Made by a program: the position numbers and the translations under genes | The notes under the pieces: generated by a model | Seen by the model: the letters and a program-made list of their open reading frames with translations, nothing else | Database searches by the model: none | Told to the model about the DNA's origin: nothing | Shown: positions 1-64,000 of the stretch, piece after piece | Layout: each line of letters starts with the position of its first letter | How positions within the stretch are numbered: position 1 is the first letter of the stretch | Source: a virus | IMG/VR virus record: IMGVR_UViG_3300002920_000044 | Coordinates: 19,344-83,343 of that record | Direction: 5' to 3' (one strand) | Length of the DNA stretch: 64,000 nt

Positions 1-1161
1 TTATTCCATACATATTTTGAAATTAATAAAGAAGCATATGATGAAAGAACTAACTTCGGTATATTAGTTAAGCAAGTAAAATTGCCTTCATTCAATTTTA
101 ATACTTATCAAATGAACCAATATAATAGGAAACGTATTGTTCAAACTAAAATAAAATACGATCCAATTGATATCACTTTTCACGATGATAATAGTAACAG
201 CGTTACCAAGATGTGGGAAGCATATTACCGCTATTATTACAATGATGGATCAAAACCGACTAATGTATTAAGAGCAGAACAAGCTTCAAGCAGAAATGTA
301 TTCTTTGATGGGGATAGCCCAGATGATATTTCAAACTTTAATGTCAGAGATATCTACGACACACCTGCTAATGCAAAATATGATTGGGGATTATCTGGAG
401 GACAAAATCCAGTAGAAGGATATAGAGAAACATTAACGGGCGTTAAGGTTCCCTTTTTCAAAAGTATCACAGTATATGGGTTTAATCAACATAATTTCAT
501 AGCTTATGTTTTGATTAATCCTATTATCACAAACTTCTCACATGACACTTATAACTATGACAGCGGTAACGGTACAATGGAAAATAGAATGACCATTGAC
601 TATGAAACTGTTGTATACAGAACAGGCGCGTTAGACGGAAAAGATCCATCTACGATTGTGTCTGGGTTTGGTCTACCACAGAACTACGATACTACACCAA
701 GTCCTAACATTGCTGCCGGGGCAAATAGCTTGATACAAGGACAAGGTGGCCTAAAAGACGCAGCGGGCGGCTTCATCACTCAGCTAAGAAGAGGTAACAT
801 TAGAGGTGCTGTTCAAGGGGTTGAAGCGGTGATAACTCAAACAACTCAAAATTTAGACAGAACAATCAACGGGAGAAACTCTGGGCAGGCTATAGGTATT
901 GCTATCGCCAACACCCTACTTTCTGCTATTACAAATAAACCAGCAAACAGAAACGTCCCCTTCTCTTCTCCGACGGCAGTAGCTACGCCGGGTTTGACCG
1001 GGCTAGCAGGCTCGCCGATAATTGGTGGTGTATCTACTCCTTTAGTTCCGAATGCACCACCCACTGCAGGTACACAGTTTATAGATGATGGAAAAAAGGC
1101 GGGATTTCCAGTAGAAGCACCGTTTAATTCTGGAACTATTAATGCTAATAATATCGCATAA
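1..1161 (+). CDS. Tail tube / tube-initiator-like protein (T4 gp19/gp54-like fold), 5'-truncated by window edge
   Basis: Frame 1 is open from base 1 (LFHTYFEINK...GILVKQVKLPSF), so the TTG at 82 is internal. Motifs YDPIDITFHDD, NPIITNFSHDTYNY and MTIDYE resemble gp19-family tube proteins. Confidence 0.5.
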   Translation, partial: LFHTYFEINKEAYDERTNFGILVKQVKLPSFNFNTYQMNQYNRKRIVQTKIKYDPIDITFHDDNSNSVTKMWEAYYRYYYNDGSKPTNVLRAEQASSRNVFFDGDSPDDISNFNVRDIYDTPANAKYDWGLSGGQNPVEGYRETLTGVKVPFFKSITVYGFNQHNFIAYVLINPIITNFSHDTYNYDSGNGTMENRMTIDYETVVYRTGALDGKDPSTIVSGFGLPQNYDTTPSPNIAAGANSLIQGQGGLKDAAGGFITQLRRGNIRGAVQGVEAVITQTTQNLDRTINGRNSGQAIGIAIANTLLSAITNKPANRNVPFSSPTAVATPGLTGLAGSPIIGGVSTPLVPNAPPTAGTQFIDDGKKAGFPVEAPFNSGTINANNIA

Positions 1162-1164
1162 ATA
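1158..1164 (+). promoter_or_regulatory. T4-late-type promoter core ATAAATA (representative copy)
   Basis: ATAAATA or TATAAATA lies just upstream of ORFs at 1158, 1957, 3405, 6711, 9932, 12590, 17467, 18603, 22381, 23143, 26896, 31195, 32502, 35041, 36011, 48531, 52256 and 61804, and on the - strand at 39077 and 39087. It matches the T4 gp55 late consensus TATAAATA. Confidence 0.75.
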
Positions 1165-1169
1165 ATAGT

Positions 1170-1526
1170 ATGGCTATATTCTCAGTTAATAAAGTTAATC
1201 AAAATGTTAATATACTGGACAATTTCTACAATGAATCTCTTAGTGTAGATGCTTCACAGTGGGAAATTGTTTATTCTTTTTTTGCCAGTAACACACCAAA
1301 TCGTCAAACAGCCGAGACATTTGCTTCGTTGCTTTTCACCATTGCAGACAGGGGCGAGTTTAATGTTTTAGACCTACTAGCCTCAATCAAAGGTTCTAAT
1401 AATCGTTTAGAAATGAATCAAATAATCTGTTTCTACCTGAACTCTTTTAGAACAAGAACAGCTTTATATGGCATAGGTACCGTCCCCCCTCCTAATGAAA
1501 CTGTTCAGCGTAATGTGGTGTTGTAA
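1170..1526 (+). CDS. Hypothetical protein, probably virion-associated
   Basis: 118 aa ORF after a late motif, coupled to the next gene. Confidence 0.55.
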   Translation: MAIFSVNKVNQNVNILDNFYNESLSVDASQWEIVYSFFASNTPNRQTAETFASLLFTIADRGEFNVLDLLASIKGSNNRLEMNQIICFYLNSFRTRTALYGIGTVPPPNETVQRNVVL

Positions 1527-1960
1527 TGACAAAATTTGCTCAAGGAATATATACACCCAAGAACCCCCAGAAATACATTGGCAATCATCAGCCCAGGTAT
1601 CGTTCAAGCTGGGAATTGGTGTTTATGACTTTCTGTGACAGTAACGAGAATATTGTTTATTGGGCAAGTGAGGCTTTAAAAATTCCTTACAAGCATCCAG
1701 TTACTGGTAAGCAAACAGTTTACGTGCCAGATTTCTTTGTTGTATATAACAATAAGTTTGGACAGCGAATAGCTGAAGTTGTGGAAATTAAACCCAAGAA
1801 GCAAAGCTTAATTGAAAGTAAAGCTGCTAGTGCGAAAGACAGGCTTATAGTTGCTATTAACCACGCTAAATGGGACGCTGCAACCAAATACTGTAAACGA
1901 AACGGATACGCTTTCCGAGTAATTACGGAAGATCAAATTTTTCACACTAGCAGAAGATAA
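1526..1960 (+). CDS. Head completion protein, T4 gp4-like (TnsA-like PD-(D/E)XK fold)
   Basis: YRSSWE...WASE..IPY...YVPDF...EIKP matches the T4 gp4 pattern YRSxWE/WxSE/IPY/EIKP. Confidence 0.8.
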   Translation: MTKFAQGIYTPKNPQKYIGNHQPRYRSSWELVFMTFCDSNENIVYWASEALKIPYKHPVTGKQTVYVPDFFVVYNNKFGQRIAEVVEIKPKKQSLIESKAASAKDRLIVAINHAKWDAATKYCKRNGYAFRVITEDQIFHTSRR

Positions 1961-1992
1961 ATACTTTACATAATGTTTTAGGAAAACATAAT

Positions 1993-2877
1993 ATGTTTAA
2001 TTGGTTTTGGAGATTGTTAGGTATTCCCACTACTGCTCTTCGTACGGTTAATACCACAGTACCCACTACTGTGAAAAAAGAAGAACCAACTAATGAGCCT
2101 CTAGAATTACCTGTAGAATTGTCCGTTGTAGTTGAAGAAACTACTGAAGAACCTGAAAAAAAGAAATTGGACAAGGAAGTATTCTTCGCAGAGTTGAGAG
2201 TGGGAATGTTTCGTTCAGGTCTTAAAACCACACAAATAAAAGGTATTGAAGCTTTACTAGATGAGATGTATGGTCAGCCAGTAAGCTGGATAGCCTACGC
2301 ACTAGCGACAGCATATCATGAAACCAAAAAAAGCATGAAGCCTAATACCGAGAGCTTGAACTATAGCGTTCAGGGACTTTTGAACACCTTCGGTCGTCAT
2401 CGTATAAGCGTTGAAGATGCCAATAGATTAGGCAGAAAGCCGGGAGAGGGGGCTTTACCTGTAGCAAGACAAAAAGCCATCGCAAATATCATCTACGGCG
2501 GAGAATGGGGTAAAAAAAACCTAGGCAACACTGAAGCTGATGATGGTTGGAAATACCGGGGGCGAGGAATGGACCATTGCACCGGTCGCAGAAATTATGG
2601 GTTAACTGGCAATGATATAGAAGTAGACTTGATTACCAAACCCGAGCTACTGTTACAATTACCAAACGCAGTGAAAGCACTACACTTGGGAATGTCTACT
2701 GGTAGATATGTCCCTGGGCATTTTTTTTCTACATATTTACCTTCAGTTGGCAATGCGACCAGACAGCAGTTCAGAAACGCAAGAAGAATTATCAATGGAA
2801 CTGACAAAGCTGAATTAATTGCTGATTACGCGCTATATTTTCAAGAAGCTTTGAACAAAGCCGGTTATAAAGACTAA
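1993..2877 (+). CDS. Endolysin, glycoside hydrolase family 19, with N-terminal extension
   Basis: AYALATAYHET, ESLNYS, LGNTEADDGWKYRGRG..TGRRNY and ARRIINGTD are GH19 phage lysin motifs. Confidence 0.8.
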   Translation: MFNWFWRLLGIPTTALRTVNTTVPTTVKKEEPTNEPLELPVELSVVVEETTEEPEKKKLDKEVFFAELRVGMFRSGLKTTQIKGIEALLDEMYGQPVSWIAYALATAYHETKKSMKPNTESLNYSVQGLLNTFGRHRISVEDANRLGRKPGEGALPVARQKAIANIIYGGEWGKKNLGNTEADDGWKYRGRGMDHCTGRRNYGLTGNDIEVDLITKPELLLQLPNAVKALHLGMSTGRYVPGHFFSTYLPSVGNATRQQFRNARRIINGTDKAELIADYALYFQEALNKAGYKD

Positions 2878-2890
2878 TAGGAGAAATAGT

Positions 2891-3382
2891 ATTACTAAAA
2901 AATTAACAGAACTCTTTCAGTTACCAGAAGCAAATGATGATAAAGAAGAAACTGTAATTCAGGTTTCTGAACAGGATGAAGTTGCTGAAGATGTTTATGA
3001 CACATTAGAAAAAATTGACAGAGCTTTACCACAAGTTAAGGGACTAGAATTTTCAGACGTTGAGTTCGACGAGATAGCTAGAATGGCTATTGAAAGTTAC
3101 AAAGAGTTGATGGAACTTGGAATGAATGTTGAACCTAGACATGGTCCTGAAATATTTAATAGTGCAAGTAGTATGTTGGGACATGCCATTGCATCAAAAA
3201 CAGCTAAAGTGAACAAGAAACTGAAAATGCTAGAGTTACAAATAAAGAAAGCGCAGATAGATGCTAAGTTAGCCGCTAAGCTTGAACAAGTGGATAGTAC
3301 TCCTGTGGGTGAGGGAAAATTATTGGACCGCAATGAATTATTGAAAATGCTTTCTAGTAGAGGTAAACCAGACAACCCATAA
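2891..3382 (+). CDS. Conserved late protein, possibly terminase small subunit (gp16-like); probable ATT start
   Basis: Frame is open from 2855. AGGAGA (2879-2884) sits 6 nt before ATT-ACT-AAA-AAA-TTA, with no ATG/GTG/TTG until 3083. Helical EPRHGPEIF segment loosely recalls T4 gp16 SPRHMEVF. Confidence 0.4.
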   Translation: MTKKLTELFQLPEANDDKEETVIQVSEQDEVAEDVYDTLEKIDRALPQVKGLEFSDVEFDEIARMAIESYKELMELGMNVEPRHGPEIFNSASSMLGHAIASKTAKVNKKLKMLELQIKKAQIDAKLAAKLEQVDSTPVGEGKLLDRNELLKMLSSRGKPDNP

Positions 3383-3438
3383 AACTAAAATATTTATTGG
3401 AATGATAAATACTTCTATATATTAGAGGTATATACTTA

Positions 3439-4071
3439 ATGAAAAGCCTAAAGCACTTTATACTGGAAAGCATCCACACTTACAACTATAAGATTAAAGT
3501 TGCAGGTGAAATCGACGAAAACAAGATAGAGTTACTAAAGCTTAACTTACAAAAATTCAGCCCAGTTAAGATTACTGGACCAAAGTCAACCCCTATCCAA
3601 AGGCATCCAGCCGGTTTCGTTGGGGTAGAAAATGAGCGCGTAAACATAATTGAAATGGAATGTCGTTATCCTGTTATTGAACCCTACGTAAAGCAAATTG
3701 CGCAGCTTCTTGGAATTGACCCAAATCGTGTCAAAATGGAAGGTACCAATTATTCAGATAGCATTGATACTGAAGCCGACGCATATGCAAAACAAGCTTC
3801 ACACAGTCCTCTTTTAAACCACGAAGAACTTGAAGAGCAGCCTGGAGCTAAGGAAGCAAGCAAACAGTATGCAAATAGCTACTTAGATTATGTTAAGGAA
3901 CAGACCAAAGAAGACAAGATGGAATATGTGTTTGCTGCTGACAAGATTAAAATTGATTTTGATCCTTTTAAACCAGAAACACTACACAAATCAATGGGAA
4001 CAAACAGTCCAATGACTAAAATCAAACTGCCTGAAAGGCCAAAAACGGGAAGAACAGGAACTAAATTATGA
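3439..4071 (+). CDS. Putative head-internal protein with capsid-targeting-like leader
   Basis: Begins MKSLKHFILE|S, similar to T4 IP leader MKTYQEFIAE; late motif at 3405. Confidence 0.5.
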   Translation: MKSLKHFILESIHTYNYKIKVAGEIDENKIELLKLNLQKFSPVKITGPKSTPIQRHPAGFVGVENERVNIIEMECRYPVIEPYVKQIAQLLGIDPNRVKMEGTNYSDSIDTEADAYAKQASHSPLLNHEELEEQPGAKEASKQYANSYLDYVKEQTKEDKMEYVFAADKIKIDFDPFKPETLHKSMGTNSPMTKIKLPERPKTGRTGTKL

Positions 4072-6647
4072 AAGATATTATTAGCAAGCTATCAGATATA
4101 GAAAACACCCCGGACAGACTCGGTAAGGCAACTAAGAAAATCCTTAAGGAAGAAAAGACACCAAAACTTAAAAGTATTTCTAAAAACTCATCTTTCAAAG
4201 ATGTATTTGAAAATATGAGTAATATGAAGCCTCTTCCTGTTGTAAATCAAGCCGGAACAGACAATCAAAAAACAGGTACTACTGGTTTTCTAGACATTGA
4301 CGACAATAGCCCATCGGCTAAAGCAATTCAAGCTGCGGTATCTGATTTGGCTCAACAGAACAAAGCGCAAATTGTATTACCAAAAGCACAAGCAGGTCCA
4401 CCTAACAATAACAGCGCGCAAAATACGCAAACAGTAAACCAAAACCAGCAAAACCAAAACCAACAAAACCAAAACCAGCAACCTCTGAAAGAAGTTGACA
4501 GTATAAAAAAAGTTGCCTCAGTTTATGTAAGCTTAACTGACGATGAATGCGAAGCTGAATATGAATTTGACGAGGATGGTGATATCGAACTAATTGGCGT
4601 CTATGATTCAAACGACAGGAATATAATGGACTTGTTAACTTTTAATGAGCTTGAGTCAGTTAGACAACAGGTTATGGATAGTCTAGAAAATAATGAAGGT
4701 AAAAAAAATCAGGTTGCTCAAGAAGGCAAGAAGGTTGACAGAATGGTATCACATATCAAAAAGTCAGAAGAAAAAGCCGGCAAGAACAAGAAGATTAATG
4801 AGGGCATCAAAGAAAAAATAAAGGGCGCAATTCGCAGAGAGCTTCAAAAAGACGTTCCTTTAGTGCAGACTAGAAAAGATTATGCATGGATGCAAGCTGG
4901 CGATGCCTACAGTAAAGGTGACAAGCGTAAAGGAGATCGATACATGGCTTGGCAAGAAAGAAGTCGCAAAAAATATGATGATACAACAACTAATCTAGAA
5001 GGATCCTATAGAACTAAGACTTCTGACTTTAATGAAAGCAAAAAGCCAGATTTCCTGGACTTGGGTAAAAATGATAATAAGAAAGAACCTATGATGAAAG
5101 CAATGAACAACAAAAAGAAACAGAAGGTAAAAGAATCCATGAAACACAAAATCAATGCAGCCAGACTAGAAGGTAAAACACACGGTTTACGTGGCCATGC
5201 TTATCACGGTAATACTTACGAACATATAGAAGAAAAGAGGGCATATCATGAAGGCTACAAGGAGGGACTTGATGAGTGCTATATGAACGAAAACATGATT
5301 GGCAAGCGCTTTATAAAAGAAGGTGACAACCAGGGCGCGGCAGAAGAACTAGAGTATCTTGCAGAACAAATCATGGAGCTAACTGAACAAGCAATGAGCG
5401 TTGTTCGTGGTACACCAGAAGAGAGAAGAGCAGAAAGATATTGGTATTCCCAAATTTTAGGCGCAATTTCTAGGGATAATAGTTACGGTGCTAGCAGTAT
5501 GGTTACTATTATGGATACTGTTGCAGTACTTAATGACATGGAGTCAGACACCAAGTTTGACGAAATGTTTGAAAGTTGGGACAAGCAACTTAAAAAACTA
5601 ATCAACGAGAACAAAAAACAGTCCAAGAAGCCCCTAAAAGAAGGCTTAAGTGTTTCTATAAACAGGGGCCACAGTATAGGACAAGATTCAGTAAGTATCA
5701 CTGCTACTGACCAAGATGCAGATGAGCTATTGGCACTTATTAAAAACTCAGGTCTAGGAATATTCAGTGACGAGGCAGTGCTAGAACCGTCAAGCGCAAT
5801 GTCTCTCCGACCACAAGAAGCTGGGGTAGGGCTAGAAATTGAAGTTGATGACAACCCAGTTTCAATGATTGGACTAATGCAAAAGCTATCTGGTATAGAA
5901 GATGCCCCGGGCAATGATTATGAAGAAGAATATTATGACTACGAATCTTTTGGTAAAGAAGAAGTTGAAGACGAAGATAGCGGAGAAAGAAAGGTTAAAG
6001 AAAAGTTTAACACTTGTGTGGAATGTGGCAAAATAATGGAAACAGGGCACTCATGTGGTTCTAAAGAAGTAACCGAAGAATCTATCTTCCTTGGTCTAAT
6101 TAACAAGCTCAACAAACTAGCTGAAGGCGAAGAGTTTGATTCTGAGGGAAACCGACTCGCATCAGAGGAATCTTTTGATAGCTTTAAAGAAAAGGTAATA
6201 GCAAGTAACGATCCTTTTGAAATTGTGCACGACGGTCTCAAAGGGTTATACGGTGACGAGGTTCTAGAACAACTTCAGCAATATGAAGATGAAGTAATTC
6301 GGGACAGTGAAGGTATGCTACACCCTGATGATGATCATGAAGAAATTGTTGACCGTATCATTGAAAAGATGAATGAACCAGAAGAAGATAACAGCGATGA
6401 AATGGAAATAGACAGTGATATGGACTTTGATAGCGAAGAACTTCATGAGTGGGCAAACAAGGCCGGTAAAAGAGGTACAGAACACGCCTTTGTTCAGGAT
6501 ACTGAATTCATGACCCAGACTATTGCTGGCGGTCTCAACAAGCCCAAATCAACTGGCCAGACAACTATTCCAGTGATTGCAAGTCAAACTGATAGGCAGG
6601 ATATCGGGCTTAGTGATATAGCAAAACTAGCAGGAATAAAGAAATAA
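4068..6647 (+). CDS. Large acidic low-complexity protein, putative prohead core/internal protein
   Basis: 859 aa, very E/D/K-rich, with many [ILVF]-x-E sites; overlaps the upstream stop; followed by a terminator. Confidence 0.5.
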   Translation: MKDIISKLSDIENTPDRLGKATKKILKEEKTPKLKSISKNSSFKDVFENMSNMKPLPVVNQAGTDNQKTGTTGFLDIDDNSPSAKAIQAAVSDLAQQNKAQIVLPKAQAGPPNNNSAQNTQTVNQNQQNQNQQNQNQQPLKEVDSIKKVASVYVSLTDDECEAEYEFDEDGDIELIGVYDSNDRNIMDLLTFNELESVRQQVMDSLENNEGKKNQVAQEGKKVDRMVSHIKKSEEKAGKNKKINEGIKEKIKGAIRRELQKDVPLVQTRKDYAWMQAGDAYSKGDKRKGDRYMAWQERSRKKYDDTTTNLEGSYRTKTSDFNESKKPDFLDLGKNDNKKEPMMKAMNNKKKQKVKESMKHKINAARLEGKTHGLRGHAYHGNTYEHIEEKRAYHEGYKEGLDECYMNENMIGKRFIKEGDNQGAAEELEYLAEQIMELTEQAMSVVRGTPEERRAERYWYSQILGAISRDNSYGASSMVTIMDTVAVLNDMESDTKFDEMFESWDKQLKKLINENKKQSKKPLKEGLSVSINRGHSIGQDSVSITATDQDADELLALIKNSGLGIFSDEAVLEPSSAMSLRPQEAGVGLEIEVDDNPVSMIGLMQKLSGIEDAPGNDYEEEYYDYESFGKEEVEDEDSGERKVKEKFNTCVECGKIMETGHSCGSKEVTEESIFLGLINKLNKLAEGEEFDSEGNRLASEESFDSFKEKVIASNDPFEIVHDGLKGLYGDEVLEQLQQYEDEVIRDSEGMLHPDDDHEEIVDRIIEKMNEPEEDNSDEMEIDSDMDFDSEELHEWANKAGKRGTEHAFVQDTEFMTQTIAGGLNKPKSTGQTTIPVIASQTDRQDIGLSDIAKLAGIKK
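4437..4481 (+). repeat. 3 x 15 bp in-frame tandem repeat (NQNQQ)3
   Basis: aaccaaaaccagcaa / aaccaaaaccaacaa / aaccaaaaccagcaa read directly from the sequence. Confidence 0.9.
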
Positions 6648-6671
6648 TCAATCCTTACTATCGATAATCAG

Positions 6672-6700
6672 AAACAGGGGCTTTGTGCCCCTGTTTTATT
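6672..6700 (+). terminator. Intrinsic terminator
   Basis: 10 bp stem aaacaggggc-tttgt-gcccctgttt followed by a T-rich tract, just after the 6647 stop. Confidence 0.8.
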
Positions 6701-6751
6701 ATATCTTTTGATAAATATTCTAGACAGCATGGTTATTGAAAGGAATTTACC

Positions 6752-9700
6752 CTGGCACAGAAAAATATAAATTTTGGATCTTTTCCTGACGATCCCAATG
6801 CAGATCAGATTCGTGATGCGTTCGCTAAGGTTCAAGAAAACTTCACTGAATTGTATTCAGGAAAACAAAACAAGGGCGTTCTATCTTTAAACAGGACTCC
6901 CGGGGAAGGTATCACGGTAAGCTCCCCTACAGGAGATGTTATTGTTACTGCCAATATTGCGCAGGTAAGAATCTCAAGTAACACTCTTGCAGTTTCAGCA
7001 GGAGCAGGTATCCCGGGCTCATTGGCTGTTATTACAAATGGCGGAACTCCGTTCGTAATTAATATCCCAGAAACGTTGTCTAACGTGGGCAATATCAACC
7101 TAAGCAATAACCTGACAGCAAATACTTTAACTGTAAACAATACTATCACTGGTAGTAATGCCAACTTTACTGGTAATTTAACAGTCAATACTTTATTAGC
7201 ACAAAACGCGAATATCACTTCATTATCAACTGGAAATGGCAATGTAACCGGAACTTTTATTACTGCCAACCTACAATCATCCAATGCTAATATCAACTCT
7301 TTGAATGTAGATAATATTAACGCAACTGGAAATATAACAGCCAATTTCTTCTCAGGTAACGGAAGTCAACTAACCGGTGTTATTGCAGCCCCTGGCCCAC
7401 TAATTATCAACGGCACAAGTAACGTAAATATCCCTACTTCGGGGGGCAACATCCTAGCAACCGTTAACGGAAATACAATTGTCAATATCAATAATTCTGG
7501 TTTGGTTGTCACTGGAAATATTTCTGCTAACAACTTTAATGGTAGATTAACAAACGGTGGAACAAGCAATGTTAATATCACTGGTGCAACTGGCAACGTT
7601 ATTTTAGCTGTCTCGGGCACAAGTAGAGTTACTGCCACTCCAATAGGTGCAGAAATAAACGGTGAATTGTCAGTTTCTGGAAATGTTACTGCAGGAAATA
7701 TTGCTACTACAACGCTAACATCTGGTGCTAACATAACAGCTAATAGAGTGGTCATAACTAATCCCACGTTACCTCCTCTTGTAGTTTCGTCAAATGCACA
7801 AGTAGCCAACTTGAATGCTTCTTTATTACAGGGTTACTCGGTATCTATTAATACTCCTGATCCTGAAACAATTGTAGCTAGAAACAGCAGCGGGAATATT
7901 GTTGTAACTGGTATTTCAGGTAACGGTGCTGGACTAACTAACTTGCTTGGTGTCAATGTGGTTGGTGCAGTAGCATCAGCAAATGTGGCAACAACAGTGT
8001 CAGCAAATAACCAGCCCAATATCACAAGTGTTGGCACGTTGTCATCGCTAAATGTAACGGGCGCAGTTCAATTAAACGGTCCTACAGTAAACTTAGGCCA
8101 TGTAAGCAATGTTAAGATATTCGGTGGCACAAACTCACAGGTATTAGGCACTGATGGTAACGGTAATTTGTCATGGGTCTCAGCTTTGGCGGCGGAAAGC
8201 GCAATTACAGTTACAGCCAATGCGCAACCTAATATCACATCAGTTGGAACTTTAACATCATTAACTGTATCAGGCAACACATCACTAGCTAATGTTTCCG
8301 CTACAAATATATCTGGCAATGGTACAAACATAACTAATATCAATGCCAATAATATCACAACTGGCACAATATCAACAGCAAGACTTGGTGTAGGTACAGC
8401 GAACAACCAGACATTCTTGAGGGGCGACAATACTTGGCAACCTGGTCCGTTAGGGTATACAGGTAGTCAGGGTAACACTGGCTTTACTGGATCACAGGGT
8501 TTCACTGGCTCGCAGGGCATTCAAGGTATACAGGGAATTCAAGGAGTAACTGGTCCGACCGGTTTTACTGGATCACAAGGTTTCACTGGATCGCAGGGTA
8601 TTCAGGGACCAACCGGCCCAACTGGTCCACAAGGCCCAATTGGCTTTACGGGATCACAAGGCATTCAGGGGGTAACTGGTCCAGCTGGCCCAACTGGTCC
8701 ACAAGGCCCAATTGGTTTCACTGGCTCGCAAGGAGCAACAGGACCAACCGGCCCAACAGGACCAACCGGCCCAACAGGACCAACCGGCTTACGTGGCTTC
8801 ACTGGAAGTCAGGGACCAACTGGCCCAACTGGTCCACAAGGCCCAATTGGCTTTACGGGCTCTCAAGGAGCAACAGGCCCAACTGGCCCACAAGGCCCAA
8901 TTGGTTTCACCGGCTCGCAAGGAGCAACAGGACCAACCGGCCCAACTGGTCCACAAGGCCCAATTGGCTTTACGGGATCACAAGGACCAGCCGGGCCGTC
9001 AACTATTATCAACTCCACTGATGATACGTCTACGATAACTCATTATCCAGTCTTTGTTGCAGGTACAGGAAACCAAACAGCCAAAATAAGAACTACTGAT
9101 TTTTCGTTTAATTATATTCCATCTACAGGGACTCTTAGGACATCTAAATTGAATGTTGGATCTTATGGGGCGGATTATGGAAGGCCATGGTTATTGGTTT
9201 CAAGAGAAGATAAAAACAGTACCACTGATGTTGGAGTTATCAACGGAACAATTGGTCTTTCAGCAGCAGTTAATTTCTCAAGAATTACTGGCACAGGATT
9301 TAGTTATTGCAATTGGAAATTAGCAGATAACAACGGAGCTCCTTTTGATGTATACGATTATGGTTCAGCAGTGACTCATACTGGATGGTTATATAACGGA
9401 ACTGAAAGAATGCGACTTACCTCTGATGGTAAATTAGGTATAGGAATTAGTTCTCCCTCTCAAAGCTTGCATGTTTCTGGCCAAATATTAGCGACTGATA
9501 ATATTACAGCGTATTCAGATAGAAGATTGAAGAAAGATGTAGAAACTATCAAAAATGCGATTGACCTAGTCAACAACATGAGAGGCGTAACTTATACCAG
9601 AATAGACACTGGCTCTCGGGGCGTCGGTGTAATTGCCCAAGAAATTCAAAAAGTATTGCCTGAAGTTGTAACTATCAATGGTGATAAAGATAATACTCTA

Positions 9701-9787
9701 TCAGTGGCATACGGTAACATAATAGGGGTTTTAATTGAGGCTATCAAAGAATTGAAAGCTGAAATTGACTTATTAAGGAAAAAATAA
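6752..9787 (+). CDS. Tail fibre with collagen-like region and C-terminal peptidase S74 intramolecular chaperone; probable CTG start
   Basis: N/T/G-rich beta-repeat region, about 61 Gly-X-Y triplets, then SDRRLKKDV...GVIAQE...[17 protein letters not shown] (S74). The frame extends upstream to an in-frame TGA at 6737; AAGGA precedes CTG-GCA-CAG-AAA ([14 protein letters not shown]). Confidence 0.8.
8444..8998 (+). repeat. Collagen-like Gly-X-Y repeat ([19 protein letters not shown] units)
   Basis: Uninterrupted G-X-Y periodicity over about 185 codons, with DNA-level duplicated blocks such as ggtccacaaggcccaattgg. Confidence 0.95.
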
Positions 9788-10082
9788 TGGAAATCCCGTG
9801 TGGGTATAATTAGAATGACTATATAAAAACTAAAGTTTAGACAACGACTTTAGCACAGGGGATGATATTACACCAAATAAGTTGCATCCCAGTAAAAGAA
9901 AAGTTGAGCAAATTCAAACAGCAAAAATGTGATAAATACATTGTATAGAGAATTCAAATGACCGGACAAATATCTAGAAAGATTTCTTTTTCGAACAAAA
10001 CAAAGGACAAAGCTGTAATGTCTAGGAATAGGTATAGACGTAGAAGCCTCAACGTTTTTAGAGGCCGAGGCAGATAAAACAC

Positions 10083-12590
10083 ATGGTTGCGCCAATATGG
10101 AATACACCTCAGGGAACTATTGGAGCGTTTGTTTCTAATAATGCTGTCAGTCTTCAATTGTCGGCGTCACCAGTTGCGCCATCTAGTTTTATAAGTTATC
10201 AGTTAATAGTTGGTAAACTACCTACAGGGTTATCACTTGACAGTACCGGGCTAATATCAGGAACTACTCCATTTGTAAGTTCAATAGAGACTACATCTTT
10301 TGTTGTAAGAGCCACAGATGAAAACGGTAGTATCAAGGACAGAACTTTTAGCATCACTATTTCGGGTATTGATACCCCTGCATTTACAACACCAGCCGGT
10401 GAGTTATTCAGAATTCCTGATAGCACATGGGTTGAGTATAAAGTTGAATACACAAGCACTGATCCAAATGCCAGAGTTGGTATTATTCAAGGTCAACTAC
10501 CTCCTGGTCTTGAAATAAACCACACTGGGCTTATTCGTGGTTACGCTCAGCCCCCTGTTGTCAACTTTAATCTAGAACCTATCGAAAACTCAGTAATTGC
10601 TATTTCAAACAATTTACTAGTAGGATACAGCACATCAGGTTATAGAACTGGTCGTCCTATTGTATTCTCGGGTAATTTGTTTGGTGGTATAGTAGCTGAG
10701 AAGGTTTATTACATCAAGGAGGTAATTAACTCTACAACTTTTACTATATCAGAGACAGTTGACGGTCCTATTGTAGAGCTTGAAGACAGTAACGGCTACA
10801 TGATTACTAGCCTGTCAGCAGTTACATTAGGGCAGCCCACAGTGCAATCTTATACCTTTTCCCTGCTACTCTTGACAGAGGGTGCGGATAACATTGTAAG
10901 AACCTTTTCAATTACTATTGTAAATCAAAATGCCCCTGTTGCTATCGGTGGACTAGGCAAACCTTTTAACACAAGAGTTCCGACAATTCTTAATACAAGA
11001 CCTAGAACTTACAATATTGAATCTGATCCGGTTAATTTTAGATATTATTTACTTCCTGATGATTCAGGGAAAACTTATACATTCACTCAAGAAGCAGAAC
11101 TTCAACAAACTATCAGTGACAATCAATTTTCTTTTAAGGTGTTGGGGGTTGATTTTGATAATAACGAGTTAGAATATCAATTTTTTGATTTGCCTCTGGG
11201 TCTTCAGGGAGATATAGCAACCGGCTGGATTACAGGAAACCCTGTTATTTCTTCTAATACCATTAATAGGTATGTATTTTCAGTAAGGGCTTATAAAAAG
11301 AACAACCCACTCATTAGTACACCTACAGTTACCTTTGCATTAGTAGTAAGAAATAACTTAACCTCTGATATTACATGGAATACTGACAGTAATTTGGGGA
11401 CAGTGATTAGCGGTACAACCAGCACTTTAGAAATAAGAGCAACGAGCCCAGTGACGTTGAGGTACTTTTTGTCTCAAGGAAGCTTGCCTCCCAATCTAAC
11501 GTTGACCGAAACCGGTGATATTGTAGGGGTAGTATCTTTTCAGCCTAGTGAAAAATTATCAGAACCAAATTCGTTGAAAACTTACACATTTACAGTAAGA
11601 GCATACTCTCCCGAGTATTCGTTAATTTCTTCAGAAAAGACTTTCACTGTCAATGTAAAGCAGTTATTTCCTTTTCCCACAGACACACTTTATGCTACCT
11701 GTACACCAGATATTGAAACCAGAAGACTTATTTCTTCACTATTAGATGATTCGTCGTTAATCCCAACTGAGTTACTATATCGTCCAGCTGATCCAAACTT
11801 TGGCAAGGCTACTAAGGTTATGTATGCGCATTTATACGGTGTATTGGCAAGTGGATTTGAGCAATATATCGATGCAGTTAATCGCAATCATTATAAAAAG
11901 CGTATTACATTGGGTGAGCTAAAAACTGCTGTTGCTAGAAACCAAGAAACTAACGAAATAATATACGAAGTAGTTTACAGCAGGGTTATTGACGAGTTAG
12001 ATAACCCAAATAATGCAAGCATAAGTAAGACAATTAACTGGCCTAGAGATATTATAGTCGCCAACAATGATTTCACTACATCAAGTATAGATATATTGAC
12101 TACATTCCTAGAATATCAAGGACAGGACCTTTTCACAAGTTTAACTCCCGAAAGTATAAACACAGTCTATCCTAACAGTTTAGAGAATATGAGGATTCAG
12201 GTTAGGGATGCACTAGGAGCAGTTAACAATACCAACTTGCTTCCACTATGGATGACTACGCAGCAAGAAAATGGAAGCACACTAGGCTATATTCCAGCCT
12301 GGGTAATATGCTACACTAAACCTGGGTTCTCAGAGATTATAAAGAACAACATAATGACTCGGTGGAAAGACGAGGTTGGAAGAATTAAGAAGCTAAATCA
12401 GGTCAACTTTGTTATCGATAGGTTCTCTGTCAGTAAAGTCAATTCGTTTAACTACGACAATAACCTTGTTCCCGCAGCCTGGACCTCTTTACCTGGCGGA
12501 AGTCCTGTTCCAGAGTCAAAAGACAAATATGATTTTTATGTGATTTTCCCGCAATCTACTATTTTACCTACAACAGGTAATAACAACTGA
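10083..12590 (+). CDS. Virion structural protein with putative Ig (He_PIG-like) domains
   Basis: Repeated G.LP.GL.L..TG.I.G motifs (GKLPTGLSLDSTGLISG, GQLPPGLEINHTGLIRG, GSLPPNLTLTETGDIVG). Confidence 0.65.
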   Translation: MVAPIWNTPQGTIGAFVSNNAVSLQLSASPVAPSSFISYQLIVGKLPTGLSLDSTGLISGTTPFVSSIETTSFVVRATDENGSIKDRTFSITISGIDTPAFTTPAGELFRIPDSTWVEYKVEYTSTDPNARVGIIQGQLPPGLEINHTGLIRGYAQPPVVNFNLEPIENSVIAISNNLLVGYSTSGYRTGRPIVFSGNLFGGIVAEKVYYIKEVINSTTFTISETVDGPIVELEDSNGYMITSLSAVTLGQPTVQSYTFSLLLLTEGADNIVRTFSITIVNQNAPVAIGGLGKPFNTRVPTILNTRPRTYNIESDPVNFRYYLLPDDSGKTYTFTQEAELQQTISDNQFSFKVLGVDFDNNELEYQFFDLPLGLQGDIATGWITGNPVISSNTINRYVFSVRAYKKNNPLISTPTVTFALVVRNNLTSDITWNTDSNLGTVISGTTSTLEIRATSPVTLRYFLSQGSLPPNLTLTETGDIVGVVSFQPSEKLSEPNSLKTYTFTVRAYSPEYSLISSEKTFTVNVKQLFPFPTDTLYATCTPDIETRRLISSLLDDSSLIPTELLYRPADPNFGKATKVMYAHLYGVLASGFEQYIDAVNRNHYKKRITLGELKTAVARNQETNEIIYEVVYSRVIDELDNPNNASISKTINWPRDIIVANNDFTTSSIDILTTFLEYQGQDLFTSLTPESINTVYPNSLENMRIQVRDALGAVNNTNLLPLWMTTQQENGSTLGYIPAWVICYTKPGFSEIIKNNIMTRWKDEVGRIKKLNQVNFVIDRFSVSKVNSFNYDNNLVPAAWTSLPGGSPVPESKDKYDFYVIFPQSTILPTTGNNN

Positions 12591-12619
12591 TAAATACATA
12601 TATTAAAGGGAATAGTAAA

Positions 12620-13378
12620 TTGTCACAGATTAACACCAACGGCATAGATGTAAATTATCCAGTACCGGGACAGAATAATAGCACTCAAGGGTTTAGGGAT
12701 AATTTTGTTCAGATCAAGAATAATTTGGATATCACTGCAATTGAACTTACTGACTTACAGAATAAGGTTGTTCTCAAATCAGCCCTAACAGACACTGTTC
12801 TTGATAACAATATGGCTAATGCTCAGATAAGCAACGTGTCTACAAGAGGTTTCAGGGGAACTACTTATAATCTAGGTAACGCATTAGCTGGTATAGTAAC
12901 TATAGACACTAACAAAGCAGATTTACATTATGGCACAGTTAATGGAAATGTCACTTTACAATTCAAGAACTGGGCTCCAACTGGAACTCACGGTAAAGTG
13001 TCTTTGCGTTTGAATGTCTCCAACGCCAATGCTGTAATAACATTACCAAGTCAAGTAGTATCATCTAACAATAACTTTGGAACTACACTTTTAGAGAATT
13101 TTAAACTAGTCGGTAACGTGGCTACAATTACGGTACCTAATGCTGGAGAAATATTAGAATACACCTTCACAACTGTAGATTGCGGTAACACAGTGACGGT
13201 TACCCCGGTCAACCGCCCCTATAAAGCTACACAAGTTGTATACAGAACACCCACACAAATTGGTTCTGTTGGTGATAAAGCAGGGACTATTGCAGTAGAC
13301 AATAATTATATTTATGTATGCACTGCCGATTATGACGGCGTTTCAAATATTTGGAAGAGAGCAGCCCTGGGTTGGTAA
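12620..13378 (+). CDS. Virion (tail/baseplate-associated) protein
   Basis: Late motif at 12590; beta-rich N/T/V composition; N-terminus QGFRDNF..IKNNL resembles phage fibre-attachment N-termini. Confidence 0.5.
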   Translation: MSQINTNGIDVNYPVPGQNNSTQGFRDNFVQIKNNLDITAIELTDLQNKVVLKSALTDTVLDNNMANAQISNVSTRGFRGTTYNLGNALAGIVTIDTNKADLHYGTVNGNVTLQFKNWAPTGTHGKVSLRLNVSNANAVITLPSQVVSSNNNFGTTLLENFKLVGNVATITVPNAGEILEYTFTTVDCGNTVTVTPVNRPYKATQVVYRTPTQIGSVGDKAGTIAVDNNYIYVCTADYDGVSNIWKRAALGW

Positions 13379-13379
13379 G

Positions 13380-13619
13380 ATGGAGCATTTGTTTTTATCT
13401 TCTGACAATCTCAAAGACAAAACACTTGAAGAACTTCAAGAGGGCATAACTCAAATTATGAACCGTTTGGCTTTTGCTTATAAGACACAGAATGCGCCAA
13501 TAATACATCAGTTGACTATGTTTCTTGAAAGCTACCGTAATCAATATAATAAGAAAATGGATGAGATTTTTGCCAAGCAAAAACTCAATAACCATATCAA
13601 CGTAGAGAATAAAAAATAA
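13380..13619 (+). CDS. Hypothetical protein
   Basis: ATG at 13380 directly after the upstream stop; helical 79 aa product. Confidence 0.55.
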   Translation: MEHLFLSSDNLKDKTLEELQEGITQIMNRLAFAYKTQNAPIIHQLTMFLESYRNQYNKKMDEIFAKQKLNNHINVENKK

Positions 13620-13655
13620 CTTGTGTTTTGAGTAAAGTCGTGTTATAATATAGCA

Positions 13656-14165
13656 ATGAGAACTGATAGATTTGGTAATATTGTTCTTAATAGCAAAGAC
13701 TTAGTAGATCTATATCTAACTAATACAGATTTTTGTCCTCCTAGGGAATTACTAGTTGAGGAAGAAATTGTGTTCCCTAATGTTCTTGAACTTAAGAATG
13801 TTCCTAAGACTAAGAAATATGTAGAGTTAGACTTATCAGTACAAGAATTTGACAAGATACATAGCCAAAACTGGCACATGCCGGCAGACTATAAAAGTCT
13901 TGACATTGCAAAATATGTCCTTGATTTATGCAGTAATGAACAAGAATTGCAACGCGCAGGTGAGGAATTATTGATATTTCAAGAGCGAGACTTGTTTGAC
14001 TTATTGCGCTACCTCAAGTTCTTAGTAGATTTAATGCGAGCCAACAATATCGTCTGGGGAGTGGGAAGAGGATCCAGTGTTAGTAGTTTTGTCTTATATT
14101 TGATCGGGGTACACAAGATTAATCCGATTTTCTATGACCTTTCGATAGAAGAGTTTCTAAGATAA
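13656..14165 (+). CDS. Stand-alone DNA polymerase III alpha (DnaE)-like fragment lacking the catalytic PDxD motif
   Basis: WGVGRGSSVSSFVLYLIGVHKINPIFYDLSIEEFLR aligns with DnaE GPGRGSAAGSLVAYALGIT.IDP..YDLLFERFL, then stops. Confidence 0.7.
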   Translation: MRTDRFGNIVLNSKDLVDLYLTNTDFCPPRELLVEEEIVFPNVLELKNVPKTKKYVELDLSVQEFDKIHSQNWHMPADYKSLDIAKYVLDLCSNEQELQRAGEELLIFQERDLFDLLRYLKFLVDLMRANNIVWGVGRGSSVSSFVLYLIGVHKINPIFYDLSIEEFLR

Positions 14166-14266
14166 TTGTATACATGGTTTATAGAAGAAACAATTTTCCT
14201 ACGTATTAATATGGGAAAAGAAAATAGACTATCACGGTGTCACTAAATAATGCGAAGGAGTAATTT

Positions 14267-14758
14267 ATGAGCATATATAGAACAGCACAGGGGAAGTCAA
14301 TAGATATGTCCCAGCTATCAGCAAAAAACCAAAAAGAGCGCGCAGTTAGCAATATGAATGTTAACGCAAGAGGCGATGTAATTGATTCTACCAATAGAGT
14401 AGTAATTCCTGCTTCTCAAAAGGTCGGCAATCGTTATCAGAAGACAGTGGCAAACAGAGCAGCCAACTTGACTAGACCAGCAGTTGATAATCTTTCTATC
14501 CCGACTGTACTTGATGAAGAAGAATATGTCACAGACGAAATTGAGTTTGGGAATAGCGAAGAGGATGCTGAAATTGCCAAGATAAAGGCCCAGCATGAAG
14601 AGCAGATGGCAGCAGCAAAAGAAAAGCTAGCAAGGAAAGAAGCTATTGCACAAGCAAAGGCATTACAAGCTAAATTAGCAGAAGAAGCCATGGCAAGTAA
14701 GATTAAAGTCAAACCAGCCAGCGAAGCACCTGACACATTTGACCCAACTAAGGATTGA
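14267..14758 (+). CDS. Hypothetical protein
   Basis: 163 aa ORF with GGAG RBS; coiled-coil-like C-terminus. Confidence 0.55.
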   Translation: MSIYRTAQGKSIDMSQLSAKNQKERAVSNMNVNARGDVIDSTNRVVIPASQKVGNRYQKTVANRAANLTRPAVDNLSIPTVLDEEEYVTDEIEFGNSEEDAEIAKIKAQHEEQMAAAKEKLARKEAIAQAKALQAKLAEEAMASKIKVKPASEAPDTFDPTKD

Positions 14759-14760
14759 TA

Positions 14761-15129
14761 ATGGCTAATCAAGTTCATAAAAATATTGTGAAATTTGACA
14801 AATTAACACCGTTGAAAGATACTATATTGGTTTATGGTATGGATTTCAATGAACGCATGTCTTATGGAGGAATAATTATTCCTGACGATGATATGAAAAG
14901 TTCAGGTATCAGACCAAGATGGGCACAGGTATATGCGATTGGTCCAGAAGTTGATTATATCAAGGTCGGGCAGTATATCTTAATCTCTCACGGGCGTTGG
15001 AGCAGGGGCATTACTGTTGTTGACAAAGATGGAAAAAAGACTATTAGAAAGGTCGATCCTAATGACATATTAATGGTGTCAGATACCCCTGTTCATGATC
15101 TTACATTTTCTGATAAAATATCTGGATAA
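14761..15129 (+). CDS. groES: Co-chaperonin GroES-like (T4 gp31 analogue)
   Basis: LTPLKDTILV...GGIIIPDD...AQVYAIGP....IKVGQYIL is the GroES mobile-loop/beta-barrel pattern. Confidence 0.8.
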   Translation: MANQVHKNIVKFDKLTPLKDTILVYGMDFNERMSYGGIIIPDDDMKSSGIRPRWAQVYAIGPEVDYIKVGQYILISHGRWSRGITVVDKDGKKTIRKVDPNDILMVSDTPVHDLTFSDKISG

Positions 15130-15133
15130 TAAT

Positions 15134-15307
15134 ATGAAAACAAGAGATAAAATTATAGCAGCGGCGGTAGTGGGAGTAGTAGCAGCAGTCTCGTTCACTG
15201 CCTTCGCTGCCGTAAAAGCACTTAAGCAATTGGGGGAAATTGCACTTGACCTACCCAACGACCCTCTGCTACAGTCATTTATTGGAACTAATAAGGAAAA
15301 AGAATGA
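15134..15307 (+). CDS. Small membrane protein
   Basis: Hydrophobic segment IIAAAVVGVVAAVSFTAFAAV. Confidence 0.5.
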   Translation: MKTRDKIIAAAVVGVVAAVSFTAFAAVKALKQLGEIALDLPNDPLLQSFIGTNKEKE

Positions 15308-16230
15308 AACACAAGCTTTGGGTTGAAAAATGGAGACCCACTACGGTTGATAACTATGTTTTCGTTAATGAAACGCAGAAAAAGACTGTAGAAAATTGGA
15401 TTGCCAATAAGTCTATCCCCCATTTACTGTTATCTGGTGAACCTGGCACGGGCAAAACAACTCTGGCCAAAGTTCTAATCAATGAACTTGGGGTAGAAGA
15501 GTTTGATGTGCTTGAAGTAAATGCTAGTAGAGAAAATGGTATTGACAATCTAAGAGAAAAGATTAACGGCTTCGTCCAAACTATGCCGTTTGGTATTTTT
15601 AAGGTTGTTTTATTAGACGAGGCTGATTATTTGACTCAATCGGCGCAAGCAGCACTACGCAATGACATGGAAGCATATCACGAAACAGTAAGGTACATAT
15701 TAACTTGCAACTACCAACACAAAATTATTCCTGCGTTAAAGTCTCGTTGCCAAGAATTTCATATTGCTAAACCAGATTTAACAGAGTTCACTGCTAGAAC
15801 AGCTACAATTCTTATTGAAGAAGGTATTGAGTTTGACTTAGATGACCTCGATACTTATGTAAGAGCTTGCTATCCTGACCTTAGAAAATGTTTGAACCAA
15901 TTACAGCAAAATAGTATATCAGGCAAGCTTGAAAAGCCTCAGAATACGGGTAGCGGCGAAGATGAATTGCTACTTGCTGCAACCGATTTCTTCAAGTCTG
16001 GTAAGATTCTTGAGGGTAGACAGCAGATTTTACAGTATATTTCTCTCTATCCAACCAGGGCAGAAGATATTGCTAAATGGGCGTATGACAATCTGGACCT
16101 TTGGGGTAACAGTAATGAAGCTAAAGATGCCGCTATCATTACCATTCGCAACACGTTAGCTAATTTACCACTAGTGGGCATCCCTGAAATTAGCATTGCG
16201 GCTCTAATGTGTGAATTAACTACGATTTAA
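15304..16230 (+). CDS. Clamp loader ATPase subunit (T4 gp44 / RFC small subunit-like)
   Basis: WVEKWRP, HLLLSGEPGTGKTT, EVNAS, LLDEADYLT, AQAALR, CNY and SRC are RFC boxes. Confidence 0.92.
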   Translation: MKHKLWVEKWRPTTVDNYVFVNETQKKTVENWIANKSIPHLLLSGEPGTGKTTLAKVLINELGVEEFDVLEVNASRENGIDNLREKINGFVQTMPFGIFKVVLLDEADYLTQSAQAALRNDMEAYHETVRYILTCNYQHKIIPALKSRCQEFHIAKPDLTEFTARTATILIEEGIEFDLDDLDTYVRACYPDLRKCLNQLQQNSISGKLEKPQNTGSGEDELLLAATDFFKSGKILEGRQQILQYISLYPTRAEDIAKWAYDNLDLWGNSNEAKDAAIITIRNTLANLPLVGIPEISIAALMCELTTI

Positions 16231-16262
16231 CTTTAATACTTACAAGAAGTAAAGGAGTACAT

Positions 16263-16544
16263 GTGAGGTATTTGTTAATTTCATATTTTAGAAAGATGAA
16301 TGGTCAAATAGATGAATTGGTCAATATCTCTAAACGGTTAAAGGCTAGTGACATAGCTAACTCTAATGTGATTCTTGATTTTGCAGACAAGAAGATAATC
16401 AAATGTATCATTGAGGGAAAAGAAGTTCCCATGATTTTTGATAAGGTCAGAGACTATTATCATAGTTTTTACCCTGACATGATTAATCAACTAGAGCGGG
16501 AAGCATTAATCACTAAGCAGTATGAGGAAGGCAGGGGGAAATAA
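16263..16544 (+). CDS. Hypothetical protein
   Basis: 93 aa ORF, GGAG RBS, GTG start. Confidence 0.55.
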   Translation: MRYLLISYFRKMNGQIDELVNISKRLKASDIANSNVILDFADKKIIKCIIEGKEVPMIFDKVRDYYHSFYPDMINQLEREALITKQYEEGRGK

Positions 16545-16556
16545 CTCCCCCTGCCT
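16529..16556. terminator. GC-rich hairpin between convergent genes, probable bidirectional terminator
   Basis: Perfect 11 bp stem aggcaggggga-aataac-tccccctgcct at the junction of 16263..16544(+) and phoH(-). Confidence 0.7.
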
Positions 16557-16557
16557 C

Positions 16558-17316
16558 TTATTCATACAAGTCTAAGACATACTCAATAATTGGATGTCTT
16601 CTAATATCTTTGCAATCAAAATCACAACAGATTAATCCTGGAACTTGTTTTGATTGTAGTTTCTCTTTAAGGTCAAGTAGCCCGTTATCACAATTTTTTC
16701 TATCAGCCTGACGAACATCTCCAGTAATGACAATCTTACTGCCCTCACCAATTCTTGTCATTATCATTTTCATCTGGTTAGGAGTCGCGTTTTGCATTTC
16801 ATCGGCTATTATAAAGGAATTCTTGAAAGTTCTTCCTCTACAAAATGCTAAGGGTGCGATTTCAATGATTTGTTCTTCTACCATCTGATCAATTTCACGA
16901 CTAGAATAGTATTCTCTAAGAACATCAAACAAAGGACGTACCCAGGGTTCCATTTTTTCGTTTAAGTCGCCAGGTAAGAACCCGTGCTTTTCTTCGTCAA
17001 CTGAAACTGCTGGTCTAGTAAGTAAGAGTTTATCATATTCTTTTCTCCTTAATGCTTGAATTGCAGCAAGCATGGCTAGATAGGTCTTTCCAGTACCTGC
17101 AGGGCCGCTTGCTAGAACTATATCAACGTTTGGGTCAGTTAACGCCATGATGTATTTTTCTTGATTTACTGATTGAGGCAAAAGTTGAATAGATTTCTTT
17201 TCTCTTAGTGTTCTATACTGATATTCCTCTTGGTGGCTATCTATTAAGTAGTATACTTTATTGTTGTCGTTACGGGTGTTGCGCTGTTTTGTCGAGCCTG
17301 CTTTTCTTTTGGCCAC
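16558..17316 (-). CDS. phoH: PhoH family ATPase
   Basis: GPAGTGKT, LTRPAV, GFLPGDL.EKMEPW, EIAPLAFCRGRTF, IIADEMQN, TRIGEGSKIVITGD..Q.D and RHPII. Confidence 0.93.
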   Translation of the reverse strand: MAKRKAGSTKQRNTRNDNNKVYYLIDSHQEEYQYRTLREKKSIQLLPQSVNQEKYIMALTDPNVDIVLASGPAGTGKTYLAMLAAIQALRRKEYDKLLLTRPAVSVDEEKHGFLPGDLNEKMEPWVRPLFDVLREYYSSREIDQMVEEQIIEIAPLAFCRGRTFKNSFIIADEMQNATPNQMKMIMTRIGEGSKIVITGDVRQADRKNCDNGLLDLKEKLQSKQVPGLICCDFDCKDIRRHPIIEYVLDLYE

Positions 17317-17478
17317 ATAATTCTCCTAGTTTTAATTGAAGTTGCTAAGTCTTCATGAGTATTTAAAGAGCAGGGTTAAGTAATTTATATGTAAGAGAAA
17401 AAAAACTTCTGATGATAAATATGCTGTTGGACAAAACAAGGTTATCTTGGATATTTAATAACCGAGATAAATAGTTGT

Positions 17479-18045
17479 ATGAAAAACCTAAGAACCGACA
17501 AATTTTTCTCAGATATTAATTTCGACTCTATAGTTGAAACCATTAAGGGTGTATACATGAGCGACGGTGCTATGTCTACACTATTGGATTTTGAAAGATG
17601 TCTGGATGAGGCTGATATTTACGCTTATAAAAACTGGATAATCGGTGAACTAGTAGACGGCCCAGTAATCGGGCGCTATAGCTGTAAATGCACATTTATG
17701 TGGCCCTACAAGCTTATGCCTGATCCTAGAGCTATTTCTAGGCTCACTATAATTGGATGTAAAGTTGCTATTTCTAAGGGCAAGATCAAGGTCCCAGTAG
17801 ATATAAAATCTACTGATGATTTTATTCCGGGAACTCACTACCCCAAACTAGTGCCAAAAAAAGTTTGGTATGTAGAGATCGAAATTCCTTTTGAGTTAAT
17901 GGATGATATTAAACAAGGATCAATTGAACTTGCTGATCAGACTATTGACCTGTCTGAAATTCAAGATGCATATGATGAAGATTTGGATACAGCAATGTCT
18001 GACAAAAACAGTGTTGATACTATGACAGACCGAGCATTAGGTTAA
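17479..18045 (+). CDS. Hypothetical phage protein
   Basis: 188 aa ORF after the late motif at 17467. Confidence 0.6.
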   Translation: MKNLRTDKFFSDINFDSIVETIKGVYMSDGAMSTLLDFERCLDEADIYAYKNWIIGELVDGPVIGRYSCKCTFMWPYKLMPDPRAISRLTIIGCKVAISKGKIKVPVDIKSTDDFIPGTHYPKLVPKKVWYVEIEIPFELMDDIKQGSIELADQTIDLSEIQDAYDEDLDTAMSDKNSVDTMTDRALG

Positions 18046-18067
18046 GGCGGTATGGGGATGATGTAAT

Positions 18068-18607
18068 ATGGCGTTAGATTATATGGATTTTGAAGGTATG
18101 CTGTATAACACCGTAACTATCGATGAATATGCAGCCAAAATGGGAGAGGATGCAGATATCATCACGCTTACATTCAAGATAGGTTCAAAGCTAGCAGCCG
18201 AAGATCTAGTTACTTGGTTAGAAAGAGGATACGAATTTATTCTAGACGCTAGTATTAGTTCAGGTGAAATTGAACCAGGCAAGTGGTTGGTATTTGTCGA
18301 ATTAGAAAGAAGACTGAGAGCACCAAAGCGTATTATACGATTACTTGAAGATCTATATACCTTAACTGGTTACAAACTTGAAGACTGGGAAATTATGTAC
18401 GAAGGTGATAAAATTCCCGCAGACGAGAAAGCATTAAAGTCCCAAATGATTTTAAATCCCCACAAATATCGTATAGAGAAAGAAATGACTGAAGAGGACG
18501 ACCACTTATTAAAGAGATTCAAGACTAATGCAGGTCTTGATCCTGATTCTAAAACAGAGGCATATGACGAAGAATTGGGGCATTTAAAATCTATTGCAGG
18601 CTTATAA
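18068..18607 (+). CDS. Hypothetical phage protein
   Basis: 179 aa ORF co-oriented with the upstream gene. Confidence 0.6.
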   Translation: MALDYMDFEGMLYNTVTIDEYAAKMGEDADIITLTFKIGSKLAAEDLVTWLERGYEFILDASISSGEIEPGKWLVFVELERRLRAPKRIIRLLEDLYTLTGYKLEDWEIMYEGDKIPADEKALKSQMILNPHKYRIEKEMTEEDDHLLKRFKTNAGLDPDSKTEAYDEELGHLKSIAGL

Positions 18608-18612
18608 ATATA

Positions 18613-18641
18613 TTGACAATTGTGAATACTTTTGTTATATA
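18613..18641 (+). promoter_or_regulatory. Sigma70-type promoter upstream of dnaJ-clpA
   Basis: TTGACA-17 nt-TATATA with extended -10 TG; a late TATAAATA lies immediately upstream at 18603. Confidence 0.7.
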
Positions 18642-18647
18642 TAAAGA

Positions 18648-19478
18648 ATGGATTATTACAACATACTAGGCGTTGAAAAAACTGCCACCCCAGACGAAAT
18701 TAAAAAAGCTTACAGAAAGCTTGCAATGCAATACCATCCCGACAAAGGGGGGGATCCTGAACAGTTCCAAGCTATTAACGAAGCCTATGAAACCTTAAAA
18801 GATGCAAACAAGCGCGCCCAATATGACAGATATGGAAATATCTCGTCACAAAACTTTAGATACCAACAGCAGGCTTATTCTGTACAAGACATAGATGATT
18901 TGAATGATATATTCAATCATTTTTTTGGCAGAAACTTTGAACAAACATTCAGAAATTCTGGAATTAATTCTAGGCAAATAATGCGTACTACTGTGGGGGT
19001 TTCTTTGCGCGAAGCTTATACCGGCGCAGAGAAGATAATTCAACTACGCACAATGACAGAGAACAGGACTATAAGTATTAAGGTAGCACCTGGTATTAAA
19101 ACTGGCGACCAAGTTAGATATGACAATGTAATTGAGGGAATAATTTTAATAGTTAGCTTTCATGTCATGGATGATTTGAAGTTTACCAGAAACGGGCACG
19201 ATTTGTATTGTAACTTGCCTATCTCTGTGTTAGATTTAATTGTTGGAAAGACAATTAAATTTACCTCTATTGATGATAAGGAAATTGAAGTTACTATCCC
19301 TCCCTATATGCAGCCAACAAAGACTATCAGAATACCGGGAAAAGGTATGCCAGTTTATGGTAATCCCGGTATATATGGCGATCAATATTTAGTATTAAAG
19401 CCCTTTGTTCCTGTAGAATTACCTAAATTCCTAATTGACGCGATACAAGAATTTACCTCATCTAATAAGGATAATTAA
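18648..19478 (+). CDS. dnaJ: DnaJ/CbpA-type co-chaperone (J domain plus C-terminal domain, no zinc finger)
   Basis: MDYYNILGV...[19 protein letters not shown]...[10 protein letters not shown]; C-terminal [16 protein letters not shown]...IRIPGKGMP. Confidence 0.9.
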
Positions 19479-21746
19479 ATGCATTCATCACCTGAAATTG
19501 AGAATATTGTTTCTAACGCTATTCAGATTGCAAAGGCACACACTCATGAATATGTAGTATTAGAACATTTGCTACTAGCGTTGGTGACTCATTCGTCCTT
19601 CAAGCGTTGTCTAGTCGACTTTGGTGTTGAAGTTGACGACATGATCCAAGACATTGAAAGCTATATCAATAGCTTACAGTCTATTGTATCTGCTAATCCT
19701 GATACCCAGCCTAAAAGAACTGCCGCACTTGAGCGTACTATAAACCGTTGTGTCACGCAGGTTTTATTTACTGGACGCAGGCAAGTTTCGGTATTTGATT
19801 TGTATGCTAGTATCTTTATGGAAAAGAACAGTCAGGCACATTATTTTTTGATGAAGTATGGTGTTACTGCTACCGAATTCATTATGTTTTGCCAGAAGTT
19901 CTACAAGCCATCTGAAACTGATTATACTATTTCAAATGACCAAGCAAATGAAATTCTTGAAGAATATACTACCAATCTTACTAGCTTAGCTAGGAAGGGC
20001 AAGATTGAACCTGTCATTGGACGCACTAAAGAAATTGACAGTATTGTTAATATTCTTGCCAAGAAGTTCAAGAGTAACGTACTAATTGTAGGCGACCCAG
20101 GTGTTGGTAAAACTGCGATTGCTGAGGGAATCGCTATCTCAATTGTCGACAGAACAGTTCCTAAATTCCTTCAAGAACATGAGATATACAGCCTAGAGAT
20201 TGGCTCTTTACTTGCTGGTAGTCGCTATCGCGGCGACTTTGAGGAGAAGGTCAAGCAAGTTCTTGAAGCTTTGTCTGTTAAGAAAAAGGCTATACTCTTT
20301 ATCGACGAAGCACACACTATGCGAGGCGCAGGCAGTTCTTCTACTGGTTCAATTGACTTCTCTAATATGATTAAGCCTGCAATTACTAAGGGAAATCTCA
20401 AAGTCATTGCGTGTACAACCTGGGAAGAGTTCTACGAAAGCTTTGAGAAGGACCGTGCGTTAATGCGCAGATTTTATAAGGTTGCCGTAGACGAACCTGA
20501 CAAGGAATCTACTATTAGAATTTTGAATAATGTGGCCAAGCGTCTTAATGATTTCCACAACGTTGAAGTTCAGGACGAAGCTGTCACTGCCGCAGTCGAA
20601 ATGGCAATTCGTTATATTACTGACCGTAAGAACCCCGACAAGAGCATTGACCTACTTGATGCCGCTTGCGCCAAGCAACGTGTGTTAATGAATGACGGGG
20701 CTATCATCACTAAGGAACTTATCCTTGAGCAGGTTGAAAATTATACTGGTATCCCAGTAGACAAGCTTAGCAGTGATAACATTGGTCGTATTAAGTCACT
20801 TGATGTTAATGTCAAGGAAAAACTTTTTGGTCAGGATGATGTAGTCAACAAAGTTATTGAACGAATTTATGTTTCGTTTGCGGGTTTAGGCAACGAGAAA
20901 AAGCCCATCGCAAGCTTCCTATTCATAGGGCCATCTGGAACTGGCAAAACAGAACTTGCAAAACTTCTTTCTAAAAACCTTGACATGCCCCTTCTTAGAT
21001 ATGATATGAGCGAATACAGCGAGAAGCATAGCGTAAGCAGCTTGATTGGCCCTCCCCCTGGTTATATTGGTTTTGGTGACAGCCAAGTTCAGGGTGGAAG
21101 ACTTATTTCTGACCTCACTAAAAATCCACACTCTATCTTGCTCTTTGACGAGGTTGAAAAGGCTCATCCCGATATATTCAACATCTTTCTACAGATGCTT
21201 GATGAAGGTACATTAACTGGTTCAAACGGTAAACAAGTGTCTATGAAAAATAGCATTATCATTTTGACTAGCAACTTGGGAAGTGCGGACAACGAGAAAA
21301 ACTCTATTGGATTCGGTTCGTTAGAAAGGACTGGTGAAGATGATAAGGCTATAGTTGAGTTCTTCAAACCTGAATTTAGAAATCGTCTTGATTTGGTATG
21401 TAAGTTCAACAAGCTTACAATCAATACCGTCAAGAAAATCGTTAATAAGTTCATCGACGACCTTCGTGTGCCTCTACAGGAAAAGCATGATATTATGTTG
21501 ATTATTGCTGACGAAGTGGTTGAGCACTTGGCTAAGACCGGGTATGATAGCAAAATGGGCGCTCGTCCTATCTCGCGTAAGATCGACGAACTTATTCGTA
21601 TCCCCCTCTCAAAGAAAATCTTGTTTGAGTCTATCAAAAATGCTACAGTAGTAGCTTCAATGAAGGACGGGGAAATAGTTTTTGAAATTATTGGCAAGAA
21701 AAAGGTTAAGGTAAATTCAAATGGACTTATCGAAATTGAAACTTGA
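19479..21746 (+). CDS. clpA: ClpA-like AAA+ unfoldase (Clp N-domain plus two AAA modules)
   Basis: HEYVVLEHLLLAL; GDPGVGKTA / LFIDEAH; GPSGTGKTELAK / LLFDEVEKAHPD; KPEFRNRLD; GARP. Confidence 0.92.
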   Translation: MHSSPEIENIVSNAIQIAKAHTHEYVVLEHLLLALVTHSSFKRCLVDFGVEVDDMIQDIESYINSLQSIVSANPDTQPKRTAALERTINRCVTQVLFTGRRQVSVFDLYASIFMEKNSQAHYFLMKYGVTATEFIMFCQKFYKPSETDYTISNDQANEILEEYTTNLTSLARKGKIEPVIGRTKEIDSIVNILAKKFKSNVLIVGDPGVGKTAIAEGIAISIVDRTVPKFLQEHEIYSLEIGSLLAGSRYRGDFEEKVKQVLEALSVKKKAILFIDEAHTMRGAGSSSTGSIDFSNMIKPAITKGNLKVIACTTWEEFYESFEKDRALMRRFYKVAVDEPDKESTIRILNNVAKRLNDFHNVEVQDEAVTAAVEMAIRYITDRKNPDKSIDLLDAACAKQRVLMNDGAIITKELILEQVENYTGIPVDKLSSDNIGRIKSLDVNVKEKLFGQDDVVNKVIERIYVSFAGLGNEKKPIASFLFIGPSGTGKTELAKLLSKNLDMPLLRYDMSEYSEKHSVSSLIGPPPGYIGFGDSQVQGGRLISDLTKNPHSILLFDEVEKAHPDIFNIFLQMLDEGTLTGSNGKQVSMKNSIIILTSNLGSADNEKNSIGFGSLERTGEDDKAIVEFFKPEFRNRLDLVCKFNKLTINTVKKIVNKFIDDLRVPLQEKHDIMLIIADEVVEHLAKTGYDSKMGARPISRKIDELIRIPLSKKILFESIKNATVVASMKDGEIVFEIIGKKKVKVNSNGLIEIET

Positions 21747-22377
21747 GTATAGAAATACACTCTTTTATAAGAAGTATTTATACAGAGCCAATATGAAGGT
21801 TCCTGGTATATATTGGTTCATACGTAACTCACGTAATTTAGAGAAATATGAACACAATTATCAACTATATAAAAAACAAAATAGTAAAAATCTTCCCTAT
21901 GAGGATAAACAAGTCCAGATAATTATAGACATTGTTCGTAAGAGTAAAAAAGACGACAGCATTGCCATTAGAATAGATAATAGTTCTATTAGCCTTTACT
22001 CTAATAATTTGTCTGAAATTGAAGCTATAGTAAATTCTCTCGGTGTAAAAGCGGAATTTTACAAAGCTGAACTTGTGGGTGAGAGAGTTATTAAGTTTAA
22101 AACTACTCCTCCTGCTAAGTATAGAGTCTTTTTTAAAAATGGAAGGGTAACTAGAGAAGAAAAAAGAATGCTCTGGGAATATATTCAGGCTAACCCTGAA
22201 ATAAAACCGTCGCCGTCGACTAAAACTTGGTTACAGCGTGAATACTCTTGGGCTCCTGAGGTGTGGGTAAGTTCTAATTATCATATAAATTTAGATAGTG
22301 AAAAGATTATGACTTACATGTACCTTAAGTACTCAAATATTCTAGGGGAAAACTACAAATTAGAAAAGTTCGGATAA
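21721..22377 (+). CDS. Hypothetical protein
   Basis: 218 aa ORF overlapping the clpA end. Confidence 0.55.
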   Translation: MDLSKLKLEYRNTLFYKKYLYRANMKVPGIYWFIRNSRNLEKYEHNYQLYKKQNSKNLPYEDKQVQIIIDIVRKSKKDDSIAIRIDNSSISLYSNNLSEIEAIVNSLGVKAEFYKAELVGERVIKFKTTPPAKYRVFFKNGRVTREEKRMLWEYIQANPEIKPSPSTKTWLQREYSWAPEVWVSSNYHINLDSEKIMTYMYLKYSNILGENYKLEKFG

Positions 22378-22407
22378 AAGATAAATACTCATATATGGAG
22401 ATTTATT

Positions 22408-22572
22408 ATGGCCCGAATGCTTTCGGAATCAATAACCATCAAACTTTCTAAGCTTGTCAAAGATGATGATCAAGATGAACCAATACTAAGTGACGAAATT
22501 AAGATAGCTCTTGAAGAAGTTACTAAAGAACTAGCAGGAAGTTCGGTATTAGTTGAGGTTCAAACAGATTAA
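22408..22572 (+). CDS. Small hypothetical protein (54 aa, not in the ORF track)
   Basis: Late motif at 22381, GGAG RBS, MARMLSESITIKLSKLVKDD...VEVQTD; its TAA overlaps the next ATG. Confidence 0.6.
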   Translation: MARMLSESITIKLSKLVKDDDQDEPILSDEIKIALEEVTKELAGSSVLVEVQTD

Positions 22573-22928
22573 TGTCATCGTTGGCTTCACTAGTATTACT
22601 ACCGCAAACAGTTTATGTTAATAATGGAACTTCACAACCTATGCAGGTTGATGGGACTCCTGTTAAAGCAGCCTCCTACTATCTAAGCAACAAATACCTC
22701 CAAACAGTTAGCTACCAGGTTACAAATTTTGTTGGGAACTTAGTAATTCAAGCTACACTAGAAAATGATATTGAAACAACAACTTGGTTTGATATTAGTG
22801 AAGTAGTTTCAGTTTCTCCGTTATCTGAAATCAGCTACCTTAACATTGAAGGCAACTTTGTATATATTAGAGTTATAGTAAGAGACTTTACTAGTGGCGA
22901 AATTAACTATGTAAGATTAGCTTACTGA
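22572..22928 (+). CDS. Hypothetical beta-rich protein, possibly virion
   Basis: 118 aa ORF coupled to the upstream gene. Confidence 0.55.
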   Translation: MSSLASLVLLPQTVYVNNGTSQPMQVDGTPVKAASYYLSNKYLQTVSYQVTNFVGNLVIQATLENDIETTTWFDISEVVSVSPLSEISYLNIEGNFVYIRVIVRDFTSGEINYVRLAY

Positions 22929-23170
22929 GCAAACTTACATTTATTTCAGTATTATCTTTACTATGTATCAATACTGTTTAAGGATTTAGAGATTTAGATA
23001 CAATATTATTATTGCTTTTTAAGTTTTACCATTAAATTAATAGGCATAATATTCCCCGTATATTTGCTGTTATTATTCAATAGAACCAGAGAATTAAGAA
23101 ATGATAGTCTCTGAGTTCCATTTGTCCTTTATTTTACAAAGAATAAATACTTACAAGAGACTTTTATAAT

Positions 23171-23986
23171 ATGGGAAAATTAATCGTAATACAGCCTGGG
23201 GGATACCATCCATTTCATGCAGGTCATTATGCTCTTTATCAGAATATATTGCAAAAATTTCCCGGCGCAGATGTTTATGTAGCCGCTACTAATGACACTT
23301 CTAAGAGACCATTTCCATTTGAGATCAAGAAAAGACTTGCTAAGGTGGCTGGGGTTAAGGATGAACAGTTCGTTCAAGTAAAAAATCCCTTCCAGCCTAA
23401 AGAAATTTTACAACACTACGATCCTGATCAAGATGTCCTAGTATTTGTTCGTAGCGAAAAGGATCAAAACGAACACCCCAAACCGGGTGGCATTAAAAAA
23501 GATGGTTCTCCTGCATATTTCCAACCATATAATCCTAACAACCTGCAACCCTTCGCTAAGCATGGGTATATAGCATATCTGCCAACAGTAGAGTTCGGCC
23601 CTGGTATTAAAAGCGCGTCAGAGATACGCAACATTTGGCCCAGACTTGACAATAGGAAGAAGCTGGCGATGGTTATGAGTTTATACCCGACTACCCAGAA
23701 AAATCAAAAGCTAGCAAACATGGTTATTAAGCTGCTGGATTATGGCTTGGGTGTCGATGAAAAATCTGTAGACGAAAGTATTATACATTCTAAAATGTCA
23801 GCCAAAAAAGTACGAACCCAGCTAAAGGATTATAAATTAGGACCACGTGCTGGCAGGACAGCTGGTTCTTTGATAGACAGTAAGGTGTTAAGCTATACTA
23901 ATGTAAAAACACCCAGCTATATAAAGTCAGTTGTTGAACAGTTTAGACAAAACAATACGGGTAAAGATTACCTTCAAGAAAAATAA
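23171..23986 (+). CDS. HIGH-superfamily nucleotidyltransferase (cytidylyltransferase/NMNAT-like)
   Basis: IQPGGYHPFHAGH (HxGH motif) and KSASEIR (SxSxIR). Confidence 0.75.
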   Translation: MGKLIVIQPGGYHPFHAGHYALYQNILQKFPGADVYVAATNDTSKRPFPFEIKKRLAKVAGVKDEQFVQVKNPFQPKEILQHYDPDQDVLVFVRSEKDQNEHPKPGGIKKDGSPAYFQPYNPNNLQPFAKHGYIAYLPTVEFGPGIKSASEIRNIWPRLDNRKKLAMVMSLYPTTQKNQKLANMVIKLLDYGLGVDEKSVDESIIHSKMSAKKVRTQLKDYKLGPRAGRTAGSLIDSKVLSYTNVKTPSYIKSVVEQFRQNNTGKDYLQEK

Positions 23987-24043
23987 CAACCAAGGTTTCA
24001 CTCTCTAAATATCAGTATCATTTAGAAGAAAGATAATTATTAT

Positions 24044-24904
24044 ATGGAAAATTCACAAGAAACTAATACTGAAGAAGTTACTACTAACGTTGAGCAACCA
24101 GAAGAAGCTATTGAAGAAATTAATGAGCAGCCGCCTCAGGAAAATCAGCTACAAATTGATGTAGATTACCTAAGAACCACTAGAGTGCACTTTGCAATGC
24201 CATGCTACGGCGGCATGTTAACTGAATCAACTTTTACTGGGTTTATCAAGTGGGCCAACGTTGCTAGACAGATCGGCATGGATTGGACTATTGAAACAAT
24301 GGTTAACGAAAGCTTAATTAGCCGAGCTAGAAACACAATGACTGCTAAATTTTTGGCAATGCCCGAAGCAACTCACCTCATGTTCATTGACGCGGACATT
24401 GGCTGGGAACCCTGGCATTTGCTAGCACTATTAATGCGCAAGGTCGATGTAGTAGGTGGTCTCTACCCTATGAAGACTATGCCTATTCAATGGGTAGTCA
24501 ATGGATTAGCAAACGGTGAACAGACTGAAGATGGGTTGATTGAGGTTAGTAAAGCTGGAACTGGGTTTTTGTTAATCAAACGAGAAGTATTTAATAAGCT
24601 TAACAGTCACCCAGCAGTAAAGCCTTACAAGAATGATATTGGGCTAGATCCTATGTATGACCAGTTCTTGAAGACCTACTTTGATACAGCAGTCCGCCAG
24701 CAACGTTATTATTCTGAAGACTGGAAATTTTGTGAAGACTACAGAGATATTGGTGGAAAGATTTATATAGATAAACGAGTTCTTTTGAGACACACAGGTA
24801 CATACACTTTCTGTCAAGAAAATGAAGTCTATTTATCTGACAAATACGGGAATATAAAATTAGAACAATTGTTGAGAGAGGGGAAAGTAAAAAGTGTAAC
24901 ATGA
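24044..24904 (+). CDS. GT-A fold glycosyltransferase with acidic N-terminal extension
   Basis: FAMPCYGG, ESLISRARN, FIDADIGW (DxD), VVGGLYP, GTGFLLIKREVF and SEDW.FC. Confidence 0.75.
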   Translation: MENSQETNTEEVTTNVEQPEEAIEEINEQPPQENQLQIDVDYLRTTRVHFAMPCYGGMLTESTFTGFIKWANVARQIGMDWTIETMVNESLISRARNTMTAKFLAMPEATHLMFIDADIGWEPWHLLALLMRKVDVVGGLYPMKTMPIQWVVNGLANGEQTEDGLIEVSKAGTGFLLIKREVFNKLNSHPAVKPYKNDIGLDPMYDQFLKTYFDTAVRQQRYYSEDWKFCEDYRDIGGKIYIDKRVLLRHTGTYTFCQENEVYLSDKYGNIKLEQLLREGKVKSVT

Positions 24905-26732
24905 GTCTTGATGAAGATTTCATAAATGAGGTACACAGACTTCAATCACGCAAACGAGTTACTATGCGTGATTTGAAGTTATCTATGTATAGTAAACAGT
25001 TTAATAATATACAAAAGCTGTATAATTCAAGAAATGCTAGACATATTTTATATCATGCGTTAAATCCTGATGTTCCCCTGTGTCACTGTGGTAATAAATT
25101 ACAATGGTATCAAACAACTTATCGTAATTTCTGTAGTGTAAAATGCATTAATACATCACCCGAGACAAAAATAAAAATCAGAAAAACTTGCATAGATCGT
25201 TATGGAACATCTTCCCCCGCTAAATCAGAAATTGTAAAGCAAAAAATGGTTTCTACTTGTATAGAACGATATGGTGTATCTCATATAAGCAAATCCGCTG
25301 AAATAATCAATAAGAAAAAAAAATCACTGTTAGACAAATATGGCGTAACTAATAGCTTGCAGATTCCGGAAAATATAAAAAATCACAAGAAACAATGATC
25401 AAGAAATACGGAGTTACACATCCAGTAAAAAGCAAAATAATACAAGAAAAAATTCAAGAAACAAATCAAAATCGGTATGGAGTAAATAACCCATTCCAGA
25501 ATAATGATATTAAAGAAAAAATGAAACAAACTTGGTTAAGCAAATATGGTGTAGATCATCCACAAAAATGTAAAGAGATTTCACAGAAAACTTCAGAAAC
25601 TTGGAAAAAAAGAACCAAAAATCTTGAATTTATTACCGGAATCAATCATAAAAAAATGACAACATATATGAATAAATACGGGGTAGATCATCCCTCTAAA
25701 ACACACTACTCAAAAGATGCTTTGGAATTTTTAACAGATGATGTTCTGTTTGCCAATTTAGTATCCACGCATAGTATGAGTTACTTATCTAATAAATTTG
25801 GAATATCAACATATCCTATATATTGTAAAATGAAAAAATTAGGCTTGTCTCCAGCTAAAAATTCAAGCAGTCAATTTGAAACAGAGGTTCTTGAATTTGT
25901 TAAAACACATTATTCAGACACGGTGATATCAAATGACCGAACACTTATTCCACCTGTTGAAGTTGATATTCACTTGCCGAAAATCAATATAGCAATTGAA
26001 TGCAACGGTACATATTGGCATAGTGAACTTAATGGTAAAAAAAGAGATTACCATTTAAATAAAACATTATTGTGTGCTGAAAAGGGGGTTAAACTATTTC
26101 ATGTTTGGGAACACATATGGGAAACAAAAAAGGAAATAGTTCAATCTATGTTACTAAGTCGTATGGGATTGTCAAACAGAATTTATGCAAGAAAGTGTGA
26201 TGTTGGATTGGTGTCAGTCCAGTCAGCAAATGAGTTTTTCAATAATACTCATATCCAGGGAGCATGCGGAAGTAATGTACGAGTTGGATTAACTTATGAT
26301 AGTGAATTAGTTGCTTGCATGTCATTTGGGAAATCCAGATACAACAAAAAATATGAGTTTGAATTAATTAGATTTTCTACTAAAACAGGATACAATATTG
26401 TCGGGGGAGCTTCTAAAATGTTCAATCATTTTTTAAAAATTTGCTCACCTAATTCAATCATATCATATTCTGATCGCTCTTGTGGAACAGGAGAGGTTTA
26501 TAAGAAGCTCGGGTTTGCCAAAATTGGGTCTTCATCGCCTTCATATTATTATACTTCTGATTATTATAATTTTCATAATAGAGTTCAGTTTCAGAAGCAC
26601 AAACTACAAACTCTTTTGGAAATTTATGACCCTGCATTAACTGAATGGGAAAACATGAAAAACAACGGATATGATAGGATTTGGGACTGTGGAAATGACA
26701 TTTTTGTGTGGAAAGCAAATTTAGAACGGTAA
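24901..26732 (+). mobile_element. Hef-like homing-endonuclease gene split by a -1 frameshift (repeats, PD-(D/E)XK nuclease, GNAT-like tail)
   Basis: K..TC..KYGV repeats continue across ORFs 24901..25398 and 25395..26732. Nuclease core VDIHLPKINIAIECNGTYWHS; C-terminal ELIRF..GGASK...IISYSD...G.VY..LGF. Confidence 0.65.
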
Positions 26733-26926
26733 AAATACTAGGATTTTAATATCACCTTAGTTTTGGCGTTAAAAGTTTGTCAGTTATAAAAAGCCATTAA
26801 AGAAATTTACCTTGTCTTTATGAAAGCAAGTTACTATTAGACTAATGGGGAGTTTAATCTTATCATTGTTTTGGGTTATAAAACACTCGGTAATGATAAA
26901 TAATATTAATACTGCAGGATTCCCTC

Positions 26927-28270
26927 ATGAAGGTCAACGACATTTTCAATGAAACTACTACGTCAGGTTCAATTGCTTCTGTATCAGTACCTATGTCTAT
27001 ACAAAAGCGCAATAAAGTTGGCACAGGGGTATATGACAATACTAAATTTGGAAATTTATTGACTGGTAAAATTTCTAAGAAGAAATATGCCAACTCACTA
27101 AAAGAATACACCGGGGAAACCTTTAGAGTTCAGGTTACTACAAATAATGGTGAAGTATTTACATATTCGGTCAAAGCAGACAACCGAGAACAAGCTTTAA
27201 AGAAAGTTTGGCAACGCGCAAATAAGAGTGGTTATGGCGATTTTCAACTAAAGATTCTTGAAGAAAATATTATAGCCGAAGGCAAGGTAAAAGAATTATC
27301 TAAGGATATAAAGAATAGGAGCAACAATAACATGAAAAAAAAGTATATGAAGTCAAAAGAACAGATAAAATTCAATCTAAAAGCACCCAAGCAAAAGACA
27401 AATGAAAGCACCGAACAAGTTACCATCATGTATGATAGAGACTCTCTTTTTAATGATATTACTGGTGTAATGAAAGATACTGTTGCTAAATTCAAACATT
27501 ATGCATCAAGTAAAACCTTTACAGTCCCTTCCGCTCCAGACACTTCTAAGTTCCTGGCAGTAAAGGACAGCATGATTGACATACAAAGAAAAGTACCTGC
27601 AGGTCCTGTGTGTGAGTATGATATATTTTTGCGAATAGGTGCAGCCCTTCCATTAGAATTGCGCAGAAAAATTAAAGAATACTTCTTAGAGAGATTAGGA
27701 AACAATATTGGAATAGACTTACCCAGGGTATTTATAACTAATGACGGGTATGAAATGATGTTCAGCGAAAAGAATGGAACAAGTTGGGGAGGGTTTGGTT
27801 ACATTACTCTAGGCAAGGTCAAGAAATCAAACGAAACTAAGCCAGACGAAGAAGACAAGATTATTTCCCCAGGTAAAGGAAAAAAGCTTAAGACAGGATT
27901 ATATAAGCCCGGACAAAAAAAGAAGCTAAGTTACTTTAAACACCCGTTCAAGAGTTCGGGTGTTCATGTCAGTGATAGCAGGGGCAACAAGGTCTGTGAG
28001 TGCGAAAACGAAGACATAGCCAAAGAAGTCGCCAAAGCACTTAATAAGTATGTCAAGATTGATGAAAATATAAAAAGAGTAGGAGCCTACAACACCAAAG
28101 GTGGGATACTTAAGCTATTAAAAAGTGAACGCGACCCAATGCAATATTTTCTAGTTAACCCAAAAGGTGAGGTAGTTAGGCAGTTCAGGGGCACTGAAGA
28201 CGAAGTTAAAAAACAAGTTCAACAGGATATCAAATCAACTATTATACATGAAAATAAAAGGAAGAAATAA
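26927..28270 (+). CDS. Modular putative head-internal protein with capsid-targeting-like leader
   Basis: MKVNDIFNE|T; internal SLKE, ILEE, IIAE, KTNE, KIDE and IIHE sites; late motif at 26896. Confidence 0.5.
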   Translation: MKVNDIFNETTTSGSIASVSVPMSIQKRNKVGTGVYDNTKFGNLLTGKISKKKYANSLKEYTGETFRVQVTTNNGEVFTYSVKADNREQALKKVWQRANKSGYGDFQLKILEENIIAEGKVKELSKDIKNRSNNNMKKKYMKSKEQIKFNLKAPKQKTNESTEQVTIMYDRDSLFNDITGVMKDTVAKFKHYASSKTFTVPSAPDTSKFLAVKDSMIDIQRKVPAGPVCEYDIFLRIGAALPLELRRKIKEYFLERLGNNIGIDLPRVFITNDGYEMMFSEKNGTSWGGFGYITLGKVKKSNETKPDEEDKIISPGKGKKLKTGLYKPGQKKKLSYFKHPFKSSGVHVSDSRGNKVCECENEDIAKEVAKALNKYVKIDENIKRVGAYNTKGGILKLLKSERDPMQYFLVNPKGEVVRQFRGTEDEVKKQVQQDIKSTIIHENKRKK

Positions 28271-28271
28271 C

Positions 28272-29345
28272 ATGAGTTCAATAATGAAGGGTCTTGTAAG
28301 AGAAGATCCTAGATACACATGGCCCGAAGATAATTTATATTCAGCAAGGCAAGCCCAGATATTCAAGGATTTGGGCGATGGTTATTATCTTGGTGATGAT
28401 AGTTATAAAGATGATGATGGCTTTACCAAGGAAGGGTATACTGTATATCACAAAGAAGGTGAAGACCAGTTTCGTCAAGTAAGCTATGTATCAATGAGCC
28501 CATATGACAATCCTCCAGGGCACATAGAAAGAGAGATTGAAAAAATTATTCAAAAGGATAAGAGCAGGCTAAACGAAAATAAGCGTATTATAGGCCATGA
28601 CGCCAAAGATCCTCAAATTGCAGTCAAGGGGGGCGCTGGCAGTTATACCCTATCTGCATTGAAAAAGAAGGCGTTAGGAGAGATAAAGGCACTTGTTGCT
28701 GATGTTCAAGCAGGCAAGTTTAAAGTTGCAGCATATAACGTCAACCAGCTCAAGAATACATTAGAAACCATCGCCGAAGCTGAAGATGAAATGGAAAAGA
28801 GTTATTTTAACGAAAACTCAAACTGTAAAAACTATAAACAACCTGGCATGAAGAAAAAGAACAGCAAAACAGTTTCTAACTATGTTCCAAAAAAGTCAGT
28901 TCAAGAAGTTGCTGATACTAGAACTACTGCCAACCAAACTGGAGGTTTCATCACTCCTGAATACGATAAAGCATATGCAACTCTTAAGGTCAAAGCACCA
29001 GAGTTATATAATTATATTCGCAACGAGGCGCCTGTTCCATTAGATCCGATAATGACATTACAGGCATTACAGCATATGGGAAGTGAAAGAGCAGTCATGA
29101 ACATGATTAAGCGCGAGCTTGCTAAAGACACTGAGAGAATGTATGATAAGAACCACCCTGCATTAGCTGAGAATATTAGGCGCTTAATGAGAAATATTAT
29201 TAGAGAAGCAAAAAAGAAAGGTATAGACGGCAAAGCATGTTGGGACAGGTATCGTTATGCCGGCACTGAAAAGGGTAAGGATAAGTGCATTCCCGTACGT
29301 AAAAAGACTAAAGAAAGCTCTGTCATAAAAGGAACTAGACGGTAA
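28272..29345 (+). CDS. Modular putative head-internal protein
   Basis: Probable start MSSIMKGLVRE|D at 28272; internal RLNE, YFNE, SVQE, ALAE and IIRE sites. Confidence 0.5.
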   Translation: MSSIMKGLVREDPRYTWPEDNLYSARQAQIFKDLGDGYYLGDDSYKDDDGFTKEGYTVYHKEGEDQFRQVSYVSMSPYDNPPGHIEREIEKIIQKDKSRLNENKRIIGHDAKDPQIAVKGGAGSYTLSALKKKALGEIKALVADVQAGKFKVAAYNVNQLKNTLETIAEAEDEMEKSYFNENSNCKNYKQPGMKKKNSKTVSNYVPKKSVQEVADTRTTANQTGGFITPEYDKAYATLKVKAPELYNYIRNEAPVPLDPIMTLQALQHMGSERAVMNMIKRELAKDTERMYDKNHPALAENIRRLMRNIIREAKKKGIDGKACWDRYRYAGTEKGKDKCIPVRKKTKESSVIKGTRR

Positions 29346-29348
29346 CTA

Positions 29349-31205
29349 ATGAACCTAGGTGACTTTGACACCACAATAACAGAAGCCCCCATGAATCCCA
29401 ACGAGTTTGCCAAGGCAATTGAAGTTGGGCAAAGTGAGGGGGTTTTGGTTGGTTACGAGTTTGAGATAGGTATTCCTGCCGCTTATTCGGGTGGCTACAG
29501 AACAACAAAAAAACTAGCTAGTCAAATAAAAACTACACTCAATACTAAAGTAAAGATTTTTGATGTTACTCATCAACATTCTAAAAAGCTTGACATATGG
29601 TACATTGAACCAGATGAAAGTTTACAAACCCAAGATTCCAAGGACGTAGCTCTTGAAGTAGTTACTACTCCCATGCCTCCCCGAGAAGCAGTGCAAGTGT
29701 TGAAAAGTTTCTATCAGTTAGCTAAGAGTAACAATTTTTATACTGGCAAACAATATTCAACTGGATTACATATCAATGTAAGTATACCGAAAACTCTAGA
29801 TGTATTAAAGTTAGCTTTATTTTTGGGTGACGAATATTTGTTAAAGCTATTTGATAGGGAAGATATTAAATATGTTTGGTCTTTAAAAAAAGAGGTAGAA
29901 GATAACCTAATAAGTGGCGATGACTTTGTAGAGACCAATACCAAGAAAAAAGGAAAAAAGATATTGGCTACGCAGAATGCCATTGATTTGGAAAAACTTA
30001 AAGCCATAGCCAATAAAATATCAGATGATCACTATGCTAGTATTAATTTCAGCGGTAAGTATGTTAGCTTCAGACATGCAGGCGGTGATTATTTGAATGA
30101 CTACGACAATGTGTTGAATGTAGTAGGTAGATTTGTAAGAGCCATGATCATTGCAAGTGATCCTGAACTTTATAAAAATGAGTATATGAAAAAGTTGTCT
30201 TTGTTAGTGTCTAAGACACAAACTCCTAGAATTAAAGACATTGATAAGGCTAAAGAGTATTTGAAGCTATTGCAATTTATAAAAACTAACGGATATCCGG
30301 TAGTAGTAGCTAGTTCGTTGTTTGGTGTAAGCAAACAAGAAGTTTTTAATGGTATACCTGGTGAATTATTGCAAGCACTACATATATTATACAGGACTAA
30401 TAATTATAAACGTGACACTAGTGTTAAAGCCAAAAAGTTTGCTAAACAAAATATTTTGAACTATTATTCATCTATGTTATCAGCAGATTCTAAGTTAATG
30501 AAAATGTATAATGATGCCACGTTATTGGGTGCAAGCCTTACATATATGGTTTGTCCAGCTGACTCTTTAGCACAAACAATCCAAATATTAAATTCTATGG
30601 AGTTTCCTTTTAAAGGCACGTATTATTATAATAATGATTGGGCGCCGATTTACCATGTTGAATATTTTCCTTTGAACCATCCACTAGTTAGCGATAGTTA
30701 TAAAAAAATAACCCGAGACTATAAAGAATATATGGATAAGGCACGCCAGGGCGATTATGTTAATGAAGACAAACAAGCACCAATCTACTACTTTTCTTAC
30801 GGTATGCTAACTGATTCAGACTATTTGCCAGGTGCAGAATTGATGGGTGTAGCAGAATTGAGAAACTTCGAGTTTACTATGTATGCATATGCCAATGTCG
30901 AACCAAAAACGGGAAGCAAGGTATATGGTGCCTTGTGGAAACTAGATAAGAATTTGCTGTCATCACTAGACCAAATTGAAGATTATCCAGAATTATATGA
31001 CCGCAGAACTTACCCAGTTTATATGGATGGGAAAAAATACCCAGCAGAAGTTTATTTGATGACGCCAAGAACGCTTGAATATATCAGTAACACAGTGCCT
31101 ACACAACAGTATATCAACACTGTACTAAAAGGCTATAAAAATGCAGGAATTCCAATTAGCCAGTTGTATGATGCTCTTGATTTCAATACTACGAATAAAT
31201 ATTAA
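29349..31205 (+). CDS. COOH-NH2 amidoligase (Amidoligase_2-like) fused to C-terminal gamma-glutamylcyclotransferase (AIG2/GGCT)
   Basis: Ligase: VGYEFEI, IEPDESL, LEVVTTPM, TGLHINVS, YASIN, VSFRHAGG. GGCT: YFSYG..., VYGALW, LDQIEDYP.LYDR, AEVYLM. Confidence 0.78.
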   Translation: MNLGDFDTTITEAPMNPNEFAKAIEVGQSEGVLVGYEFEIGIPAAYSGGYRTTKKLASQIKTTLNTKVKIFDVTHQHSKKLDIWYIEPDESLQTQDSKDVALEVVTTPMPPREAVQVLKSFYQLAKSNNFYTGKQYSTGLHINVSIPKTLDVLKLALFLGDEYLLKLFDREDIKYVWSLKKEVEDNLISGDDFVETNTKKKGKKILATQNAIDLEKLKAIANKISDDHYASINFSGKYVSFRHAGGDYLNDYDNVLNVVGRFVRAMIIASDPELYKNEYMKKLSLLVSKTQTPRIKDIDKAKEYLKLLQFIKTNGYPVVVASSLFGVSKQEVFNGIPGELLQALHILYRTNNYKRDTSVKAKKFAKQNILNYYSSMLSADSKLMKMYNDATLLGASLTYMVCPADSLAQTIQILNSMEFPFKGTYYYNNDWAPIYHVEYFPLNHPLVSDSYKKITRDYKEYMDKARQGDYVNEDKQAPIYYFSYGMLTDSDYLPGAELMGVAELRNFEFTMYAYANVEPKTGSKVYGALWKLDKNLLSSLDQIEDYPELYDRRTYPVYMDGKKYPAEVYLMTPRTLEYISNTVPTQQYINTVLKGYKNAGIPISQLYDALDFNTTNKY

Positions 31206-31219
31206 TGTAGGATTATATT

Positions 31220-31663
31220 ATGCTAACAGAAACTCTTAAAGTATTATTAGCTACAAGTTATAGCTTTGCTATCAAGGCTCAAAATTTTCATTGGAATTGT
31301 GAGGGCCCAGACTTTCCACAGTATCATAAATTTTTTGGTGATATTTACGAAGAAGTGTTCAACAATTCAATTGACCAGTTAGCCGAGTATGTTAGAATAC
31401 TTGGTAGCTATACTCCGGGAAGCTTTACTAGAATGATAGAGTTGTCCAAAATTGAGGACCAACTTCTTATTCCCAGAGCCGAACTAATGATTGCCGAACT
31501 TTATCAGGATAACCAGATTCTTCTTGAATTGTATAAAGAAGCGTTTCATGTCGCCGAACAAGCAGACGAGCAGGCTATTTGTGATTTTTTTGCTAGCAGA
31601 ATTAACGCACACGGTAAGTGGGGTTGGCAACTTAGAAGTACCTTAAGCAAGTCAAGAGCGTAA
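31220..31663 (+). CDS. dps: Dps/ferritin-like DNA protection protein
   Basis: KAQNFHWNCEGPDFPQYHKFFGDIYEE...DQLAEYVRILG...HGKWGWQLRS. Confidence 0.88.
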   Translation: MLTETLKVLLATSYSFAIKAQNFHWNCEGPDFPQYHKFFGDIYEEVFNNSIDQLAEYVRILGSYTPGSFTRMIELSKIEDQLLIPRAELMIAELYQDNQILLELYKEAFHVAEQADEQAICDFFASRINAHGKWGWQLRSTLSKSRA

Positions 31664-32467
31664 TTATTTTTCTTTTCCGTCTGCTAATCCTTCGTCTGGG
31701 TTAATACAAGTTTGCATTAACATCTCAACTTTAACTAATGCTTTTTTGCGAATTTGCTCACTATCTAAAATATCCCCAAGATAGATATACTGTGGCTTGT
31801 TACTATAGAACTTGGCTACTTCGCTATCATTTGATATACTAACTACGGCATCTGGAGAAAGCTTCATGTCCTTTATACATTCAATATCCCTCATAGTGTC
31901 TGGGTAGTTCTTCAATACCCACCCGTCAAGTGTGATTGTTTCACTTCTAACTAACTCAGCAACTTGATTGTGTTTGCTAGCATCAATCTTTTCTTTCTTG
32001 GCAAGTGTAATTGGGTCAATAAGTTTAATTTCATAGGTCTTTGCTAGATATTCGGCAATACCATGTTTATCGTCTAATACAATAATTTTAGGGGGAACTA
32101 CCCTCTCAGCACTGTCTGATTCGAACCCTATTTCTTCTAAGAAGACAGGCAACTCACTATAACAGTTTGGGCCGCGCACAACTTGAATGTGCAATTTTTC
32201 TTGAAGTTCTTGTTCATCGCCAGTTGTCTTGCCAGGTATTATCAATACATTGACACCTTCTATATCACCAATTTGTTTGTAAATAATTGATACGTCAAGC
32301 CATGCAGCAACCTCTACATCCAAAACTCTAATCTTATATGTAAAATCTTGCGGGTTTATAGCTTCAAGAACTCTTTGTAATCCTTTTGCAGCCAGTTTTC
32401 CTGTAACAAATATTACCTTACTGTTTTTTTCAGGTCTATATTCGTTAATAAGTTCTTCAACTATCAT
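31664..32467 (-). CDS. DUF6513-like domain fused to a degenerate adenylate-kinase-like domain
   Basis: IFVTGKLA...VLEAINPQDFTY.IRVL.V.VAAWL...LIIPGKTTGD...L...VVRGP resembles the N-domain of methanopterin-type DHPS-like proteins. GWVLKNYPDT...PDAVVSI resembles ADK GWILDGFPRT but lacks a P-loop. Confidence 0.55.
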   Translation of the reverse strand: MIVEELINEYRPEKNSKVIFVTGKLAAKGLQRVLEAINPQDFTYKIRVLDVEVAAWLDVSIIYKQIGDIEGVNVLIIPGKTTGDEQELQEKLHIQVVRGPNCYSELPVFLEEIGFESDSAERVVPPKIIVLDDKHGIAEYLAKTYEIKLIDPITLAKKEKIDASKHNQVAELVRSETITLDGWVLKNYPDTMRDIECIKDMKLSPDAVVSISNDSEVAKFYSNKPQYIYLGDILDSEQIRKKALVKVEMLMQTCINPDEGLADGKEK

Positions 32468-32532
32468 AATGATTATTCCTTATTATTATTTAGTTTCAGA
32501 GATAAATACTTAGTATATTTAAAAGGACGATT

Positions 32533-35001
32533 ATGCGAGCAAAAGAGTTTTTATTGTCTACTTCGCCATTAAACTTATTTGAAGTAAAAATGAGTCCTGC
32601 TAATCTTAAAAAACTGACCTCTACTATTGATGCTAAGGTTGGTATTGAATTTGAAATGGCTTTCCCCCAGATAGAAAAATATGATGATGAATACTATGAA
32701 CCTGATTACGATTATGACGCAAGTTTATATTCAATTGAGGATGTCGTAGATTTTTTTAGTCAGGGGGGCGTTAACTCTAGGGATGATATTAATGCACTGA
32801 AGCGCAATCTAATGCAAGAAGTAGATGAAAAACGTCAGGAGCTAATATTAGAACTTTGGGATGATGAAGCTGATGAGTTCTTCCCAGACTGGGTAAGAGA
32901 TAATGTTCCAGAAGAAGTTGTTAGCAAGTTTGTTGGTAAAGAACCAGACTTATTTGGGGAAACAGTTCCTACTAAAGAAGATTGGGATAAATTCATTGAA
33001 CATGAGACGAAGGAACAAGGAGATTACTGGGAAAAGGCTAAAGAAGAATTCATTGAATTACACCAAGATGATCAAGATTATCTAGAAGATAGAATTCTGT
33101 CAAGTCTAGGATATGAGTATATGACAGATATTCATAGTAATTTTGGTATCGAGTGGCCATTCTTAACCACTGTGGCATCTTATTTTGAAGGAATCCTAGA
33201 AGATTTGGCAACATCCTTAGAAGAAGCAGTAGAACGTAAGGTAAGATATTCGTCTGGATATCATGAGTTAACAAAGGATGATAAAAGCTATGTAATTGAA
33301 ACTGACAGTAGTATTAATGGTGAGGGCGGTATAGGCTTAGAAATTGTAAGCCCTCCTATGTCAATTGACGAAATGCTTGAAGATATCAAAAAAATAAAAA
33401 AATGGGCAGATGAACATAATGCTGTTACTAATAAGTCTACTGGGCTTCACATCAATGTAAGTGTTCCTGGATATAAAAAGTCTCAATTAGATTTAACCAA
33501 GCTTACATTACTAGTTGGTGACAAGTATATTCTTAAAAAGTTTGACAGAATTGCCAATGATTATGCTGCATCGGTATTTGATAAGATATTGACAAACACC
33601 ACTGAAGTTGACCAGGAAATATTCTTTAGAAATCTCAAGGGCAAAATGAATGGAATTAGTGCTAAGCTATTCTCAGGTGACGGGTTCGGCAAATATTCAA
33701 GCATTAACCCACGACAAGGATGGGTAGAATTTAGAAGCCCTGGCGGTGACTGGCTTAACAAAAGCAAACAAGAAATTGAAGACACTATTAGACGTTTTGT
33801 TATAGCATTGGATGCTGCTGTTGATCCATCTAAGTACCAAAAAGAATACCTAAAGAAACTAACCAAAGTATTTTTGCCCTCGTCTGGGTCAATTGAAGAA
33901 TTATTTATCCAATATGCAGCTGGCGCAATAACCAAAACTGAGTTGAAGAAAGAATTGCAAAAAGTTAGAGAAAAAACTAGCAATAAAAAATTCCTCGAAA
34001 AAGGAATTATATTTGTTGAGTATAATCAAATAAAAAAAGGTGACTGGATTATTGAACAACCTATTCCTGGTAGTTTCACATATTCTCGTGCATATCTCAG
34101 GAAAACAGCCGAAATTAATTCACCAGAAAAAGCACAAAATGCAGTTCTTGAATCTATGCCAAATTCGTTTGATGCTAAGAGAATTGAAGAAATCACTGTG
34201 ACTGAGTATGATGGGTTTCATATATTTGTTATTCATGAAAGAGGTCTTCCTTTCATATCGAACAAAAAATATCATAGAGCTACCCCTGCACAAGCTCAAG
34301 AATTTTTTTATAGAGAACACCCGGAGTTTAGAAGTTTAGACCTCGTGGCCAGTCGTGATAGAGACCTTAGGCGTCTTGAATCTAACAAAGAGTTGCTTAT
34401 CAAAGGACAAACTGTTTACGTCGTAGTTGATTATTCCGATTCTATTCCATATGCTAATGTTATTAGTGGAGTCTCACCAGAACACGCTGAGTTACGTGCA
34501 AGGTTCTATCTTTTTATTTATGATAAAGACGCTAGTGTGATACCTATTCAAGAATTTAACAAAGATTCTCCTGACAATGATGAAACTAAGTTAAAAATGT
34601 ATAGTATCAGGTATATTAATCACCCTTATTATGTGTATAATGTTTTCGCCACAAGCAAAAAACAAGCCGCCTTAATACACAAACTACTAAATGAGAACAA
34701 AAACGATGTTATGTTCATAATAGAGTTCCCCCAACAAATCATATATAAAATGAAACGTTTTATTGAAGAACAAGTAAAAAACCTCATGGAAGTTGGAGTA
34801 TTCTTTAATCCTGAGAACGGTAATTTGAGTAGGTATGACCCTAACAACCTGATTAGGTTTAGGTCTACTTATCAAGATGGCCCTACCAAACGACAAATAA
34901 ATGTTTTTGCTAACAATATTGAGCAAGCTGAAGTTTTGGCAAGAATAAAATATGATTTAGAGCCCACAGATAAATTAGATATTGAGAGAGTTGATCATTG
35001 A
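32533..35001 (+). CDS. COOH-NH2 amidoligase (Amidoligase_2-like) paralogue with acidic insertion and long C-terminal extension
   Basis: VGIEFEM, IETDSSI, GLEIVSPPM, TNKSTGLHINVS, KYSSINP and VEFRSPGG. Confidence 0.78.
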   Translation: MRAKEFLLSTSPLNLFEVKMSPANLKKLTSTIDAKVGIEFEMAFPQIEKYDDEYYEPDYDYDASLYSIEDVVDFFSQGGVNSRDDINALKRNLMQEVDEKRQELILELWDDEADEFFPDWVRDNVPEEVVSKFVGKEPDLFGETVPTKEDWDKFIEHETKEQGDYWEKAKEEFIELHQDDQDYLEDRILSSLGYEYMTDIHSNFGIEWPFLTTVASYFEGILEDLATSLEEAVERKVRYSSGYHELTKDDKSYVIETDSSINGEGGIGLEIVSPPMSIDEMLEDIKKIKKWADEHNAVTNKSTGLHINVSVPGYKKSQLDLTKLTLLVGDKYILKKFDRIANDYAASVFDKILTNTTEVDQEIFFRNLKGKMNGISAKLFSGDGFGKYSSINPRQGWVEFRSPGGDWLNKSKQEIEDTIRRFVIALDAAVDPSKYQKEYLKKLTKVFLPSSGSIEELFIQYAAGAITKTELKKELQKVREKTSNKKFLEKGIIFVEYNQIKKGDWIIEQPIPGSFTYSRAYLRKTAEINSPEKAQNAVLESMPNSFDAKRIEEITVTEYDGFHIFVIHERGLPFISNKKYHRATPAQAQEFFYREHPEFRSLDLVASRDRDLRRLESNKELLIKGQTVYVVVDYSDSIPYANVISGVSPEHAELRARFYLFIYDKDASVIPIQEFNKDSPDNDETKLKMYSIRYINHPYYVYNVFATSKKQAALIHKLLNENKNDVMFIIEFPQQIIYKMKRFIEEQVKNLMEVGVFFNPENGNLSRYDPNNLIRFRSTYQDGPTKRQINVFANNIEQAEVLARIKYDLEPTDKLDIERVDH

Positions 35002-35065
35002 CAAAACTTTCTATTAAGAGTATAGAAATCTTTCTTGTTAATAAATATACAAAAAGGCAATGAAC

Positions 35066-35368
35066 ATGAAGATTTACGAAATTTTGAATGAAGAACACAG
35101 CACTGATCCAGACTTTGACAAGTTACCAAACATTGTTCTTCAGGTCCGCAAGAGCTTGGACACAGGGGGCAATCGTCCTCTTTCGTTTAGAGACGGAACT
35201 ACCAAAACTGTTCCAGTGAATGCAATGGTCGCCTTCATGAATAAATACGAAACTCTAAAGCCCATAGACCGTGAAAAGATGCAGAAACAAGCTATTGAAA
35301 GCTTTGGAAGCTTCATGGATGTGGTCAAAAGTTTTGTTGGTCAACGCGCACCAAAGAGCATTTATTAA
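35066..35368 (+). CDS. Small putative head-internal protein
   Basis: MKIYEILNE|E leader; late motif at 35041. Confidence 0.55.
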   Translation: MKIYEILNEEHSTDPDFDKLPNIVLQVRKSLDTGGNRPLSFRDGTTKTVPVNAMVAFMNKYETLKPIDREKMQKQAIESFGSFMDVVKSFVGQRAPKSIY

Positions 35369-35462
35369 TTACCCGAAACAATTGATAATTTTTACTATAG
35401 CAGTTATATTAGAAACTCTGACTGATAGTAGTCAGCATTTTAATGAAAGAGGAAATTAATAT

Positions 35463-35951
35463 ATGAAGAACTTTGTATTTGCAGCCGTAGCTGCTACTGT
35501 GGCCTTTGCTGCAACACCTGCAATGGCCGACAACTCAAACTTTACCGGCCCTCGTGTGGGTCTAACTGCTGGTTACGATGATGTAACTGGTTCTTTTGAT
35601 GCCAACGATGTAGTATATGGTGCTGATGTTGGTGTTGATCTTCCGGTTGGTGAAAACGTTGTTGTTGGACTTGAAGGCACTGTAACTAATGTCTTTGAAG
35701 ACACCCGTACTTTTGGTGTTGGTGCTCGTGCTGGCTATACCGTAACTGACAACCTTATGCCTTTCGTTCGTGTTGGTTGGGCAAACTATAGTGATGTTCT
35801 CAATGGTGACCTCAACGGTGTAACTGTTGGTGGTGGTCTTGAGTATGCACTTAACAGCGCAATCTATACCAAGGTTGAATATCGTTACAGCGATTTTGAA
35901 AAGGGCGTTGGTAATCACGGCGCACTTATCGGGGTAGGAATTAGGTTCTGA
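35463..35951 (+). CDS. Outer-membrane 8-stranded beta-barrel (porin/opacity-like) with signal peptide
   Basis: Signal peptide MKNFVFAAVAATVAFAATPAMA; alternating G/hydrophobic strands; C-terminal VGIRF (terminal Phe, BAM signal). Confidence 0.85.
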   Translation: MKNFVFAAVAATVAFAATPAMADNSNFTGPRVGLTAGYDDVTGSFDANDVVYGADVGVDLPVGENVVVGLEGTVTNVFEDTRTFGVGARAGYTVTDNLMPFVRVGWANYSDVLNGDLNGVTVGGGLEYALNSAIYTKVEYRYSDFEKGVGNHGALIGVGIRF

Positions 35952-35980
35952 CTTTTAGTTAGAATTAATTCAAAGATACG

Positions 35981-36010
35981 GGGGAAACTGGCAACAGTTT
36001 CCCCTATTTT
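35981..36010 (+). terminator. Intrinsic terminator after the OMP gene
   Basis: Perfect 10 bp stem ggggaaactg-GCAA-cagtttcccc followed by tattttt. Confidence 0.85.
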
Positions 36011-36038
36011 TATAAATAGATGTATAAGGATAAAAAAT

Positions 36039-36575
36039 ATGTCTATTTTTGCTATATTGTCATTGAGTATATTAATTTTATGGACTGTATACGGTATATT
36101 TGGCCCGAGAGTAAAAAAGAGTTCTAGGGCCAATCATAATGCTATGGGTATAAATTTTCCCATCCCGTATAAAGGAACTAGTTATGGACCTGGAGTTTGG
36201 AAACAAGAAGAGGGCGAATGGAGATTTTCCAAAGTATTGGGTGTGATAGTGGGATACATTTATTGGTTTTTAACCATGTCATATCCTATTGTGGTTATCG
36301 CCCCTATTATTGCTATAGCTGTTGATAGTTTCTCGAGAAAGTTTATTGTTTATGATATAGCGGGTCACGGTGCTGAAATTCTTTATGCAGAAAAAATGGG
36401 ATTTTCTAACTATATGGAAGAGGAAGCAGAAAGAATGAGTAAGGACCGTAACTTTAAAGCAAAGTGGTCAAATGATTCTACTAGAAAAGAAATTATCATA
36501 GAACAGCTTAAGAAATATCGCTGGCTATCAAGAATTGTTCTTTCATTATCTTATAAAAAAATTCCAACAGATTAA
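36039..36575 (+). CDS. Hypothetical membrane protein
   Basis: Two hydrophobic regions (N-terminal, and VLGVIVGYIYWFL...IIAIAV). Confidence 0.55.
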   Translation: MSIFAILSLSILILWTVYGIFGPRVKKSSRANHNAMGINFPIPYKGTSYGPGVWKQEEGEWRFSKVLGVIVGYIYWFLTMSYPIVVIAPIIAIAVDSFSRKFIVYDIAGHGAEILYAEKMGFSNYMEEEAERMSKDRNFKAKWSNDSTRKEIIIEQLKKYRWLSRIVLSLSYKKIPTD

Positions 36576-36583
36576 ATACTATC

Positions 36584-37111
36584 ATGAGAGCAATAGAGTT
36601 TTTAACCGAAAAGAAAAAGCGTAAGCGTAAAAAATCCAAGAAAGCATACGGAGGGTATTTCTACCCTGGGTTTGGATTCTATGGCACTGGTGAAGGAAAC
36701 GCAGATGCAGGCGGCGATGGCGGCGGAGGGGGAGAAAGCATCTATGAAACACAAGAAAACAACCATAAACATGAAGTCGAAAAGTTTGCAAATTGGATGA
36801 TTGAAAAGCTTAAGATCAAGAACCCAGTTAAGATCGAACTAAGCATGGATACTGAAGAGGCACAGACCAATCATCATACTGGCGGTCATATTTTAGGGAC
36901 AGATAAAATATGGGTATATGCCAAAAATAGAAATTTAGTAGATATCCTAAGAACCGTTGCTCATGAACTGGCTCACATTAAACAAGGTGAGCTTGATATG
37001 ATTGAACCAGGCGACAGCTATCCAGGAAGCCCCATTGAGTCACAAGCAGACGTTATAGCTGGTAAGTGGATTAAGATATACGGTAAAGAGAACAATCACA
37101 TATTTGAATAA
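36584..37111 (+). CDS. Zincin-like metallopeptidase (HExxH) with capsid-targeting-like leader
   Basis: RTVAHELAHIKQ plus downstream ESQAD third-ligand motif; leader MRAIEFLTE|K. Confidence 0.65.
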   Translation: MRAIEFLTEKKKRKRKKSKKAYGGYFYPGFGFYGTGEGNADAGGDGGGGGESIYETQENNHKHEVEKFANWMIEKLKIKNPVKIELSMDTEEAQTNHHTGGHILGTDKIWVYAKNRNLVDILRTVAHELAHIKQGELDMIEPGDSYPGSPIESQADVIAGKWIKIYGKENNHIFE

Positions 37112-37224
37112 TATGCTTGTCATACCAATTATTTTTTGCTGTTACTAATCTCATATATTGTTCATGTTCGCTAGGTTCGTCTCTCCCCGAAATTTACAAC
37201 AATGCAATATCAATAATAGCCTTT

Positions 37225-38202
37225 TCAGGTTTTAGGTTCGATCTTTGGTTCTTCACTAGCGTATGATAGAGGGAACTTTTCAGCCAATAATTGGGCCTCT
37301 CGATGAACATCATATCCGCCAGGTTTTATGTCTTGGCTAGCTTTGTTGATGATTTCACTCTTTTCTTTCATGGCTTCAATTATTTTTTTCATTAATCCTG
37401 GGTAGTATTTGGCAAACATGCTATCCTTGCTGTTTTTATGGGCTTGGCTAGCACTTTTTATTTGGTTGGTGGGAGCATGGATTTGGTATTTACTGTAATC
37501 TTCGTTAGGATTTTTGATATTGAAGACGTTTAATATTAGTCCCTGTGGCATATATTTATTAATCCAGGTTTCACCAGAACTTGAACCAGTACAATAAGAA
37601 GCTTTAATGCCAAATCCGTTATTGAAAAAATAACATGCACCATAGTTTAATGGAATAGAAACAAATATTTCACCGTCATTGATAAGAACAATATCTTTCT
37701 TGTTCTTTTTCATCTGTTTTAGCTTTGCTTCGTCTTTAAACTGAGATATTGCTTGTCTATAGGTAGTGTTCAATACCCTAGATAAATGCTGTAAATCTGT
37801 AAAGCGATTAATGTCAGAATACTTAGCATCAAGCACGCGTGACCTTCCCAATACGTGAAATAAAGCAAGAGTGTCAGCTTCACCTACAATATCCTCATAG
37901 TCTACTGCTCCAATCACATATTTTCTGACTAACCACATATCATACTTGTTAATTTTTGATATATCGCCATACTCGGTGTTGCTTAAGGCCGAATCAATTA
38001 CATCGCTTAAAAATTTCGTAGCATGTTCATCGGTAGGGCGCTTACCTAATTTATGAAGCATATTGACGGGTATAGTGTCATCGTTGTGTACGGCTATTCT
38101 GATAGCACGCATTATATTTGGGTCTTTAATTTTAGACGCTACATTAGCTTCAACAAGTTTGGTTTCAACTGTTTTAGTTTTTGTGATATCAGAAATTTTC
38201 AT
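37225..38202 (-). CDS. PcfJ-like domain protein with capsid-targeting-like leader
   Basis: IPLNYGAC...SYCT...QGLI...KYQIH pattern; leader MKISDITKTKTVETKLVE|A. Confidence 0.45.
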   Translation of the reverse strand: MKISDITKTKTVETKLVEANVASKIKDPNIMRAIRIAVHNDDTIPVNMLHKLGKRPTDEHATKFLSDVIDSALSNTEYGDISKINKYDMWLVRKYVIGAVDYEDIVGEADTLALFHVLGRSRVLDAKYSDINRFTDLQHLSRVLNTTYRQAISQFKDEAKLKQMKKNKKDIVLINDGEIFVSIPLNYGACYFFNNGFGIKASYCTGSSSGETWINKYMPQGLILNVFNIKNPNEDYSKYQIHAPTNQIKSASQAHKNSKDSMFAKYYPGLMKKIIEAMKEKSEIINKASQDIKPGGYDVHREAQLLAEKFPLSYASEEPKIEPKT

Positions 38203-39071
38203 ATAGATAACCAGGCTCTTTCTATGAAGTATACGACAGTAGCTATTGTAGCCAAGTCGTTGTTTTTTATCTTATCTATAGTTCCACTTTTGTCTTTAGA
38301 AAAGAAAGTGTTTAAATTTGTGCTATTGAATGAACCATTGTTAGTAATTCTTGAATCAGGGTCGTAATAATTAATAGTAGATATCAATGCGTTCAGTAGA
38401 ACTCTTTTAGCTATATCTTTATTTGTTTTTGGGTCGTCTAAGAAGTCCAGGATATCCTGGCGGCGTCGTAGTTTTCTATTTATCTTACGATTGTTAACAT
38501 TACCTTTGACCATATTGATTATCATGCTATCCAATTCAGCTTTAGCTTTTACTGCATGTTTCATCAAAAATGGGTTCAATCTTTTTAAGAGAGTGTCTCC
38601 TATGTCGCCAGTAGGAACAGTTCTAGTTTTAGGTTTTTTATAAAAGATACGATAAAATTCTTCGGCTTTACCAAGATAGGGTTTAATATATTTTAAAAGG
38701 TTTTTGATTCCACGGTCACCAATTGGAAAAGAATTCATGTCGTTTGTTACCATTACTCCGGCCCACCATTCTTCGTTTCCTACATAATTCGGATGTATAA
38801 CTACTGAACCATTTGTTCCTACGATTGCTATAGCTATTCCTTCTCTAAATTTAGTAGCAGTTAATCCTTTAATATCACCCCAAACTACTTTATCAACTTT
38901 TGTGATATCTCCGGCTTCATGTGAGAATATTTTATTTTGGTGAAGTTCTATGATAGCTTTACGCAATGCAGGATTGATATTGCTCCCAAAGTGACTAATA
39001 ATGTCACTGGATTCTAAAAGAACAGTGAAATATTTAGATAATAATGTACTTTCGTTAAGTTTTTTTCTCAT
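38199..39071 (-). CDS. Hypothetical protein, putative head-internal
   Basis: MRKKLNE|S...VLLE|S; tandem - strand late motifs at 39077 and 39087. Confidence 0.5.
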   Translation of the reverse strand: MRKKLNESTLLSKYFTVLLESSDIISHFGSNINPALRKAIIELHQNKIFSHEAGDITKVDKVVWGDIKGLTATKFREGIAIAIVGTNGSVVIHPNYVGNEEWWAGVMVTNDMNSFPIGDRGIKNLLKYIKPYLGKAEEFYRIFYKKPKTRTVPTGDIGDTLLKRLNPFLMKHAVKAKAELDSMIINMVKGNVNNRKINRKLRRRQDILDFLDDPKTNKDIAKRVLLNALISTINYYDPDSRITNNGSFNSTNLNTFFSKDKSGTIDKIKNNDLATIATVVYFIERAWLSI

Positions 39072-39124
39072 ATATCTATTTATATCTATTTATGCTTTTA
39101 GAAGCAAACAGGGAAACAAAACTA

Positions 39125-39153
39125 TTGAGAAGAGATTGATTATGATATATAAT
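39125..39153 (+). promoter_or_regulatory. Sigma70-type promoter for the replication operon
   Basis: TTGAGA-17 nt-TATAAT. Confidence 0.65.
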
Positions 39154-39176
39154 TGCACAGCAAATAAGGAGAATAT

Positions 39177-39431
39177 ATGTCGAGTAAATTTAACGCAGAA
39201 GCCGCACTAAAGCTTAAGCAAATTTTGAATGAAGGTATTGCTACTCTTCAGGAAGTTGAAACTTTGAATGAGAGTTTGAACGATACCATTAAGAATATTG
39301 CTACTGAATTAGAAATCAAACCCTCTGTCCTAAAGAAGGCCATTAAGATAGCTTATAAGCAGTCACTTGAAACTACCAACGAAGAAAACGCCGAACTTAA
39401 CGAAATTTTGGAAATTGCGGGTAAAGCATAA
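39177..39431 (+). CDS. Small dsDNA-binding protein (T4 DsbA / GapR-like)
   Basis: LNESLNDTIKNIATELEIKPSVLKKAIKIAYK helical pattern; 84 aa. Confidence 0.55.
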   Translation: MSSKFNAEAALKLKQILNEGIATLQEVETLNESLNDTIKNIATELEIKPSVLKKAIKIAYKQSLETTNEENAELNEILEIAGKA

Positions 39432-39436
39432 TATAA

Positions 39437-42145
39437 ATGTCATACGTTGATGCTATTTATGATTCTAGCAAAGAAAGAATCTATGTAGTAGAAAGAACCC
39501 CTGATGGTAAGAGAGAATACAAGGAATATCCAGTAAACTACGTATTTTACTATCCTGATCATAAGGGTAAGTATCGTAGTATTTACGGAGACAAACTTTC
39601 TCGCTTTTCTACTAGGAAAAAGCAAGATTTTGAAAAGGAAAAACGCATTCACGTAGGCAAAAAGCTGTATGAAAGCGATATCAACCCTGTGTTCAGGTGT
39701 TTAAGTGATAACTACTTAGATGTAGAACCCCCAAGACTTCATACATGCTTCTTTGACATTGAAGCGGACTTTGACCTCGAGAGGGGTTATGCTCCCACTG
39801 ACGATCCATTCAATCGTGTTACTGCGATAACTCTATACCTAGACTGGCTTGACCAAATTATAACACTGGCTCTTCCCCCTAGTTCAATGACTATGGAGAC
39901 TGCCAACGACCTTACTAAAGAGTTTGAAAATTGTCTACTCTTTGAGAGTGAGGTTGAAATGTTTGAAATGTTCTTTGCATTAATTGAAGATGCGGATGTT
40001 ATCACAGGCTGGAACAGTGAGGTATATGATATTCCTTACTGTGTCAATCGTGTTACCCGAATAATGAGTAAGGATGACACAAGAAAGTTCTGTTTACTTG
40101 ACCAGCTTCCCAGGATGCGCAAGTATGAACGTTTTGGTAAGGAAGAAACTACATACGACTTAGTAGGTCGAATTCATATGGACTATCTACAATTATACAA
40201 GAAATACAACTACGAAAGCAGACATAGTTATAGCTTAGATTATATTGGTGAAATGGAAGTAGATGAAAAGAAGACTCCATATGAAGGAAGCCTTCATCAG
40301 CTTTACAACCAAGACTTCAAGAAGTTTATTGAATATAATCGCCAAGATACCATGCTTATGGTTAAAATTCACAATAAGTTAAAGTTCCTAGACTTGGCTA
40401 ATGCTCTGGCTCATGAAAATACAGTTCTATTACCTACGGTTATGGGTTCAGTGGCTATGATTGAAATGGCTATTTACAACGAGGCCCATGCACGGGGGTT
40501 TGTTGTTCCTGATAAGAATAGAAGTGCAGAAGAAGAGCAACCAGCAGCTGGTGCTTACGTAGCAACCCCAATAAAAGGAATACACGAATGGGTAGGTGCA
40601 GTTGACATTAACTCACTATATCCATCTACGATCAGAGCATTGAACATGGCCCCTGAAACAATTATTGGTCAGGTTAGGCAAACCCTCACAGACAAATACA
40701 TTCAGGAAAAGGCTGTTAAGTTGGCCAAGAACAAGCGTAAGAAACGTAATAGTGATGACATAGATGTAGTGACCGGCGCAATTCTTTGGGAAGGGTTGTT
40801 TGGTTCGTTAGAATATACCGCCATTATGAACCAAGAACGAGGCACAATTCTCACTATTGACTATGAGGACGGCACAAGTGAAGAAAAGAGTGCGGCTGAA
40901 ATTTGGAAAATGATATTTGATAGCAACAACCCTTGGATGTTGTCTGCTAATGGCACAATCTTTACATATGAAAAAGAGGGAGTAATTCCCGGTTTGTTGA
41001 GTAGGTGGTATACAGAACGTAAGAGTATCCAGAAACAAGCAAAGGAAGCTTATGGAACTGGTATGTATGAATACTATGATAAGCGGCAACTTGTTAGAAA
41101 AATTCTTCTTAACTCAGCGTATGGCGCTCTTTTGAATGCCCACTGTAGATATTATGATAGACGTATTGGGCAGAGTGTTACGTTGACAGGTAGACAAATT
41201 GTAAAGCATATGATGAGTCAAATTAATGAAATCATTACTGATCAATATCAACATGACGGTGATGCTATTATTTATGGAGATACTGACAGTTGTTACTTTA
41301 CAATTTATCCAATGATAAAAGAACAAGTTGAAAAGGGCGAAATAAACTGGTCTAAAGAAGCCTGCATCAAACTCTATGACAATATTGCAGATGAAGTTAA
41401 TGACTCTTTCCCAGCGTTTATGGAACGTGCATTTCACTGTCCAAGAAAAAATGGGGCAATTATTAAGGCTGGAAGAGAACTAATCGGTGATCGTGCGCTG
41501 TTCATTGCCAAGAAACGTTACGCTATCAATATCTTCGATCATGAAGGAAAGCGTCAAGACATTGGTAAGTCTGGTAAGATTAAAGCTATGGGATTGGATC
41601 TCAAGAGAGCAGATACTCCCAAGTATGTTCAGAACTTCTTGATGGAAGTTCTTGGTATGACACTAGCTGGTCATGAAAGGGATGAGATTGTTGAGAAAAT
41701 TAGAAACTTCAAAAAATGGCTAAGCGAACAAGACAGTTGGACAAAAGGCTCTCCAAAAAGTGTCAACAAGCTTACTTATTATCATGAACAAGAAATTAAG
41801 AGCAAAACTGGTAAGGCAAATATGCCTGGCCATGTTAGAGGAGCATTGAACTACAACTATTTACGAAAAATGAATGGAGACAATTACAGCCAAAAAATTG
41901 TTGATGGTATGAAGGTTGTTGTATGTTCATTAAAGCCAAACCCTCTTGGATTTACAAGTATAGCCTACCCAACTGACGAACTAAGACTGCCCGAGTGGTT
42001 CAAAAAACTTCCGTTTGATGATGTCGATATGGAAGAAAAGCTAGTTGATAAAAAGATTGACAATTTGCTTGGTGTGCTTAACTGGCAGATTAATGAAGAT
42101 ATCATGACTAATAGTTCGGTCAACGACTTATTCAGTTTCGGATAA
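39437..42145 (+). CDS. Family B DNA polymerase (T4 gp43-like) with 3'-5' exonuclease
   Basis: FFDIEAD, GWNSEVYDIPY, YNRQD, DINSLYPS, KILLNSAYG, YGDTDS, KKRY and KAMGLDLKRADTP. Confidence 0.96.
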   Translation: MSYVDAIYDSSKERIYVVERTPDGKREYKEYPVNYVFYYPDHKGKYRSIYGDKLSRFSTRKKQDFEKEKRIHVGKKLYESDINPVFRCLSDNYLDVEPPRLHTCFFDIEADFDLERGYAPTDDPFNRVTAITLYLDWLDQIITLALPPSSMTMETANDLTKEFENCLLFESEVEMFEMFFALIEDADVITGWNSEVYDIPYCVNRVTRIMSKDDTRKFCLLDQLPRMRKYERFGKEETTYDLVGRIHMDYLQLYKKYNYESRHSYSLDYIGEMEVDEKKTPYEGSLHQLYNQDFKKFIEYNRQDTMLMVKIHNKLKFLDLANALAHENTVLLPTVMGSVAMIEMAIYNEAHARGFVVPDKNRSAEEEQPAAGAYVATPIKGIHEWVGAVDINSLYPSTIRALNMAPETIIGQVRQTLTDKYIQEKAVKLAKNKRKKRNSDDIDVVTGAILWEGLFGSLEYTAIMNQERGTILTIDYEDGTSEEKSAAEIWKMIFDSNNPWMLSANGTIFTYEKEGVIPGLLSRWYTERKSIQKQAKEAYGTGMYEYYDKRQLVRKILLNSAYGALLNAHCRYYDRRIGQSVTLTGRQIVKHMMSQINEIITDQYQHDGDAIIYGDTDSCYFTIYPMIKEQVEKGEINWSKEACIKLYDNIADEVNDSFPAFMERAFHCPRKNGAIIKAGRELIGDRALFIAKKRYAINIFDHEGKRQDIGKSGKIKAMGLDLKRADTPKYVQNFLMEVLGMTLAGHERDEIVEKIRNFKKWLSEQDSWTKGSPKSVNKLTYYHEQEIKSKTGKANMPGHVRGALNYNYLRKMNGDNYSQKIVDGMKVVVCSLKPNPLGFTSIAYPTDELRLPEWFKKLPFDDVDMEEKLVDKKIDNLLGVLNWQINEDIMTNSSVNDLFSFG

Positions 42146-42153
42146 TAAAAACT

Positions 42154-42182
42154 TTGACTATCCGCAGCAATTTTATTATAAT
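42154..42182 (+). promoter_or_regulatory. Sigma70-type promoter upstream of the clamp and modification genes
   Basis: TTGACT-17 nt-TATAAT. Similar elements at 57340 (TTGATT-17-TATAAT), 59165 (TTGACT-17-TAAAAT) and 62809 (TTGACT-17-TATAAC). Confidence 0.75.
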
Positions 42183-42223
42183 TACATAATAAAAACCTAA
42201 ATAAAGTAATAAAGGAATTTAGA

Positions 42224-42955
42224 ATGAAAGATCACTTATTAGATTTGATACAATACACACATGGCTTGGGCGTAATTGACCTTGTAAAGATTGAAGGAAC
42301 TTTAACTGAGACTAATATATCTGCATATTCTGACGACAAAAGCGTAATAGTGCAGGGTAGGTTCAATGAGGCAATTACTGATTTTGAGGGCACTTTTGGT
42401 ATGCCTAACTTGGCAAAGCTCAGGACAATTGTCAATTTTGATGATTATGATGATAATAGTATAATCACAGTTGTGAAGGAACAGCGAGATGGACAGGATG
42501 TTCCCGCAGCTATTCACTTTGAAACATCAGCTAAGGATTTTATCAATGACTATCGCTTAATGTCTAAAGCAGTGGTTCAAGATAAAGTAAAGAAGGTTTC
42601 CTTTAAGGGAGCAAATTGGAATGTAGAATTTGAGCCAACTATCCCTGGAATTATGCGTCTGAAAAAGCAGGCTCAGGCTAATAGCGAAGAAGATACCTTT
42701 AAGGTCAAGACCGACGGCACAGACTTGAAGGTATATTTTGGTGATCATTCAACACACTCTGGAAACTTTGTTTTTCAAACTAATATCAACGGTACATTGA
42801 CTAAGCCCTGGAAGTGGCCCGTAAAAGTATTCTTGGCTATAATGGACCTTCCTGGTAAAAAGACTGTTCGTTTCAGTGACGATGGAGCAGCCGAAATTGT
42901 AGTTGAGAGTGGTTTTGCAACTTATACTTATCTACTACCGGCGCTTACAAAATGA
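42224..42955 (+). CDS. Sliding clamp (T4 gp45-like)
   Basis: 243 aa, alternating beta/alpha pattern, C-terminal YTYLLPA, directly downstream of PolB; cognate clamp loader present at 15304. Confidence 0.65.
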   Translation: MKDHLLDLIQYTHGLGVIDLVKIEGTLTETNISAYSDDKSVIVQGRFNEAITDFEGTFGMPNLAKLRTIVNFDDYDDNSIITVVKEQRDGQDVPAAIHFETSAKDFINDYRLMSKAVVQDKVKKVSFKGANWNVEFEPTIPGIMRLKKQAQANSEEDTFKVKTDGTDLKVYFGDHSTHSGNFVFQTNINGTLTKPWKWPVKVFLAIMDLPGKKTVRFSDDGAAEIVVESGFATYTYLLPALTK

Positions 42956-43155
42956 TTGCACATGTAGTATCTAAACTATATTGTCACCTAATAGAATGAT
43001 ACAGAAAGTTTCAAGAATAAACTCAGGATGTGCTGAAGTATTTATAGGAAATAGCTGGGTTATACTGTCTAGTGGTAGTATAGGCGTGGGATAAAGTCTA
43101 GAAGCCCAAAGTCTTTTAGGTTGGGTATGTAAAAAGAAACAACAAGAAGAAAAAT

Positions 43156-44718
43156 TTGAAAGAGATGATTAATCAAGTAAATCTTTCTGAAAAACATAAT
43201 TCTGAATGGGCATTATTCTTGCCAGCACTATCTTCTTTTTATATTGCAGGATTGGGCAAACAGAGAGAGGGTGAGGAATATTTTGAAAAAAATCGTATTC
43301 CCCAAGCCTTCCCCAACAACAGTGTAGAATGTTTGAACTTCTTGAATAGCAAAGAAGGGCTGTATACTTATAAGTGGGCACTCTACTCAGCAGGTCACGC
43401 CAATTTAGATATTACCAAAGATGACGCTAATGAAAGCATTATCAGAAAGAGAGAAAAAGGAACCTTTTTGTTGGGGGATTCGGGAGGGTTTCAAATACTT
43501 AAGTGTCAATGGCCGGCTGATTGGAAAGATCCTAACTGCCCCCGTGCAATGAAAAAGCGTCAACAAGTTCTTACTTGGATGGATGAATACATGGACTATG
43601 GCATGTGTTTAGACATTCCTTCACAATCATTAACAACTTATCATATTATAGATAAAAAAACTGGTAGATCTGCGCACGGCATTAAGACAATTCAAGATGC
43701 GATTACTGCTACACATATCAATAATGAATACTTTATTAACAATCGTGACGGTCGTTGTAAGTTTTTAAACGTTTTACAAGGTCGTAATCATAAGCAGTCT
43801 GATGACTGGTATAATGAAATGAAAAAGTATTGCGATAAACGTATATATGGTGATAAAGCATTTAATGGGTGGGCGCTAGGTGGACAAAACAAAATTGACA
43901 TTCACCTAATGCTTAAAAGACTAGTCAACATTATTCATGATGGATTTTTAGAGCCCGGTGAACAGGATTTGATTCACTGCCTAGGTACTAGCATTATGGA
44001 GTATGCTTTACTTTTTACTGATATACAGAAGGCTATCAGGAAATATCACAACCCTAATCTACAAATCACATACGACTGTGCAAGCCCATTCTTTGCGGCT
44101 GCTAAGGGTCTAGCCTATTACAACAACACGTTTGGGCATGATACCAAGTGGACGTATGCTATGGAAAAGACTGCCGAAGATAAGAAGTATGCAAGTGATA
44201 CTAGGAAATTTAGTGACGGATGTTTAGAAGACGGTATTCATGCTAAATTCACTGACAGTCCCGTAACTGATTTACTAATGATGAAGGATATTTGCTATCG
44301 TGGCCATGGCTTTATAGGTCAGCACGGTAAAGAAACTAAAACAAGCTGGGACACATTATCATATACTCTAATACAATCGCATAACGTATACCAGCATATA
44401 TCGGCTGTCTTAGAAGCCCAAAAACGTTATCAACAGGGCGAAAAGCCCTCGATGCTTCATCACAACTATCTTAACTTCAGTGAGATTATTGACGAAATTT
44501 TCTCAATGAAAAATCAACAGAAAAGCCTAGATATGATTGACAAATACGACAGACTTTGGCAACAGTTTAAGGCAGGCCAGGGCTTTAGCGGTAAGAAAGC
44601 AGTCAACGCACATACTCAATTTTCTAACCTGTTTGAGTTCGCAGAAGACGTATCTGATCCAGAATTTGATGAAGAAATTATCGATAGTGATGATTTAATG
44701 ACAGAAGTTATAGATTAA
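43156..44718 (+). CDS. dpdA: TGT-fold DNA guanine transglycosylase, DpdA-like
   Basis: LGDSGGFQ, CLDIP, NVLQG, GWALGG, IHCLG and YDCASP retain the TGT catalytic Asp positions; FolE, QueD and QueE lie nearby. Confidence 0.75.
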   Translation: MKEMINQVNLSEKHNSEWALFLPALSSFYIAGLGKQREGEEYFEKNRIPQAFPNNSVECLNFLNSKEGLYTYKWALYSAGHANLDITKDDANESIIRKREKGTFLLGDSGGFQILKCQWPADWKDPNCPRAMKKRQQVLTWMDEYMDYGMCLDIPSQSLTTYHIIDKKTGRSAHGIKTIQDAITATHINNEYFINNRDGRCKFLNVLQGRNHKQSDDWYNEMKKYCDKRIYGDKAFNGWALGGQNKIDIHLMLKRLVNIIHDGFLEPGEQDLIHCLGTSIMEYALLFTDIQKAIRKYHNPNLQITYDCASPFFAAAKGLAYYNNTFGHDTKWTYAMEKTAEDKKYASDTRKFSDGCLEDGIHAKFTDSPVTDLLMMKDICYRGHGFIGQHGKETKTSWDTLSYTLIQSHNVYQHISAVLEAQKRYQQGEKPSMLHHNYLNFSEIIDEIFSMKNQQKSLDMIDKYDRLWQQFKAGQGFSGKKAVNAHTQFSNLFEFAEDVSDPEFDEEIIDSDDLMTEVID

Positions 44719-44789
44719 CCAAAACAATTGAATAATAACTAAAGAACTATTAAGATAATAATTATCGACAACAACTAAAGTTAGCACAA

Positions 44790-45194
44790 ATGGATAATAC
44801 AAACAGAAACATAAGTAATTGTAAAAGAATGATTTGGGTCACTTTTCAGAAAGAAGGAATACATAAATATCCCGAAGCCATTAATGATCCTTTAATAGCC
44901 ACCGGTGATGAATATGACGTTAGTTTTTTGGGTTACCCACATCGTCATATATTTCATTTCAAAGTAGCTATCCAAGTAGATCACTCTAACAGAGATATAG
45001 AATTTATACAATTTAAACGGTGGTTGGAAAATCTTTATGGCAACAAAATATTAAACCTGGATTTTAAGTCATGTGAGATGATAGCAGAAGATTTATATAG
45101 AATTATTTCTACCAAATATCCTAATAGAGAAATTCAAATATCAGTTAGTGAAGACGGTGAAAATGGTGCTGAGCTAACCTTTACTCTACCATAA
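44790..45194 (+). CDS. QueD/PTPS-like T-fold paralogue (candidate DpdL-type)
   Basis: GIHKYP...YPHRHIFHFKV...RDIEFIQFKRWL...SCEMIAEDL...VSVSEDGENG; has the HxH metal motif but lacks the QueD CxxxHG motif. Confidence 0.65.
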   Translation: MDNTNRNISNCKRMIWVTFQKEGIHKYPEAINDPLIATGDEYDVSFLGYPHRHIFHFKVAIQVDHSNRDIEFIQFKRWLENLYGNKILNLDFKSCEMIAEDLYRIISTKYPNREIQISVSEDGENGAELTFTLP

Positions 45195-45271
45195 AGATGT
45201 TCTATAATAATAGAAAACTTGACCCTTTTAATTAAAATCAAATAATATTAACACATTATGGAGAAAATAAA

Positions 45272-45487
45272 ATGTCAACCGACAAAACAGTAGCACAGAT
45301 TTTTGATGACCTAGATAATCTACGTAAATTTTGTGTAGAATTTGGTTATAAATTCAATGAAAAGGATTTGTATGATAAGAAGTCATATATCTTCAAGCAA
45401 TTTCAGAAATTCCAAACTGGAAAAAAGGTCAAGAATCAGTGGGACATTGACAAAGCCAACTTCAAAGCCAAGCAGTTAGGTATTTAA
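45272..45487 (+). CDS. Small hypothetical protein in the modification cluster
   Basis: 71 aa, GGAG RBS, between the QueD paralogue and a glycosyltransferase. Confidence 0.6.
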   Translation: MSTDKTVAQIFDDLDNLRKFCVEFGYKFNEKDLYDKKSYIFKQFQKFQTGKKVKNQWDIDKANFKAKQLGI

Positions 45488-45488
45488 T

Positions 45489-46670
45489 ATGAGAACGTTG
45501 TTTTATTGCCAACTTGAACCGTATAATTCTCGGTACACTCTTCAACTTACAGAATGGAATCGTAGGGTCTTTGAACGTAGAAATATCAATGTAGTATATG
45601 TTCCGGGCGAAACTCTTGATTCTAGTCAACAGATTAGTGTTGGACAGGTTCTTGATGCTCATGGCAGGTCATACTTTGCTATGAGTCAAATAATGAACTT
45701 GGTAAAGATGATGCGCGAGGGCAAGGTTACTTCTGAGGATGTGATTTTCTTTGAAGATATGTTTCATCCAGGTTTTGAATCCTTACCTTACATTATTAAC
45801 CAAATACCTGAAACAATGCGTCCTAGAATCTATGTACGCTGTCTGGCACAAACCATTGACCCTGATGATTTTATTCATGTATGGAACATGGATCGTTGGA
45901 TGCGACAGTATGAAAAAATGGTTTGTTCCAGTGTAACGGCTATTTTAGCTAGCAATGAAGAAATGGTAGCTAATATGAAGGTTGCTGGTTGGGACGTTCC
46001 CATTTATAATGTAAGTGGTCTTGCGTTCAACATTGATGAGGTTCTTGAGCGAGTTGATAACTACGTAGTTCCCTTTTCTTCTAGAAGGATGAGAGTAGTA
46101 TTTGGTGCAAGATGGGATCAAGAAAAGCAACCTGATTTCTATATGGATTTGATTGAAGCCTGGAACGAAAAGTTCCCAAGCAAAGAAGTTGAGTTTGTGT
46201 TGTGCAGCGGCAGCAAACTCAAGTCTAATAATAGTTCATATATGGAGAGAACACGGTGTATGGCAGAAAGCGGCAAGCTTATCATTTATGATAACCTACA
46301 GAAAAACCAGTACTATGAAATCTTAAATAATTCCAGAGTATTATTTAACTGTGCATTACAGGACTGGACTAGTAATACAGTAAGTGAAGCAGACGCTTTG
46401 GGTTGTAACGTCCTATTTCCGGCATATCGTTCCTTCCCTGAAATATTCGCTAATGACTACGAAAGAATGTATATACCTTGGTCTATAGATGACGCCATCA
46501 ATAAGCTTGACAATCTTTTAAAGAAGCCCCATAAGAACATGGGCAAAATTAGTAATTGGACAAATGGCACTGTTGACCGTATTTGTGATATTCTTGAGGG
46601 AAACGGCGAACAATGGCGAAGAAATACTACTGATTATCGCAAACACATAAGAGAGTATAAATATCAATGA
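45489..46670 (+). CDS. GT-B fold glycosyltransferase
   Basis: VFGARWDQEKQP...LFNCALQDWTSNTVSEADALGCNVLFPAYRSFPE resembles the GT4 nucleotide-sugar-binding E-x7-E region. Confidence 0.7.
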   Translation: MRTLFYCQLEPYNSRYTLQLTEWNRRVFERRNINVVYVPGETLDSSQQISVGQVLDAHGRSYFAMSQIMNLVKMMREGKVTSEDVIFFEDMFHPGFESLPYIINQIPETMRPRIYVRCLAQTIDPDDFIHVWNMDRWMRQYEKMVCSSVTAILASNEEMVANMKVAGWDVPIYNVSGLAFNIDEVLERVDNYVVPFSSRRMRVVFGARWDQEKQPDFYMDLIEAWNEKFPSKEVEFVLCSGSKLKSNNSSYMERTRCMAESGKLIIYDNLQKNQYYEILNNSRVLFNCALQDWTSNTVSEADALGCNVLFPAYRSFPEIFANDYERMYIPWSIDDAINKLDNLLKKPHKNMGKISNWTNGTVDRICDILEGNGEQWRRNTTDYRKHIREYKYQ

Positions 46671-47050
46671 TTACTAGAGAAAACTGGAAAGGCTATGTAG
46701 GTTATCAGCCTGTGTCAAAACCTGATTCACAAAAGGCAATAATCTCATACCTAGATTTTGCTTCTAGTAGCACAAACAGCATGGAATTTCGTATAAATTC
46801 AACCAAAATTCCTGTTGATCAAATTACATTGACAGAGGATGAACTGGTCATAGAAATAAACTCACAGTTAAGAGCTTTTGGCACTGTCAAACTTTCTGAA
46901 GGGCAGTTGAGAGAAAACGAGTTAATTAGAGCAAAGAATAGCTGTGATCAGAAAAACTGCCAGGGTAAGCCAAATATAAACATCAGCAATATCTGGTTTT
47001 ATAAGGGAAAACAAGATATGGATGCTCCTCACATTGTAACCGAGCACTAG
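46667..47050 (+). CDS. Hypothetical protein
   Basis: 127 aa ORF coupled to the GT gene. Confidence 0.5.
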   Translation: MITRENWKGYVGYQPVSKPDSQKAIISYLDFASSSTNSMEFRINSTKIPVDQITLTEDELVIEINSQLRAFGTVKLSEGQLRENELIRAKNSCDQKNCQGKPNINISNIWFYKGKQDMDAPHIVTEH

Positions 47051-47195
47051 AACAAGTTTTATCTATTCAAACATCCAAAGTTTGGTAATTACAGATTCAT
47101 AATAGAAAATGAAACAATATAAGTCAGAGATAATTATTACTGGAGAAACAGATGAATTTTGAGATTCTGTTTCAGATAAGTGTTAGAGAGAAGCA

Positions 47196-48257
47196 ATGAA
47201 GGTTGAAGCAGTTACTAAGTTAGACTTTGGCAATGTTCTTATAAAACCCAGATACTCTACTTTAAAGAGCAGAAAAGACGTTAATTTGAATGTAACTTAT
47301 ACTTTCAAGCACTCAGGAATAACTTGGACAGGCATCCCCATTATAGCAGCAAATATGGACGGTGTGGGGACTGTTGAAATGGCAATAGCCCTTCAAAAAA
47401 TGAATATGCTTACTGCATTAGTAAAAACCACCCAAGAAATACCAATAGAGCTTAACCATAACAATTATGTCATAAGTACTGGAATTAATAAGAACGACTA
47501 CGAAAGACTTAAAGTTTTAATGTCCTCTGCAACAGAACATAGATTTATCTGTATTGATGTTGCTAATGGCTATAGTCAGAATTTTCTCAATTATATTTCT
47601 AAGGTAAGAGAAAAATATAAGACTTTAGTTACTATCATGGCAGGTAACGTAGTCACGCCAGAAATGGCACAGATGGTTATTAATGCTGGAGCTGATATTG
47701 TTAAGATAGGTATTGGTTCGGGGGCGGTATGCACAACTCGTATTCAAACAGGCATAGGATACCCCCAACTTTCGGCTATAATAGAATGTAGAGAAGCAGT
47801 GCACCAACTTAGTGCTCATATCATATCAGACGGCGGTTGTACCTGCCCGGGTGATGTAGCTAAGGCGTTTGGTGCAGGCGCTGATTTCGTTATGCTTGGA
47901 TCGTTGTTCGCAGGGCACAATGAGGGCGGGGGAGAAATAATTTCAAAATCTTTCCGAACAAACCATTATGTAAAGGGAGTACAGCAATGGAACAACGAAG
48001 ATTATGTACAATTTTACGGTATGAGCAGCGAGACAGCTATGAAGAAGCATCACGGGGGCGTAGAAGATTATCGTAGTAGTGAGGGCAGAACAATAGAAGT
48101 TAAGTATAAAGGTCCGGTAGAAAATACAGTTAAAGATTTGCTCGGTGGAATTCGTAGTAGCTGTACTTACGTAGGAGCCAAAAATCTATCAGAGTTGTAT
48201 GATAAGACTACATTTATTAAAGTGAATAAACAATTTAATGAGTTATTTGTCAAATAA
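47196..48257 (+). CDS. guaC: GMP reductase
   Basis: KPRYSTLKSRKDV, PIIAANMDGVG, CIDVANGYS, GIGSGAVCTTR..TGIGYPQLSA, DGGCTCPGDVAKAFG, FYGMSS and YRSSEG. Confidence 0.93.
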   Translation: MKVEAVTKLDFGNVLIKPRYSTLKSRKDVNLNVTYTFKHSGITWTGIPIIAANMDGVGTVEMAIALQKMNMLTALVKTTQEIPIELNHNNYVISTGINKNDYERLKVLMSSATEHRFICIDVANGYSQNFLNYISKVREKYKTLVTIMAGNVVTPEMAQMVINAGADIVKIGIGSGAVCTTRIQTGIGYPQLSAIIECREAVHQLSAHIISDGGCTCPGDVAKAFGAGADFVMLGSLFAGHNEGGGEIISKSFRTNHYVKGVQQWNNEDYVQFYGMSSETAMKKHHGGVEDYRSSEGRTIEVKYKGPVENTVKDLLGGIRSSCTYVGAKNLSELYDKTTFIKVNKQFNELFVK

Positions 48258-48268
48258 AGGAAACTATT

Positions 48269-48538
48269 ATGATGACTATCGACGAAGTATTTGAAGAAAT
48301 AAAAAGAGAAAGAGCATACCAAGAAAACAAGTGGGGCAATTTTGAGCAACATCCTCAGTCTTTGCCCGGGTATCTTTTGATTATGAAAAAAGAATTAGAA
48401 GAGGCCGAAGACGGCTGGATGAAAAACTCAACAGGCAGAAACCATGTATTACACGAAATTTTGCAAGTAGCTACTGTTGCAATTGCCTGCTTAGAGGAAC
48501 ATGGAAATAAAAGTTATTTGGGAAACAGCGATAAATAA
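48269..48538 (+). CDS. MazG-like all-alpha NTP pyrophosphatase
   Basis: ERAYQENKWG...KELEEA...HEILQVATVAIACLE (ExxE...ExxQ pattern). Confidence 0.5.
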   Translation: MMTIDEVFEEIKRERAYQENKWGNFEQHPQSLPGYLLIMKKELEEAEDGWMKNSTGRNHVLHEILQVATVAIACLEEHGNKSYLGNSDK

Positions 48539-48539
48539 A

Positions 48540-48610
48540 GATGTAGCACAAAGGCTACATCCTGAGAGAAATCTCCGTTGAGCGTAAACGTTAGACGCTA
48601 CGAAAGGAAA
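48540..48610 (+). ncRNA. Candidate structured 5' leader of folE
   Basis: 8 bp stem gatgtagc/gctacatc, GAGA-GAAA-TCTC GNRA hairpin and agcgt/acgct stem, packed into about 70 nt before the AAGGA RBS. Confidence 0.5.
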
Positions 48611-48615
48611 CAACA

Positions 48616-49290
48616 ATGAGTTACAATAGAGTTAAAACTGATCCAGAGTTGGGCCAAAGAGTTCATAATTATTTGGTTAAAATGGGTGTTGAAACCCCTG
48701 TCATAGAAAATAATCTAAGCAGAACTACTAAAATTGAAATCATCCAACAAAAATTTGCAGACATTATGGAAACACTGGGCTTGGATCTAAGTGACGATAG
48801 CTTAGCTGACACTCCTAAGCGTGTGGCCAAGATGTATGTGGGTGAGATTTTTTGGGGATTAGATTATGATGCATTCCCCAAGTGTACCACTGTAGATAAC
48901 AAGATGCATTATGATGAAATGGTAATTGAACGCAACATAATTGTTATGAGTAACTGTGAACACCACTTTATTACCATCGATGGGCTAGCAACAGTAGCAT
49001 ACGTTCCAGACAAGAAGGTTCTTGGCTTGTCAAAGATTAACAGAATAGTAGAATATTTTGCAAAAAGACCTCAGATACAGGAACGTTTGACCGAGCAGAT
49101 ATTCCATGCATTGTGTTATATTCTAGAAACTGATAATGTTGCAGTTATGATTGACGCTAAGCATTATTGCGTAGCTAGCAGGGGCGTAGAAGATACTGGT
49201 TCTAGGACTATCACTAGCAAGTTAGGCGGTGGATTTAAGTCTGACCCGGCAGCTAGAGCAGAGTTCTTGAGCATAGCCAAGCAGCGTTAA
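48616..49290 (+). CDS. folE: GTP cyclohydrolase I
   Basis: TPKRVAKMY, SNCEHH, GLSKINRIV..FAKRPQIQERLT and HYCVASRGV. Confidence 0.95.
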   Translation: MSYNRVKTDPELGQRVHNYLVKMGVETPVIENNLSRTTKIEIIQQKFADIMETLGLDLSDDSLADTPKRVAKMYVGEIFWGLDYDAFPKCTTVDNKMHYDEMVIERNIIVMSNCEHHFITIDGLATVAYVPDKKVLGLSKINRIVEYFAKRPQIQERLTEQIFHALCYILETDNVAVMIDAKHYCVASRGVEDTGSRTITSKLGGGFKSDPAARAEFLSIAKQR

Positions 49291-49546
49291 TCTTGGCTTT
49301 TTCAATTTCACCTTGTTATTATTTTTTATGCTTAGAAAGATATTCTGACAAAATGATATATTGACTAACCTGTCTTCAAGATGCCCAAAAAATATTGAAT
49401 TGGATAAAGTAACGTGATAATATAAAATGGGAAAACTAGTAGTAAAGATAAGCTTAATATTGATTTGAGTTGTTGTTTTTTATTTCATGATTTAGAAGAT
49501 GTGTAGTAATTAATCTTAAATTTTAATCTTAAATTAAAGAAGGATA

Positions 49547-49888
49547 TTGAATATGGGAAAGTTTTTTAGTTTTTACGGATTAGCTCAGCGTAGTGAATAC
49601 TGGGCTGTTATGTTAATCTTAATTGTATCTAGTTTCTTTTTAGGTTTCGGCGTTGGCGGGTTATTACTCTCTGACAACACGATAATTTTAGGATTGATAC
49701 TACTCTTGATACTAACAGTTATCTCAGGTTGGGTAATACTGGCAACTACCGCCCGTCGTTGTCGTGACGCAGGCATCAGTCCTTACTGGTGTCTAGCATT
49801 GTTAGTTCCTTATGTTAGCCTCGTTGCCACGATAGTGTTCGGCGTAATCCCTACTAATACTATACAGCATACACAGGATTTTGAATGA
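49547..49888 (+). CDS. DUF805-family membrane protein
   Basis: FSFYG...RSEYW, hydrophobic helices, ARRCRDAGISPYW (compare RRLHD.G.SGW). Confidence 0.7.
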   Translation: MNMGKFFSFYGLAQRSEYWAVMLILIVSSFFLGFGVGGLLLSDNTIILGLILLLILTVISGWVILATTARRCRDAGISPYWCLALLVPYVSLVATIVFGVIPTNTIQHTQDFE

Positions 49889-50100
49889 ACTATGAACTTG
49901 ACTTACACGGAGTAAAGCACCAAGATGCTGACCGAGAAGTAGAGAATTTTGTTTATATTAATCAGCAAAATTTTCCTATCAGGATAATTTGCGGTAATAG
50001 CCATAAAATGGTTGGTATCACACAGTCAGCACTTGAAAGAATTGGTTGTGAATATACAATGTATAGGTATGGTGTAATTACAGTAAGTAAATTTAAATGA
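49885..50100 (+). CDS. Smr-like domain protein
   Basis: LDLHG...A...VENF...IRIICGNS. Confidence 0.6.
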   Translation: MNYELDLHGVKHQDADREVENFVYINQQNFPIRIICGNSHKMVGITQSALERIGCEYTMYRYGVITVSKFK

Positions 50101-50786
50101 CTAAAGAAATCAAATCCAACAGGTCTACAGCAGTAGTTCAAAAAAGAATTGAACCTAAGACAGGTCTTGACGATTTCCCTACTCCTCCTTGGGCTACTAG
50201 GGCGTTATGCGAGTGGCTATTATCGAAAAATATTGCCATTAACACAATGACTGTTAGAGAGCCGGCCGCAAATAGGGGCCATATGGCAAAGCCCTTATCT
50301 GAATTTTTCAAGACAGTTGAAGGCTCAGATGTTTATGATTACGGGTATGGCTTTTCAGTCAAGAACTTTATAACAGAAGAGGATTTTAGTGAAGTTGATT
50401 TTACTATCACTAATCCTCCCTTTATTTTAGCAAAAGACTTCATAGAAAAAGCTCTTAGAACAAGCAAAGTGGGAGTAGCAGTTATTGTTAGGCTTGCTTT
50501 TATTGAGGGTAAAGACCGATATAATTCTTTGTTCAAAGAAAACCCTCCCACATACCTTTTACAACATGTAGAACGTGTAGGAATATGTAAGGGTACAATC
50601 AAGAAAGACGTAGCCGCAGCAACAGCTTATTGTTGGCTAGTGTGGCTAAAAGACCGAAAAAATGAAGAAACCAAGATAAATTGGATTGAACCTTGCAAAG
50701 AACGTCTTGAAAGAGAAGACGACTATCATACAGAAACAGTTTCCCCAGAATTATCAAATTACAGTATTTTGTTTAAAGAAGAATAA
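50097..50786 (+). CDS. DNA N6-adenine methyltransferase-like protein
   Basis: DDFPTPPWAT, REPAANRGHM (motif I variant), ITNPPF (motif IV) and RLAFIEG. Confidence 0.75.
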   Translation: MTKEIKSNRSTAVVQKRIEPKTGLDDFPTPPWATRALCEWLLSKNIAINTMTVREPAANRGHMAKPLSEFFKTVEGSDVYDYGYGFSVKNFITEEDFSEVDFTITNPPFILAKDFIEKALRTSKVGVAVIVRLAFIEGKDRYNSLFKENPPTYLLQHVERVGICKGTIKKDVAAATAYCWLVWLKDRKNEETKINWIEPCKERLEREDDYHTETVSPELSNYSILFKEE

Positions 50787-50841
50787 AAAATGTCTTTATA
50801 TGATACAAATTGTTTGTTATAATTATTCAAAGGATTGATAA

Positions 50842-51339
50842 ATGATAGCAAGAACATATAAATATACATCTACCAAAGAATACCATGATGCTTTCCCTTG
50901 TGCATATAGGCAATGGCGAGCAGATAGTCACTGTAATCTAATACATGGCTATAGTTTCAATTTTAAGTTCTACTTTGGTGCAGATACACTAGACGCTAGA
51001 AATTGGTGCGCAGATTATGGCGGGCTTAGAGATTTGAAAGCAATTCTTGAAGACCAGTTTGATCACACACTCTTAGTAAGTCAGGACGATCCAGAATTAG
51101 AAACCTTCAAGCTTCTCCAAGAAAAGAAAATGGCCAAGCTAACGATAGTTCCTGCAACTGGCTGTGAAGCTATAGCTGATATGCTTTATAGATACGTAAA
51201 CGGTGTTTATATTCCTGATCATTGGGGACAGGGAGAGGCAGATAGGCTTTGGTGTTATAGGGTTGAAGTTCGTGAGACACAAAGTAATATGGCTTTCAGA
51301 GAAGGCCATCGTGAATGGAATGAGTCTTTGTTAGGTTAA
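50842..51339 (+). CDS. queD: 6-carboxytetrahydropterin synthase
   Basis: SHCNLIHGY, DYGGLRDLK..LEDQFDHTLL, GCEAIA and VEVRET. Confidence 0.88.
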   Translation: MIARTYKYTSTKEYHDAFPCAYRQWRADSHCNLIHGYSFNFKFYFGADTLDARNWCADYGGLRDLKAILEDQFDHTLLVSQDDPELETFKLLQEKKMAKLTIVPATGCEAIADMLYRYVNGVYIPDHWGQGEADRLWCYRVEVRETQSNMAFREGHREWNESLLG

Positions 51340-51581
51340 TTTCTGCAATTTTATTAATGTAGAGAAACAACTAAAAAGGTTTTGAAATTTTTCAGTTGAA
51401 TAACTATTCACATAAAAGAACCAACATGAACAATAAACTAGAAAAATTAGACTAGTATTGCAATTAAACTACACTGGGCATTCAGTTTGTCCAGCATAGC
51501 TGAATTAATTGATGTAGTAGAAGAACTTATATGACAAATAAATTGTCCATGAAACGGGGAAGAAAGGTGATAGGGGAAAAT

Positions 51582-52073
51582 ATGCTTAAACAAGTTTTTT
51601 ACACAGATAAAGACATAGACGGAATGGTACATGATATCATTCGTTCTTTGGCCAAAGAAAATTGGAAGCCTGACTATATAGTTGGTATAACTAGGGGTGG
51701 GTTAATTCCTGCTATCTATATTAGTCATTATTGTGACATTAAGATGGAAACATTGAAAGTAAGTATTTTGTCTGACGATTGTGAAAGCAACTGCTGGATG
51801 GCAGAAGATGCATTTAATGGTAAGAACATTCTTATTATTGATGACATAGTTGATAAGGGTAAAACATTTAATTGGATAAAAGAAGATTGGCAATCTATGT
51901 GTTTTCCTGATGACCCAAAGTGGAAAAATATTTGGCACAATAATGTCAAGTTTGCTTCTTTGATTTACAATGAAGCATCTGAATTTCCAGTTGATTTTTA
52001 TTCAGAAAGCATCAATAAAGTAGAGAATCCAGTTTGGATTACCTACCCCTGGGAGAAGTGGTGGCGGGCGTGA
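51582..52073 (+). CDS. Type I purine phosphoribosyltransferase (Gpt/Xpt-like)
   Basis: IVGITRGGLIPA, ILIIDDIVDKGKT (PRPP-binding loop) and WITYPWE; probable ATG at 51582. Confidence 0.85.
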   Translation: MLKQVFYTDKDIDGMVHDIIRSLAKENWKPDYIVGITRGGLIPAIYISHYCDIKMETLKVSILSDDCESNCWMAEDAFNGKNILIIDDIVDKGKTFNWIKEDWQSMCFPDDPKWKNIWHNNVKFASLIYNEASEFPVDFYSESINKVENPVWITYPWEKWWRA

Positions 52074-52245
52074 TATTTCTTGAGGTTAGAAATATCAACC
52101 TTTAGTCTACTCTTAACCCAACCAGAAGAAATTTCCTTAGGTAAGAAACGCTTTTCTTATGTTTCATTTTGTTTCTTGTTAAAATTAGAGTAGTTAGGCT
52201 GTTGTCTTCTGCCTAAATATAAGGTGAAGGTAAAAAGTAAAATAC

Positions 52246-52280
52246 TTTCTCTTTGTATAAATAACACTATACAAGAGAAA
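52246..52280 (+). promoter_or_regulatory. RBS-sequestering hairpin containing a late promoter, upstream of the HNH gene
   Basis: 13 bp stem with one bulge, tttctc(t)ttgtata / tatacaagagaaa; TATAAATA at 52256-52263; ATG at 52283. Confidence 0.7.
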
Positions 52281-52282
52281 TA

Positions 52283-53575
52283 ATGATTAACTTACACTAT
52301 AAAAACAGATACGACAAATTTATTACTTCTATCAAGTCTCAACCAAATAGAGATATTAGCAAAACATATACAGAGTTTCATCATATCCAGCCCAGATGTC
52401 TCAAGGGAAGTGATGATCCTGATAACTTGATTGAGTTAACGTTAAGAGAACATCATTTGGCACATTGGCTATTATGGAAATCATATCCAGACTATTTACC
52501 AATTGCAAGTGCATTTTTGCAAATGAACAACAAGAATTTTAAGAGTAACAAGAAATTCAAGCCTCTTCCAAGCAAAGTGTATGAAACCCTCAAGACAGAG
52601 ACATATAAAATGTTAAGTGAACTCAAGACAGATAAAGTCTATGTAAGAGATAAGGCTGGTAATCTTATAGAAATGTCTAAAAAAGAATATGCTGAACAAG
52701 AAGAGCTAAAATTTCATACTACAGGAAAGCTCGTAGTATTTGACCGTGAGGATAATATATACAAGTCTATTACTACAATAGAATACTATTCTAATAAGCA
52801 TCGCTATGTTACTAACGTAGGAGCGGGAGTAGGAGAAATCAATCCTGAAAAATGCAGATATAAATTTAAGGACATAGAAACAGGTAATATAGTCAAAATA
52901 ACAAAAAAAGACGCAAGAATATACAATAAGCAGGCAGGATACAAGAGATATAAGCAGATAATTAAACAGAAAATACCTGTTATTGATAAAGAAGGTAATA
53001 AATCACTTGTTGAGGTAGACCAATATTATAAAGGAAATTATAAACATTATAATTCAGAAACCGTTACCGTCTATGATAAACACTTACAGCGTAATAGGTC
53101 TATTACAAGAGAAGAATACTACACTGATCCAAATAGGTATGACACTTCTACTAAAGGAAAAGTAGTGGCAAAAAATTCAGTTGGAGAAACTGTTTTGGTA
53201 GATAAGGAAGATTTTGCTTCTGGTAAGTATGTAGGTCATACAAAAGGGCTAAGAACCATGTATGATGTTGATACTGGCAAATATAAACAGATAACAGAAA
53301 AAGAATGGTTGAACAATAAAAACAGATATACAGGCCCAAACAAGGGTAAAATTAATGTTATCAACAAACACACTGGTGTAAGAGAGCAAATTGACAAAAA
53401 AGACTTTGATTCGTCTGTTTATCTTAGTTTAGGTGCACATTCATACTTGTTTAGGGCAAGAAATAAGTTGACTAATAAAGAGAAAAACATTAATATATAT
53501 GAATGGGACTTAGTAAAAAATCAGTATGATATTATTGACATAGAGCAATTTAATAATGCGATGAAGAAAAAATAA
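52283..53575 (+). mobile_element. Free-standing HNH homing endonuclease (Mob-like) with repeated C-terminal DNA-binding modules
   Basis: EFHHIQPRCLKGSDDPDNLIELTLREHHLAHWLLWK, then about 8 repeats like KG.V.V.D..G....I...EY.....Y. Confidence 0.85.
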
Positions 53576-53590
53576 AAGAAAGGTAAATCA

Positions 53591-54469
53591 ATGGCTAATG
53601 GTAATTCGAACCTTATTAAGGTATCGGAACTTTTTTTTTTTTTTTCAATCCAGGGTGAAGGCCGATATATGGGCGTCCCCAGCATTTTTCTAAGAACCTT
53701 TGGTTGTAATTTTAAATGTTTAGGATTCGGGATGCCTAAAGGACAACTGAGTGATGAAGTTGATAAGATCAATCCAGCAGAATATAATTCATATGACCAG
53801 CTTCCTCTCGTTAGTACTGGATGTGACTCGTATGCCGCGCATAATCCTCGCTTTAAGCATCTTTCTCCCAGCAGGGACATTGATACTCTTGTTAGTGATA
53901 TTATGGAATTGTTACCGTTCAAAGAATGGCGAGACGAACACCTCGTTATTACGGGAGGAGAACCACTCTTAGGTTGGCAAAGAGCATATCCTAACTTGTT
54001 AAATCACAATAATATGCATGGACTAAAAGAGTTGACCTTTGAAACTAACGGTACTCAACCCCTACGCAAAGACTTTGCTGAATATCTTACAACATGGGTA
54101 GCGACCGGCGCAGATAATTTTAATATTGAAAGAGAAGTTACCTTCAGCGTAAGTCCCAAACTATCTGTGAGTGGTGAGCTAAGGCAGAATGCCATCAAGC
54201 CTCATGTCGTGGCAGAATACGAGAAGATCGGGTATACCTATCTTAAGTTTGTTATCGCAACAGAAGAAGATGCCAACGAAGCACTTGAGGTAACAAATCT
54301 TTATCGTCAAGCAGGTGTTAAGGGTCCAGTTTATTTCATGCCCGTGGGCGGCGTCGAGGAAGTCTATAACCTTAACAGTCAAAATGTAGCAGAGCTTGCT
54401 ATGAAATATGGCGTTAGGTATAGTGACAGACTGCATATTCCTCTATGGGGCAATCAGTGGGGAACCTGA
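53591..54469 (+). CDS. queE: 7-carboxy-7-deazaguanine synthase (radical SAM)
   Basis: SIQGEG..G.PSIFLRTFGCNFKC...CDS, VITGGEPLL, ETNGT and SVSPK; T15 run near the 5' end. Confidence 0.9.
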   Translation: MANGNSNLIKVSELFFFFSIQGEGRYMGVPSIFLRTFGCNFKCLGFGMPKGQLSDEVDKINPAEYNSYDQLPLVSTGCDSYAAHNPRFKHLSPSRDIDTLVSDIMELLPFKEWRDEHLVITGGEPLLGWQRAYPNLLNHNNMHGLKELTFETNGTQPLRKDFAEYLTTWVATGADNFNIEREVTFSVSPKLSVSGELRQNAIKPHVVAEYEKIGYTYLKFVIATEEDANEALEVTNLYRQAGVKGPVYFMPVGGVEEVYNLNSQNVAELAMKYGVRYSDRLHIPLWGNQWGT

Positions 54470-54472
54470 TAA

Positions 54473-55336
54473 ATGAACCTTGAAAGAATGTATGTTATAT
54501 CCTGGTTCGGTGACGACGAAGTTCGCCAAAAAAGAATTGATTATCATAACAAGCAAATAGACTGGGCTATAAAAAATGGCCTCTCTGTATATGTATTAGC
54601 GCAAGGTTATACGACCCGAGATTATCGTGAGGATGTTACTTACATAGAGTATTCTTCGGAAAAACTGCTTTTACCTGCCGAAGCCAGAAATTATTTGTTG
54701 AGACATTTTTACGCTAGTGATTGCGACTATGCAATTATAGCAGATAACGATAGTGTGTTACATGAAGGCGAACAACACTGTGACAGCAGGGACTTTGTTT
54801 CACTATTCAATACTATCCCATTATCAAGTCTCAGTGAGGTTGATTTCTTTTTTCCATTGAATCCTGCAAAAATTCCTTTCAATAAAACATTTATTGAAAA
54901 CAAGGATTTATATGATAACTTTTTGGTGTTCAAGAGAAATGTGGACAGTAAGGGAAGCTTTTGTGTTGTAAAGAACTTCCAGAAGCACTACAATAATCCA
55001 ATTTTCTACGATGAAGTCAGTTTTATGACAGAGGATAGAAAAATTATTACCCACGAAGATGTAGACTTTGGCCTTAATATCATCGCAAATGGGTATGGAT
55101 GCTACATGCTTACCAATATTGTATTGAAGGAATATGCTTCTTCGGCTAGCACATGGGCCAACAATGAGCGCGGAGAAGTAATGCTTCATGGAAAAGAAAT
55201 CATAAAGAACAAGTATAATCTTGTTCAAAACAAACAGGGACATTTGCAATATAAGTCTCTATATCAAAAATCAACGCGACCAAATAAAGTTCTAGTTCCC
55301 AAGCATTCACATCCATTATTTGAGATAGAGCCGTGA
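54473..55336 (+). CDS. Putative GT-A-like glycosyltransferase
   Basis: PAEARNYLL..FY....DYAIIADND (DxD) and HEDVDF; coupled to a sugar epimerase gene. Confidence 0.5.
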   Translation: MNLERMYVISWFGDDEVRQKRIDYHNKQIDWAIKNGLSVYVLAQGYTTRDYREDVTYIEYSSEKLLLPAEARNYLLRHFYASDCDYAIIADNDSVLHEGEQHCDSRDFVSLFNTIPLSSLSEVDFFFPLNPAKIPFNKTFIENKDLYDNFLVFKRNVDSKGSFCVVKNFQKHYNNPIFYDEVSFMTEDRKIITHEDVDFGLNIIANGYGCYMLTNIVLKEYASSASTWANNERGEVMLHGKEIIKNKYNLVQNKQGHLQYKSLYQKSTRPNKVLVPKHSHPLFEIEP

Positions 55337-56163
55337 AAAAGATATTGGTTACAGGGTGTTCTGGGTATATAGGTTCACATTTATGTGAACTTTTAAAGGA
55401 TAATTACATCGTTTATGGAGTAGATATAGTTGGTCCCCTAAGTGATAGCATAGCACAATTCATTAATTATGACCTTAGAACATTATTTGCCTTCGGGGCG
55501 CAGCCTTATGATGCAGTAGTACATTTGGCGGCATTAGTAAGAGTAGGAGAAAGCGAGCAGAAACCTATACAATATTATTTTACTAATGTCTTAGGCACAG
55601 TTAATGTCCTTGATTTTGTAAAAACAGATCATTTCATATTTGCTAGCACTGGTGCTGCTGAATCTTTAAACAGCCCGTATGCTATTAGTAAAAGAGCGGC
55701 AGAACAGATTATTCAGCAAATTTGCCCAGCATATACTATATTTCGTTTTTATAACGTGATTGGTACTGATGGTTTTCCTCCTACTAACTCTGATGGTTTG
55801 ATGTACAAGCTTATGGAAGCATCTATTACGGGCAAGTTCACTATTTACGGGAATAACTATACAGAAAGTCATGATGGAACGCCTATCAGAGATTATGTCC
55901 ATGTCAACGAGATATGTAACGCCATTGTAGAGGCCATCGAACATGGTCCTACTAACACTATTGAATGTTTGGGGCACGGCAAAGGTTATACTGTTAAGTA
56001 AATAGTTAATATATTTCAAGAAACCAACAACATCAAGTTAGATATTGAGTATGGGCCCAGAAGAAAAGATTATGCTCCCGTAACAGTCCTTAAGGATGTA
56101 TCTAAATTCATGACGCCTCAGTATGATATTATAGATTTGTTGAAGATTGACAATATTTTATAG
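55333..56163 (+). pseudogene. NAD-dependent sugar epimerase (GalE-like SDR) interrupted by one in-frame TAA at 55999-56001
   Basis: VTGCSGYIGSH, HLAA, YAISK, FRFYNVIG and RDYVHV. After the stop the same frame continues IVNIFQETN...YGPRRKD to TAG at 56161-56163, the expected GalE C-terminus. Confidence 0.75.
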
Positions 56164-56273
56164 TTTATAACTGTAACCCAAGTAACCGTCTTCTTGAATG
56201 TTTTGTATATAATACGAAATTTTTTACGAACTTGGGCGCTTGACCCCCCTTTTTTGTTATATGCTATATTCAT

Positions 56274-57320
56274 TTGTCAATCTACTTGCAAAGGATTACC
56301 TTGTTGACTTTTAATCAGACTATAAAACGTTTGGGTTTTGCGTGTAAGCCTTCTTTTATTGACAACGGCGTAATTGCCACTATACCAGAAATGAACTGTA
56401 AGACTACTACGTTAGCTTGGCTTAATCGTCAGACCAAGAAGGTAGCAGAAGAAAAGCTTTGGTCCTTGCTTAAGCACAACATCCAAGCACTAGATAATAG
56501 TTTCAGATTCATTGCCGATAAGCCTGCCGAACTTAGAATGTTTCGCATGTCTTCAGATATCATTCCAGTATATAACCATCATGACTGGCAATACTTCTAT
56601 AAAAGCAGCGAAGTCAAAGCTTACATGGAGAAAAACTTTGCTAAACTAGGTGAGTATGCTAAGCTTAACGATATTCGTATCTCGTTTCACCCTGACCAGT
56701 TTGTTGTTTTGGCATCTGATAAAGAAGATGTAGTTCTAAAAAGTATCCATGAATTCGAGTATCACTGTGATATAGCTAGAATGATGGGCTATGGTCAGAA
56801 ATTTCAGGATATGAAGATTAATGTTCATATCTCGGGTAAGCAAGGTCCTGAAGGCATCAAAAAGGTAATTACAAAGCTAAGCACCGAAGCTAGGAATACT
56901 CTGACAATCGAGAATGACGAAATGACCTGGGGCATTGATGCTAGCCTTGAGCTGGTTGGCACCTGTGCATTAGTTTTGGACATTCATCATCACTTTGTAA
57001 GCACCGGCGAATATATCCAGCCAAACGACGACCGCATCAAAAGAATTATTGATAGTTGGCGAGGAGTCAGGCCGGTTATGCACTACTCATTGACCAAAGA
57101 AGACAATTTGCCGAACCACTGTATAGATACTATGCCATGTCATACTACTTTACTAAAAAATGGTATAAGTAAACAAAAACTTAGGGCTCATAGTAATTAT
57201 ATGTGGAATAACCCATGCAATATGTGGGCTAAAGGACATTGGGAGTGGGCTGACTGTATGGTAGAAGCCAAAGCAAAGAACCTGGCTAGTTTTAAGCTAT
57301 ATGAGTCTTGGAAAGGCTGA
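56274..57320 (+). CDS. uvsE: UV DNA damage endonuclease (UvsE/UVDE)
   Basis: RLGFACK, MFRMSSD, ISFHPDQFVVLAS, NVHISG, LTIENDE, LDIHHH, MHYS and MVEAKAKN. The true start may be the later TTG near 56301. Confidence 0.88.
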   Translation: MSIYLQRITLLTFNQTIKRLGFACKPSFIDNGVIATIPEMNCKTTTLAWLNRQTKKVAEEKLWSLLKHNIQALDNSFRFIADKPAELRMFRMSSDIIPVYNHHDWQYFYKSSEVKAYMEKNFAKLGEYAKLNDIRISFHPDQFVVLASDKEDVVLKSIHEFEYHCDIARMMGYGQKFQDMKINVHISGKQGPEGIKKVITKLSTEARNTLTIENDEMTWGIDASLELVGTCALVLDIHHHFVSTGEYIQPNDDRIKRIIDSWRGVRPVMHYSLTKEDNLPNHCIDTMPCHTTLLKNGISKQKLRAHSNYMWNNPCNMWAKGHWEWADCMVEAKAKNLASFKLYESWKG

Positions 57321-57393
57321 CAAATACAAGCCTTTTTAATTGATTTTTACAATAGTACGACATATAATAATACATACATAAAAGGAAACAACA

Positions 57394-57807
57394 ATGTGGA
57401 AAAACTTATGGAGATGGCTAGTAGGTGAACCCACTAAAGCTAAAAAACAAACTGACGCCCCAAAACTAACTGCTAAAGAAATAGCAACAATGGCAGGAGA
57501 ACCCTACGTATCAATTGTTAGTGTAGAAATTGACCCGAATAATGTCAATAACGGCAGTTTTGAACTAGACTGGAATGACAAGTTTGTGTTGAATTTAATC
57601 AGAGCAGGGTATCGTATCAACGAAAATGACACTGATAATATGATTGTTGATAGATGGTTTACGCAGGTATGTAGGAATATCGTCATGGAGGTCTATGAAC
57701 AAGAAATGGCTGATCCTGAAAAAAGAATGATGGAAGAAATAAAGAATAGAGACTTGAGGATTATTTCTCGTAAAGACTTGGGCGACGGAAGAACAGAGGT
57801 CAGTTAA
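57394..57807 (+). CDS. Hypothetical phage protein
   Basis: 137 aa, AAGGA RBS, sigma70-like promoter at 57340. Confidence 0.6.
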   Translation: MWKNLWRWLVGEPTKAKKQTDAPKLTAKEIATMAGEPYVSIVSVEIDPNNVNNGSFELDWNDKFVLNLIRAGYRINENDTDNMIVDRWFTQVCRNIVMEVYEQEMADPEKRMMEEIKNRDLRIISRKDLGDGRTEVS

Positions 57808-58391
57808 TGGTAAAATTTGGTAAATTAGTGCCATATATCAGAAACCGTTTAACTCAGCATCATGACTTATATACTTCACTGTGTAAAGCAGAATTGTGGG
57901 AAGAATTATTAAGTAAGGCACTTATTGATGCAGGATTTGGTTCAGATTGGAAACCAGACTATAATCACCAAGTTGGTGTAGATCAAGTAACTGATTGCGG
58001 AATCAGAATTAGCAACAAGGGCGGTATATTTTTAAATAACGGTAATGGAATGAAGATATCTGGATCTAGACTTACTTCTCATAAAACACTTGAGGATAAG
58101 CTTAAATTTCTCTCAAACAAAACAGAAGATTATATTTTTTGTCTTGCCTCTGACAAGAGAGATAAAAAAATACATTCTTCCCCAGTTTATTATTTTATTG
58201 TAATTGATTCTGCTAAACTTGATTATCACAATGCAGTATGGACTGTTAACTATAATACTAACGGAAACGTAAAAAGTTATCTAGGAATTGGTAATGGATA
58301 TGAGGCAACTATCAATTGTTCAATGTCAGATCAGATATGGACTAAGATAGAATCTGCATTATTTGAGGAAAAGTACAAAATTATAATATGA
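57807..58391 (+). CDS. Hypothetical protein, possible PD-(D/E)XK restriction-like nuclease
   Basis: ELWEE...VGVDQVTD...ISNKGG could be a D...SxK variant; overlaps the adjacent methyltransferase gene. Confidence 0.35.
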   Translation: MVKFGKLVPYIRNRLTQHHDLYTSLCKAELWEELLSKALIDAGFGSDWKPDYNHQVGVDQVTDCGIRISNKGGIFLNNGNGMKISGSRLTSHKTLEDKLKFLSNKTEDYIFCLASDKRDKKIHSSPVYYFIVIDSAKLDYHNAVWTVNYNTNGNVKSYLGIGNGYEATINCSMSDQIWTKIESALFEEKYKIII

Positions 58392-59134
58392 CAAACATAC
58401 AACTATATCACGGTGATTGTCTAGAATTACTTGGTGATATTCCAAACAACTCAATTGATATGCTATTAGTAGATTTACCTTATGGCACCACAGCATGTAA
58501 GTGGGACAGTGTTATTCCTTTAGAACAATTATGGGAACACTATAACCGAATATGCAAAGAAGAAGCTGCGATGGTTTTTACTGCTGCCCAACCCTTTACT
58601 ACTATTTTGATTAATTCAAATATTGCCAATTTCAAATATGAATGGATATGGGAAAAACCCCAAGGCACTAATCCTATGTGTGCAAAGATAATGCCTTTGA
58701 AGTCACATGAAAATATCCTTGTTTTTGCAAGAAAGAAAACCAAATATTATCCGCAAATGGAACAGGGAACACCTTACAAAGGGTTTCATAGTGACAAAGC
58801 TACAATAGGAAAAGTATACGGGCAAGCAAAGTCAAAGCACCGAGACAATCCAGAAGGAACTCGTTATCCTAAAACTGTTTTACGTTTTAAACAGGAAAAA
58901 GGATTTCATCCTACACAAAAACCTGTTCCTCTCATGGAATATCTAATCAAAACTTACACAGATGAAGGTGACACAGTCTTAGATAATACAATGGGTTCAG
59001 GAACAACTGGTGTAGCTTGTAAGAATTTAGGCAGAAATTTTATCGGTATGGAACAAGATAAAGAATATTTTCGCATTGCAAATGATAGAATATTTTCAAA
59101 AGAATTTAACCACCCCTTATTTGAAGAAGAATAG
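58388..59134 (+). CDS. DNA N4-cytosine/N6-adenine methyltransferase (beta class)
   Basis: IYHGDCLE-like N-terminus, VDLPYG (motif IV), HPTQKP and VLDNTMGSGTTG (motif I). Confidence 0.9.
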   Translation: MTNIQLYHGDCLELLGDIPNNSIDMLLVDLPYGTTACKWDSVIPLEQLWEHYNRICKEEAAMVFTAAQPFTTILINSNIANFKYEWIWEKPQGTNPMCAKIMPLKSHENILVFARKKTKYYPQMEQGTPYKGFHSDKATIGKVYGQAKSKHRDNPEGTRYPKTVLRFKQEKGFHPTQKPVPLMEYLIKTYTDEGDTVLDNTMGSGTTGVACKNLGRNFIGMEQDKEYFRIANDRIFSKEFNHPLFEEE

Positions 59135-59217
59135 TAAAACTTAGAATGAGTATAAATTTTAAGTTTGACTTATCAGCATATTTGTTGTAAAATATATACA
59201 TATTACAGGATATTATA

Positions 59218-60231
59218 ATGAAATATGCATTGGTAGACTTAGCTAATTCTTTTTTCCGAGCACGACATATTGCTTCTCGTAATTCAGATATTTGGGAGAA
59301 GCTGGGTATGGCCATCCATATCACATTAGTTTCGGTTAACTCTATTGCAAGAAATTATAACATCGACCACGTTGTATTCTGTCTTGAGGGCAGGTCATGG
59401 CGTAAAGACATTTATCCCAAATATAAGGCAAATCGCAGATTAGATGAATCTGCCATGACCGAAGCTGAGATTGAAGAGAATCAATTGTTTTGGGACACTT
59501 ACGAAGATTTCACTAAGTTTTTGCGAAATAAAACCAATGCCAGTGTTATCAGGTGCCCCAACGCAGAAGCCGATGACATTATTGCTAGGTTTATTGCCTT
59601 GCATCCTGATGACGAACACTTTATTGTTTCAACTGATAGTGACTTTGTACAGCTTATCAGCAAGAGTGTCAAGCAATACAATGGTGCAACTAACCAGCTT
59701 ATTACTATTGATGGATACTTTGATGACAAGGGCAATCAAGTAGTCGATAAAAAGACTAAAGAGCCAAAAATTCTTGAAGATCCTAAGTACCAATTATTCA
59801 AGAAAATTATTCGTGGTGATGCTACTGACAACATCTTTAGTGCATATCCTGGTGTAAGGGAAAAAGGCACCAAGAACACTGTGGGTATTCGTGAAGCATT
59901 TGACGACCGCAATAAGCAAGGCTTCAAGTGGAACAACTTCATGTTACAGCGTTGGATTGACCATGAACAAAATGAACATATAGTTAAGGATATGTATGAC
60001 TTGAATCGTACTCTTATCGACCTTAATGCTCAACCAGACAAAATTAAACAGGATGTAGATAACTCTATTATAGAACAGCTACAGACTAAACCTCATCCCA
60101 TGGTGGGTGTTCAATTGATGAAATTTGCCGGCAAATATGAATTGGTCAAGATCGGTGAACAGGCTGATACATATAGTAAATGGCTCAATAAGGTCTATCC
60201 TGGTAAACTAAGGGTAAATCAAGATGGATAA
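59218..60231 (+). CDS. rnh: T4 RNase H-like 5'-3' exonuclease (FEN family)
   Basis: LVDLAN, FCLEGRSWRKDIYPKYKANR, EADDIIA, STDSDFVQL and GDATDNI. Confidence 0.88.
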   Translation: MKYALVDLANSFFRARHIASRNSDIWEKLGMAIHITLVSVNSIARNYNIDHVVFCLEGRSWRKDIYPKYKANRRLDESAMTEAEIEENQLFWDTYEDFTKFLRNKTNASVIRCPNAEADDIIARFIALHPDDEHFIVSTDSDFVQLISKSVKQYNGATNQLITIDGYFDDKGNQVVDKKTKEPKILEDPKYQLFKKIIRGDATDNIFSAYPGVREKGTKNTVGIREAFDDRNKQGFKWNNFMLQRWIDHEQNEHIVKDMYDLNRTLIDLNAQPDKIKQDVDNSIIEQLQTKPHPMVGVQLMKFAGKYELVKIGEQADTYSKWLNKVYPGKLRVNQDG

Positions 60232-60462
60232 AGATTTATATAAAACTTACTTTTGAGAGACAAGTAGATGGTTATAGAAGAAGATTATTAACGCTTTTTC
60301 TAATAAACAACACGACTTAAGCAACTAGGGCTATCATGGTTAACGAAAATTCTCATTATTATACCAAGAACTATAACCAAAATATCGGGCCTGTTACTGA
60401 TGATAAACTAGCATGGATTTCATAAGAGAAATAATAGTTATTAGTCACCGAAAAGGATAATT

Positions 60463-60918
60463 ATGAATAAGCTTATTGCAAAACCTATCATTGACGAACA
60501 TTATTGGATTGTAACTGACGGTAATAAAAAGATTGGCAACATAAAGCTATCCAACCATAACATATATGAAGTCACTTTATCTGGTAATAGTCTAAACTTC
60601 CCCACAATGGATAGCTTAACTCAAGCTATTAAAATTTCTTTCCAAAAAAATCCCCTTAAAAAATTGCCAGAAATACCGTATCCTGATTATCCCACCCCAA
60701 AGCAAATATTTAATAGTATGGCAGATATTCAGAGGGGATTGCACTTGTTTACCAAAAACAAGAAAAGCAAGTGCTATTATGCTGCTGGTTACTTTATCAT
60801 AAATTTCGGCAATACCAAAGAGGTTGTGTTCTGCCCCAAGTATATCTTTATACAACGTTATAATTATCAAGGCCCCTTCAAAACAAAAGATGAAGCTTTA
60901 GCTAACATAAATAACTGA
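60463..60918 (+). CDS. Hypothetical phage protein
   Basis: 151 aa ORF with AAGGA RBS. Confidence 0.6.
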   Translation: MNKLIAKPIIDEHYWIVTDGNKKIGNIKLSNHNIYEVTLSGNSLNFPTMDSLTQAIKISFQKNPLKKLPEIPYPDYPTPKQIFNSMADIQRGLHLFTKNKKSKCYYAAGYFIINFGNTKEVVFCPKYIFIQRYNYQGPFKTKDEALANINN

Positions 60919-61121
60919 TGCAGTATATTAGAAAATTTTTAGAAAAAGCAACCATAGCTGAAAAAAAGACTAAGAAAGACTTAGTTCTTTCTATCGACGA
61001 AGTGCGCGGGCTTAAGGATGACATATCTAATCTTTTAGCCGATTTGTACGAAAAAAACAAGAATACACCAGAACAAGAGATTATAGTAGAAATTAAGGGT
61101 AGGTCATTTAAGGATGAGTAA
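60918..61121 (+). CDS. Hypothetical protein
   Basis: 67 aa, overlapping start and stop with its neighbours. Confidence 0.55.
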   Translation: MQYIRKFLEKATIAEKKTKKDLVLSIDEVRGLKDDISNLLADLYEKNKNTPEQEIIVEIKGRSFKDE

Positions 61122-61410
61122 GGTTCAGCCAACAGTTCTTGTAGAATATATAGATAAAACCACTTATAAGGTAGACCAAGTTCTCGTTGCTGCTGGCGTG
61201 TGGTCAGTGTTCTATGATGGACAACCTATTAACTTGAAATCGTTTCACTACCTTTCTAGTGATATTGCTCCCAAATACAAGAAGACAAGCTTTAGTAATC
61301 CTGGACATGCTAGGAACTTGTGTCGTAAGCTTAATACTCAATTCAAGACTGATAAATTTACAGTTGTGTTTATGAATACGGGAAGAGTAATATTTCCTGA
61401 TGAGTCATAA
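61114..61410 (+). CDS. Hypothetical phage protein
   Basis: 98 aa, coupled ORF. Confidence 0.55.
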   Translation: MSKVQPTVLVEYIDKTTYKVDQVLVAAGVWSVFYDGQPINLKSFHYLSSDIAPKYKKTSFSNPGHARNLCRKLNTQFKTDKFTVVFMNTGRVIFPDES

Positions 61411-61777
61411 TAGCAAAGAATATTGGGTAAAATACCTTTTAGACAAAGACACATCTAAGGTTGTTACATTACATGACAATATTGAAAACTACATTAAAGA
61501 TTGGTTTTCTAGCTTGCCTTCTTCCGATAGTTTAAGATTATCTGATAAGGGTAAGTACTATTTTGACCTTATACTGGGTGAGTATTATGATTTCACTGCT
61601 ACCCGAAAAACACGTTCGTATACTAAAGCTTTATATTATGTATTCTTAGGCAAAAAGTTACATGTGCCTTTTCATGTAGAAATAGATAAAGAGACAGTTA
61701 TTATACGACTATATGATAAAAAAACAGCCTTATTGATAATGTTATATGGAGGTATTGAAGATTATTTGGGTAAATGA
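61400..61777 (+). CDS. Hypothetical protein
   Basis: 125 aa, coupled ORF. Confidence 0.5.
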   Translation: MSHNSKEYWVKYLLDKDTSKVVTLHDNIENYIKDWFSSLPSSDSLRLSDKGKYYFDLILGEYYDFTATRKTRSYTKALYYVFLGKKLHVPFHVEIDKETVIIRLYDKKTALLIMLYGGIEDYLGK

Positions 61778-61843
61778 AATATTGTAAATTTATTACTTTA
61801 TAGTATAAATAAATGTCTACACACATACACAAGGAGAATAAAA

Positions 61844-62113
61844 ATGATTGAAACTGTAATTAAAACATCTTTGGATACTATCTGTGCCACCAGCAAAATG
61901 GTTGTAGATACTTTAGTTAAAGATGAAGCTTTGTCAAAGGCATATGTTGCTTTTATTGACACCCAGGGTGAAATTGCAAAGAAATCAGTAGATGCAGCTG
62001 GCGAGTTTGGCAGGGAGTTTTATAAAGCAGTCACTAAGAGAGAATTTTACTCTGACTTAGTTAAGGCTATGCAGGAAGTCCCAAAGAACTTCAATTTCTT
62101 TACAAAAAAGTAA
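61844..62113 (+). CDS. Small amphipathic helical protein, possibly phasin-like
   Basis: AAGGAG RBS, TATAAATA at 61804, A/K-rich amphipathic helices. Confidence 0.35.
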   Translation: MIETVIKTSLDTICATSKMVVDTLVKDEALSKAYVAFIDTQGEIAKKSVDAAGEFGREFYKAVTKREFYSDLVKAMQEVPKNFNFFTKK

Positions 62114-62131
62114 CATAGAAGGGAAATTATA

Positions 62132-62245
62132 ATGAGTTTTGTTAAAAATTACGAACCTACTATTTCAGTTTGGGTACACAGAATTGGTGCAGGTGTCATT
62201 GTTTCATTGTCACTTATACTACTTGGCATGATAGCTGGTATCTAA
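62132..62245 (+). CDS. 37 aa single-pass membrane peptide (not in the ORF track)
   Basis: MSFVKNYEPTISVWVHRIGAGVIVSLSLILLGMIAGI with AAGGGA RBS. Confidence 0.45.
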   Translation: MSFVKNYEPTISVWVHRIGAGVIVSLSLILLGMIAGI

Positions 62246-62261
62246 TTTGGGAAATAGCTAG

Positions 62262-62522
62262 ATGTCCGATAAAAGGTTTGATTTTAAGGTAAATTCAAAC
62301 AAGAACGGCTATGAAATTAGGACTGACATTCTGGGGCTAGCTGAAAAGCTAGTCCTAGAAGAATATAAGGCCAAACTAGCTGGGTGGGAGTTTGAGTGCA
62401 AAAAGAACGGCGGGCAAATTGTTACTAGTGTAACTATGCCAGAATTTCCTGGAATAGAACAAGTTCTTGAAACAGCACAGAAGCTTTATAATTTTGTCTG
62501 CAATCCAACTGACAAGAAATAA
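62262..62522 (+). CDS. Hypothetical protein
   Basis: 86 aa ORF. Confidence 0.55.
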   Translation: MSDKRFDFKVNSNKNGYEIRTDILGLAEKLVLEEYKAKLAGWEFECKKNGGQIVTSVTMPEFPGIEQVLETAQKLYNFVCNPTDKK

Positions 62523-62862
62523 AGTTTGTAAAAGCTTAAAGTAAAATTATAATGCCTGAACACCCAATACCTTCCTGTAACTAAGTTACAGTTGCAACAA
62601 CTTCATATTTTAGATACCGCAAAGATTATTATAATGATATAGACAAAAGATCAAGGTTTAAACATAATCAATTTATATTGGTCTGGCACGTTAGACATTA
62701 ATGTGAATATCAACTGACAACAGAGAAGAACATCTACAAACCTTTTGTAAGTGTTGTCATATATCAGGATAAAGATTACCCTTCTCTTTGTAGAAAACTT
62801 AAAAAGTCTTGACTTAAGTTATACAAACTGTTATAACCAAATTGTAATTAAAGAGGTTTGTT

Positions 62863-63312
62863 ATGCGTGTTTGTGTAACTTATGAAGAAATCTGTACCAA
62901 TTCGTATTATAGTGGCGAACAATACGGTGATTGGTCAGAAAGCTATTTAAGTTCAATCACTGGGGTCTATCGTTTAGATGACGGGGAAGACGGGCCTTGT
63001 CATAGTGAAACTTTCTTGGTTCTTGATGATGCCACTTCAGTATACGTAGTCTATATGATTTATGATACTGGCGATAGTTTCGGTTGTGCTGAGGGAAAAA
63101 TCAGTATCATACACGCCACTGCTAATAAAGAAGCTGCATATTCTTTAGTCAAGAAAATTAATGAAAACCCTGACACTTACACTATCACTATTATTGATGA
63201 TTTTGGAAGAAATACCAGCATCTACAACCCGGGCAATGGACACTTTAAACACATTAGATATGTTAATATTGAGAAGTTTGATATTGACTTTCTGAAAATT
63301 CCACAAACCTAA
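62863..63312 (+). CDS. Hypothetical protein
   Basis: GAGG RBS; sigma70 promoter at 62809. Confidence 0.6.
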   Translation: MRVCVTYEEICTNSYYSGEQYGDWSESYLSSITGVYRLDDGEDGPCHSETFLVLDDATSVYVVYMIYDTGDSFGCAEGKISIIHATANKEAAYSLVKKINENPDTYTITIIDDFGRNTSIYNPGNGHFKHIRYVNIEKFDIDFLKIPQT

Positions 63313-63548
63313 AAGTGTAAATATCTTGTGAAATCAAATAAGTTTTCGTTCTTTATTTTTGGTTGCCTTGCCCATGTTGTAATTTTCCATATTCAATATA
63401 TGAAAAAAGAGCAAATACAAAAAATCGACCTCTTAGTAATTTACTTGGTATAATGTGTTTGCTGTACCGCGTGAATGATAAAAACCAAACATTGAGAAAA
63501 GAAATTTTATATAGGAAGTTTTAAAATAATTATAGGAGTAGTAATATA

Positions 63549-63995
63549 ATGGGTCTAGACATGTACCTATTTGCTAACCGTCATGTTTGGAACTTTGATG
63601 AAGGTGTCGGTGCTAGACTTTCCTCAGAGGTCGGTAAGATCTTGGGTCTTTCTAATGATATCCAGTTAGTCCAACTTAGATTTGAAATTGGATATTGGCG
63701 CAAAGCCAACCATATTCATCGCTGGTTTGTAAAGAATATTCAGCAGGATAAAGATGATTGCGGGTTTTACGATGTTTATGAACATAACCTGTTGAGTCTC
63801 AAAAATGACTGTGAGAAAGTGCTAGCAGATAGAGATTTGGCTAGCAAAATTTTACCTACTCAAGCCGGGTTCTTTTTCGGTAGTAAGGATTATGACGAAT
63901 GGTATTATAACTCGTTGAAAGACACTATTGAAATTATTGATAGGGCCTTAGAGCTTGGTAATCAATTCTTGTTTCAATATCATTCAAGTTGGTAA
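63549..63995 (+). CDS. Conserved phage hypothetical protein (MGLDMY...YWRKAN type)
   Basis: AGGAG RBS; MGLDMYL, IGYWRKANHIHRWFV and GFFFGS..YDEWY motifs. Confidence 0.6.
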   Translation: MGLDMYLFANRHVWNFDEGVGARLSSEVGKILGLSNDIQLVQLRFEIGYWRKANHIHRWFVKNIQQDKDDCGFYDVYEHNLLSLKNDCEKVLADRDLASKILPTQAGFFFGSKDYDEWYYNSLKDTIEIIDRALELGNQFLFQYHSSW

Positions 63996-64000
63996 TAAGA

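Follow-up and report, generated by a model that had tools for sequence, protein, structure and literature searches.

In bacteriophage T4, propeptides are 10–19 residues long, and their first 10 residues are enough for packaging (PMC9026906). As read from NC_000866, the leaders of the T4 internal proteins (IP) are MKTYQEFIAE/A (IPII/IPIII) and MKTFKEFTSTTTPVSTITE/A (IPI), with a slash marking the end of the leader here and below. In the phiKZ-like giants (phiKZ, 201phi2-1, and SPN3US), a gp21-related protease processes many head-internal proteins after a Glu residue, their propeptides being believed to guide proteins into the prohead (PMC5694885). Phages and conjugative elements also encode polyvalent proteins, which join unrelated effector domains in one long chain with a zincin-like metallopeptidase as the hub and have been predicted to be injected (Iyer et al. 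2017, PMC5512222). Finally, 131 proteins were reported in the virion proteome of Atu_ph07 (Attai et al. 2018, PMC6102473, Table S5). These virions were only partially purified, by PEG and centrifugation, and some contamination is likely because the list includes obvious non-structural enzymes. Leader-bearing proteins were listed by the authors as hypothetical virion proteins; a shared leader or targeting sequence went unmentioned, and the word 'prohead' is absent from the main text (PMC6102473).

The window analysed here, a stretch of 64,000 nucleotides, comes from a 100-kb contig that covers about 29% of the roughly 345-kb genome of a T4-related jumbo myovirus. Core proteins of this lineage are only 25–45% identical to those of T4 and Atu_ph07. 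A preliminary description had proposed that nine proteins in the window share a T4-like leader. All nine N-termini translated exactly, at the positions and on the strands given below; eight were backed by homologue families, but the ninth, MRKKLNE (39071), was doubtful as written. The eight leaders are 9 to 18 residues long and end in [L/I/F/V]-x-E. We assign a probability of about 0.7 to the reading in which these N-termini are T4-type capsid targeting sequences, subject to gp21-type cleavage, on an enzyme cargo that is probably ejected with the DNA. Each of the checks made was in line with this reading.

In its loose form (Met, then [ILVF]-x-E within 20 residues), the signature was uninformative alone, matching 36 of the 124 called ORFs (29%), which is the chance level. 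A more stringent core was defined as M-[KR]-x-x-[DE]-[FIL]-[FIL]-x-E. With patterns that were set post hoc, after inspection of the data, [KRI]-x-x-[DE]-[ILFV]-[ILFV]-x-E was found at residue 2 in 4 of the 124 N-termini (3.2%) versus 5 of 30,172 internal positions (0.017%), an enrichment of about 195-fold. A pattern-free test (pairwise BLOSUM comparison of residues 2–10) yielded 14 similar pairs, versus 4.8 ± 2.2 in decoys (500 sets of 9-mers following an internal Met; maximum of 13 pairs), with the proteins starting at 26927, 32467, and 35066 in one cluster and those starting at 32533 and 36584 in another. The leader was all-or-none per family: it was common to the otherwise unrelated Amidoligase_2, GGACT, DUF6513/ADK, zincin, and PcfJ-like families and to orphans, and was found in 0% of DNA polymerase, clamp, ClpA, DnaJ, Dps-like, and other family members. 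Replication and DNA-modification families were leader-free, as previously claimed, and so were the chaperone families. The leader is real, conserved within families, present on unrelated folds, and missing from housekeeping families. The late motif that had been noted upstream of these genes was also recovered, with TAAATA located ≤70 nt upstream of seven of the nine and the remaining two lying inside their operons; the motif also precedes 28 further genes.

Conservation of a putative cleavage site was observed for the 822-aa amidoligase encoded at 32533..35001 (+ strand; Pfam Amidoligase_2; 662 homologues; TAAATA at 32503), which has a 17-residue, IPI-like leader, MRAKEFLLSTSPLNLFE/VKMSP (32533-32583). 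In this family, 107 of 109 homologues started with M[KR]xx[DEQNHK][FILVM], and all 109 carried [LIMFV]-x-E right where the conserved, predicted mature sequence begins, immediately before the V-K-M-S-P block, with a spacer varying in length from 11 to 26 residues. The 618-aa amidoligase-GGCT fusion (29349..31205, + strand; Pfam Amidoligase_2, GGACT, and AIG2_2) exhibited the leader MNLGDFDTTITE/APMNP (29349-29384), and its homologues begin MKLFEFDPPLDE/APMNP and MRAKEFLLENTVDE/AKMNP, the same aligned Glu ending the leader. This leader and that of the 38202 protein are atypical, and both align to canonical homologue leaders that share the terminal Glu. On the opposite strand, the gene at 31664..32467 (- strand; TAAATA at 32492 and 32521) encodes a 267-aa DUF6513 and adenylate-kinase-like protein (Pfam DUF6513; homologues with PF00406) with the leader MIVEELINE/YRP (32441-32467). 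Homologues of this protein start with MRLKEILE..., MRIAELFE..., or MKICELLE..., always with [LIV]-x-E before [YFWA]-R-P, and the leader is an N-terminal extension that is missing in the cellular DUF6513 homologue P0151.

The 210-aa protein encoded at 3439..4071 (+ strand; TAAATA at 3406) carries a 10-residue leader, MKSLKHFILE/S (3439-3468), and its orthologue in the complete relative G001 starts with MKSLKHFIAE/S. This protein is a virion component conserved in the lineage: its Atu_ph07 homologue, gp113, was detected in virions with 11 peptides and 61.7% coverage, and an upstream in-frame start of gp113 yields MKTLQDYLTE/S. Leaders conserved among relatives were also found on the proteins starting at 26927, 35066, and 36584. 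The first of these (447 aa; 26927..28270, + strand; leader MKVNDIFNE/T, 26927-26953) is encoded at the head of an operon with 28272 and 29349 (TAAATA at 26897), and conservation among its homologues is limited to the first ~30–60 residues (MKI.[DE][IF]..E-STTSGSIATV...), the remainder being divergent. The next gene of the operon (28272..29345, + strand; 357 aa) encodes a protein that has no canonical leader and bears its own conserved N-terminus, MSSIMKGLVRE/D; homologues retain MSSI.KG[LI].[DR]E ahead of differing downstream modules, and we speculate that this N-terminus is a possible second leader class. The 100-aa protein encoded at 35066..35368 (+ strand; TAAATA at 35042), which has the size of a T4 internal protein, carries MKIYEILNE/E (35066-35092). 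Eight of nine distinct homologue N-termini read MKI.E[IL]L.E, and the true start is therefore placed at 35066 and not at the upstream ATG at 35060.

The 175-aa zincin-like (HExxH) protein (36584..37111, + strand) has the leader MRAIEFLTE/K (36584-36610), followed by a Lys/Arg run and then a Gly/Tyr-rich linker; TAAATA is located at 36573, 11 nt 5' of the ATG. Its homologues start with MRANEFIAE/RKRKRK, MRATEFITE, or MKAREYISE. The enzyme labels proposed earlier were supported by Pfam for the two amidoligases, GGCT, and DUF6513, with adenylate-kinase domains in homologues of the DUF6513 protein; for the zincin label, the support was a HELAH motif and weak matches to a metalloprotease PHROG (E = 0.006) and Peptidase_M78 (E = 0.05), and the PcfJ-like label is a lead only. 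The latter concerns a 325-aa protein (37225..38202, - strand), for which PcfJ clusters represented 90 of the 100 named matches in the protein atlas. Its gene lies behind 39071 in an operon, and its 18-residue leader, MKISDITKTKTVETKLVE/AN (38149-38202), aligns to MIIKDIINE/AN of the homologue in L042, Glu9 of the latter matching Glu18. Upstream, the 290-aa protein (38199..39071, - strand; TAAATA at 39082 and 39092) is the one whose proposed leader, MRKKLNE (39051-39071), was not borne out: the first 7 residues are not conserved, and 18 relatives keep [LIV]-x-E-[AS]-S near residue 20. Judging from this alignment, a longer propeptide ending in ...TVLLE/SSD (39012-39071) is possible. The 147-aa Dps-like DNA-binding protein (31220..31663, + strand; phrog_3636) is conserved within the cargo module. 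Leaders were found in 0% of its 25 homologues, the N-terminus ML..LK.LLA belonging to the fold, and no cargo claim is therefore made for this protein.

The cargo genes form a module that is syntenic with G001 and is flanked by the ClpA/DnaJ genes on one side and by that for DNA polymerase on the other. The module contains two amidoligases (one GGCT-fused), the DUF6513/adenylate-kinase-like protein, the zincin, the PcfJ-like protein, and small proteins, and the cargo set differs among relatives. The leader-bearing virion protein at 3439 comes in addition to this module. In other relatives, the domain of the 36584 protein is embedded in polyvalent proteins of 1200–2082 aa, which are NTase-zincin-amidoligase-ParB/deaminase/GNAT fusions that include homologues of the window zincin and amidoligase. 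The module is in effect a split polyvalent protein made of separately tagged genes, since relatives fuse the same zincin and amidoligase domains. We also considered whether the window proteins are true polyvalent proteins and rejected this, the domains being separate genes with the exception of the amidoligase-GGCT fusion.

A gp21-like protease is encoded by Atu_ph07 and by complete relatives that share the cargo genes, but not by this fragment: Peptidase_S77 (gp21-type) was found in Atu_ph07, RsoM2USA, and four of five near-complete amidoligase-carrying relatives, and the 29% fragment yielded no gp21-type (Peptidase_S77) protease and no head genes such as those for the MCP or portal. The virion evidence is by proxy, and comes from the cultured relative Atu_ph07, not from the uncultured phage itself. 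About 25 Atu_ph07 virion proteins begin with M[RK][WLY]x[QDE]LxE. Leader-positive ORFs were strongly enriched in Atu_ph07 virions (19 of 24, versus 112 of 821 others; odds ratio 24, p = 2.7e-12), with gp numbers mapped via molecular weight and about a dozen non-leader entries mis-assigned. At least 12 of the leader-positive entries are paralogues, and the test still holds at the family level (8 of 13 leader families versus 101 of 749; p = 9.6e-5). The earlier suggestion of packaging into virions was thus supported in this relative, where the enriched leader proteins include gp113 and gp196, the latter being the homologue of the 32533 amidoligase (14 unique peptides by virion mass spectrometry). 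Eight or nine tagged proteins are probably carried in the virus particle, because the tags are T4-like and the particles of a cultured relative are tag-rich.

From these data, we infer scaffold binding, cleavage, ejection, and action on the host. The prohead scaffolding core would bind the leader (M-[KR]-x-x-[DE]-[FIL]-[FIL]-x-E or the longer IPI-like version), so that the tagged protein would be enclosed; a gp21-family prohead protease would then cut after the Glu of [L/I/F/V]-x-E, leaving the mature protein free in the DNA-filled head, from which the cargo would probably be ejected into the host along with the DNA.

The leader might instead bring proteins into the prohead to help in assembly or to form part of the core, in the manner of T4 gp67/gp68, or to be retained in the head, and not as enzymes that are injected to act on the host. 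The 3439 family, a conserved and abundant virion protein adjoining tail and neck genes, is consistent with this, as are the leader-bearing gp199, gp205, and gp206 of Atu_ph07, encoded between the portal and protease genes. We consider such a role unlikely for the set, because the majority of the tagged proteins are folded like enzymes (amidoligase, GGCT, zincin, kinase-like), for which no structural use is obvious, the same domains occur in polyvalent proteins that are predicted to be injected (PMC5512222), and the cargo varies between relatives in the manner of accessory effectors. Quite improbable, in our opinion, is a tag for another machine (the phage ClpA-like unfoldase and DnaJ, or a membrane or secretion route), with an indirect presence in virions. 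ClpA-like and DnaJ genes do flank the cargo module, just upstream here and also in G001, and speculation in a review assigns jumbo-phage ClpA/ClpX a possible role in the translocation of unfolded proteins as virions are assembled (PMC7824862). However, the close match to the T4 targeting sequence, which was defined by experiment, and to the gp21 cleavage rule makes the T4 mechanism simpler, and an unfoldase role could coexist with capsid targeting without replacing it. Moreover, we know of no Clp tag of such form, which counts against this alternative. Finally, an N-terminal likeness devoid of any targeting role, a product of how an AT-rich genome constrains initiation or codon choice (Lys, Asn, Ile, Glu, and Phe codons after ATG) or of a generic amphipathic helix, would fit the frequency of the loose motif, N-termini that are somewhat rich in Lys, Leu, and Ile, and the modest pattern-free excess within the contig alone, but is hardly credible given the position-specific enrichment over internal sites, the all-or-none distribution, in which structural and replication families with high expression score 0%, amino-acid conservation down to 35% family identity with a variable spacer between two fixed ends, the absence of the leader, as an extension, from the cellular homologue, and its power to predict presence in Atu_ph07 virions.

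Beyond the window, we regard it as somewhat short of an even chance that a large clade of uncultured ~340–360 kb jumbo phages, and more distantly Atu_ph07, fill the head with a variable set of enzymes, the amidoligase/GGCT pair among them, by means of a simple N-terminal 'address and cut' grammar. This pair could both attach gamma-glutamyl-type tags to host targets and take them off. Were this true, sequence alone could reveal which proteins hundreds of uncultured phages inject, and a polyvalent protein and a set of separately tagged genes would be two exchangeable builds of one cargo.

Compared with described systems, the capsid targeting reading is closest to T4, and the likeness to T4 IP leaders pointed out in the preliminary description was confirmed for length, the acidic-hydrophobic-hydrophobic core, and the terminal [LIF]-x-E. 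The T4 IPI/IPII/IPIII/Alt sequences, which the prohead protease gp21 removes, and the window leaders span 9–20 residues from the Met, with Lys/Arg at position 2; as in T4, the leaders come in a short version and in a longer, IPI-like one containing a Ser/Thr/Pro spacer, on otherwise unrelated proteins, with a T4-type late motif upstream and a gp21-family protease within the lineage. The window leaders differ in being mostly one residue shorter than the T4 10-mer, and their genes form a syntenic module distant from the head genes. T4 cargo consists of small basic proteins, whereas that of the window consists mostly of large enzymes (up to 822 aa); T4 Alt, a leader-bearing protein, is an enzyme too. 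Atu_ph07 belongs to the same supergroup as the window phage (sheath 44% identical), but its leader consensus, MRWEQLTE, has eight residues, the third being Trp, and differs from the 9-mer of the window. The phiKZ-like propeptides are mostly >100 residues long with the motif [A/S/G]-x-E, whereas the window leaders resemble those of T4 in being short, and a bulky hydrophobic residue occupies position -2. Polyvalent proteins have a matching repertoire (zincin-like metallopeptidase and amidoligase and, in relatives, nucleotidyltransferase, ParB_N, deaminase, and GNAT), and both are predicted to be delivered along with the DNA; in the window, however, there is one leader per gene, and release would need the head protease, not an embedded zincin. 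Overall, this is a known T4 principle, here in a new lineage with new cargo.

All nine N-termini listed in the preliminary description, which had proposed that unrelated proteins share a short leader ending in Glu, were reproduced exactly on translation. Among the 124 ORFs called on the contig, a loose signature requiring only [ILVF]-x-E among residues 1-20 was present in 36 and was uninformative. The tight form, [KRI]-x-x-[DE]-[ILFV]-[ILFV]-x-E from residue 2, was found in 4 of the 124 proteins versus 5 of 30,172 internal positions, an approximately 195-fold enrichment. We also used a pattern-free test, in which the BLOSUM62 similarity of residues 2-10 was scored for all pairs, with stretches following an internal Met as decoys (500 sets). 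It yielded 14 similar pairs, versus 4.8 ± 2.2 in decoys (maximum of 13 in the 500 decoy sets), and grouped the proteins of genes 26927, 32467 (- strand) and 35066, and those of 32533 and 36584 (genes are named by their start coordinate in the window). The signal within this single contig is real but modest; its strength comes from relatives.

The window corresponds to bases 19,344-83,343 of a 100,163-bp IMG/VR contig with a CheckV completeness of 29%, which puts the expected size of the whole genome at about 345 kb. Tail and neck proteins of T4 type are encoded on the contig (sheath, tube, sheath stabiliser, and head-tail adaptor), together with a clamp loader, a DNA polymerase, and ClpA/DnaJ-like proteins. 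The tail sheath shares 44-47% identity with its counterparts in Atu_ph07, Phosso, and PA5oct, and 38-41% with those in Rak2-like phages; at the DNA level, no match was obtained when 10 kb of the module was searched by megablast in a set of 50,697 phage records. Upstream of the window, the sheath gene is separated from the tube genes by a pair of genes for homing/HNH endonucleases of 322 and 539 aa (L001:15542-18272, genome positions 15542-18272). Collagen-like Gly-X-Y repeats (GPTGPQGP...) make up both ends of the contig (G000:C1:1-100 and 100064-100163), which fall outside the window, and the assembly probably broke there inside repeated tail-fibre genes.

The leader exists as a conserved element, borne by unrelated folds and missing from housekeeping families. 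A single-protein IMG/VR scan with the amidoligase returned no relative, an alignment-based scan returned 414, and 80 loci with 10-kb flanks were taken from the latter. The 822-aa amidoligase (32533) had 662 metagenome homologues, several of them on contigs of 330-363 kb. A V-K-M-S-P block was conserved in 109 of the best 120 homologues; [LIMFV]-x-E directly preceded this block in all 109, and 107 of them started with M[KR]xx[DEQNHK][FILVM], while the length of the intervening stretch ranged between 11 and 26 residues. Fixed ends joined by a spacer of free length are what a targeting peptide followed by a cleavage site predicts.

Similar conservation was observed in other families. Across the 80 loci, the 26927 family kept MKI.[DE][IF]..E followed by STTSGSIATV, the remainder having diverged past BLAST recognition; the 35066 family kept MKI.E[IL]L.E; and the zincin family (36584) kept MRA.EFI.E with a run of Lys/Arg behind it. 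For 29349, whose leader is atypical, MNLGDFDTTITE/APMNP (the slash marks the putative cut after Glu) aligned with MKLFEFDPPLDE/APMNP and MRAKEFLLENTVDE/AKMNP in homologues, and Glu18 of the 38202 protein (- strand) aligned with Glu9 of a homologue starting MIIKDIINE/AN. In the DUF6513 protein (32467) and 30 homologues, among which an MR[LIY].[ED][IL][LF]E start was common, an N-terminal extension of 6-25 residues ended in [LIV]-x-E before [YFWA]-R-P; a cellular DUF6513 protein begins at the domain itself, without an extension. The 3439 orthologue in the complete relative genome G001 started with MKSLKHFIAE/S. Homologue families thus backed eight of the nine proposed leaders; the exception was MRKKLNE of 39071 (- strand), whose residues were not kept in 18 relatives. 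In these relatives, the conserved element is [LIV]-x-E-[AS]-S around residue 20, which makes a longer propeptide possible on this protein.

When the proteins encoded at the relatives' loci, in G001, and on this contig were pooled (2,565 in total), the leader was all-or-none by family. As had been proposed for replication enzymes, it was found in 0% of DNA polymerase, clamp, ClpA, DnaJ, and Dps-like proteins and of a dozen other conserved families. The 'MLTE' start of the Dps-like gene (31220) was considered as a leader and rejected, as this N-terminus belongs to the conserved fold. The 28272 family (window 28272-28304) has its own conserved N-terminus, MSSI.KG[LI].[DR]E, with varied downstream modules behind the same start in relatives, and may represent a second leader class ending in [IV]-x-E. 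In some zincin homologues, the leader ends in Asp rather than Glu (MRYNELLLD and MRYNEIILD, at the relatives' loci L056:13837-14406 and L064:8862-9989). These may be packaged uncleaved, because in T4, Asp at position 10 of the leader blocks cleavage but not targeting (PMC9026906).

Most of the enzyme labels given to the tagged proteins were confirmed by Pfam: Amidoligase_2 in 29349 and 32533, GGACT/AIG2 in the C-terminus of 29349, and DUF6513 in 32467, whose likeness to adenylate kinase was borne out by adenylate-kinase domains on its homologues. The zincin label of 36584 is backed by an HELAH motif, but its metalloprotease matches were weak, and the PcfJ-like label of 38202 is a lead from the protein atlas only. 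Pfam and PHROGs searches with the 3439, 26927, 35066, 38202, and 39071 proteins gave nothing or sub-threshold matches, and the protein atlas gave chance-level matches for 39071; 3439, 26927, 35066, and 39071 are without family assignment. The Lys/Arg run of the zincin, KKKRKRKKSKK, lies right behind the putative cut site and is followed by a Gly/Tyr/Phe-rich low-complexity linker (window 36611-36700); both are kept in homologues and could form a DNA-binding tail for a protein stored in packaged DNA. The 3439 gene is followed by a gene for an 859-aa Asn/Gln-rich protein (window 4068-6647), starting MKDIISKLSDIE and, in its G001 counterpart, MKDLLKKMSQLE. Atu_ph07 gp112, at the matching position, is present in virions; no homology was found between these two proteins.

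The module is syntenic with G001, in the order ClpA, 26927 homologue, 28272 homologue, GGCT, Dps-like, amidoligases, and DNA polymerase, with other genes after ClpA and before DNA polymerase. In many relatives, zincin and amidoligase domains are parts of one 1200-2082-aa polypeptide, which also includes nucleotidyltransferase, ParB_N, deaminase, or GNAT domains. These fusions (L100:8603-14851, L092:8612-14632, and about 15 other loci) show the order nucleotidyltransferase, zincin, amidoligase, then ParB_N or deaminase plus GNAT; all begin with MNI.ELDSYNLADAVKFH, and they include homologues of the zincin and amidoligase that the window encodes separately. They are polyvalent proteins as defined by Iyer et al., who predicted the delivery of such proteins from the phage head (PMC5512222).

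Leader-bearing proteins, and two direct homologues of window proteins, are associated with virions of the cultured relative Atu_ph07, in whose preparations 131 proteins have been identified (Attai et al., Table S5; PMC6102473). Table S5 entries were mapped to ORFs via molecular weight and gene order. An M[RK][WLY]x[QDE]LxE start was observed on many of these proteins (gp43, gp47, gp53-64, gp381, gp394, gp408, gp482, gp487, gp548, gp561, and gp672); the leader-like starts of gp199, gp205, and gp206, which adjoin the portal and protease genes, are longer and less canonical. A single regular expression for the leaders of both phages matched 24 ORFs, 19 of which were in the virion list, versus 112 of the 821 others (odds ratio 24, p = 2.7e-12), the virions being only partially purified and the list including a few clearly non-structural enzymes. 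With paralogues collapsed and the first 12 residues masked, the figures were 8 of 13 leader families versus 101 of 749 (p = 9.6e-5). The two direct homologues are gp196, the amidoligase homologue, which starts with MRWQDISSKKLTE/LKMNSS (14 unique peptides, 30% coverage; identity verified in two ways, from mass and from accession arithmetic relative to the entries for portal and protease), and gp113, homologous to the 3439 protein (11 peptides, 61.7% coverage). The annotated start of gp113 (MF403008.1, 84393-85148, - strand) is probably 29 codons too short, since an in-frame upstream start gives MKTLQDYLTE/S; the longer ORF aligns from residue 1 with the 3439 protein. Attai et al. did not discuss a shared leader, and 'prohead' is absent from their main text (PMC6102473); we found no paper linking capsid targeting sequences to this phage group.

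A gp21-like protease, sought as the partner of such leaders, was found in relatives but not on this contig. Pfam searches for Peptidase_S77 and Gp23 were empty, and genes for a major capsid protein, a portal, or a prohead protease were not found on the 100,163 bp; since only a fragment of the genome is represented, this does not indicate that they are absent. The window likewise contains no gene for a scaffold protein. Peptidase_S77 was present in Atu_ph07, in RsoM2USA, and in four of the five near-complete IMG/VR genomes carrying the amidoligase (340-361 kb, two with terminal repeats). In G001, the protease gene is located between the portal gene and a capsid protein gene, small leader-bearing genes lie nearby, and the capsid N-terminus contains several [LI]-x-E sites.

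TAAATA occurred 126 times on both strands; in 39 cases it lay no more than 70 nt ahead of a start on the same strand, a zone representing 4.3% of positions. The late motif reported before most tagged genes was indeed found ahead of seven of the nine leader genes, and the other two belong to the operons of these genes. Tail and neck genes also had it upstream, as did 20-odd further genes, the clamp and DnaJ genes among them; its placement fits late expression and is not cargo-specific. The T4 late promoter consensus is TATAAATA, on the basis of which TAAATA can be read as a putative late promoter. The distance from its first T to the ATG showed a sharp peak at 11 nt, seen for 6 of the 31 upstream motifs here and 15 of about 90 in G001 (for example, window 36573-36586, 39082-39071 on the - strand, and 1159-1172), and genes with this spacing had no Shine-Dalgarno sequence. 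If TAAATA is a T4-type late -10 element, such late mRNAs would be leaderless or nearly so.

Overall, T4-type capsid targeting of an enzyme cargo, as first proposed, is the best explanation, with a probability of roughly 0.7. The leader would bind the prohead scaffold and be cleaved by the protease, and the tagged proteins would then be ejected and might affect the host. If leaders work as in T4, proteins injected before any gene expression, the first weapons against host defences, become predictable from the first 10-20 codons, throughout a widespread and almost uncultured giant-phage group. Amidoligase, GGCT, zincin, and PcfJ-like enzymes would be candidate early-acting effectors, about 25 'hypothetical virion proteins' of Atu_ph07 would gain a function, and computationally predicted polyvalent proteins would gain a concrete loading mechanism. 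The leader could also allow foreign proteins to be packaged in the heads of jumbo phages, a use to which the T4 targeting sequence is already put.

In the T4 genome (NC_000866), the leaders are MKTYQEFIAE/A for IPII and IPIII, and MKTFKEFTSTTTPVSTITE/A for IPI. The window 9-mers MKIYEILNE, MRAIEFLTE, MKVNDIFNE, and MIVEELINE match the short T4 form minus one residue, MKSLKHFILE is a 10-mer, and MRAKEFLLSTSPLNLFE and MKISDITKTKTVETKLVE match the long IPI form. T4 propeptides comprise 10-19 residues; the first 10 residues of IPIII are enough for packaging, with residues 4 and 7 mattering for targeting, and 8 and 10 for processing (PMC9026906). T-even internal proteins are diverse except for their conserved targeting sequence (PMC3012670). 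The mechanism is the known one of T4; the new elements are the phage lineage, a cargo made up of enzymes, its equivalence with polyvalent proteins, and the cross-check against proteomic data.

What the first reader, a model, noticed from the sequence alone, without database searches (positions are those of the whole stretch)
29349..35001. Amidoligase-GGCT fusion plus a second amidoligase: a possible write/erase glutamyl-tagging system
Two glutamine-synthetase-fold COOH-NH2 ligases with intact motifs (E.E, D.S, E..SP/TP, GLHIN, EFR/SFR) lie 1.3 kb apart. One is fused to a gamma-glutamylcyclotransferase, which removes gamma-glutamyl groups. The fusion junction reads DYVNE|DK, a candidate prohead-protease site that would separate ligase from eraser in the capsid, and both ligases carry the leader. 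Such ligase/GGCT pairs have been proposed to add and remove peptide tags, but their phage substrates are not established. Delivery at injection would point to immediate modification of host proteins, peptidoglycan or a small molecule.
Basis: partly seen in the sequence, partly recalled or inferred. Interest (0 to 1): 0.78.

Follow-up and report, generated by a model that had tools for sequence, protein, structure and literature searches.

The report
Leader-tagged amidoligase pair in jumbo phage
A fragment of an uncultured giant T4-related phage encodes two ATP-dependent amide-bond-forming enzymes, one fused to an enzyme that breaks gamma-glutamyl bonds, and both carry a short T4-like "load into the head, then cut" tag, so they are probably carried in the virus particle and delivered with the DNA; what they modify is unknown.

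Summary
ORF 29349-31205 (618 aa) is an Amidoligase_2 (glutamine-synthetase fold) domain, an unassigned middle domain and a gamma-glutamylcyclotransferase (GGCT) domain. ORF 32533-35001 (822 aa) is a paralogous amidoligase with an acidic insert and five C-terminal beta-beta-alpha repeats. Catalytic motifs are invariant across hundreds of homologues.

The ligase/GGCT link recurs as C-terminal fusions, N-terminal fusions and split genes. Ligase1-Dps-ligase2 synteny is conserved in a 244-kb relative.

The packaging idea gained support:
- 322 of 369 homologues start with a MRAKEF-type leader like T4's MKTYQEFIAE.
- 271 of 275 have [ILV]-x-E just before the ligase domain.
- Five of five large relatives encode a T4 gp21-type prohead protease.
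- In cultured Atu_ph07 the only Amidoligase_2 protein, gp196, has the leader and appears in the published virion proteome with 14 peptides.
- In Atu_ph07 the leader is enriched among virion proteins.

Cleavage at DYVNE|DK is plausible (Glu fixed five residues before the GGCT start) but unshown. A write/erase cycle on one substrate is speculation, because Atu_ph07 and RsoM2USA have the ligase and no GGCT.

The Amidoligase_2/AIG2 association is already known. The scan has noted T4-like leaders on other jumbo-phage DNA before. Verdict: a new variant of a known kind, of moderate to high interest.

The parts
29349..31205 (+). P0001, 618 aa: leader + Amidoligase_2 + middle domain + GGCT
29349..29384 (+). 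Leader MNLGDFDTTITE (aa 1-12), ending in I-T-E. Candidate propeptide and capsid-targeting tag.
   Evidence: Conserved in homologues. T4 Alt is cut at ITE-6 (PMC5694885).
29385..30218 (+). GS-fold carboxylate-amine ligase domain (aa 13-290). Motifs: E37, E39, E87/D89/S91, E103, H141/N143, S240-F-R242. Lacks the ~120-aa insert that most homologues have after strand 1.
30222..30746 (+). Middle alpha/beta domain (aa 292-466). No convincing structural match.
30753..30779 (+). Linker DYVNEDKQA (aa 469-477) with V-N-E473. Candidate prohead-protease site. Low pLDDT.
30780..31205 (+). GGCT/AIG2 domain (aa 478-618) with the Y483-G-M loop and E544
31220..31663 (+). Dps/ferritin-like protein (147 aa). Sits between the two ligases in G004 and downstream of the ligase-GGCT gene in L005/L006; no leader.
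31664..32467 (-). DUF6513-domain protein (267 aa). Inserted between the ligases in this genome only.
32533..35001 (+). P0002, 822 aa: leader + Amidoligase_2 with acidic insert + C-terminal repeats
32533..32583 (+). Leader MRAKEFLLSTSPLNLFE (aa 1-17), ending in L-F-E
   Evidence: M1, L15 and E17 are nearly invariant in 68 homologues
32665..33177 (+). Acidic, mostly helical insert (aa 45-215) between strand 1 (GIEFE) and the rest of the ligase core
34030..34998 (+). Five beta-beta-alpha repeat units (aa about 500-820). Fold not assigned.

Best explanation
These are two paralogous ATP-dependent carboxylate-amine ligases of the Amidoligase_2 family (glutamine-synthetase fold). They belong to a T4-related (Rak2/Atu_ph07-like) jumbo phage. 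One is fused through a flexible linker to a catalytically intact gamma-glutamylcyclotransferase.

Both begin with a short propeptide of the T4 capsid-targeting type (M-R/K/N-x-x-D/E-F/L/I ... [ILV]-x-E).

Most likely course of events:
1. Both proteins are made late.
2. The leader recruits them to the prohead core.
3. A gp21-type prohead protease trims them after the leader's Glu. For the fusion, it possibly also cuts after E473, releasing the GGCT.
4. They are kept in the mature head and ejected with the DNA, like T4 Alt.
5. In the next host, using host ATP, the ligases form an amide (most likely gamma-glutamyl-type) bond on a host amine, on a protein or a small molecule. The GGCT cleaves gamma-glutamyl-amine or gamma-glutamyl-amino-acid bonds in the same pathway.

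Shown here: domain identities, motif conservation, the recurrent ligase/GGCT linkage, conservation of the leader, a protease in relatives, and virion presence of a homologue.

Inferred: packaging of these two proteins, the cleavage sites, ejection, the chemistry and the target.
For: Enzyme identity:
- Pfam and PHROG hits.
- Structural matches: GGCT Z 16.6, GS Z about 11.5.
- Invariant catalytic motifs.

Functional linkage of ligase and GGCT:
- GGCT is C-terminal in P0001 and P0005-P0015, and N-terminal in P0016-P0055.
- GGCT is a separate gene in 4 of 5 large relatives.

Conserved pair:
- Ligase1-Dps-ligase2 synteny in G004.
- Both families occur on the same contigs.

Leader:
- 322 of 369 homologues start M-x(2,3)-[DENQ]-[FILVM], consensus MRAKEF.
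- 271 of 275 have [ILVFM]-x-E before the domain, against about 65 for interior windows of equal length.
- T4 CTS is MKTYQEFIAE (PMC8442874). Targeting depends on residues 4 and 7, processing on residues 8 and 10 (PMC9026906).
- T4 Alt is processed at ITE-6 and LTE-619 (PMC5694885).

Protease and capsid in relatives:
- Peptidase_S77 (gp21) in 5 of 5 large relatives.
- gp23-like capsid proteins with L-x-E about 22 residues before the conserved core.
- Atu_ph07 gp204 is a gp21 homologue.

Experimental support from a relative:
- Atu_ph07's single Amidoligase_2 protein is gp196, identified by gene order and by computed mass 57.93 kDa.
- It starts MRWQDISSKKLTE.
- It is listed in the virion proteome with 14 unique peptides and 30.2% coverage (PMC6102473 Table S5).

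Leader against virion proteome in Atu_ph07:
- The pattern fixed beforehand hits 43 of 126 virion proteins against 101 of 697 other ORFs, p = 7e-7.
- The strict pattern hits 21 of 126 against 7 of 697. Without the gp54-64 paralogues it is 10 of 115 against 7 of 697, p = 2e-5.
Against: - The window's own 100-kb record (CheckV 29% complete) has no prohead protease or capsid gene, so the head module is inferred from relatives.
- No proteomic data exist for this phage or for any GGCT fusion.
- The Atu_ph07 virions were only PEG-purified. The list also holds terminase, RecA-like, SSB and RNR at 1-4 peptides, so some entries are contaminants.
- gp196 shares only about 30% identity with these proteins.
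- The strict leader pattern was written after seeing the Atu_ph07 list. With a conservative background, the pre-set pattern gives only p = 0.014.
- Within this genome the leader is not clearly enriched: 4 observed against 1.1 expected.
- [ILV]-x-E is not depleted inside the family.
- Some relatives carry leaderless stand-alone GGCTs.
- P0001 has Ser in place of the Glu of the GS E-x-R strand.
- Donor and acceptor substrates are unknown.
Confidence: 0.55

Rival explanations
1. Cytoplasmic, non-packaged enzymes. This would be the known Amidoligase_2/AIG2 (GGCT) gene-neighbourhood system, acting in the infected cell to build or edit a peptide-like metabolite or cell-envelope peptide (for example, to block superinfection). 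The N-terminal motif would be only a structural cap of the ligase domain.
For: - Secondary sources describe phage amidoligase/GGCT cassettes as proposed peptidoglycan-modification or superinfection-exclusion systems (PMC5498523; PMC11318856).
- Neighbours here and in relatives include envelope-type proteins: an OMP beta-barrel at 35463-35951, and GH19, CsgF and CsgG in L005.
- Stand-alone GGCTs in relatives have no leader.
- The residues after the leader (A/V-x-M-N/S-P..F) are part of the domain's first helix.
Against: - The leader also precedes GGCT when GGCT is N-terminal, and precedes a stand-alone 169-aa GGCT (P0250). It is therefore a module independent of the ligase fold.
- The same leader sits on unrelated neighbouring proteins here and in L005.
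- The homologue gp196 is well represented in Atu_ph07 virions.
- The podovirus cassette partners GATase_6 and COOH-NH2_lig are absent from G000-G004.
Confidence: 0.25
2. The fusion is cut at DYVNE|DK inside the prohead. This yields a free writer (ligase) and a free eraser (GGCT) that add and remove the same gamma-glutamyl tag on host targets after injection.
For: - Glu at -5 from the first Pro of the GGCT domain, with a hydrophobic residue at -7, occurs in 44 of 62 fused homologues, against a background of about 2% per position. The commonest form is [LF]-x-E|A-G-x-x-P, whichever end the GGCT is on.
- The linker has low pLDDT.
- Leaderless GGCTs start directly at the first strand, so the upstream Glu is not needed for the fold.
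- T4 Alt is cut at both ends by gp21.
- P0001 has only three [ILV]-x-E sites. Two lie exactly at the two domain boundaries.
Against: - One subgroup has Ser at -7 (NES[RLA]E-YPE). Another (MRAQEFQPA-PIYYF) has no hydrophobic-x-E before the GGCT.
- Asp at P1' is unusual among the sites seen here.
- The ligase occurs without any GGCT in Atu_ph07 and RsoM2USA.
- A ligase and a cyclotransferase acting on one substrate would be a futile ATP cycle.
- No evidence names Glu as the donor.
Confidence: 0.2
3. Structural internal-head or core proteins that only descend from enzymes and no longer catalyse anything.
For: - T4 internal proteins are abundant non-enzymatic cargo.
- P0001 lacks the Glu of the E-x-R strand.
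Against: - All other metal- and ATP-binding motifs, and the GGCT catalytic Glu, are invariant over homologues that are only 30-45% identical.
- The S-F-R-H variant is itself invariant in its subfamily.
Confidence: 0.05

Closest known systems
Phage T4 Alt (packaged ADP-ribosyltransferase) and internal proteins IPI-III with the capsid targeting sequence, processed by prohead protease gp21
   Same: - A short N-terminal tag with an acidic-aromatic pair followed by [IL]-x-E (T4 MKTYQEFIAE; Alt cut at ITE-6 and LTE-619).
- An enzyme cargo.
- T4-type gp21 and gp23 homologues in the lineage.
- A homologue found in virions.
   Different: - The cargo chemistry here is ATP-dependent amide ligation plus gamma-glutamyl cyclotransfer, not ADP-ribosylation.
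- The leaders are one residue shorter before the E-F pair, often longer overall, and sometimes hold two sites.
- Packaging and cleavage are not shown for this phage.
Amidoligase_2 (PF12224) with AIG2/GGCT gene-neighbourhood systems of phages and prophages (Iyer, Abhiman, Burroughs and Aravind 2009; that paper was not held, so it is known to me from memory and from secondary citations)
   Same: The same two families, functionally linked. PHROGs 2443 and 2520 are annotated together in prophages.
   Different: - Here the two are fused in either order.
- The proteins are far larger, with extra domains.
- They lie in T4-like jumbo phages and carry a head-targeting-type leader.
phiEco32 / LUZ24 / PSA-HP1 podovirus cassette (amidoligases, class-II glutamine amidotransferase, ATP-grasp, GGCT), proposed to modify peptidoglycan
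   Same: Contains Amidoligase_2 and GGCT.
   Different: - GATase_6 and COOH-NH2_lig were not found in G000-G004.
- That cassette lies in the early-gene module in LUZ24-like phages.
- No leader has been reported for it.
Glutamine synthetase-type gamma-glutamyl-amine synthetases, YbdK/GCS2, and the Pup ligase PafA with the depupylase Dop
   Same: The same fold and the same metal- and ATP-binding strands. VIA Z is 11.6 for GS, 8.7 for the YbdK-like chain 1tt4, 8.3 for Dop and 7.6 for PafA.
   Different: - No sequence-level membership.
- No oligomerisation domains.
- No Pup.
- The substrate is unknown.
Human GGCT (C7orf24) and B. subtilis YkqA
   Same: - Fold match at Z 16.6 and 16.4.
- The YG-x-L loop.
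- The catalytic Glu aligns.
   Different: - 24-28% identity.
- Fused to a ligase.
- Specificity is untested (gamma-glutamyl amino acid or gamma-glutamylamine).

Membership tests
Amidoligase_2 (PF12224), GS-fold carboxylate-amine ligases | Profile match above Pfam's gathering score | tested here: met
   P0001 scores 30.2 bits and P0002 scores 35.8 bits; the cut-off is 22. The genome search agrees.
Amidoligase_2 (PF12224), GS-fold carboxylate-amine ligases | Glutamine-synthetase catalytic fold | tested here: met
   P0001 residues 14-274 match GS chains at Z 11.4-11.6, rmsd 3.2-3.6 A over 178-191 residues. P0002 matches AFDB 'amidoligase' clusters at E 5e-7.
Amidoligase_2 (PF12224), GS-fold carboxylate-amine ligases | Conserved acidic, His and Arg residues of the metal/ATP site (E-x-E, E..D.S, E, H.N, E/S-x-R) | tested here: met
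   These residues are invariant or at least 90% conserved in alignments A1-A3. P0001's subfamily has S-F-R-H where P0002 has E-F-R.
Amidoligase_2 (PF12224), GS-fold carboxylate-amine ligases | ATP-dependent amide-bond formation | not testable with these tools
   Needs an enzyme assay.
GGCT / AIG2-like cyclotransferases (PF06094, PF13772) | Profile match and fold | tested here: met
   GGACT E 2.4e-13 and AIG2_2 E 1.2e-9. 2i5t at Z 16.6, rmsd 2.3 A over 134 residues.
GGCT / AIG2-like cyclotransferases (PF06094, PF13772) | Catalytic Glu (human E98) and the YG(S) substrate-binding loop | tested here: met
   E544 aligns with E98; the 3cry E98Q chain shows Q at that column. The loop is Y483-G484-M485.
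T4-type capsid-targeting propeptide cargo | N-terminal tag resembling the T4 CTS and ending in [IL(V)]-x-E | tested here: met
   P0002 has MRAKEF...LFE17 and P0001 has MNLGDF...ITE12. 322 of 369 and 271 of 275 homologues comply.
T4-type capsid-targeting propeptide cargo | gp21-type prohead protease encoded by the same phage | tested here: inconclusive
   None in the 100-kb, 29%-complete record. Present in 5 of 5 large relatives and in Atu_ph07 as gp204.
T4-type capsid-targeting propeptide cargo | Protein present in purified virions | tested here: inconclusive
   Shown only for the homologue Atu_ph07 gp196: 14 peptides in PEG-purified virions. No data for this phage.
T4-type capsid-targeting propeptide cargo | Removal of the propeptide by the protease, and ejection into the host | not testable with these tools
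   Needs semi-tryptic mass spectrometry and infection experiments.
phiEco32/LUZ24-type peptidoglycan-modification cassette | Co-occurrence with a class-II glutamine amidotransferase and a COOH-NH2_lig/ATP-grasp ligase | tested here: not met
   PF13522 gave no match in G000-G004, and its control genomes all matched. PF14395 also gave no match, but its controls were silent, so that half is weak.
Pup ligase/depupylase (PafA/Dop) | Closest structural relationship and a Pup-like substrate | tested here: inconclusive
   Dop scores Z 8.3 and PafA Z 7.6, below the GS matches. No search for a Pup-like gene was made.

The most novel reading that the evidence does not exclude
T4-like jumbo phages carry ATP-dependent amide ligases in their heads, in some lineages as ligase-GGCT polyproteins cut apart by the prohead protease. 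They inject these with the DNA to put a gamma-glutamyl-type amide mark on a host protein or metabolite within seconds of infection. This would be a new chemistry for injected phage effectors, alongside Alt's ADP-ribosylation. It would be used by a very large, uncharacterised family: 1392 representative clusters at E <= 1e-10.
Probability: 0.3. Interest if true: 0.85.

Novelty: new variant of a known kind. Interest (0 to 1): 0.62.

Why it matters
Phage amidoligases have been annotated since 2009, yet I found no report of a demonstrated substrate in the papers I could search.

This lineage offers a concrete, testable setting. The enzyme appears to be virion cargo, and a cultured relative (Atu_ph07 gp196) already has proteomic evidence. 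Its substrate should therefore be a host molecule met immediately after injection.

If confirmed, three things follow:
- Amide ligation joins the short list of chemistries delivered by phage particles.
- The T4 capsid-targeting rule extends to a large group of environmental jumbo phages.
- The leader becomes a simple sequence marker for predicting their injected proteins.

Tried and rejected
- Megablast of the locus against phage genomes found nothing.
- Iyer et al. 2009 (PMC3268129) is not held. Its proposals are cited only through secondary papers and from memory.
- The jumbo-phage review PMC7824862 does not discuss this family.
- The record behind L005 could not be searched.
- Within-genome enrichment of a strict leader pattern was weak: 4 observed against 1.06 expected, shuffle maximum 4. 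It is not used as evidence.
- Depletion of [ILV]-x-E inside the proteins holds only for P0001 (3 against 7.1 expected, P 0.04) and Atu_ph07 gp196. It does not hold across the family, so I rejected it as a general argument.
- The T4 late-promoter word TATAAATA is not enriched in the window (10 against 8.8). Only a one-mismatch GATAAATA lies 25 nt upstream of 32533. I make no claim about timing.
- The P0002 C-terminal repeats and the P0001 middle domain gave no convincing match in PDB, AFDB clusters or the ESM Atlas.
- Stand-alone GGCTs of relatives were checked for the leader and lack it.
- No complex-prediction job was run, because no binding claim is made.

Full report
THE WINDOW

The window is bases 19344-83343 of a 100,163-bp IMG/VR virus record. 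CheckV rates it 29% complete, which implies a genome of roughly 345 kb. GC content is about 36%.

The two ORFs of the finding are real: 29349..31205 (P0001, 618 aa) and 32533..35001 (P0002, 822 aa), both on the + strand and 1.33 kb apart. Between them lie a Dps/ferritin-like gene (31220..31663, Pfam Ferritin E 1.7e-17) and, on the minus strand, a DUF6513 protein (31664..32467).

DOMAIN IDENTITIES

- P0001 matches Amidoligase_2 (residues 34-158, 30.2 bits against a cut-off of 22), GGACT (481-574, E 2.4e-13) and AIG2_2.
- P0002 matches Amidoligase_2 (219-325, 35.8 bits).
- PHROGs gives gamma-glutamyl cyclotransferase (E 3.8e-18) and amidoligase.

AlphaFold models built on alignments of 57 and 68 homologues reach mean pLDDT 87 and 81.

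P0001 has three domains:
- Residues 14-290 have a glutamine-synthetase fold. VIA Z is 11.4-11.6 to GS chains, 8.7 to the YbdK-like 1tt4, 8.3 to Dop, 7.6 to PafA and 6.8 to GshA.
- Residues 292-466 have no convincing match.
- Residues 476-614 match human GGCT at Z 16.6 (rmsd 2.3 A over 134 residues) and B. subtilis YkqA at Z 16.4 (Foldseek).

P0002 gives only GS and 'amidoligase' matches for residues about 215-465. Its residues 45-215 form an acidic helical insert placed after the first catalytic strand. Residues about 500-820 form five beta-beta-alpha units of unassigned fold. Most homologues of P0001 carry a similar insert of about 120 residues, but P0001 and P0009 lack it.

ACTIVE SITES

- E37/E39 (P0002: E39/E41)
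- E87-P-D89-x-S91
- L-E103-V-V-T-T-P
- G-L-H141-I-N143-V-S
- S240-F-R242 (P0002: E399-F-R401)

The Glu-to-Ser change in the last strand is fixed in the whole P0001 subfamily.

In a profile-to-PDB alignment, the GGCT catalytic Glu (E98 of the human enzyme; the E98Q mutant chain 3cry shows Q at that column) aligns with E544 of P0001. The YG(S) loop is Y483-G484-M485. Both activities therefore look intact. Activity itself cannot be tested here.

SIZE OF THE FAMILY AND THE LIGASE-GGCT LINK

An exhaustive HMMER scan finds 2969 representative clusters at E <= 0.001, 1392 at E <= 1e-10 and 212 at E <= 1e-30. Word-indexed searches list hundreds of homologues. Nearly all come from metagenomic contigs, many of them 240-476 kb long.

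The ligase/GGCT association is a Rosetta-stone pattern:
- GGCT is C-terminal in P0001 and its nearest relatives.
- GGCT is N-terminal in many others (P0016-P0055).
- GGCT is a separate small gene in four of five large related IMG/VR records.

The pairing of two ligases is also conserved. In the 244-kb record G004 the order is: 461-aa leader protein, HNH, 475 aa, ligase 1, Dps, ligase 2, 104 aa, OMP-like, 194 aa. This matches the window gene for gene. The differences are that ligase 1 there lacks GGCT, and a leaderless GGCT lies 15 kb away. A 279-kb JGI contig shows similar synteny from DnaJ-ClpB through to the ferritin.

The link is not obligatory. Atu_ph07 and RsoM2USA each have one such ligase and no GGCT.

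The partners of the podovirus phiEco32/LUZ24 cassette were not found in G000-G004. These are class-II glutamine amidotransferase and COOH-NH2_lig. The second of those searches had no positive control.

THE LEADER

Homologues of both families begin M-[RKN]-x-x-[DE]-[FLI].
- 322 of 369 fit M-x(2,3)-[DENQ]-[FILVM], with consensus M-R-A-K-E-F. Many exceptions are truncated sequences or alternative start calls.
- Just before the first helix of the ligase domain ((A/V)-x-M-(N/S)-P..F), 271 of 275 N-terminal ligases have [ILVFM]-x-E. That compares with about 65 for interior windows of the same length.
- P0001 reads MNLGDFDTTITE|AP. P0002 reads MRAKEFLLSTSPLNLFE|VK.
- The cultured-phage homologues read MRWQDISSKKLTE|LK (Atu_ph07) and MKLIQKLSE|LK (RsoM2USA).
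- The leader is a module of its own. When GGCT is N-terminal the leader sits before GGCT (MLLSDFLLE|AGEQP-IYYF), and a second [IV]-x-E precedes the ligase. A 169-aa stand-alone GGCT (P0250) has the same leader.

For comparison with T4:
- The T4 capsid targeting sequence is MKTYQEFIAE (PMC8442874).
- Targeting depends mainly on residues 4 and 7, and processing on residues 8 and 10 (PMC9026906).
- The packaged enzyme Alt is cut by gp21 at ITE-6 and LTE-619 (PMC5694885).

IS A MATCHING PROTEASE PRESENT?

The window's own fragment has none, which means little at 29% completeness.

All five large related records that carry this ligase family (244-354 kb, two of them at least 97% complete) encode a Peptidase_S77/gp21 homologue (E 3e-21 to 5e-29). 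They also encode a gp23-type major capsid protein (E about 1e-99). In those capsid proteins, L-x-E|(N/S) lies about 22 residues before the conserved V-I-L-P-V-I-R-R-V-M-P core. The adjacent scaffold-like proteins are rich in such sites. Atu_ph07 has a gp21 homologue, gp204.

EXPERIMENTAL EVIDENCE FROM A RELATIVE

Attai et al. 2018 (PMC6102473) published an ESI-MS/MS proteome of Atu_ph07 virions.

Atu_ph07 has exactly one Amidoligase_2 match, at 156400-156954. That places it in the CDS at 155929..157431 (AUZ94978.1).

The identification of this CDS as gp196 rests on:
- Gene order: gp195 is 993 nt and the portal gp198 is 1755 nt.
- Computed mass of 57.93 kDa, against 57,94 in Table S5.

Table S5 lists gp196 with 14 unique peptides and 30.2% coverage. 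The portal protein has 20 peptides and the major capsid protein has 10.

I then tested whether the leader predicts virion membership. I matched the Table S5 proteins to ORFs by mass and position, which placed 126 of 140 entries.
- The pattern fixed earlier hits 43 of 126 virion proteins against 101 of 697 other ORFs (p = 7e-7). With a deliberately generous background, p = 0.014.
- Adding a downstream [ILVFM]-x-E gives 24 of 126 against 37 of 697 (p = 1.6e-6).
- A stricter pattern, written after seeing the list, gives 21 of 126 against 7 of 697. Excluding the paralogues gp54-64, it gives 10 of 115 against 7 of 697 (p = 2e-5).

Caveats:
- The virions were only PEG-purified, and the list includes likely contaminants at 1-4 peptides.
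- Identity between gp196 and P0001/P0002 is about 30%.
- The table does not report N-terminal processing.

THE JUNCTION

In P0001 the linker DYVNEDKQA (residues 469-477) has low confidence (pLDDT below 50 at 469-471).

Across 62 homologues with a recognisable GGCT start, 44 have [ILVFMY]-x-E within the 12 residues upstream. Typically the Glu sits exactly five residues before the Pro of P-I-Y-Y-F. The commonest form is [LF]-x-E|A-G-x-x-P, whether the GGCT is N- or C-terminal.

Leaderless GGCTs start directly at the first strand, so the Glu is not needed for the fold.

Against the idea:
- One subgroup has Ser at -7.
- Another subgroup has no such site.
- The sequences are related, so the counts are not independent.

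I rate cleavage at E473 as plausible (about 0.35-0.4) but not shown.

FUNCTION

Shown here:
- Two ligase domains and one cyclotransferase domain that look active.
- A recurrent evolutionary link between them.
- A conserved T4-type leader.

Inferred:
- Recruitment to the prohead, trimming by the protease, and ejection like Alt.
- ATP-dependent formation of an amide bond on a host amine.

A gamma-glutamyl donor is the natural guess, for two reasons. The closest structural relatives are glutamine synthetases and gamma-glutamyl-amine synthetases. The partner enzyme acts on gamma-glutamyl bonds. No residue-level evidence for a glutamate pocket was obtained.

A simple write/erase cycle on one substrate would waste ATP. 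It also fits poorly with ligase-only phages. A two-step or substrate-editing pathway is equally possible.

COMPARISON WITH WHAT IS KNOWN

The Amidoligase_2/AIG2 association is established in the comparative-genomics literature (Iyer et al. 2009). I know it from memory and through PMC5498523 and PMC11318856.

I found no paper linking amidoligases to virions, or T4-type targeting leaders to Rak2/Atu_ph07-like phages. The jumbo-phage review PMC7824862 does not treat this family.

Earlier notes of this scan report T4-like leaders on enzyme clusters in several other jumbo-phage windows, and on this window. They gave me the lead. I tested the claim independently here.

I class the finding as a new variant of a known kind.

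Noticed in passing
window 34030-34998 (P0002 aa ~500-820): Five tandem beta-beta-alpha units follow the ligase domain and are conserved in orthologues. PDB, AFDB clusters and the ESM Atlas gave no match. They may be a substrate-binding or DNA-binding array.
   Followed up: partly
window 31220-31663; also L078:6463-6906 and L005:13972-14412: A Dps/ferritin-like gene lies between the two ligases here and in G004, and downstream of the ligase-GGCT gene in L005/L006 (64% identity). It has no leader. Its link to the ligases is unexplained.
   Followed up: partly
L005:15768-17393, L005:14419-15765 and L005:17433-17756: In a 279-kb relative, a 541-aa GH19 (lysozyme/chitinase-like) protein starts MRANEFIIE. 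Two neighbours start MRALELLLE and MKITDIIKE. CsgF, CsgG and FecR-like genes follow. A muralytic enzyme with a head-targeting-type leader would be unusual.
   Followed up: no
Atu_ph07 (MF403008.1) about 43-51 kb, gp54-gp64: A run of about 11 paralogous 29-56 kDa proteins all start M(R/K)W(E/H/Q/D)QL(T/N)E. All are in the published virion proteome with 3-15 peptides each.
   Followed up: partly
L072-L076 (G001-G005): The gp23-like major capsid proteins are only about 390-398 aa. They have L-L-E sites in the first 20 residues and a conserved L-x-E|(N/S) about 22 residues before V-I-L-P-V-I-R-R-V-M-P. This suggests a short (about 40-aa) propeptide.
   Followed up: no
window 26927-28270 and 28248-29345: The two ORFs upstream of P0001 have no family match. 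The first starts MKVNDIFNE. Its counterparts in L005 (460 aa, Sigma70_r4 hit) and G004 (461 aa) start MKIHELKE and MKIKDIYE.
   Followed up: no
window 32501-32508: GATAAATA, one mismatch from the T4 late-promoter word, lies 25 nt upstream of the P0002 start. Exact TATAAATA is not enriched in the window.
   Followed up: partly
PMC6102473 Table S5, gp196: Peptides of the 57.9-kDa gp196 were found in gel slices 1-4, with the peak in slice 2, above the 66-kDa portal (peak in slice 3). They were also found in the lowest slice, 13. This could reflect anomalous migration of an acidic protein (pI 4.45) plus a small fragment.
   Followed up: no

Follow-up and report, generated by a model that had tools for sequence, protein, structure and literature searches.

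A DUF6513–adenylate kinase-type fusion protein of a large tailed phage as a putative non-catalytic ligand-binding pseudokinase

Introduction

What purpose can be served in a phage by a protein that joins a small domain of cofactor-biosynthesis enzymes to a kinase-like domain devoid of its phosphate-binding loop? This question is raised by a minus-strand gene in a 64,000-nucleotide stretch of viral DNA (positions 19,344 to 83,343 of IMG/VR record IMGVR_UViG_3300002920_000044), the whole of which is called the window here. The window was assigned to a large tailed phage by its genes for a tail fibre, a family B DNA polymerase, a Clp-like ATPase, and a homing endonuclease. Its source record is a 100-kb fragment rated 29% complete by CheckV, from which a genome size of roughly 350 kb was calculated. 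The gene and its surroundings are composed of the following features:

31664..32467, minus strand: ORF encoding a fusion of a DUF6513 domain and an adenylate kinase (ADK)-derived pseudokinase, 267 aa plus stop
32477..32481, minus strand: AAGGA Shine-Dalgarno/ribosome-binding site, 9 nt upstream of the ATG, read directly from the sequence
31220..31663, plus strand: Dps/ferritin-like gene (PF00210, E = 1.7e-17), convergent and abutting the pseudokinase stop codon
32533..35001, plus strand: Amidoligase_2 gene, 822 aa (E = 1e-8), divergent from the pseudokinase gene
29349-31205: second amidoligase, fused to a GGACT domain (Pfam)

The encoded protein starts with MIVEELINE. The first-pass annotation, made from the sequence alone, had placed a gene with this leader antisense between dps and an amidoligase, which was confirmed by the ORF and Pfam analyses. 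No ORF of at least 60 aa was detected on the plus strand overlapping this gene, and a promoter and terminator scan around it, including the 65-nt divergent intergenic region, gave nothing above chance.

Several other genes of the window were recorded in passing. Downstream of the amidoligase lies a plus-strand gene (35463-35951) for a 162-aa outer-membrane β-barrel protein with a typical signal peptide (OMP_b-brl, E = 7e-16), which may be a porin-like gene of host origin. The region 47196-54469 carries GMP-reductase/IMPDH-like, GTP cyclohydrolase I, DUF805, PTPS/QueD-like, phosphoribosyltransferase, and radical SAM genes, a set that corresponds to a 7-deazaguanine-type module. Shortly downstream of a UvdE-type UV damage endonuclease (56274-57320, plus strand, E = 1.4e-40), genes for a DNA methylase (58388-59134) and for a 5'-3' exonuclease (59218-60231) are present.

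Results

Kinase ancestry and lost catalytic parts

The protein was divided into the following parts:

32132..32431, minus strand: N-terminal domain, residues 13–112, DUF6513, a four-stranded Rossmann-type module (Pfam; model)
32099..32131, minus strand: inter-domain linker, residues 113–123 (pLDDT below 50 at residues 113–120)
31709..32098, minus strand: C-terminal domain, residues 124–253, ADK CORE plus NMP-bind remnant, catalytically degenerate (alignment, structure matches)
32060..32086, minus strand: IIVLDDKHG, residues 128–136, remnant of strand 1 and the Walker A loop (alignment, motif scan)

A full-length AlphaFold model (pLDDT 82.8) consisted of two domains, 16–110 and 126–253, joined by a disordered linker; its pTM of 0.59 denotes low confidence for the domain arrangement and for residues 254 onward. 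Pfam ADK (PF00406) gave no match on the window protein itself even at E-values up to 1, and the kinase ancestry was recognized through its relatives. Thirty-one homologues were found, and a dozen more distant ones (37–50% identity) have PF00406 alongside the DUF6513 family PF20123; the relative P0027 matched PF00406 with E = 3e-34 over positions 1–148 of 151. A profile of 26 family members matched solved ADKs at E-values of 1e-10 to 3e-13 in the NMP-bind/CORE region, and the C-terminal domain of the model was superimposed on ADKs with Z-scores of 12–14 and an rmsd of 2.2–2.5 Å over 126 residues (Foldseek probability 1.00). The first-pass proposal of an ADK-like fold whose P-loop is replaced by IIVLDDKHG was hence upheld by the family profile, the structure matches, and the alignment to relatives. 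The profile check that it had suggested for each half succeeded for DUF6513 directly, and for ADK by way of the relatives and the family profile, not by Pfam on the window protein.

The alignment located the missing catalytic parts. IIVLDDKHG is aligned exactly with ILLLGRPGSGKST of the relatives with a 4-residue deletion, by which VLDDK----HG is placed opposite LGRPGSGKST. A gap of about 30 columns lies opposite the LID segment RLLKRGRTGEDY...KRL of P0027, and part of the NMP-bind helices is missing too. When aligned through P0027, R36, D84, and R88 of E. coli ADK, which we take to be NMP-site and Mg residues in that numbering, correspond to K157, K186, and D190 of the window protein, respectively. 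The loss of its Walker A loop and LID, together with that of the D84/R88 equivalents, rules out canonical phosphotransfer by this protein. Remnant positions conserved in at least 90% of the P-loop-less members include H166, N167, E171, R174, Y188, P189, R193, W197, D206, E248, and C254.

Intact relatives and repeated inactivation

A Walker A regex scan detected GxxGxGK[ST] in only 4 of about 45 relatives, namely GRPGSGKS/T in P0027, P0029, and P0030 and GKPGSGKS in P0038. Half-decayed P-loops remain in P0033 (GTPGSHKT) and P0039 (GPVGSHRG), and all other members have a deletion at this place. The four intact relatives also keep STGDLLR, DGYPRT, and an RLLKRG...KRL LID; these elements, with RLLKRGR...KRL as the form of the LID in P0027, form the signature of a short-type kinase. 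The C-terminal half thus descends from a real short-type NMP kinase that is still intact in a few members.

On a maximum-likelihood tree of 42 members, the intact kinases occupied two separate supported positions beside P-loop-less sisters: P0038 is grouped with the P-loop-less P0041 (SH-aLRT 99), and P0032 and P0036 stand next to the P0027 clade. The supported branches force at least three state changes, and because regain of a P-loop together with a LID is implausible, the catalytic parts were lost several times. At least three separate losses with the domain kept imply that the dead domain is retained for a non-catalytic role. The family offers a clear natural example of the evolution of a viral pseudoenzyme, in which a kinase domain was repeatedly inactivated yet kept, and for which the intact relatives can serve as controls.

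Two cysteines are a further property of the family:

32162..32164, minus strand: C102, in the CYSELP motif at the end of the DUF6513 domain, invariant in 42/42 members
31706..31708, minus strand: C254, just after the last helix, invariant in 42/42 members

They are the sole cysteines in 18 of the 42 members, and generic DUF6513 proteins have no conserved cysteine at the C102 position.

An HMM search of 1.84 billion cluster representatives gave 21 matches at E ≤ 1e-30, full-length two-domain proteins among them, and the remaining matches were DUF6513-only proteins or ADKs. Three IMG/VR contigs, two of them rated complete (608 kb and 457 kb) and one of 38 kb, carry related loci, as do two metagenome contigs; all family loci retrieved were viral or metagenomic. 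No member was detected when 185,579 species-representative genomes were scanned by pattern, or by tblastn against 50,697 GenBank phage records, and a further genome scan gave no relative of a Thermogladius DUF6513 protein. BFVD contained no two-domain structural equivalent, only generic NMP kinases at TM ≤ 0.37. The pseudokinase family has thus far been met with in viral and environmental DNA alone.

An extra N-terminal domain of roughly 110–130 aa was noted in about a third of the members (L001:7632-8000, L002:7653-8020, P0020, P0027, P0029, P0030, P0032, P0034, P0036, P0040, P0042, and P0043). Its MRD, FHG[ST], and G.LF.DFD.A...G..VYEC motifs are conserved, as are two of its cysteines, and it had no Pfam or ESM Atlas match; as a sequence pattern, its H-G-S ... 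E arrangement faintly recalls motifs of the ADP-ribosyltransferase type.

The DUF6513 half

Pfam DUF6513 (PF20123) was matched by residues 17–101 over profile positions 2–86 of 86 (E = 1e-17; the score was 64.6 bits, the cut-off being 23.9), and the score was 67.1 bits when the N-terminal domain was scanned alone. The first ~110 aa had been likened at first pass to the N-terminal domain of dihydropteroate synthase (DHPS)-like proteins of methanopterin biosynthesis, a likeness that is sustained by this match and by the location of cellular DUF6513 genes in tetrahydromethanopterin (H4MPT) operons. The NCBIfam model of a dihydropteroate synthase-like protein, TIGR00284, was also matched (E = 1.1e-5, 24.2 bits against a cut-off of 256.65), but only at profile positions 2–103 of 497. 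This indicates that the pterin-binding TIM barrel is absent from the window protein, as the annotation had stated.

Among the P-loop-less members, the mean pairwise identity was 0.61 for the DUF6513 domain versus 0.41 for the C-terminal domain, and 35 positions conserved in at least 90% of them lie in the former versus 17 in the kinase remnant. Judging from such conservation, the DUF6513 half appears to be the functional core, and the kinase remnant appears to be under non-catalytic constraint. Two conserved elements of the core are of particular concern here:

32402..32404, minus strand: T22, an almost invariant Thr ending strand 1 (conservation)
32297..32311, minus strand: V53-A54-A55-W56-L57, the DUF6513 motif of highest conservation, which makes a short helical turn immediately behind strand 2 (DSSP and conservation)

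A search of PDB sequences with the DUF6513 profile gave nothing meaningful, hence no solved structure by sequence, and an ESM Atlas feature search with the N-terminal domain gave no usable match outside DUF6513. No paper naming DUF6513 was found in full-text literature searches, and PMC8305020 held nothing on this domain.

Structural relation of DUF6513 to cobalamin-binding domains

Folding of residues 1–114 in isolation, for which 85 diverse DUF6513 proteins were aligned, gave a model with a pLDDT of 91.8 and a pTM of 0.85. It comprised four strands (16–22, 42–48, 74–77, and 95–98), each followed by a helix, together with a three-residue helical turn (A54-A55-W56) directly after strand 2. When this model was compared with 48,161 representative chains by VIA-align, the top four matches were all cobalamin-binding domains (18–21% identity). 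The best was the domain by which CFeSP (corrinoid iron-sulfur protein) binds B12 (2h9a_A residues 330–441; Z = 10.3, rmsd 2.8 Å, 97 aa, 18% identity), followed by two DUF512 proteins (Z = 9.4 and 9.0) and Mmp10 (Z = 8.0), after which came generic Rossmann-like folds with Z ≤ 7.4 and lower identity. Foldseek ranked Mmp10 first and also retrieved DUF512 and CFeSP at a probability of 0.98–1.00 with 13–23% identity.

A faint echo was perceived at the sequence level. When the 85 DUF6513 proteins were scanned singly against all of Pfam, DUF512 was the most recurrent family after DUF6513 itself, with weak matches in 14 of the 85 (best E = 0.012), and the N-terminal domain of the window protein matched the DUF512 HMM at residues 6–52 with E = 0.11. 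Cobalamin binding by the DUF512 and Mmp10 domains was shown by experiment, and the spacing between the Thr that binds the dimethylbenzimidazole (DMB) tail and the lower-axial Leu is 31–43 residues in these proteins (PMC11659888). A 2025 review described the CFeSP-like fold as a distinct and ancient one of four parallel strands, in which a short cap helix off strand 2 lies under the corrin, the cofactor is bound base-off, and the DMB tail is buried between the sheet and the helices (PMC13331322). T22 of the window protein stands 34 residues upstream of the A54-A55-W56 turn; by this spacing, T22 was inferred to be a candidate counterpart of the Thr that hydrogen-bonds the DMB tail in Mmp10/DUF512 (PMC11659888), and the V53-A54-A55-W56-L57 turn, by analogy, a candidate cap helix as defined in PMC13331322. 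On the whole, DUF6513 is probably homologous to the CFeSP-type fold class. This is the first structural lead that we found for DUF6513, and it suggests a CFeSP-type module for binding a nucleotide tail or a corrinoid, a role that the literature found does not assign to the DHPS-like enzyme.

Gene neighbourhoods of phage and cellular DUF6513 proteins

The arrangement of Dps and amidoligase was kept around the 67%-identical homologue L004, and this synteny was confined to the close clade. The 41%-identical member L005, on a viral-looking metagenome contig, is accompanied by genes for an AhpC/TSA peroxiredoxin, a class II aldolase, and a CMD (AhpD-like) protein (L005:8047-9765), a trio of oxidative-stress type. 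The neighbours of L003 are DUF6267 and a cytidylyltransferase-like protein, and that of L002 is a poly(A) polymerase/CCA-type enzyme. An ORF upstream of the L003 homologue was considered as a Dps homologue and rejected, its same length notwithstanding. In the loci compared, no gene neighbour was conserved family-wide, and neither FolE nor amidoligase co-occurred consistently with the family. A link with the 7-deazaguanine/pterin module was likewise rejected because neither of the two complete megaphages in which the family occurs has FolE. G001, a complete phage of 608 kb, has a family member and no Amidoligase_2, and G002 has a single Amidoligase_2 far from its family member.

Cellular DUF6513 genes were placed through megaplasmids of the aerobic bacteria Aquabacterium olei and Azoarcus sp. 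KH32C. In both regions (L009:6895-10209 and L010:8297-11758), a conserved and partly overlapping operon flavoprotein-DUF6513-DUF447-MfnB sits in an H4MPT/methanofuran island with β-RFAP synthase, dihydroneopterin aldolase, Mch, MtdB, and Fhc, and the cellular DHPS-like DUF6513 proteins have Pterin_bind. We know of no corrinoid step in the H4MPT/methanofuran pathway. Its DHPS-type reaction uses β-RFAP, an aryl-ribose-5-phosphate resembling the nucleotide tail of a cobamide, and this resemblance implies that the DUF6513 pocket may bind a nucleotide-like metabolite and not a whole corrinoid.

Corrinoid-related genes were also surveyed in the phage records. Both complete megaphages with a family member (457 and 608 kb) encode a protein of about 510–520 aa in which an N-terminal B12-binding match precedes a radical SAM domain (L007:646-2166, minus strand; L008:1254-2819, plus strand); the B12-binding scores are below the Pfam cut-off. 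On their domain matches, they are possible cobalamin-dependent radical SAM enzymes. Neither a class II RNR above cut-off nor a genuine CobS was detected in the 100-kb record of the window, which gave no B12-binding match either. A class II RNR link was rejected, as the RNR matches in phage records were far below the NrdJ cut-off, and so was a CobS link, as the "CobS" matches were generic AAA+ matches to Clp-like ATPases.

Discussion

The reading that explains the evidence best, with a probability of about 0.5, is that of a ligand-binding protein without catalysis, which arose from an NMP (adenylate-type) kinase fusion of phage. The DUF6513 match, the ADK descent with its lost catalytic parts, the repeated retention of the dead domain, the stronger conservation of the N-terminal half, the invariant cysteines, the cobalamin-domain structure matches, the DUF512 echoes, and the B12-radical-SAM proteins of the megaphages count for this explanation; the confinement of the cobalamin link to the fold level and to sub-significant HMM echoes, the H4MPT operon setting, the lack of class II RNR, CobS, and B12-binding matches in the 100-kb record, and the lack of a family-wide neighbour count against it. 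The initial annotation had not perceived that the gene belongs to a recurrent phage family with a few intact kinases, that the kinase decayed several times, that the N-terminal domain has a CFeSP/Mmp10-type fold, or that a cysteine pair is invariant.

In such a protein, the small and charged, conserved strand-end residues T22-G23, V53-A54-A55-W56, P78-G79-K80, G83-D84, and R98-G99-P100 would form a putative site for a nucleotide-tailed ligand. By means of its remodelled NMP site (H166, N167, E171, R174, and R193), the kinase remnant may form a cap, provide a second contact, or serve as a scaffold, and the C102/C254 pair may couple both domains by way of a disulfide, of a metal, or of a thiolate contact. 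The role of the protein in infection would be to sequester its ligand, to protect it, or to hand it over. A corrinoid is the leading candidate for this ligand, tentative as it is. An aryl- or heteroaryl-ribose-5-phosphate metabolite, suggested by analogy with β-RFAP, comes second and is possible, if doubtful. A bolder and speculative version holds that DUF6513 is an unrecognized corrinoid binder of the CFeSP/Mmp10 type, and that the phage family is a corrinoid-binding pseudokinase, a B12 carrier or sequesterer that evolved from a corrinoid-directed kinase. If this were true, use or binding of a corrinoid would extend to the DHPS-like DUF6513 enzymes that belong to tetrahydromethanopterin biosynthesis. 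Should the ligand be a cobamide, giant phages would have a novel means of managing a host cofactor in short supply.

Other readings were weighed against the same observations. The position of the gene between two Amidoligase_2 genes, one of them GGACT-fused, and the preservation of the divergent amidoligase at L004 are what one would expect of an accessory, an adaptor, or a substrate (a tagged protein or substrate presenter) of the flanking amidoligase/γ-glutamyl-cyclotransferase system. However, this synteny does not extend beyond the close clade, distant members have other neighbours, G001 lacks any Amidoligase_2, and the G002 copy is remote, which makes such a role unlikely. A redox- or metal-handling protein, for which C102 and C254 would provide a thiol switch or an Fe/Zn site alongside oxidative-stress proteins, would account for the invariance of these cysteines in 42/42 members, 18 of which have no others, and for the Dps gene beside the window gene and L004 and the AhpC and CMD/AhpD-like genes at L005. 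But such neighbours occur in only 2 of 5 contexts, two cysteines alone define no known redox motif, and a ligand crevice, not a thiol site, is what the 35 conserved positions of DUF6513 suggest; this reading is unlikely, though it is compatible with, and not exclusive of, the ligand-binding protein preferred above.

The first-pass annotation had also suggested a nucleotide- or pterin-binding sensor or sponge, for example for defence signals. Its general part, non-catalytic binding, is favoured by the present analysis; the defence-signal sponge did not fare as well. The nucleotide-binding ancestry of both domains, the absence of catalysis, and the phage setting would all fit an anti-defence sponge or sensor for nucleotide signals. 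This is nevertheless quite unlikely, since no PADLOC match was obtained at E up to 0.01 (PADLOC consists of defence and not anti-defence models), no conserved defence or anti-defence neighbourhood was detected at the loci compared, and the half under the strongest conservation is a member of a domain family of cofactor biosynthesis; nor, to our knowledge, does this 267-aa two-domain architecture resemble known sponges. That the protein is still an enzyme, for example a phosphotransferase or nucleotidyl-transferase with a non-canonical site made of H166, N167, R174, R193, K134, and K157, might be argued from the 17 remnant positions that are at least 90% conserved in P-loop-less members. The Walker A loop, the LID, and the equivalents of D84 and R88 are all gone, however, and phosphotransfer by an ADK fold deprived of them has, as far as we know, no precedent, so that continued catalysis is highly improbable.

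Comparison with known systems

Short-type adenylate and UMP-CMP kinases (for example 1zak, 1aky, 1ukz, and 2cdn) share the homologous CORE and NMP-bind fold with the window protein, whose NMP-bind segment is shortened.

The closest solved structures to the DUF6513 half, according to two independent aligners and with 18–23% identity, are the CFeSP large subunit (2h9a/4djd), Mmp10 (7qbs), and DUF512 (9cg1/9cg2). Four strands, each with its own helix, are common to the CFeSP-type fold and the DUF6513 model, in which the short turn behind strand 2 is a candidate counterpart of the cap helix. There is no significant sequence match between them, and the likeness resides at the fold level together with sub-significant HMM echoes. 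The partner domains also differ, being a radical SAM domain or the CFeSP barrel in the CFeSP-type proteins and a kinase remnant or a pterin barrel in the DUF6513 proteins.

The DHPS-like DUF6513 proteins share with the window protein the hallmarks T-G, V-A-A, P-G, and R-G-P after strands 1–4, respectively. Their domain is followed by a pterin-binding TIM barrel and a PterinBD-DUF4346 tail, whereas an ADK-derived domain takes this place in the window protein, and W56, K80, and CYSELP are invariant in the phage family only. The same small module is thus set in a cofactor-biosynthesis operon in the DHPS-like proteins, and in a phage in the case of the window protein.

Follow-up and report, generated by a model that had tools for sequence, protein, structure and literature searches.

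Gene content and order of the locus

The window analysed here is a stretch of 64,000 nucleotides (positions 19,344 to 83,343 of IMG/VR record IMGVR_UViG_3300002920_000044) within a contig of 100,163 bp, for which CheckV estimated a completeness of 29% of the genome. Its plus strand encodes, in this order, a family B DNA polymerase (PolB), a sliding clamp, the transglycosylase DpdA, the QueD paralogue DpdL, a GT-B glycosyltransferase, GMP reductase, FolE, QueD, a purine phosphoribosyltransferase (PRTase) and QueE, and all the genes named in an earlier sequence-only reading were located on this strand at the positions it had given. PolB (39437..42145) was recognized by Pfam DNA_pol_B (3.1e-38), and the PCNA/gp45-like clamp of 243 aa (42224..42955), which has no Pfam match, by the similarity of its Atlas model to PCNA and gp45 clusters (TM 0.74-0.77). 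About 80 related IMG/VR loci repeat the order PolB-clamp-DpdA-DpdL-orf71-glycosyltransferase-FolE-QueD-PRTase-QueE, and therefore the arrangement is not due to chance; in the relatives the clamp gene always lies between PolB and DpdA. The element orf71 is a conserved 71-aa reading frame with no assigned function and a weak match to DUF7615 (45272..45487, between DpdL and the glycosyltransferase), which almost all these loci share in this place.

Among the synthesis genes, GTP cyclohydrolase I (FolE, 48616..49290) was identified by Pfam (6.3e-61) and NCBIfam (324.8 bits, over the cut-off) and the CPH4 synthase QueD (50842..51339), with its Cys-xxx-His-Gly-Tyr motif, by Pfam PTPS (8e-17) and alignment with phage QueDs. 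The radical SAM CDG synthase QueE (53591..54469) matched, below the cut-off, five QueE models of NCBIfam (best 2.5e-12) and Pfam Radical_SAM, and is homologous to the annotated QueE of phage PA5oct at the equivalent position. These family matches and the PA5oct homology substantiate the identities that had been proposed for the three enzymes, which, from established family functions, would convert GTP into 7-carboxy-7-deazaguanine (CDG). A GMP reductase (GuaC, 47196..48257; NCBIfam NF003470, 470 bits vs a cut-off of 397) is shared by roughly four in ten of the related loci, and genes for MazG and a dNMP kinase are likewise present on the contig. The HNH homing endonuclease inserted between the PRTase gene and queE (52283..53575; PHROG 655, 2.3e-27), which is present in only one of the related loci, is outside the pathway.

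A divergent DpdA and a QueD paralogue of the DpdL type

The dpdA gene (43165..44718) encodes 517 aa from its ATG, or 520 aa from an upstream TTG at 43156. The protein found no match in Pfam, PHROG or NCBIfam; its AlphaFold (AF2) model (pLDDT 88.9) retrieved only TGT proteins among the top 50 Foldseek matches, and was closest to tRNA-guanine transglycosylases, with a VIA Z of 19.2 over 303 residues to 2ash and of 18.9 to ArcTGT 1iq8. Residues D105, S106, G108, D150, H271 and D304 are invariant across 54 diverse representatives and the blocks DSGGFQ, LDxP, NVLQG, HFLG and YDxSSP are conserved, the equivalence of the catalytic residues being derived from sequence motifs rather than from residue-level structural superposition. 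Fold and motifs thus uphold the earlier dpdA call despite the lack of a Pfam match. The lineage, to which Pfam is blind, comprises 796 clusters at 50% identity and is large and as yet without a subfamily name. A placement among the DpdA subfamilies had been asked for, and the family profile puts the protein nearest to ACP17 DpdA and to DpdA2 of Vibrio phages nt-1 and VH7D. The profile recovers the DpdA of PA5oct (32% identity, same cluster setting) at E 1e-150, those of the very divergent ACP17, X1, BUCT-ZZ01 and Phosso group at 1e-8 to 1e-3, and DpdA2 at about 1e-6 over some 335 positions, with DSGGxQ, xDxP, HxLG and SYDxS blocks that align and similar protein sizes (458-464 aa). The DpdA2 enzymes are validated DNA transglycosylases inserting preQ0 or preQ1 (preQ0 insertion was shown for nt-1), which differ from the present system in being paired with QueC and in their low modification levels. 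The DNA of PA5oct resists restriction enzymes having G in their sites (PMC12191111), behaving as G-modified, and we infer that DNA is also the substrate of the DpdA described here.

The gene for the T-fold QueD paralogue (44790..45194, 134 aa) starts 71 nt past the end of dpdA. Its product is related to the QueD profile (hhalign probability 75.5%, E 2.4e-5) and carries the motif L-GYP-HRH-I-F, in which Leu replaces the catalytic Cys of QueD. DpdL was described as a QueD paralogue with the CxxxHGH signature changed to LxxxHRHxF, occurring in phages with DpdA, FolE, QueD and QueE and without QueC, and its CDG decarboxylase activity is a prediction in the literature (Cui et al., 2023; PMC10516641). 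The sequence-only reading had suggested a resemblance to this protein, and the exact LxxxHRHxF motif together with tblastn identities of 53% to ACP17 DpdL (3e-34) and 35% to that of phiST (1e-9) bear it out: judged by its sequence, the paralogue is a DpdL. The core architecture of the module is consequently already published (Cui et al., 2023; PMC10516641) and less novel than had been assumed.

The closest described chemistry is that of the Cellulophaga phage phiST group (DpdL+, QueC-), in which FolE, QueD, QueE, DpdL and DpdA3 lead to 7-deazaguanine (dDG) replacing all dG (Cui et al., NAR 2023; PMC10516641). The two systems share FolE, QueD, QueE, an LxxxHRHxF DpdL, a TGT-superfamily DpdA, the lack of QueC and a related PRTase, encoded elsewhere in the phiST genome. 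They differ in that DpdA3 has 259 aa and matches the family profile marginally (E 0.03), the two DpdLs are only 35% identical, the phiST polymerase is Pol III alpha, and the phiST cluster holds MazG and a kinase-like ATPase and no GT-B enzyme.

The claim that queC and queF are missing was sustained for the window and the 100-kb contig and not for the genome as a whole, given a contig 29% complete. A QueC model gave no match anywhere in the 100,163-bp contig, the SGGxDS PP-loop motif is absent from every frame of it, and the sole QueF match there was a sub-threshold T-fold cross-match inside folE; a 92%-complete relative yielded just a sub-threshold PP-loop match. It is quite improbable that the 70% of the genome without sequence encodes QueC or an amidotransferase like it, so that the DNA carries dPreQ0 or dADG and DpdL plays a different role. 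Apart from the low completeness, this alternative draws on an unclassified PP-loop ATPase of about 320 aa in three relatives (15-21 bits against positions 1-60 of the QueC model) and on the pairing of a true QueC with another branch of the same DpdA family. The PP-loop protein, however, falls below the Pfam cut-off, resembles nt-1 QueC around the PP-loop alone (26% identity over 65 residues) and has no match in PHROG or PDB; in one relative it lies about 17 kb downstream of dpdA, yet no homologue was found in the contig. Furthermore, the QueC-using branch keeps QueC inside the cluster (locus L109), and no QueC match was obtained in the complete 286-kb genome of PA5oct.

A candidate clamp-binding peptide in DpdA

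The DNA polymerase gp43 of T4 and RB69 carries a C-terminal clamp-binding peptide, and a crystal structure of the RB69 clamp-peptide complex is available. PolB of the window ends in a tail of this type, N-D-L-F-S-F-G (~42122-42142), and a similar peptide, F-S-N-L-F-E-F (44620..44640), lies in the C-terminal tail of DpdA, which is disordered, and is a candidate clamp-binding motif. As in gp43, it is a short hydrophobic/acidic L-F-x-F peptide that follows a disordered linker at the C-terminus or close to it, and the phage encodes a clamp resembling gp45/PCNA; the difference is that here the candidate peptide is also borne by the base-exchange enzyme and, in the group of this phage, is followed by an acidic tail, so that it is not the protein end.

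The peptides of polymerase and DpdA co-vary in six phage lineages: NDLFSFG vs SNLFEF in this phage, STFDDLFSFG vs HTMFDQLFSV in relatives, and matching pairs in X1, ACP17, PA5oct, BUCT-ZZ01 and L109. Summed identity was 30 for the phages' own pairs; across the complete set of 265 derangements it averaged 17 and peaked at 25. Of the tails in the family, 39% contain the motif, compared with 6% of tails after shuffling and 2.3% of windows from the protein body. Prediction of the complex between the DpdA peptide and the clamp scored 0.52 vs 0.00 for the best of three controls (contact agreement between runs of at least 46%, partner pLDDT of at least 40), which was graded as weak support: in the benchmark, 51 of the 78 solved complexes and 2 of the 108 mismatched pairs attained that mark, and scores of 0.60 or less comprised 5 of the 78 and all 4 mismatches that passed. 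Mimicry of the cognate polymerase tail is common to the phages with DpdA, glycosyltransferase, DpdL and QueE (ACP17, X1, PA5oct, BUCT-ZZ01), and PA5oct also has the PolB-clamp-DpdA order. The tail of nt-1 DpdA2, by contrast, is unlike the polymerase tail TLESFFG of nt-1, the only one of the two Vibrio phages that was read. In Enterobacteria phage 9g (dG+), with polymerase, clamp, DpdA1, FolE, QueD, Gat-QueC and QueE, dpdA likewise follows the clamp and precedes the synthesis genes and DpdA1, too, has an LQDLFDE-type peptide at its end; it differs in using Gat-QueC without DpdL, and its DpdA1 (317 aa) is unmatched by the family profile.

Since dpdA directly follows the PolB and clamp genes and its product copies the polymerase clamp peptide, DpdA is probably tethered to the sliding clamp and would act on freshly replicated DNA, as motif co-variation and the complex prediction suggest. 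The proposed coupling of modification to replication thereby gains a concrete basis in the DpdA tail. Such a peptide would be of use only to an enzyme whose substrate is DNA, and it is barely credible that the TGT-fold protein modifies tRNA, or that the FolE, PTPS, SDR and glycosyltransferase genes make a pterin glycoside, the phage DNA being unmodified. The TGT fold is indeed common to tRNA enzymes, and cyanobacteria also make biopterin glucoside with FolE, a member of the PTPS family, an SDR and a GT4 enzyme, but with QueE the pathway is bound to lead to a deazapurine, no tRNA genes were found in the window, the nearest characterized relatives (DpdA2) act on DNA, and the restriction resistance of PA5oct DNA (PMC12191111) also points to modified DNA.

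Salvage, glycosylation and the identity of the final base

The 6-oxopurine (Gpt/Xpt-like) PRTase (51531..52073) was assigned by Pfam Pribosyltran (3.7e-10) and resembles purine and xanthine-guanine PRTases in the PDB (5.5e-9 to 1e-5). Its 15 homologues in the phage database are mostly in phages with 7-deazaguanine synthesis genes, including the phiST group and immuto 2-6A (both fully substituted), BUCT-ZZ01, PA5oct and Brevundimonas phage MaInes, where its neighbours are FolE, QueE, an NTP pyrophosphohydrolase and nucleotide kinases. In tubercidin and toyocamycin biosynthesis a PRTase acts on CDG or preQ0, alongside a GMP-reductase homologue. By analogy, the enzyme could couple PRPP with CDG or 7-deazaguanine, after which kinases and ribonucleotide reductase would yield a deaza-dGTP for incorporation by PolB, while MazG and GuaC deplete guanine nucleotides and DpdA merely cleans up. 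The conservation of the PRTase in the cluster, the company of its homologues and the MazG and dNMP kinase on the contig are in line with this route, which we nevertheless regard as unlikely: none of the catalytic motifs of DpdA is lost in the 54 representatives, its polymerase-like clamp peptide is what one would expect of an enzyme working on DNA at the fork, the ACP17, X1 and Phosso loci examined have no PRTase homologue, guanine salvage accounts for the PRTase equally well, and MazG and dNMP kinases are common in large phages.

The GT-B (GT4-like) glycosyltransferase (45489..46670, 393 aa) is a conserved neighbour of DpdL. Its AF2 model is of moderate quality (pLDDT 69) and shows a full GT-B fold, with a VIA Z of 18.6-16 to many GT4 enzymes, matches that include T4 alpha-glucosyltransferase, which acts on DNA, and a pterin glucosyltransferase (5zer, Z 17.1), and Foldseek matches in Swiss-Prot at 1e-10. 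A short-chain dehydrogenase of the nucleotide-sugar epimerase type (SDR, 55333..56001; Pfam Epimerase 1.5e-32; PHROG 540, 1.1e-40), with a similar gene in the PA5oct cluster, possibly supplies it. The sequence-only reading left both the glycosyltransferase and the PRTase out of this finding, and both bear on the final base.

We consider it fairly probable that the fragment belongs to an uncultured giant/jumbo phage with a DpdL-type 7-deazaguanine DNA modification module and a clamp-tethered DpdA. CDG would be turned by DpdL, which has lost the catalytic Cys, into 7-deazaguanine by predicted decarboxylation, and the divergent TGT-fold DpdA, working on newly replicated DNA, would exchange guanine for the deaza base; the PRTase and, in this phage, GMP reductase would most simply recycle the released guanine. 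The product would most likely be dDG.

Based on the retention of the GT-B enzyme beside DpdL in several lineages, the end product may not be plain dDG. Profile homologues adjoin DpdL in five other cultured phages that share the core genes, namely Synechococcus BUCT-ZZ01 (3e-203), Xanthomonas X1 (2.5e-20), Acidovorax phage ACP17 (3e-17), Pseudomonas PA5oct (7e-14) and Sinorhizobium Phosso (7e-11; its DpdA homologue lies about 170 kb from the cluster), and the position is fixed in the approximately 80 related loci. No dDG was obtained when dpdL and dpdA of either phiST or ACP17 were co-expressed in E. coli, and missing enzymes were suspected by the authors in the case of ACP17 (PMC10516641), where a glycosyltransferase is not mentioned; no published nucleoside analysis was found in the literature for ACP17, X1, PA5oct, BUCT-ZZ01 or Phosso. 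That the enzyme adds a sugar to a 7-deazaguanine derivative, as free base or in DNA, perhaps fed by the epimerase-like SDR and with a DpdL that is maybe other than a simple decarboxylase, is a less likely reading to which we give appreciable weight. 7-Deazaguanine has no obvious hydroxyl as sugar acceptor, phiST makes dDG without a GT-B enzyme of this type, and the match, to a model of modest pLDDT, is to a generic GT4 fold from which the acceptor is not inferable. In the DpdL-type module the glycosyltransferase may decorate dDG further, and the final base of these phages is perhaps more elaborate than predicted.

Source genome, gene order and the divergent transglycosylase

The contig that contains the window (100,163 bp) is 29% complete according to CheckV, the largest related virus measures 333 kb, and the family B polymerase of the window (PolB, 39437-42145) is nearest to those of the jumbo phages Phosso, Atu_ph07 and RaK2 (42-47% identity). 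Based on the completeness, the size of the relatives and the affinities of PolB, the contig is considered a fragment of a jumbo phage of about 330 kb. A megablast search with the 12-kb region of interest against 50,697 phage records gave no match, and neither tRNA genes nor Rfam families were detected in the window.

Between 39.4 and 57.3 kb every real gene lies on the + strand. PolB is followed by a 243-aa sliding clamp (42224-42955), which had no match in the Pfam search and whose Atlas model resembles PCNA and gp45 clusters (TM 0.74-0.77), and then by DpdA (517 or 520 aa depending on the start; 43165 or 43156 to 44718), the 134-aa QueD paralogue DpdL (44790-45194), a conserved 71-aa ORF (orf71), a 393-aa GT-B glycosyltransferase (GT, 45489-46670), GMP reductase (GuaC, 47196-48257), FolE (48616-49290), a DUF805 protein, a DNA methyltransferase (50097-50786), QueD (50842-51339), a purine phosphoribosyltransferase (PRTase, 51531-52073), an HNH homing endonuclease (52283-53575), QueE (53591-54469), a 287-aa protein of unknown function (orf287, 54473-55336), an SDR of nucleotide-sugar-epimerase type (55333-56001) and UvdE. 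In about 80 related IMG/VR loci the order PolB, clamp, DpdA, DpdL, orf71, GT, (GuaC), FolE, QueD, PRTase, QueE is fixed, with GuaC occurring in roughly four in ten of them; the methyltransferase, orf127 and orf287 were not found in these loci. The homing endonuclease, which splits the PRTase gene from queE and has the look of a mobile insertion, was found in one locus only, nearly all relatives being without it; a homing endonuclease also interrupts the polymerase gene of phage PA5oct. Near its start, queE carries a run of 15 T (53630-53645) encoding E-L-F-F-F-F-S-I-Q-G-E-G, at present in frame, where a slip by one base would knock out the synthesis of 7-carboxy-7-deazaguanine (CDG).

The 517-aa DpdA matched no Pfam, NCBIfam or PHROG family at an E-value of 0.01 or better, the Pfam TGT family (PF01702) included, and searches of the PDB sequences with phmmer and with a 54-sequence profile (hmmsearch) returned chance matches only, with no TGT among them, so that a fold search was needed. 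An AlphaFold model built on an alignment of 54 diverse relatives (pLDDT 88.9, pTM 0.89) retrieved TGTs exclusively among the top 50 Foldseek hits (E about 1e-7), and matched Thermotoga maritima TGT 2ash (VIA Z 19.2, rmsd 4.3, 303 residues aligned) and the archaeosine TGT (ArcTGT 1iq8; Z 18.9), the alignments comprising about 305 residues and spanning model residues 11-433. Nine residues are invariant in the 54 representatives (S75, D105, S106, G108, D150, P152, N202, H271 and D304) and sit in the blocks DSGGFQ, LDxP, NVLQG, HFLG and YDxSSP; in the window protein D105 lies in DSGGFQ and D304 in YDCASP, and the blocks align with those of the nt-1 DpdA2 and the ACP17 DpdA. Taken in order, the blocks presumably correspond to those of TGT Asp102, Asp156, Gln203, LMGVG and the Asp280 nucleophile, and by motif the putative catalytic aspartates of DpdA would be equivalent to Asp102 and Asp280. 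The DSGGFQ block, the fold model and the invariant residues assign the protein to the TGT superfamily. The failure of Pfam to recognize it is a limit of sequence detection, which DpdA3 and DpdA4 likewise eluded (Cui et al., 2023; PMC10516641).

Enzymes of the DpdA1, DpdA2 and DpdA3 subfamilies and the proteins of ACP17, BUCT-ZZ01 and X1 were scored with the family profile, with E-values calculated for 1000 sequences. The best score was obtained by the ACP17 DpdA (2.5e-8), followed by the nt-1 DpdA2 (1.4e-6), the BUCT-ZZ01 homolog (3e-6), the VH7D DpdA2 (3.3e-6), the X1 protein annotated as 'queuine tRNA-ribosyltransferase' (0.003) and the phiST DpdA3 (0.03), while the 9g DpdA1 was not significant (10). 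A separate whole-record search recovered the DpdA2 genes of nt-1 and VH7D again; in nt-1 dpdA2 is flanked by folE and queC. As the scores rank in this way, the window protein is a DpdA in the broad sense, and its nearest kin among the proteins scored appear to be the DpdL-linked ACP17 enzyme and the validated DpdA2 group; the DpdA3 of phiST, a phage in which the 7-deazaguanine deoxynucleoside (dDG) has been measured, is not its nearest relative. With regard to the placement among the known subfamilies that had been proposed as a check on the sequence-only reading, the protein lies by profile near ACP17 DpdA and DpdA2, but it belongs to a large family of its own, which comprises 796 clusters at 50% identity (E <= 0.001) and, when the scored candidates are clustered at 90% identity, over 5,500. 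In the cultured phage PA5oct, whose DpdA is 32% identical, PolB, clamp and DpdA are arranged as in the window, and PA5oct DNA withstands restriction enzymes that recognize G-containing sequences and is cut by nucleases specific for modified G (PMC12191111). This resistance, the validated DpdA2 relatives and the clamp-type peptide described below point indirectly to DNA as the putative substrate of the window enzyme. In Phosso, the slot after the clamp is occupied by a 177-aa protein annotated as 'glycosylase' (L104 11379-11912), and the DpdA homolog is encoded about 170 kb away.

DpdL and the search for QueC

DpdL was defined as a QueD paralogue in which the CxxxHGH motif is changed to LxxxHRHxF, present in phages that encode DpdA, FolE, QueD and QueE and lack QueC (Cui et al., 2023; PMC10516641). 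The second QueD paralogue noticed by the sequence-only reading is of this type: its motif (L-GYP-HRH-I-F) is the DpdL signature, and it shares 53% identity with the DpdL of ACP17 (3e-34) and 35% with that of phiST (1e-9; both tblastn). When DpdLs are aligned, L47, H51, H53 and F55 do not vary; of the three His and two Glu residues that DpdL has in common with QueD, H51, H65, E96 and E121 are invariant over DpdLs and QueDs alike, and H53 among DpdLs. Pfam PTPS did not match the protein at an E-value of 0.01 or better, and a profile of seven DpdLs was aligned by hhalign with one of seven QueDs (probability 75.5%, E 2.4e-5, 97 columns). The decarboxylation of CDG to 7-deazaguanine by DpdL is predicted in the literature; expression of dpdL and dpdA of phiST or ACP17 in Escherichia coli produced no dDG, and further enzymes are perhaps required (PMC10516641). 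In Vibrio phage Bakedbeans DpdL is the C-terminal portion of a longer ORF (about 390 aa, L106:11191-12372; the annotated gene has 383 aa), fused to an N-terminal domain of about 260 aa of unknown type.

QueC (PF06508) had no match in the whole contig, which represents 29% of the genome, under a search that detected QueC in 13 of 14 control genomes, and the PP-loop motif SGGxDS is absent from all six frames. The sole match of the QueF model, inside folE, was discarded as a sub-threshold T-fold cross-match. Since the contig is under a third of the genome, larger relatives were also searched. In the 333-kb, 92%-complete relative G001 the QueC model reached only 20.9 bits (cut-off 22) over 58 of its 210 positions, in a 327-aa PP-loop protein with the motif SGGMDSE (L084:1327-2310). 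This PP-loop ATPase of no recognized family occurs in three large relatives, had no homolog in the contig and no PDB or PHROG match, and was rejected as evidence of QueC, being below the Pfam cut-off and similar to nt-1 QueC only around the PP-loop; it is possibly a divergent amidotransferase. QueC was also without a match in the complete PA5oct genome. Conversely, in a JGI metagenome contig (L109) carrying another branch of the same DpdA family a true QueC is found within the cluster, beside FolE. As the relatives lack QueC above the cut-off and the QueC of L109 sits in the cluster, the substitution of DpdL for QueC looks real; for the genome of the window it is presumed. The absence of queC and queF initially noticed in the window holds for the 100-kb contig, and for the rest of the genome an absence of queC is suggested by the relatives, the G001 match being sub-threshold. 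In the L109 cluster (1911-8430) a DpdA related at the level of the 50% clusters follows the clamp; besides QueC and FolE this cluster contains an inositol-1-phosphate synthase, an ADP-ribosylglycohydrolase and a phosphoribosyltransferase, and it would represent a different deazaguanine pathway, possibly also elaborated.

A polymerase-like peptide in the C-terminal tail of DpdA

PolB ends in N-D-L-F-S-F-G, which in position and type is the clamp-binding tail of the T4/RB69 polymerases. DpdA carries a C-terminal tail with F-S-N-L-F-E-F, both flanks of which have pLDDT values below 50 in the model, and in related loci the end of PolB reads STFDDLFSFG while DpdA contains HTMFDQLFSV. The pairing is seen again in unrelated lineages, where the shared sequence differs from one lineage to the next: the polymerase and DpdA tails read SLESLFG and SLEELFG in X1, SLDDLFE and TLDELFE in ACP17, FDSLFGW and FNSLFDV in PA5oct, TLDDFFS and SLDSFFD in BUCT-ZZ01, and NKMFTF and MKLFDF in L109 (among the extra contigs consulted for such pairs, the polymerase end was present in one of three). 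Over six lineages the summed identity of the own pairs was 30; in the full set of 265 derangements it averaged 17 and reached 25 at most. Within the DpdA family the motif was found in 39% of the tails vs 2.3% of equal-sized windows from the protein body and 6% of shuffled tails.

When the DpdA segment 466-520 was modelled together with the clamp in three copies, the predicted complex scored 0.52 (runs 0.48, 0.53 and 0.52), the best of three controls scoring 0.00, with at least 46% contact agreement between the runs and a partner pLDDT of at least 40. In the calibration, 51 of 78 solved complexes but also 2 of 108 mismatched pairs attained this mark; scores of 0.60 or lower, which are often wrong, comprised only five of the 78 solved complexes and all four mismatches that passed. 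In addition, clamp-peptide complexes have already been solved, and a pass may partly reflect likeness to them. The proposal that modification is coupled to replication, first drawn from the position of dpdA right after the clamp gene, gains from the conserved gene order, which extends to phage 9g (polymerase, clamp, DpdA1), and from the co-varying tail peptides; the evidence that DpdA may be a clamp client is good at the sequence level and weak at the level of predicted structure. The DpdA2 of nt-1 is without a polymerase-like tail, and the DpdA2 group is reported to modify less than 0.1% of G; this fits the idea of a clamp tether, as a correlation only. No paper tying DpdA to the clamp was found in the literature.

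Other proteins of the window have similar ends: two DNA methyltransferases (50097-50786 and 58388-59134) finish in L-F-K-E-E or L-F-E-E-E and the 287-aa protein (54473-55336) in L-F-E-I-E-P. A clamp-type motif was counted in the last 30 residues of 8 of the 114 contig ORFs, PolB and DpdA included, against 3.3 expected (p about 0.01), and further DNA-modifying enzymes of this phage may be clamp clients as well.

Partner enzymes, proposed pathway and expected DNA product

According to the proposed mechanism, FolE, QueD and QueE would convert GTP to CDG, as established for these families, and DpdL would decarboxylate CDG to 7-deazaguanine, as predicted in the literature. A clamp-tethered DpdA would then replace G in newly made duplex DNA by the deaza base. 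The released guanine may be salvaged by the PRTase, after which it could either return to the GTP used by FolE or be lost to IMP through GuaC. The expected DNA product is dDG, which has been measured in phiST (PMC10516641) and in Vibrio phage VP1 (bioRxiv 10.1101/2025.10.29.685425).

In the principal alternative, clusters of the DpdA-GT-DpdL type would yield a further derivative through the GT-B enzyme, perhaps helped by the SDR. With the GT profile, a gene adjoining DpdL was found in BUCT-ZZ01, X1, ACP17, PA5oct and Phosso, and nothing was detected in the loci of phiST, RHph_I1_18 and Bakedbeans. By its fold, the 393-aa GT is a GT4-like GT-B enzyme whose model (pLDDT 69) gave VIA Z values of 18.6-16 with many GT4 enzymes, all within about 2 Z units, in agreement with the Swiss-Prot matches; T4 alpha-glucosyltransferase bound to DNA and tetrahydrobiopterin glucosyltransferase are among them. 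Because the matches are generic for GT4 and fall within so narrow a range, no acceptor can be inferred from the fold search. A lead from the Atlas towards tRNA-queuosine mannosyltransferase clusters was not backed by any direct match.

A weaker rival to base exchange by DpdA is a nucleotide-pool route through the PRTase. This enzyme is of Gpt/Xpt type and its homologs are confined to 15 records among 50,697 phage genomes, including the phiST group, the immuto phages, BUCT-ZZ01, PA5oct and two Brevundimonas phages; those examined (of the Brevundimonas pair, MaInes alone) encode FolE and QueE. In immuto and MaInes the PRTase gene adjoins FolE, with nucleotide kinases nearby and, in immuto, an NTP pyrophosphohydrolase. 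Two genes located about 10 kb before the window also bear on this route, a MazG nucleotide pyrophosphohydrolase (contig 7887-8327; Pfam 2.9e-9) and a T4-type dNMP kinase (contig 10489-11157; PF21448, 1.3e-15). On the minus strand of the contig (16653-18272), a 539-aa protein with a NUMOD3 motif scored 25.9 bits with the Mom family (cut-off 27.1) and may represent a second, adenine-directed DNA modification.

Coming back to exchange by DpdA, it can be speculated, although we regard the combination as rather unlikely, that in the widespread DpdA-GT-DpdL cluster type (the window phage group, PA5oct, ACP17, X1, BUCT-ZZ01 and Phosso) a duplicate of the polymerase tail holds the enzyme on the clamp so that G is exchanged at the fork, and that in addition the GT yields a sugar-bearing 7-deazaguanine; if true, such a base would be new to any DNA.

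The core gene set of this pathway is already published. New with respect to the accessible literature are a DpdA lineage that is separate and very large, the co-variation of a polymerase-like clamp peptide in DpdA with the tail of the polymerase, and the conserved association with a GT-B enzyme and a PRTase. Cui et al. (2023; PMC10516641) mention no glycosyltransferase and no phosphoribosyltransferase.

7-Deazaguanine DNA shields phages from restriction and is in turn the target of newly found defence nucleases and glycosylases. The DpdA lineage has 796 clusters at 50% identity, with metagenomic copies in the thousands; the DpdL route is therefore frequent among uncultured jumbo phages, and standard annotation misses its key enzyme, DpdA. 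The reconstitution of dDG was blocked by 'missing enzymes', for which the GT and the PRTase, both found in cultured phages, are specific candidates. Tethering to the clamp by the peptide would account for high or complete replacement by an exchange enzyme that supposedly acts after replication, and would place base-exchange enzymes among the clients of the sliding clamp.
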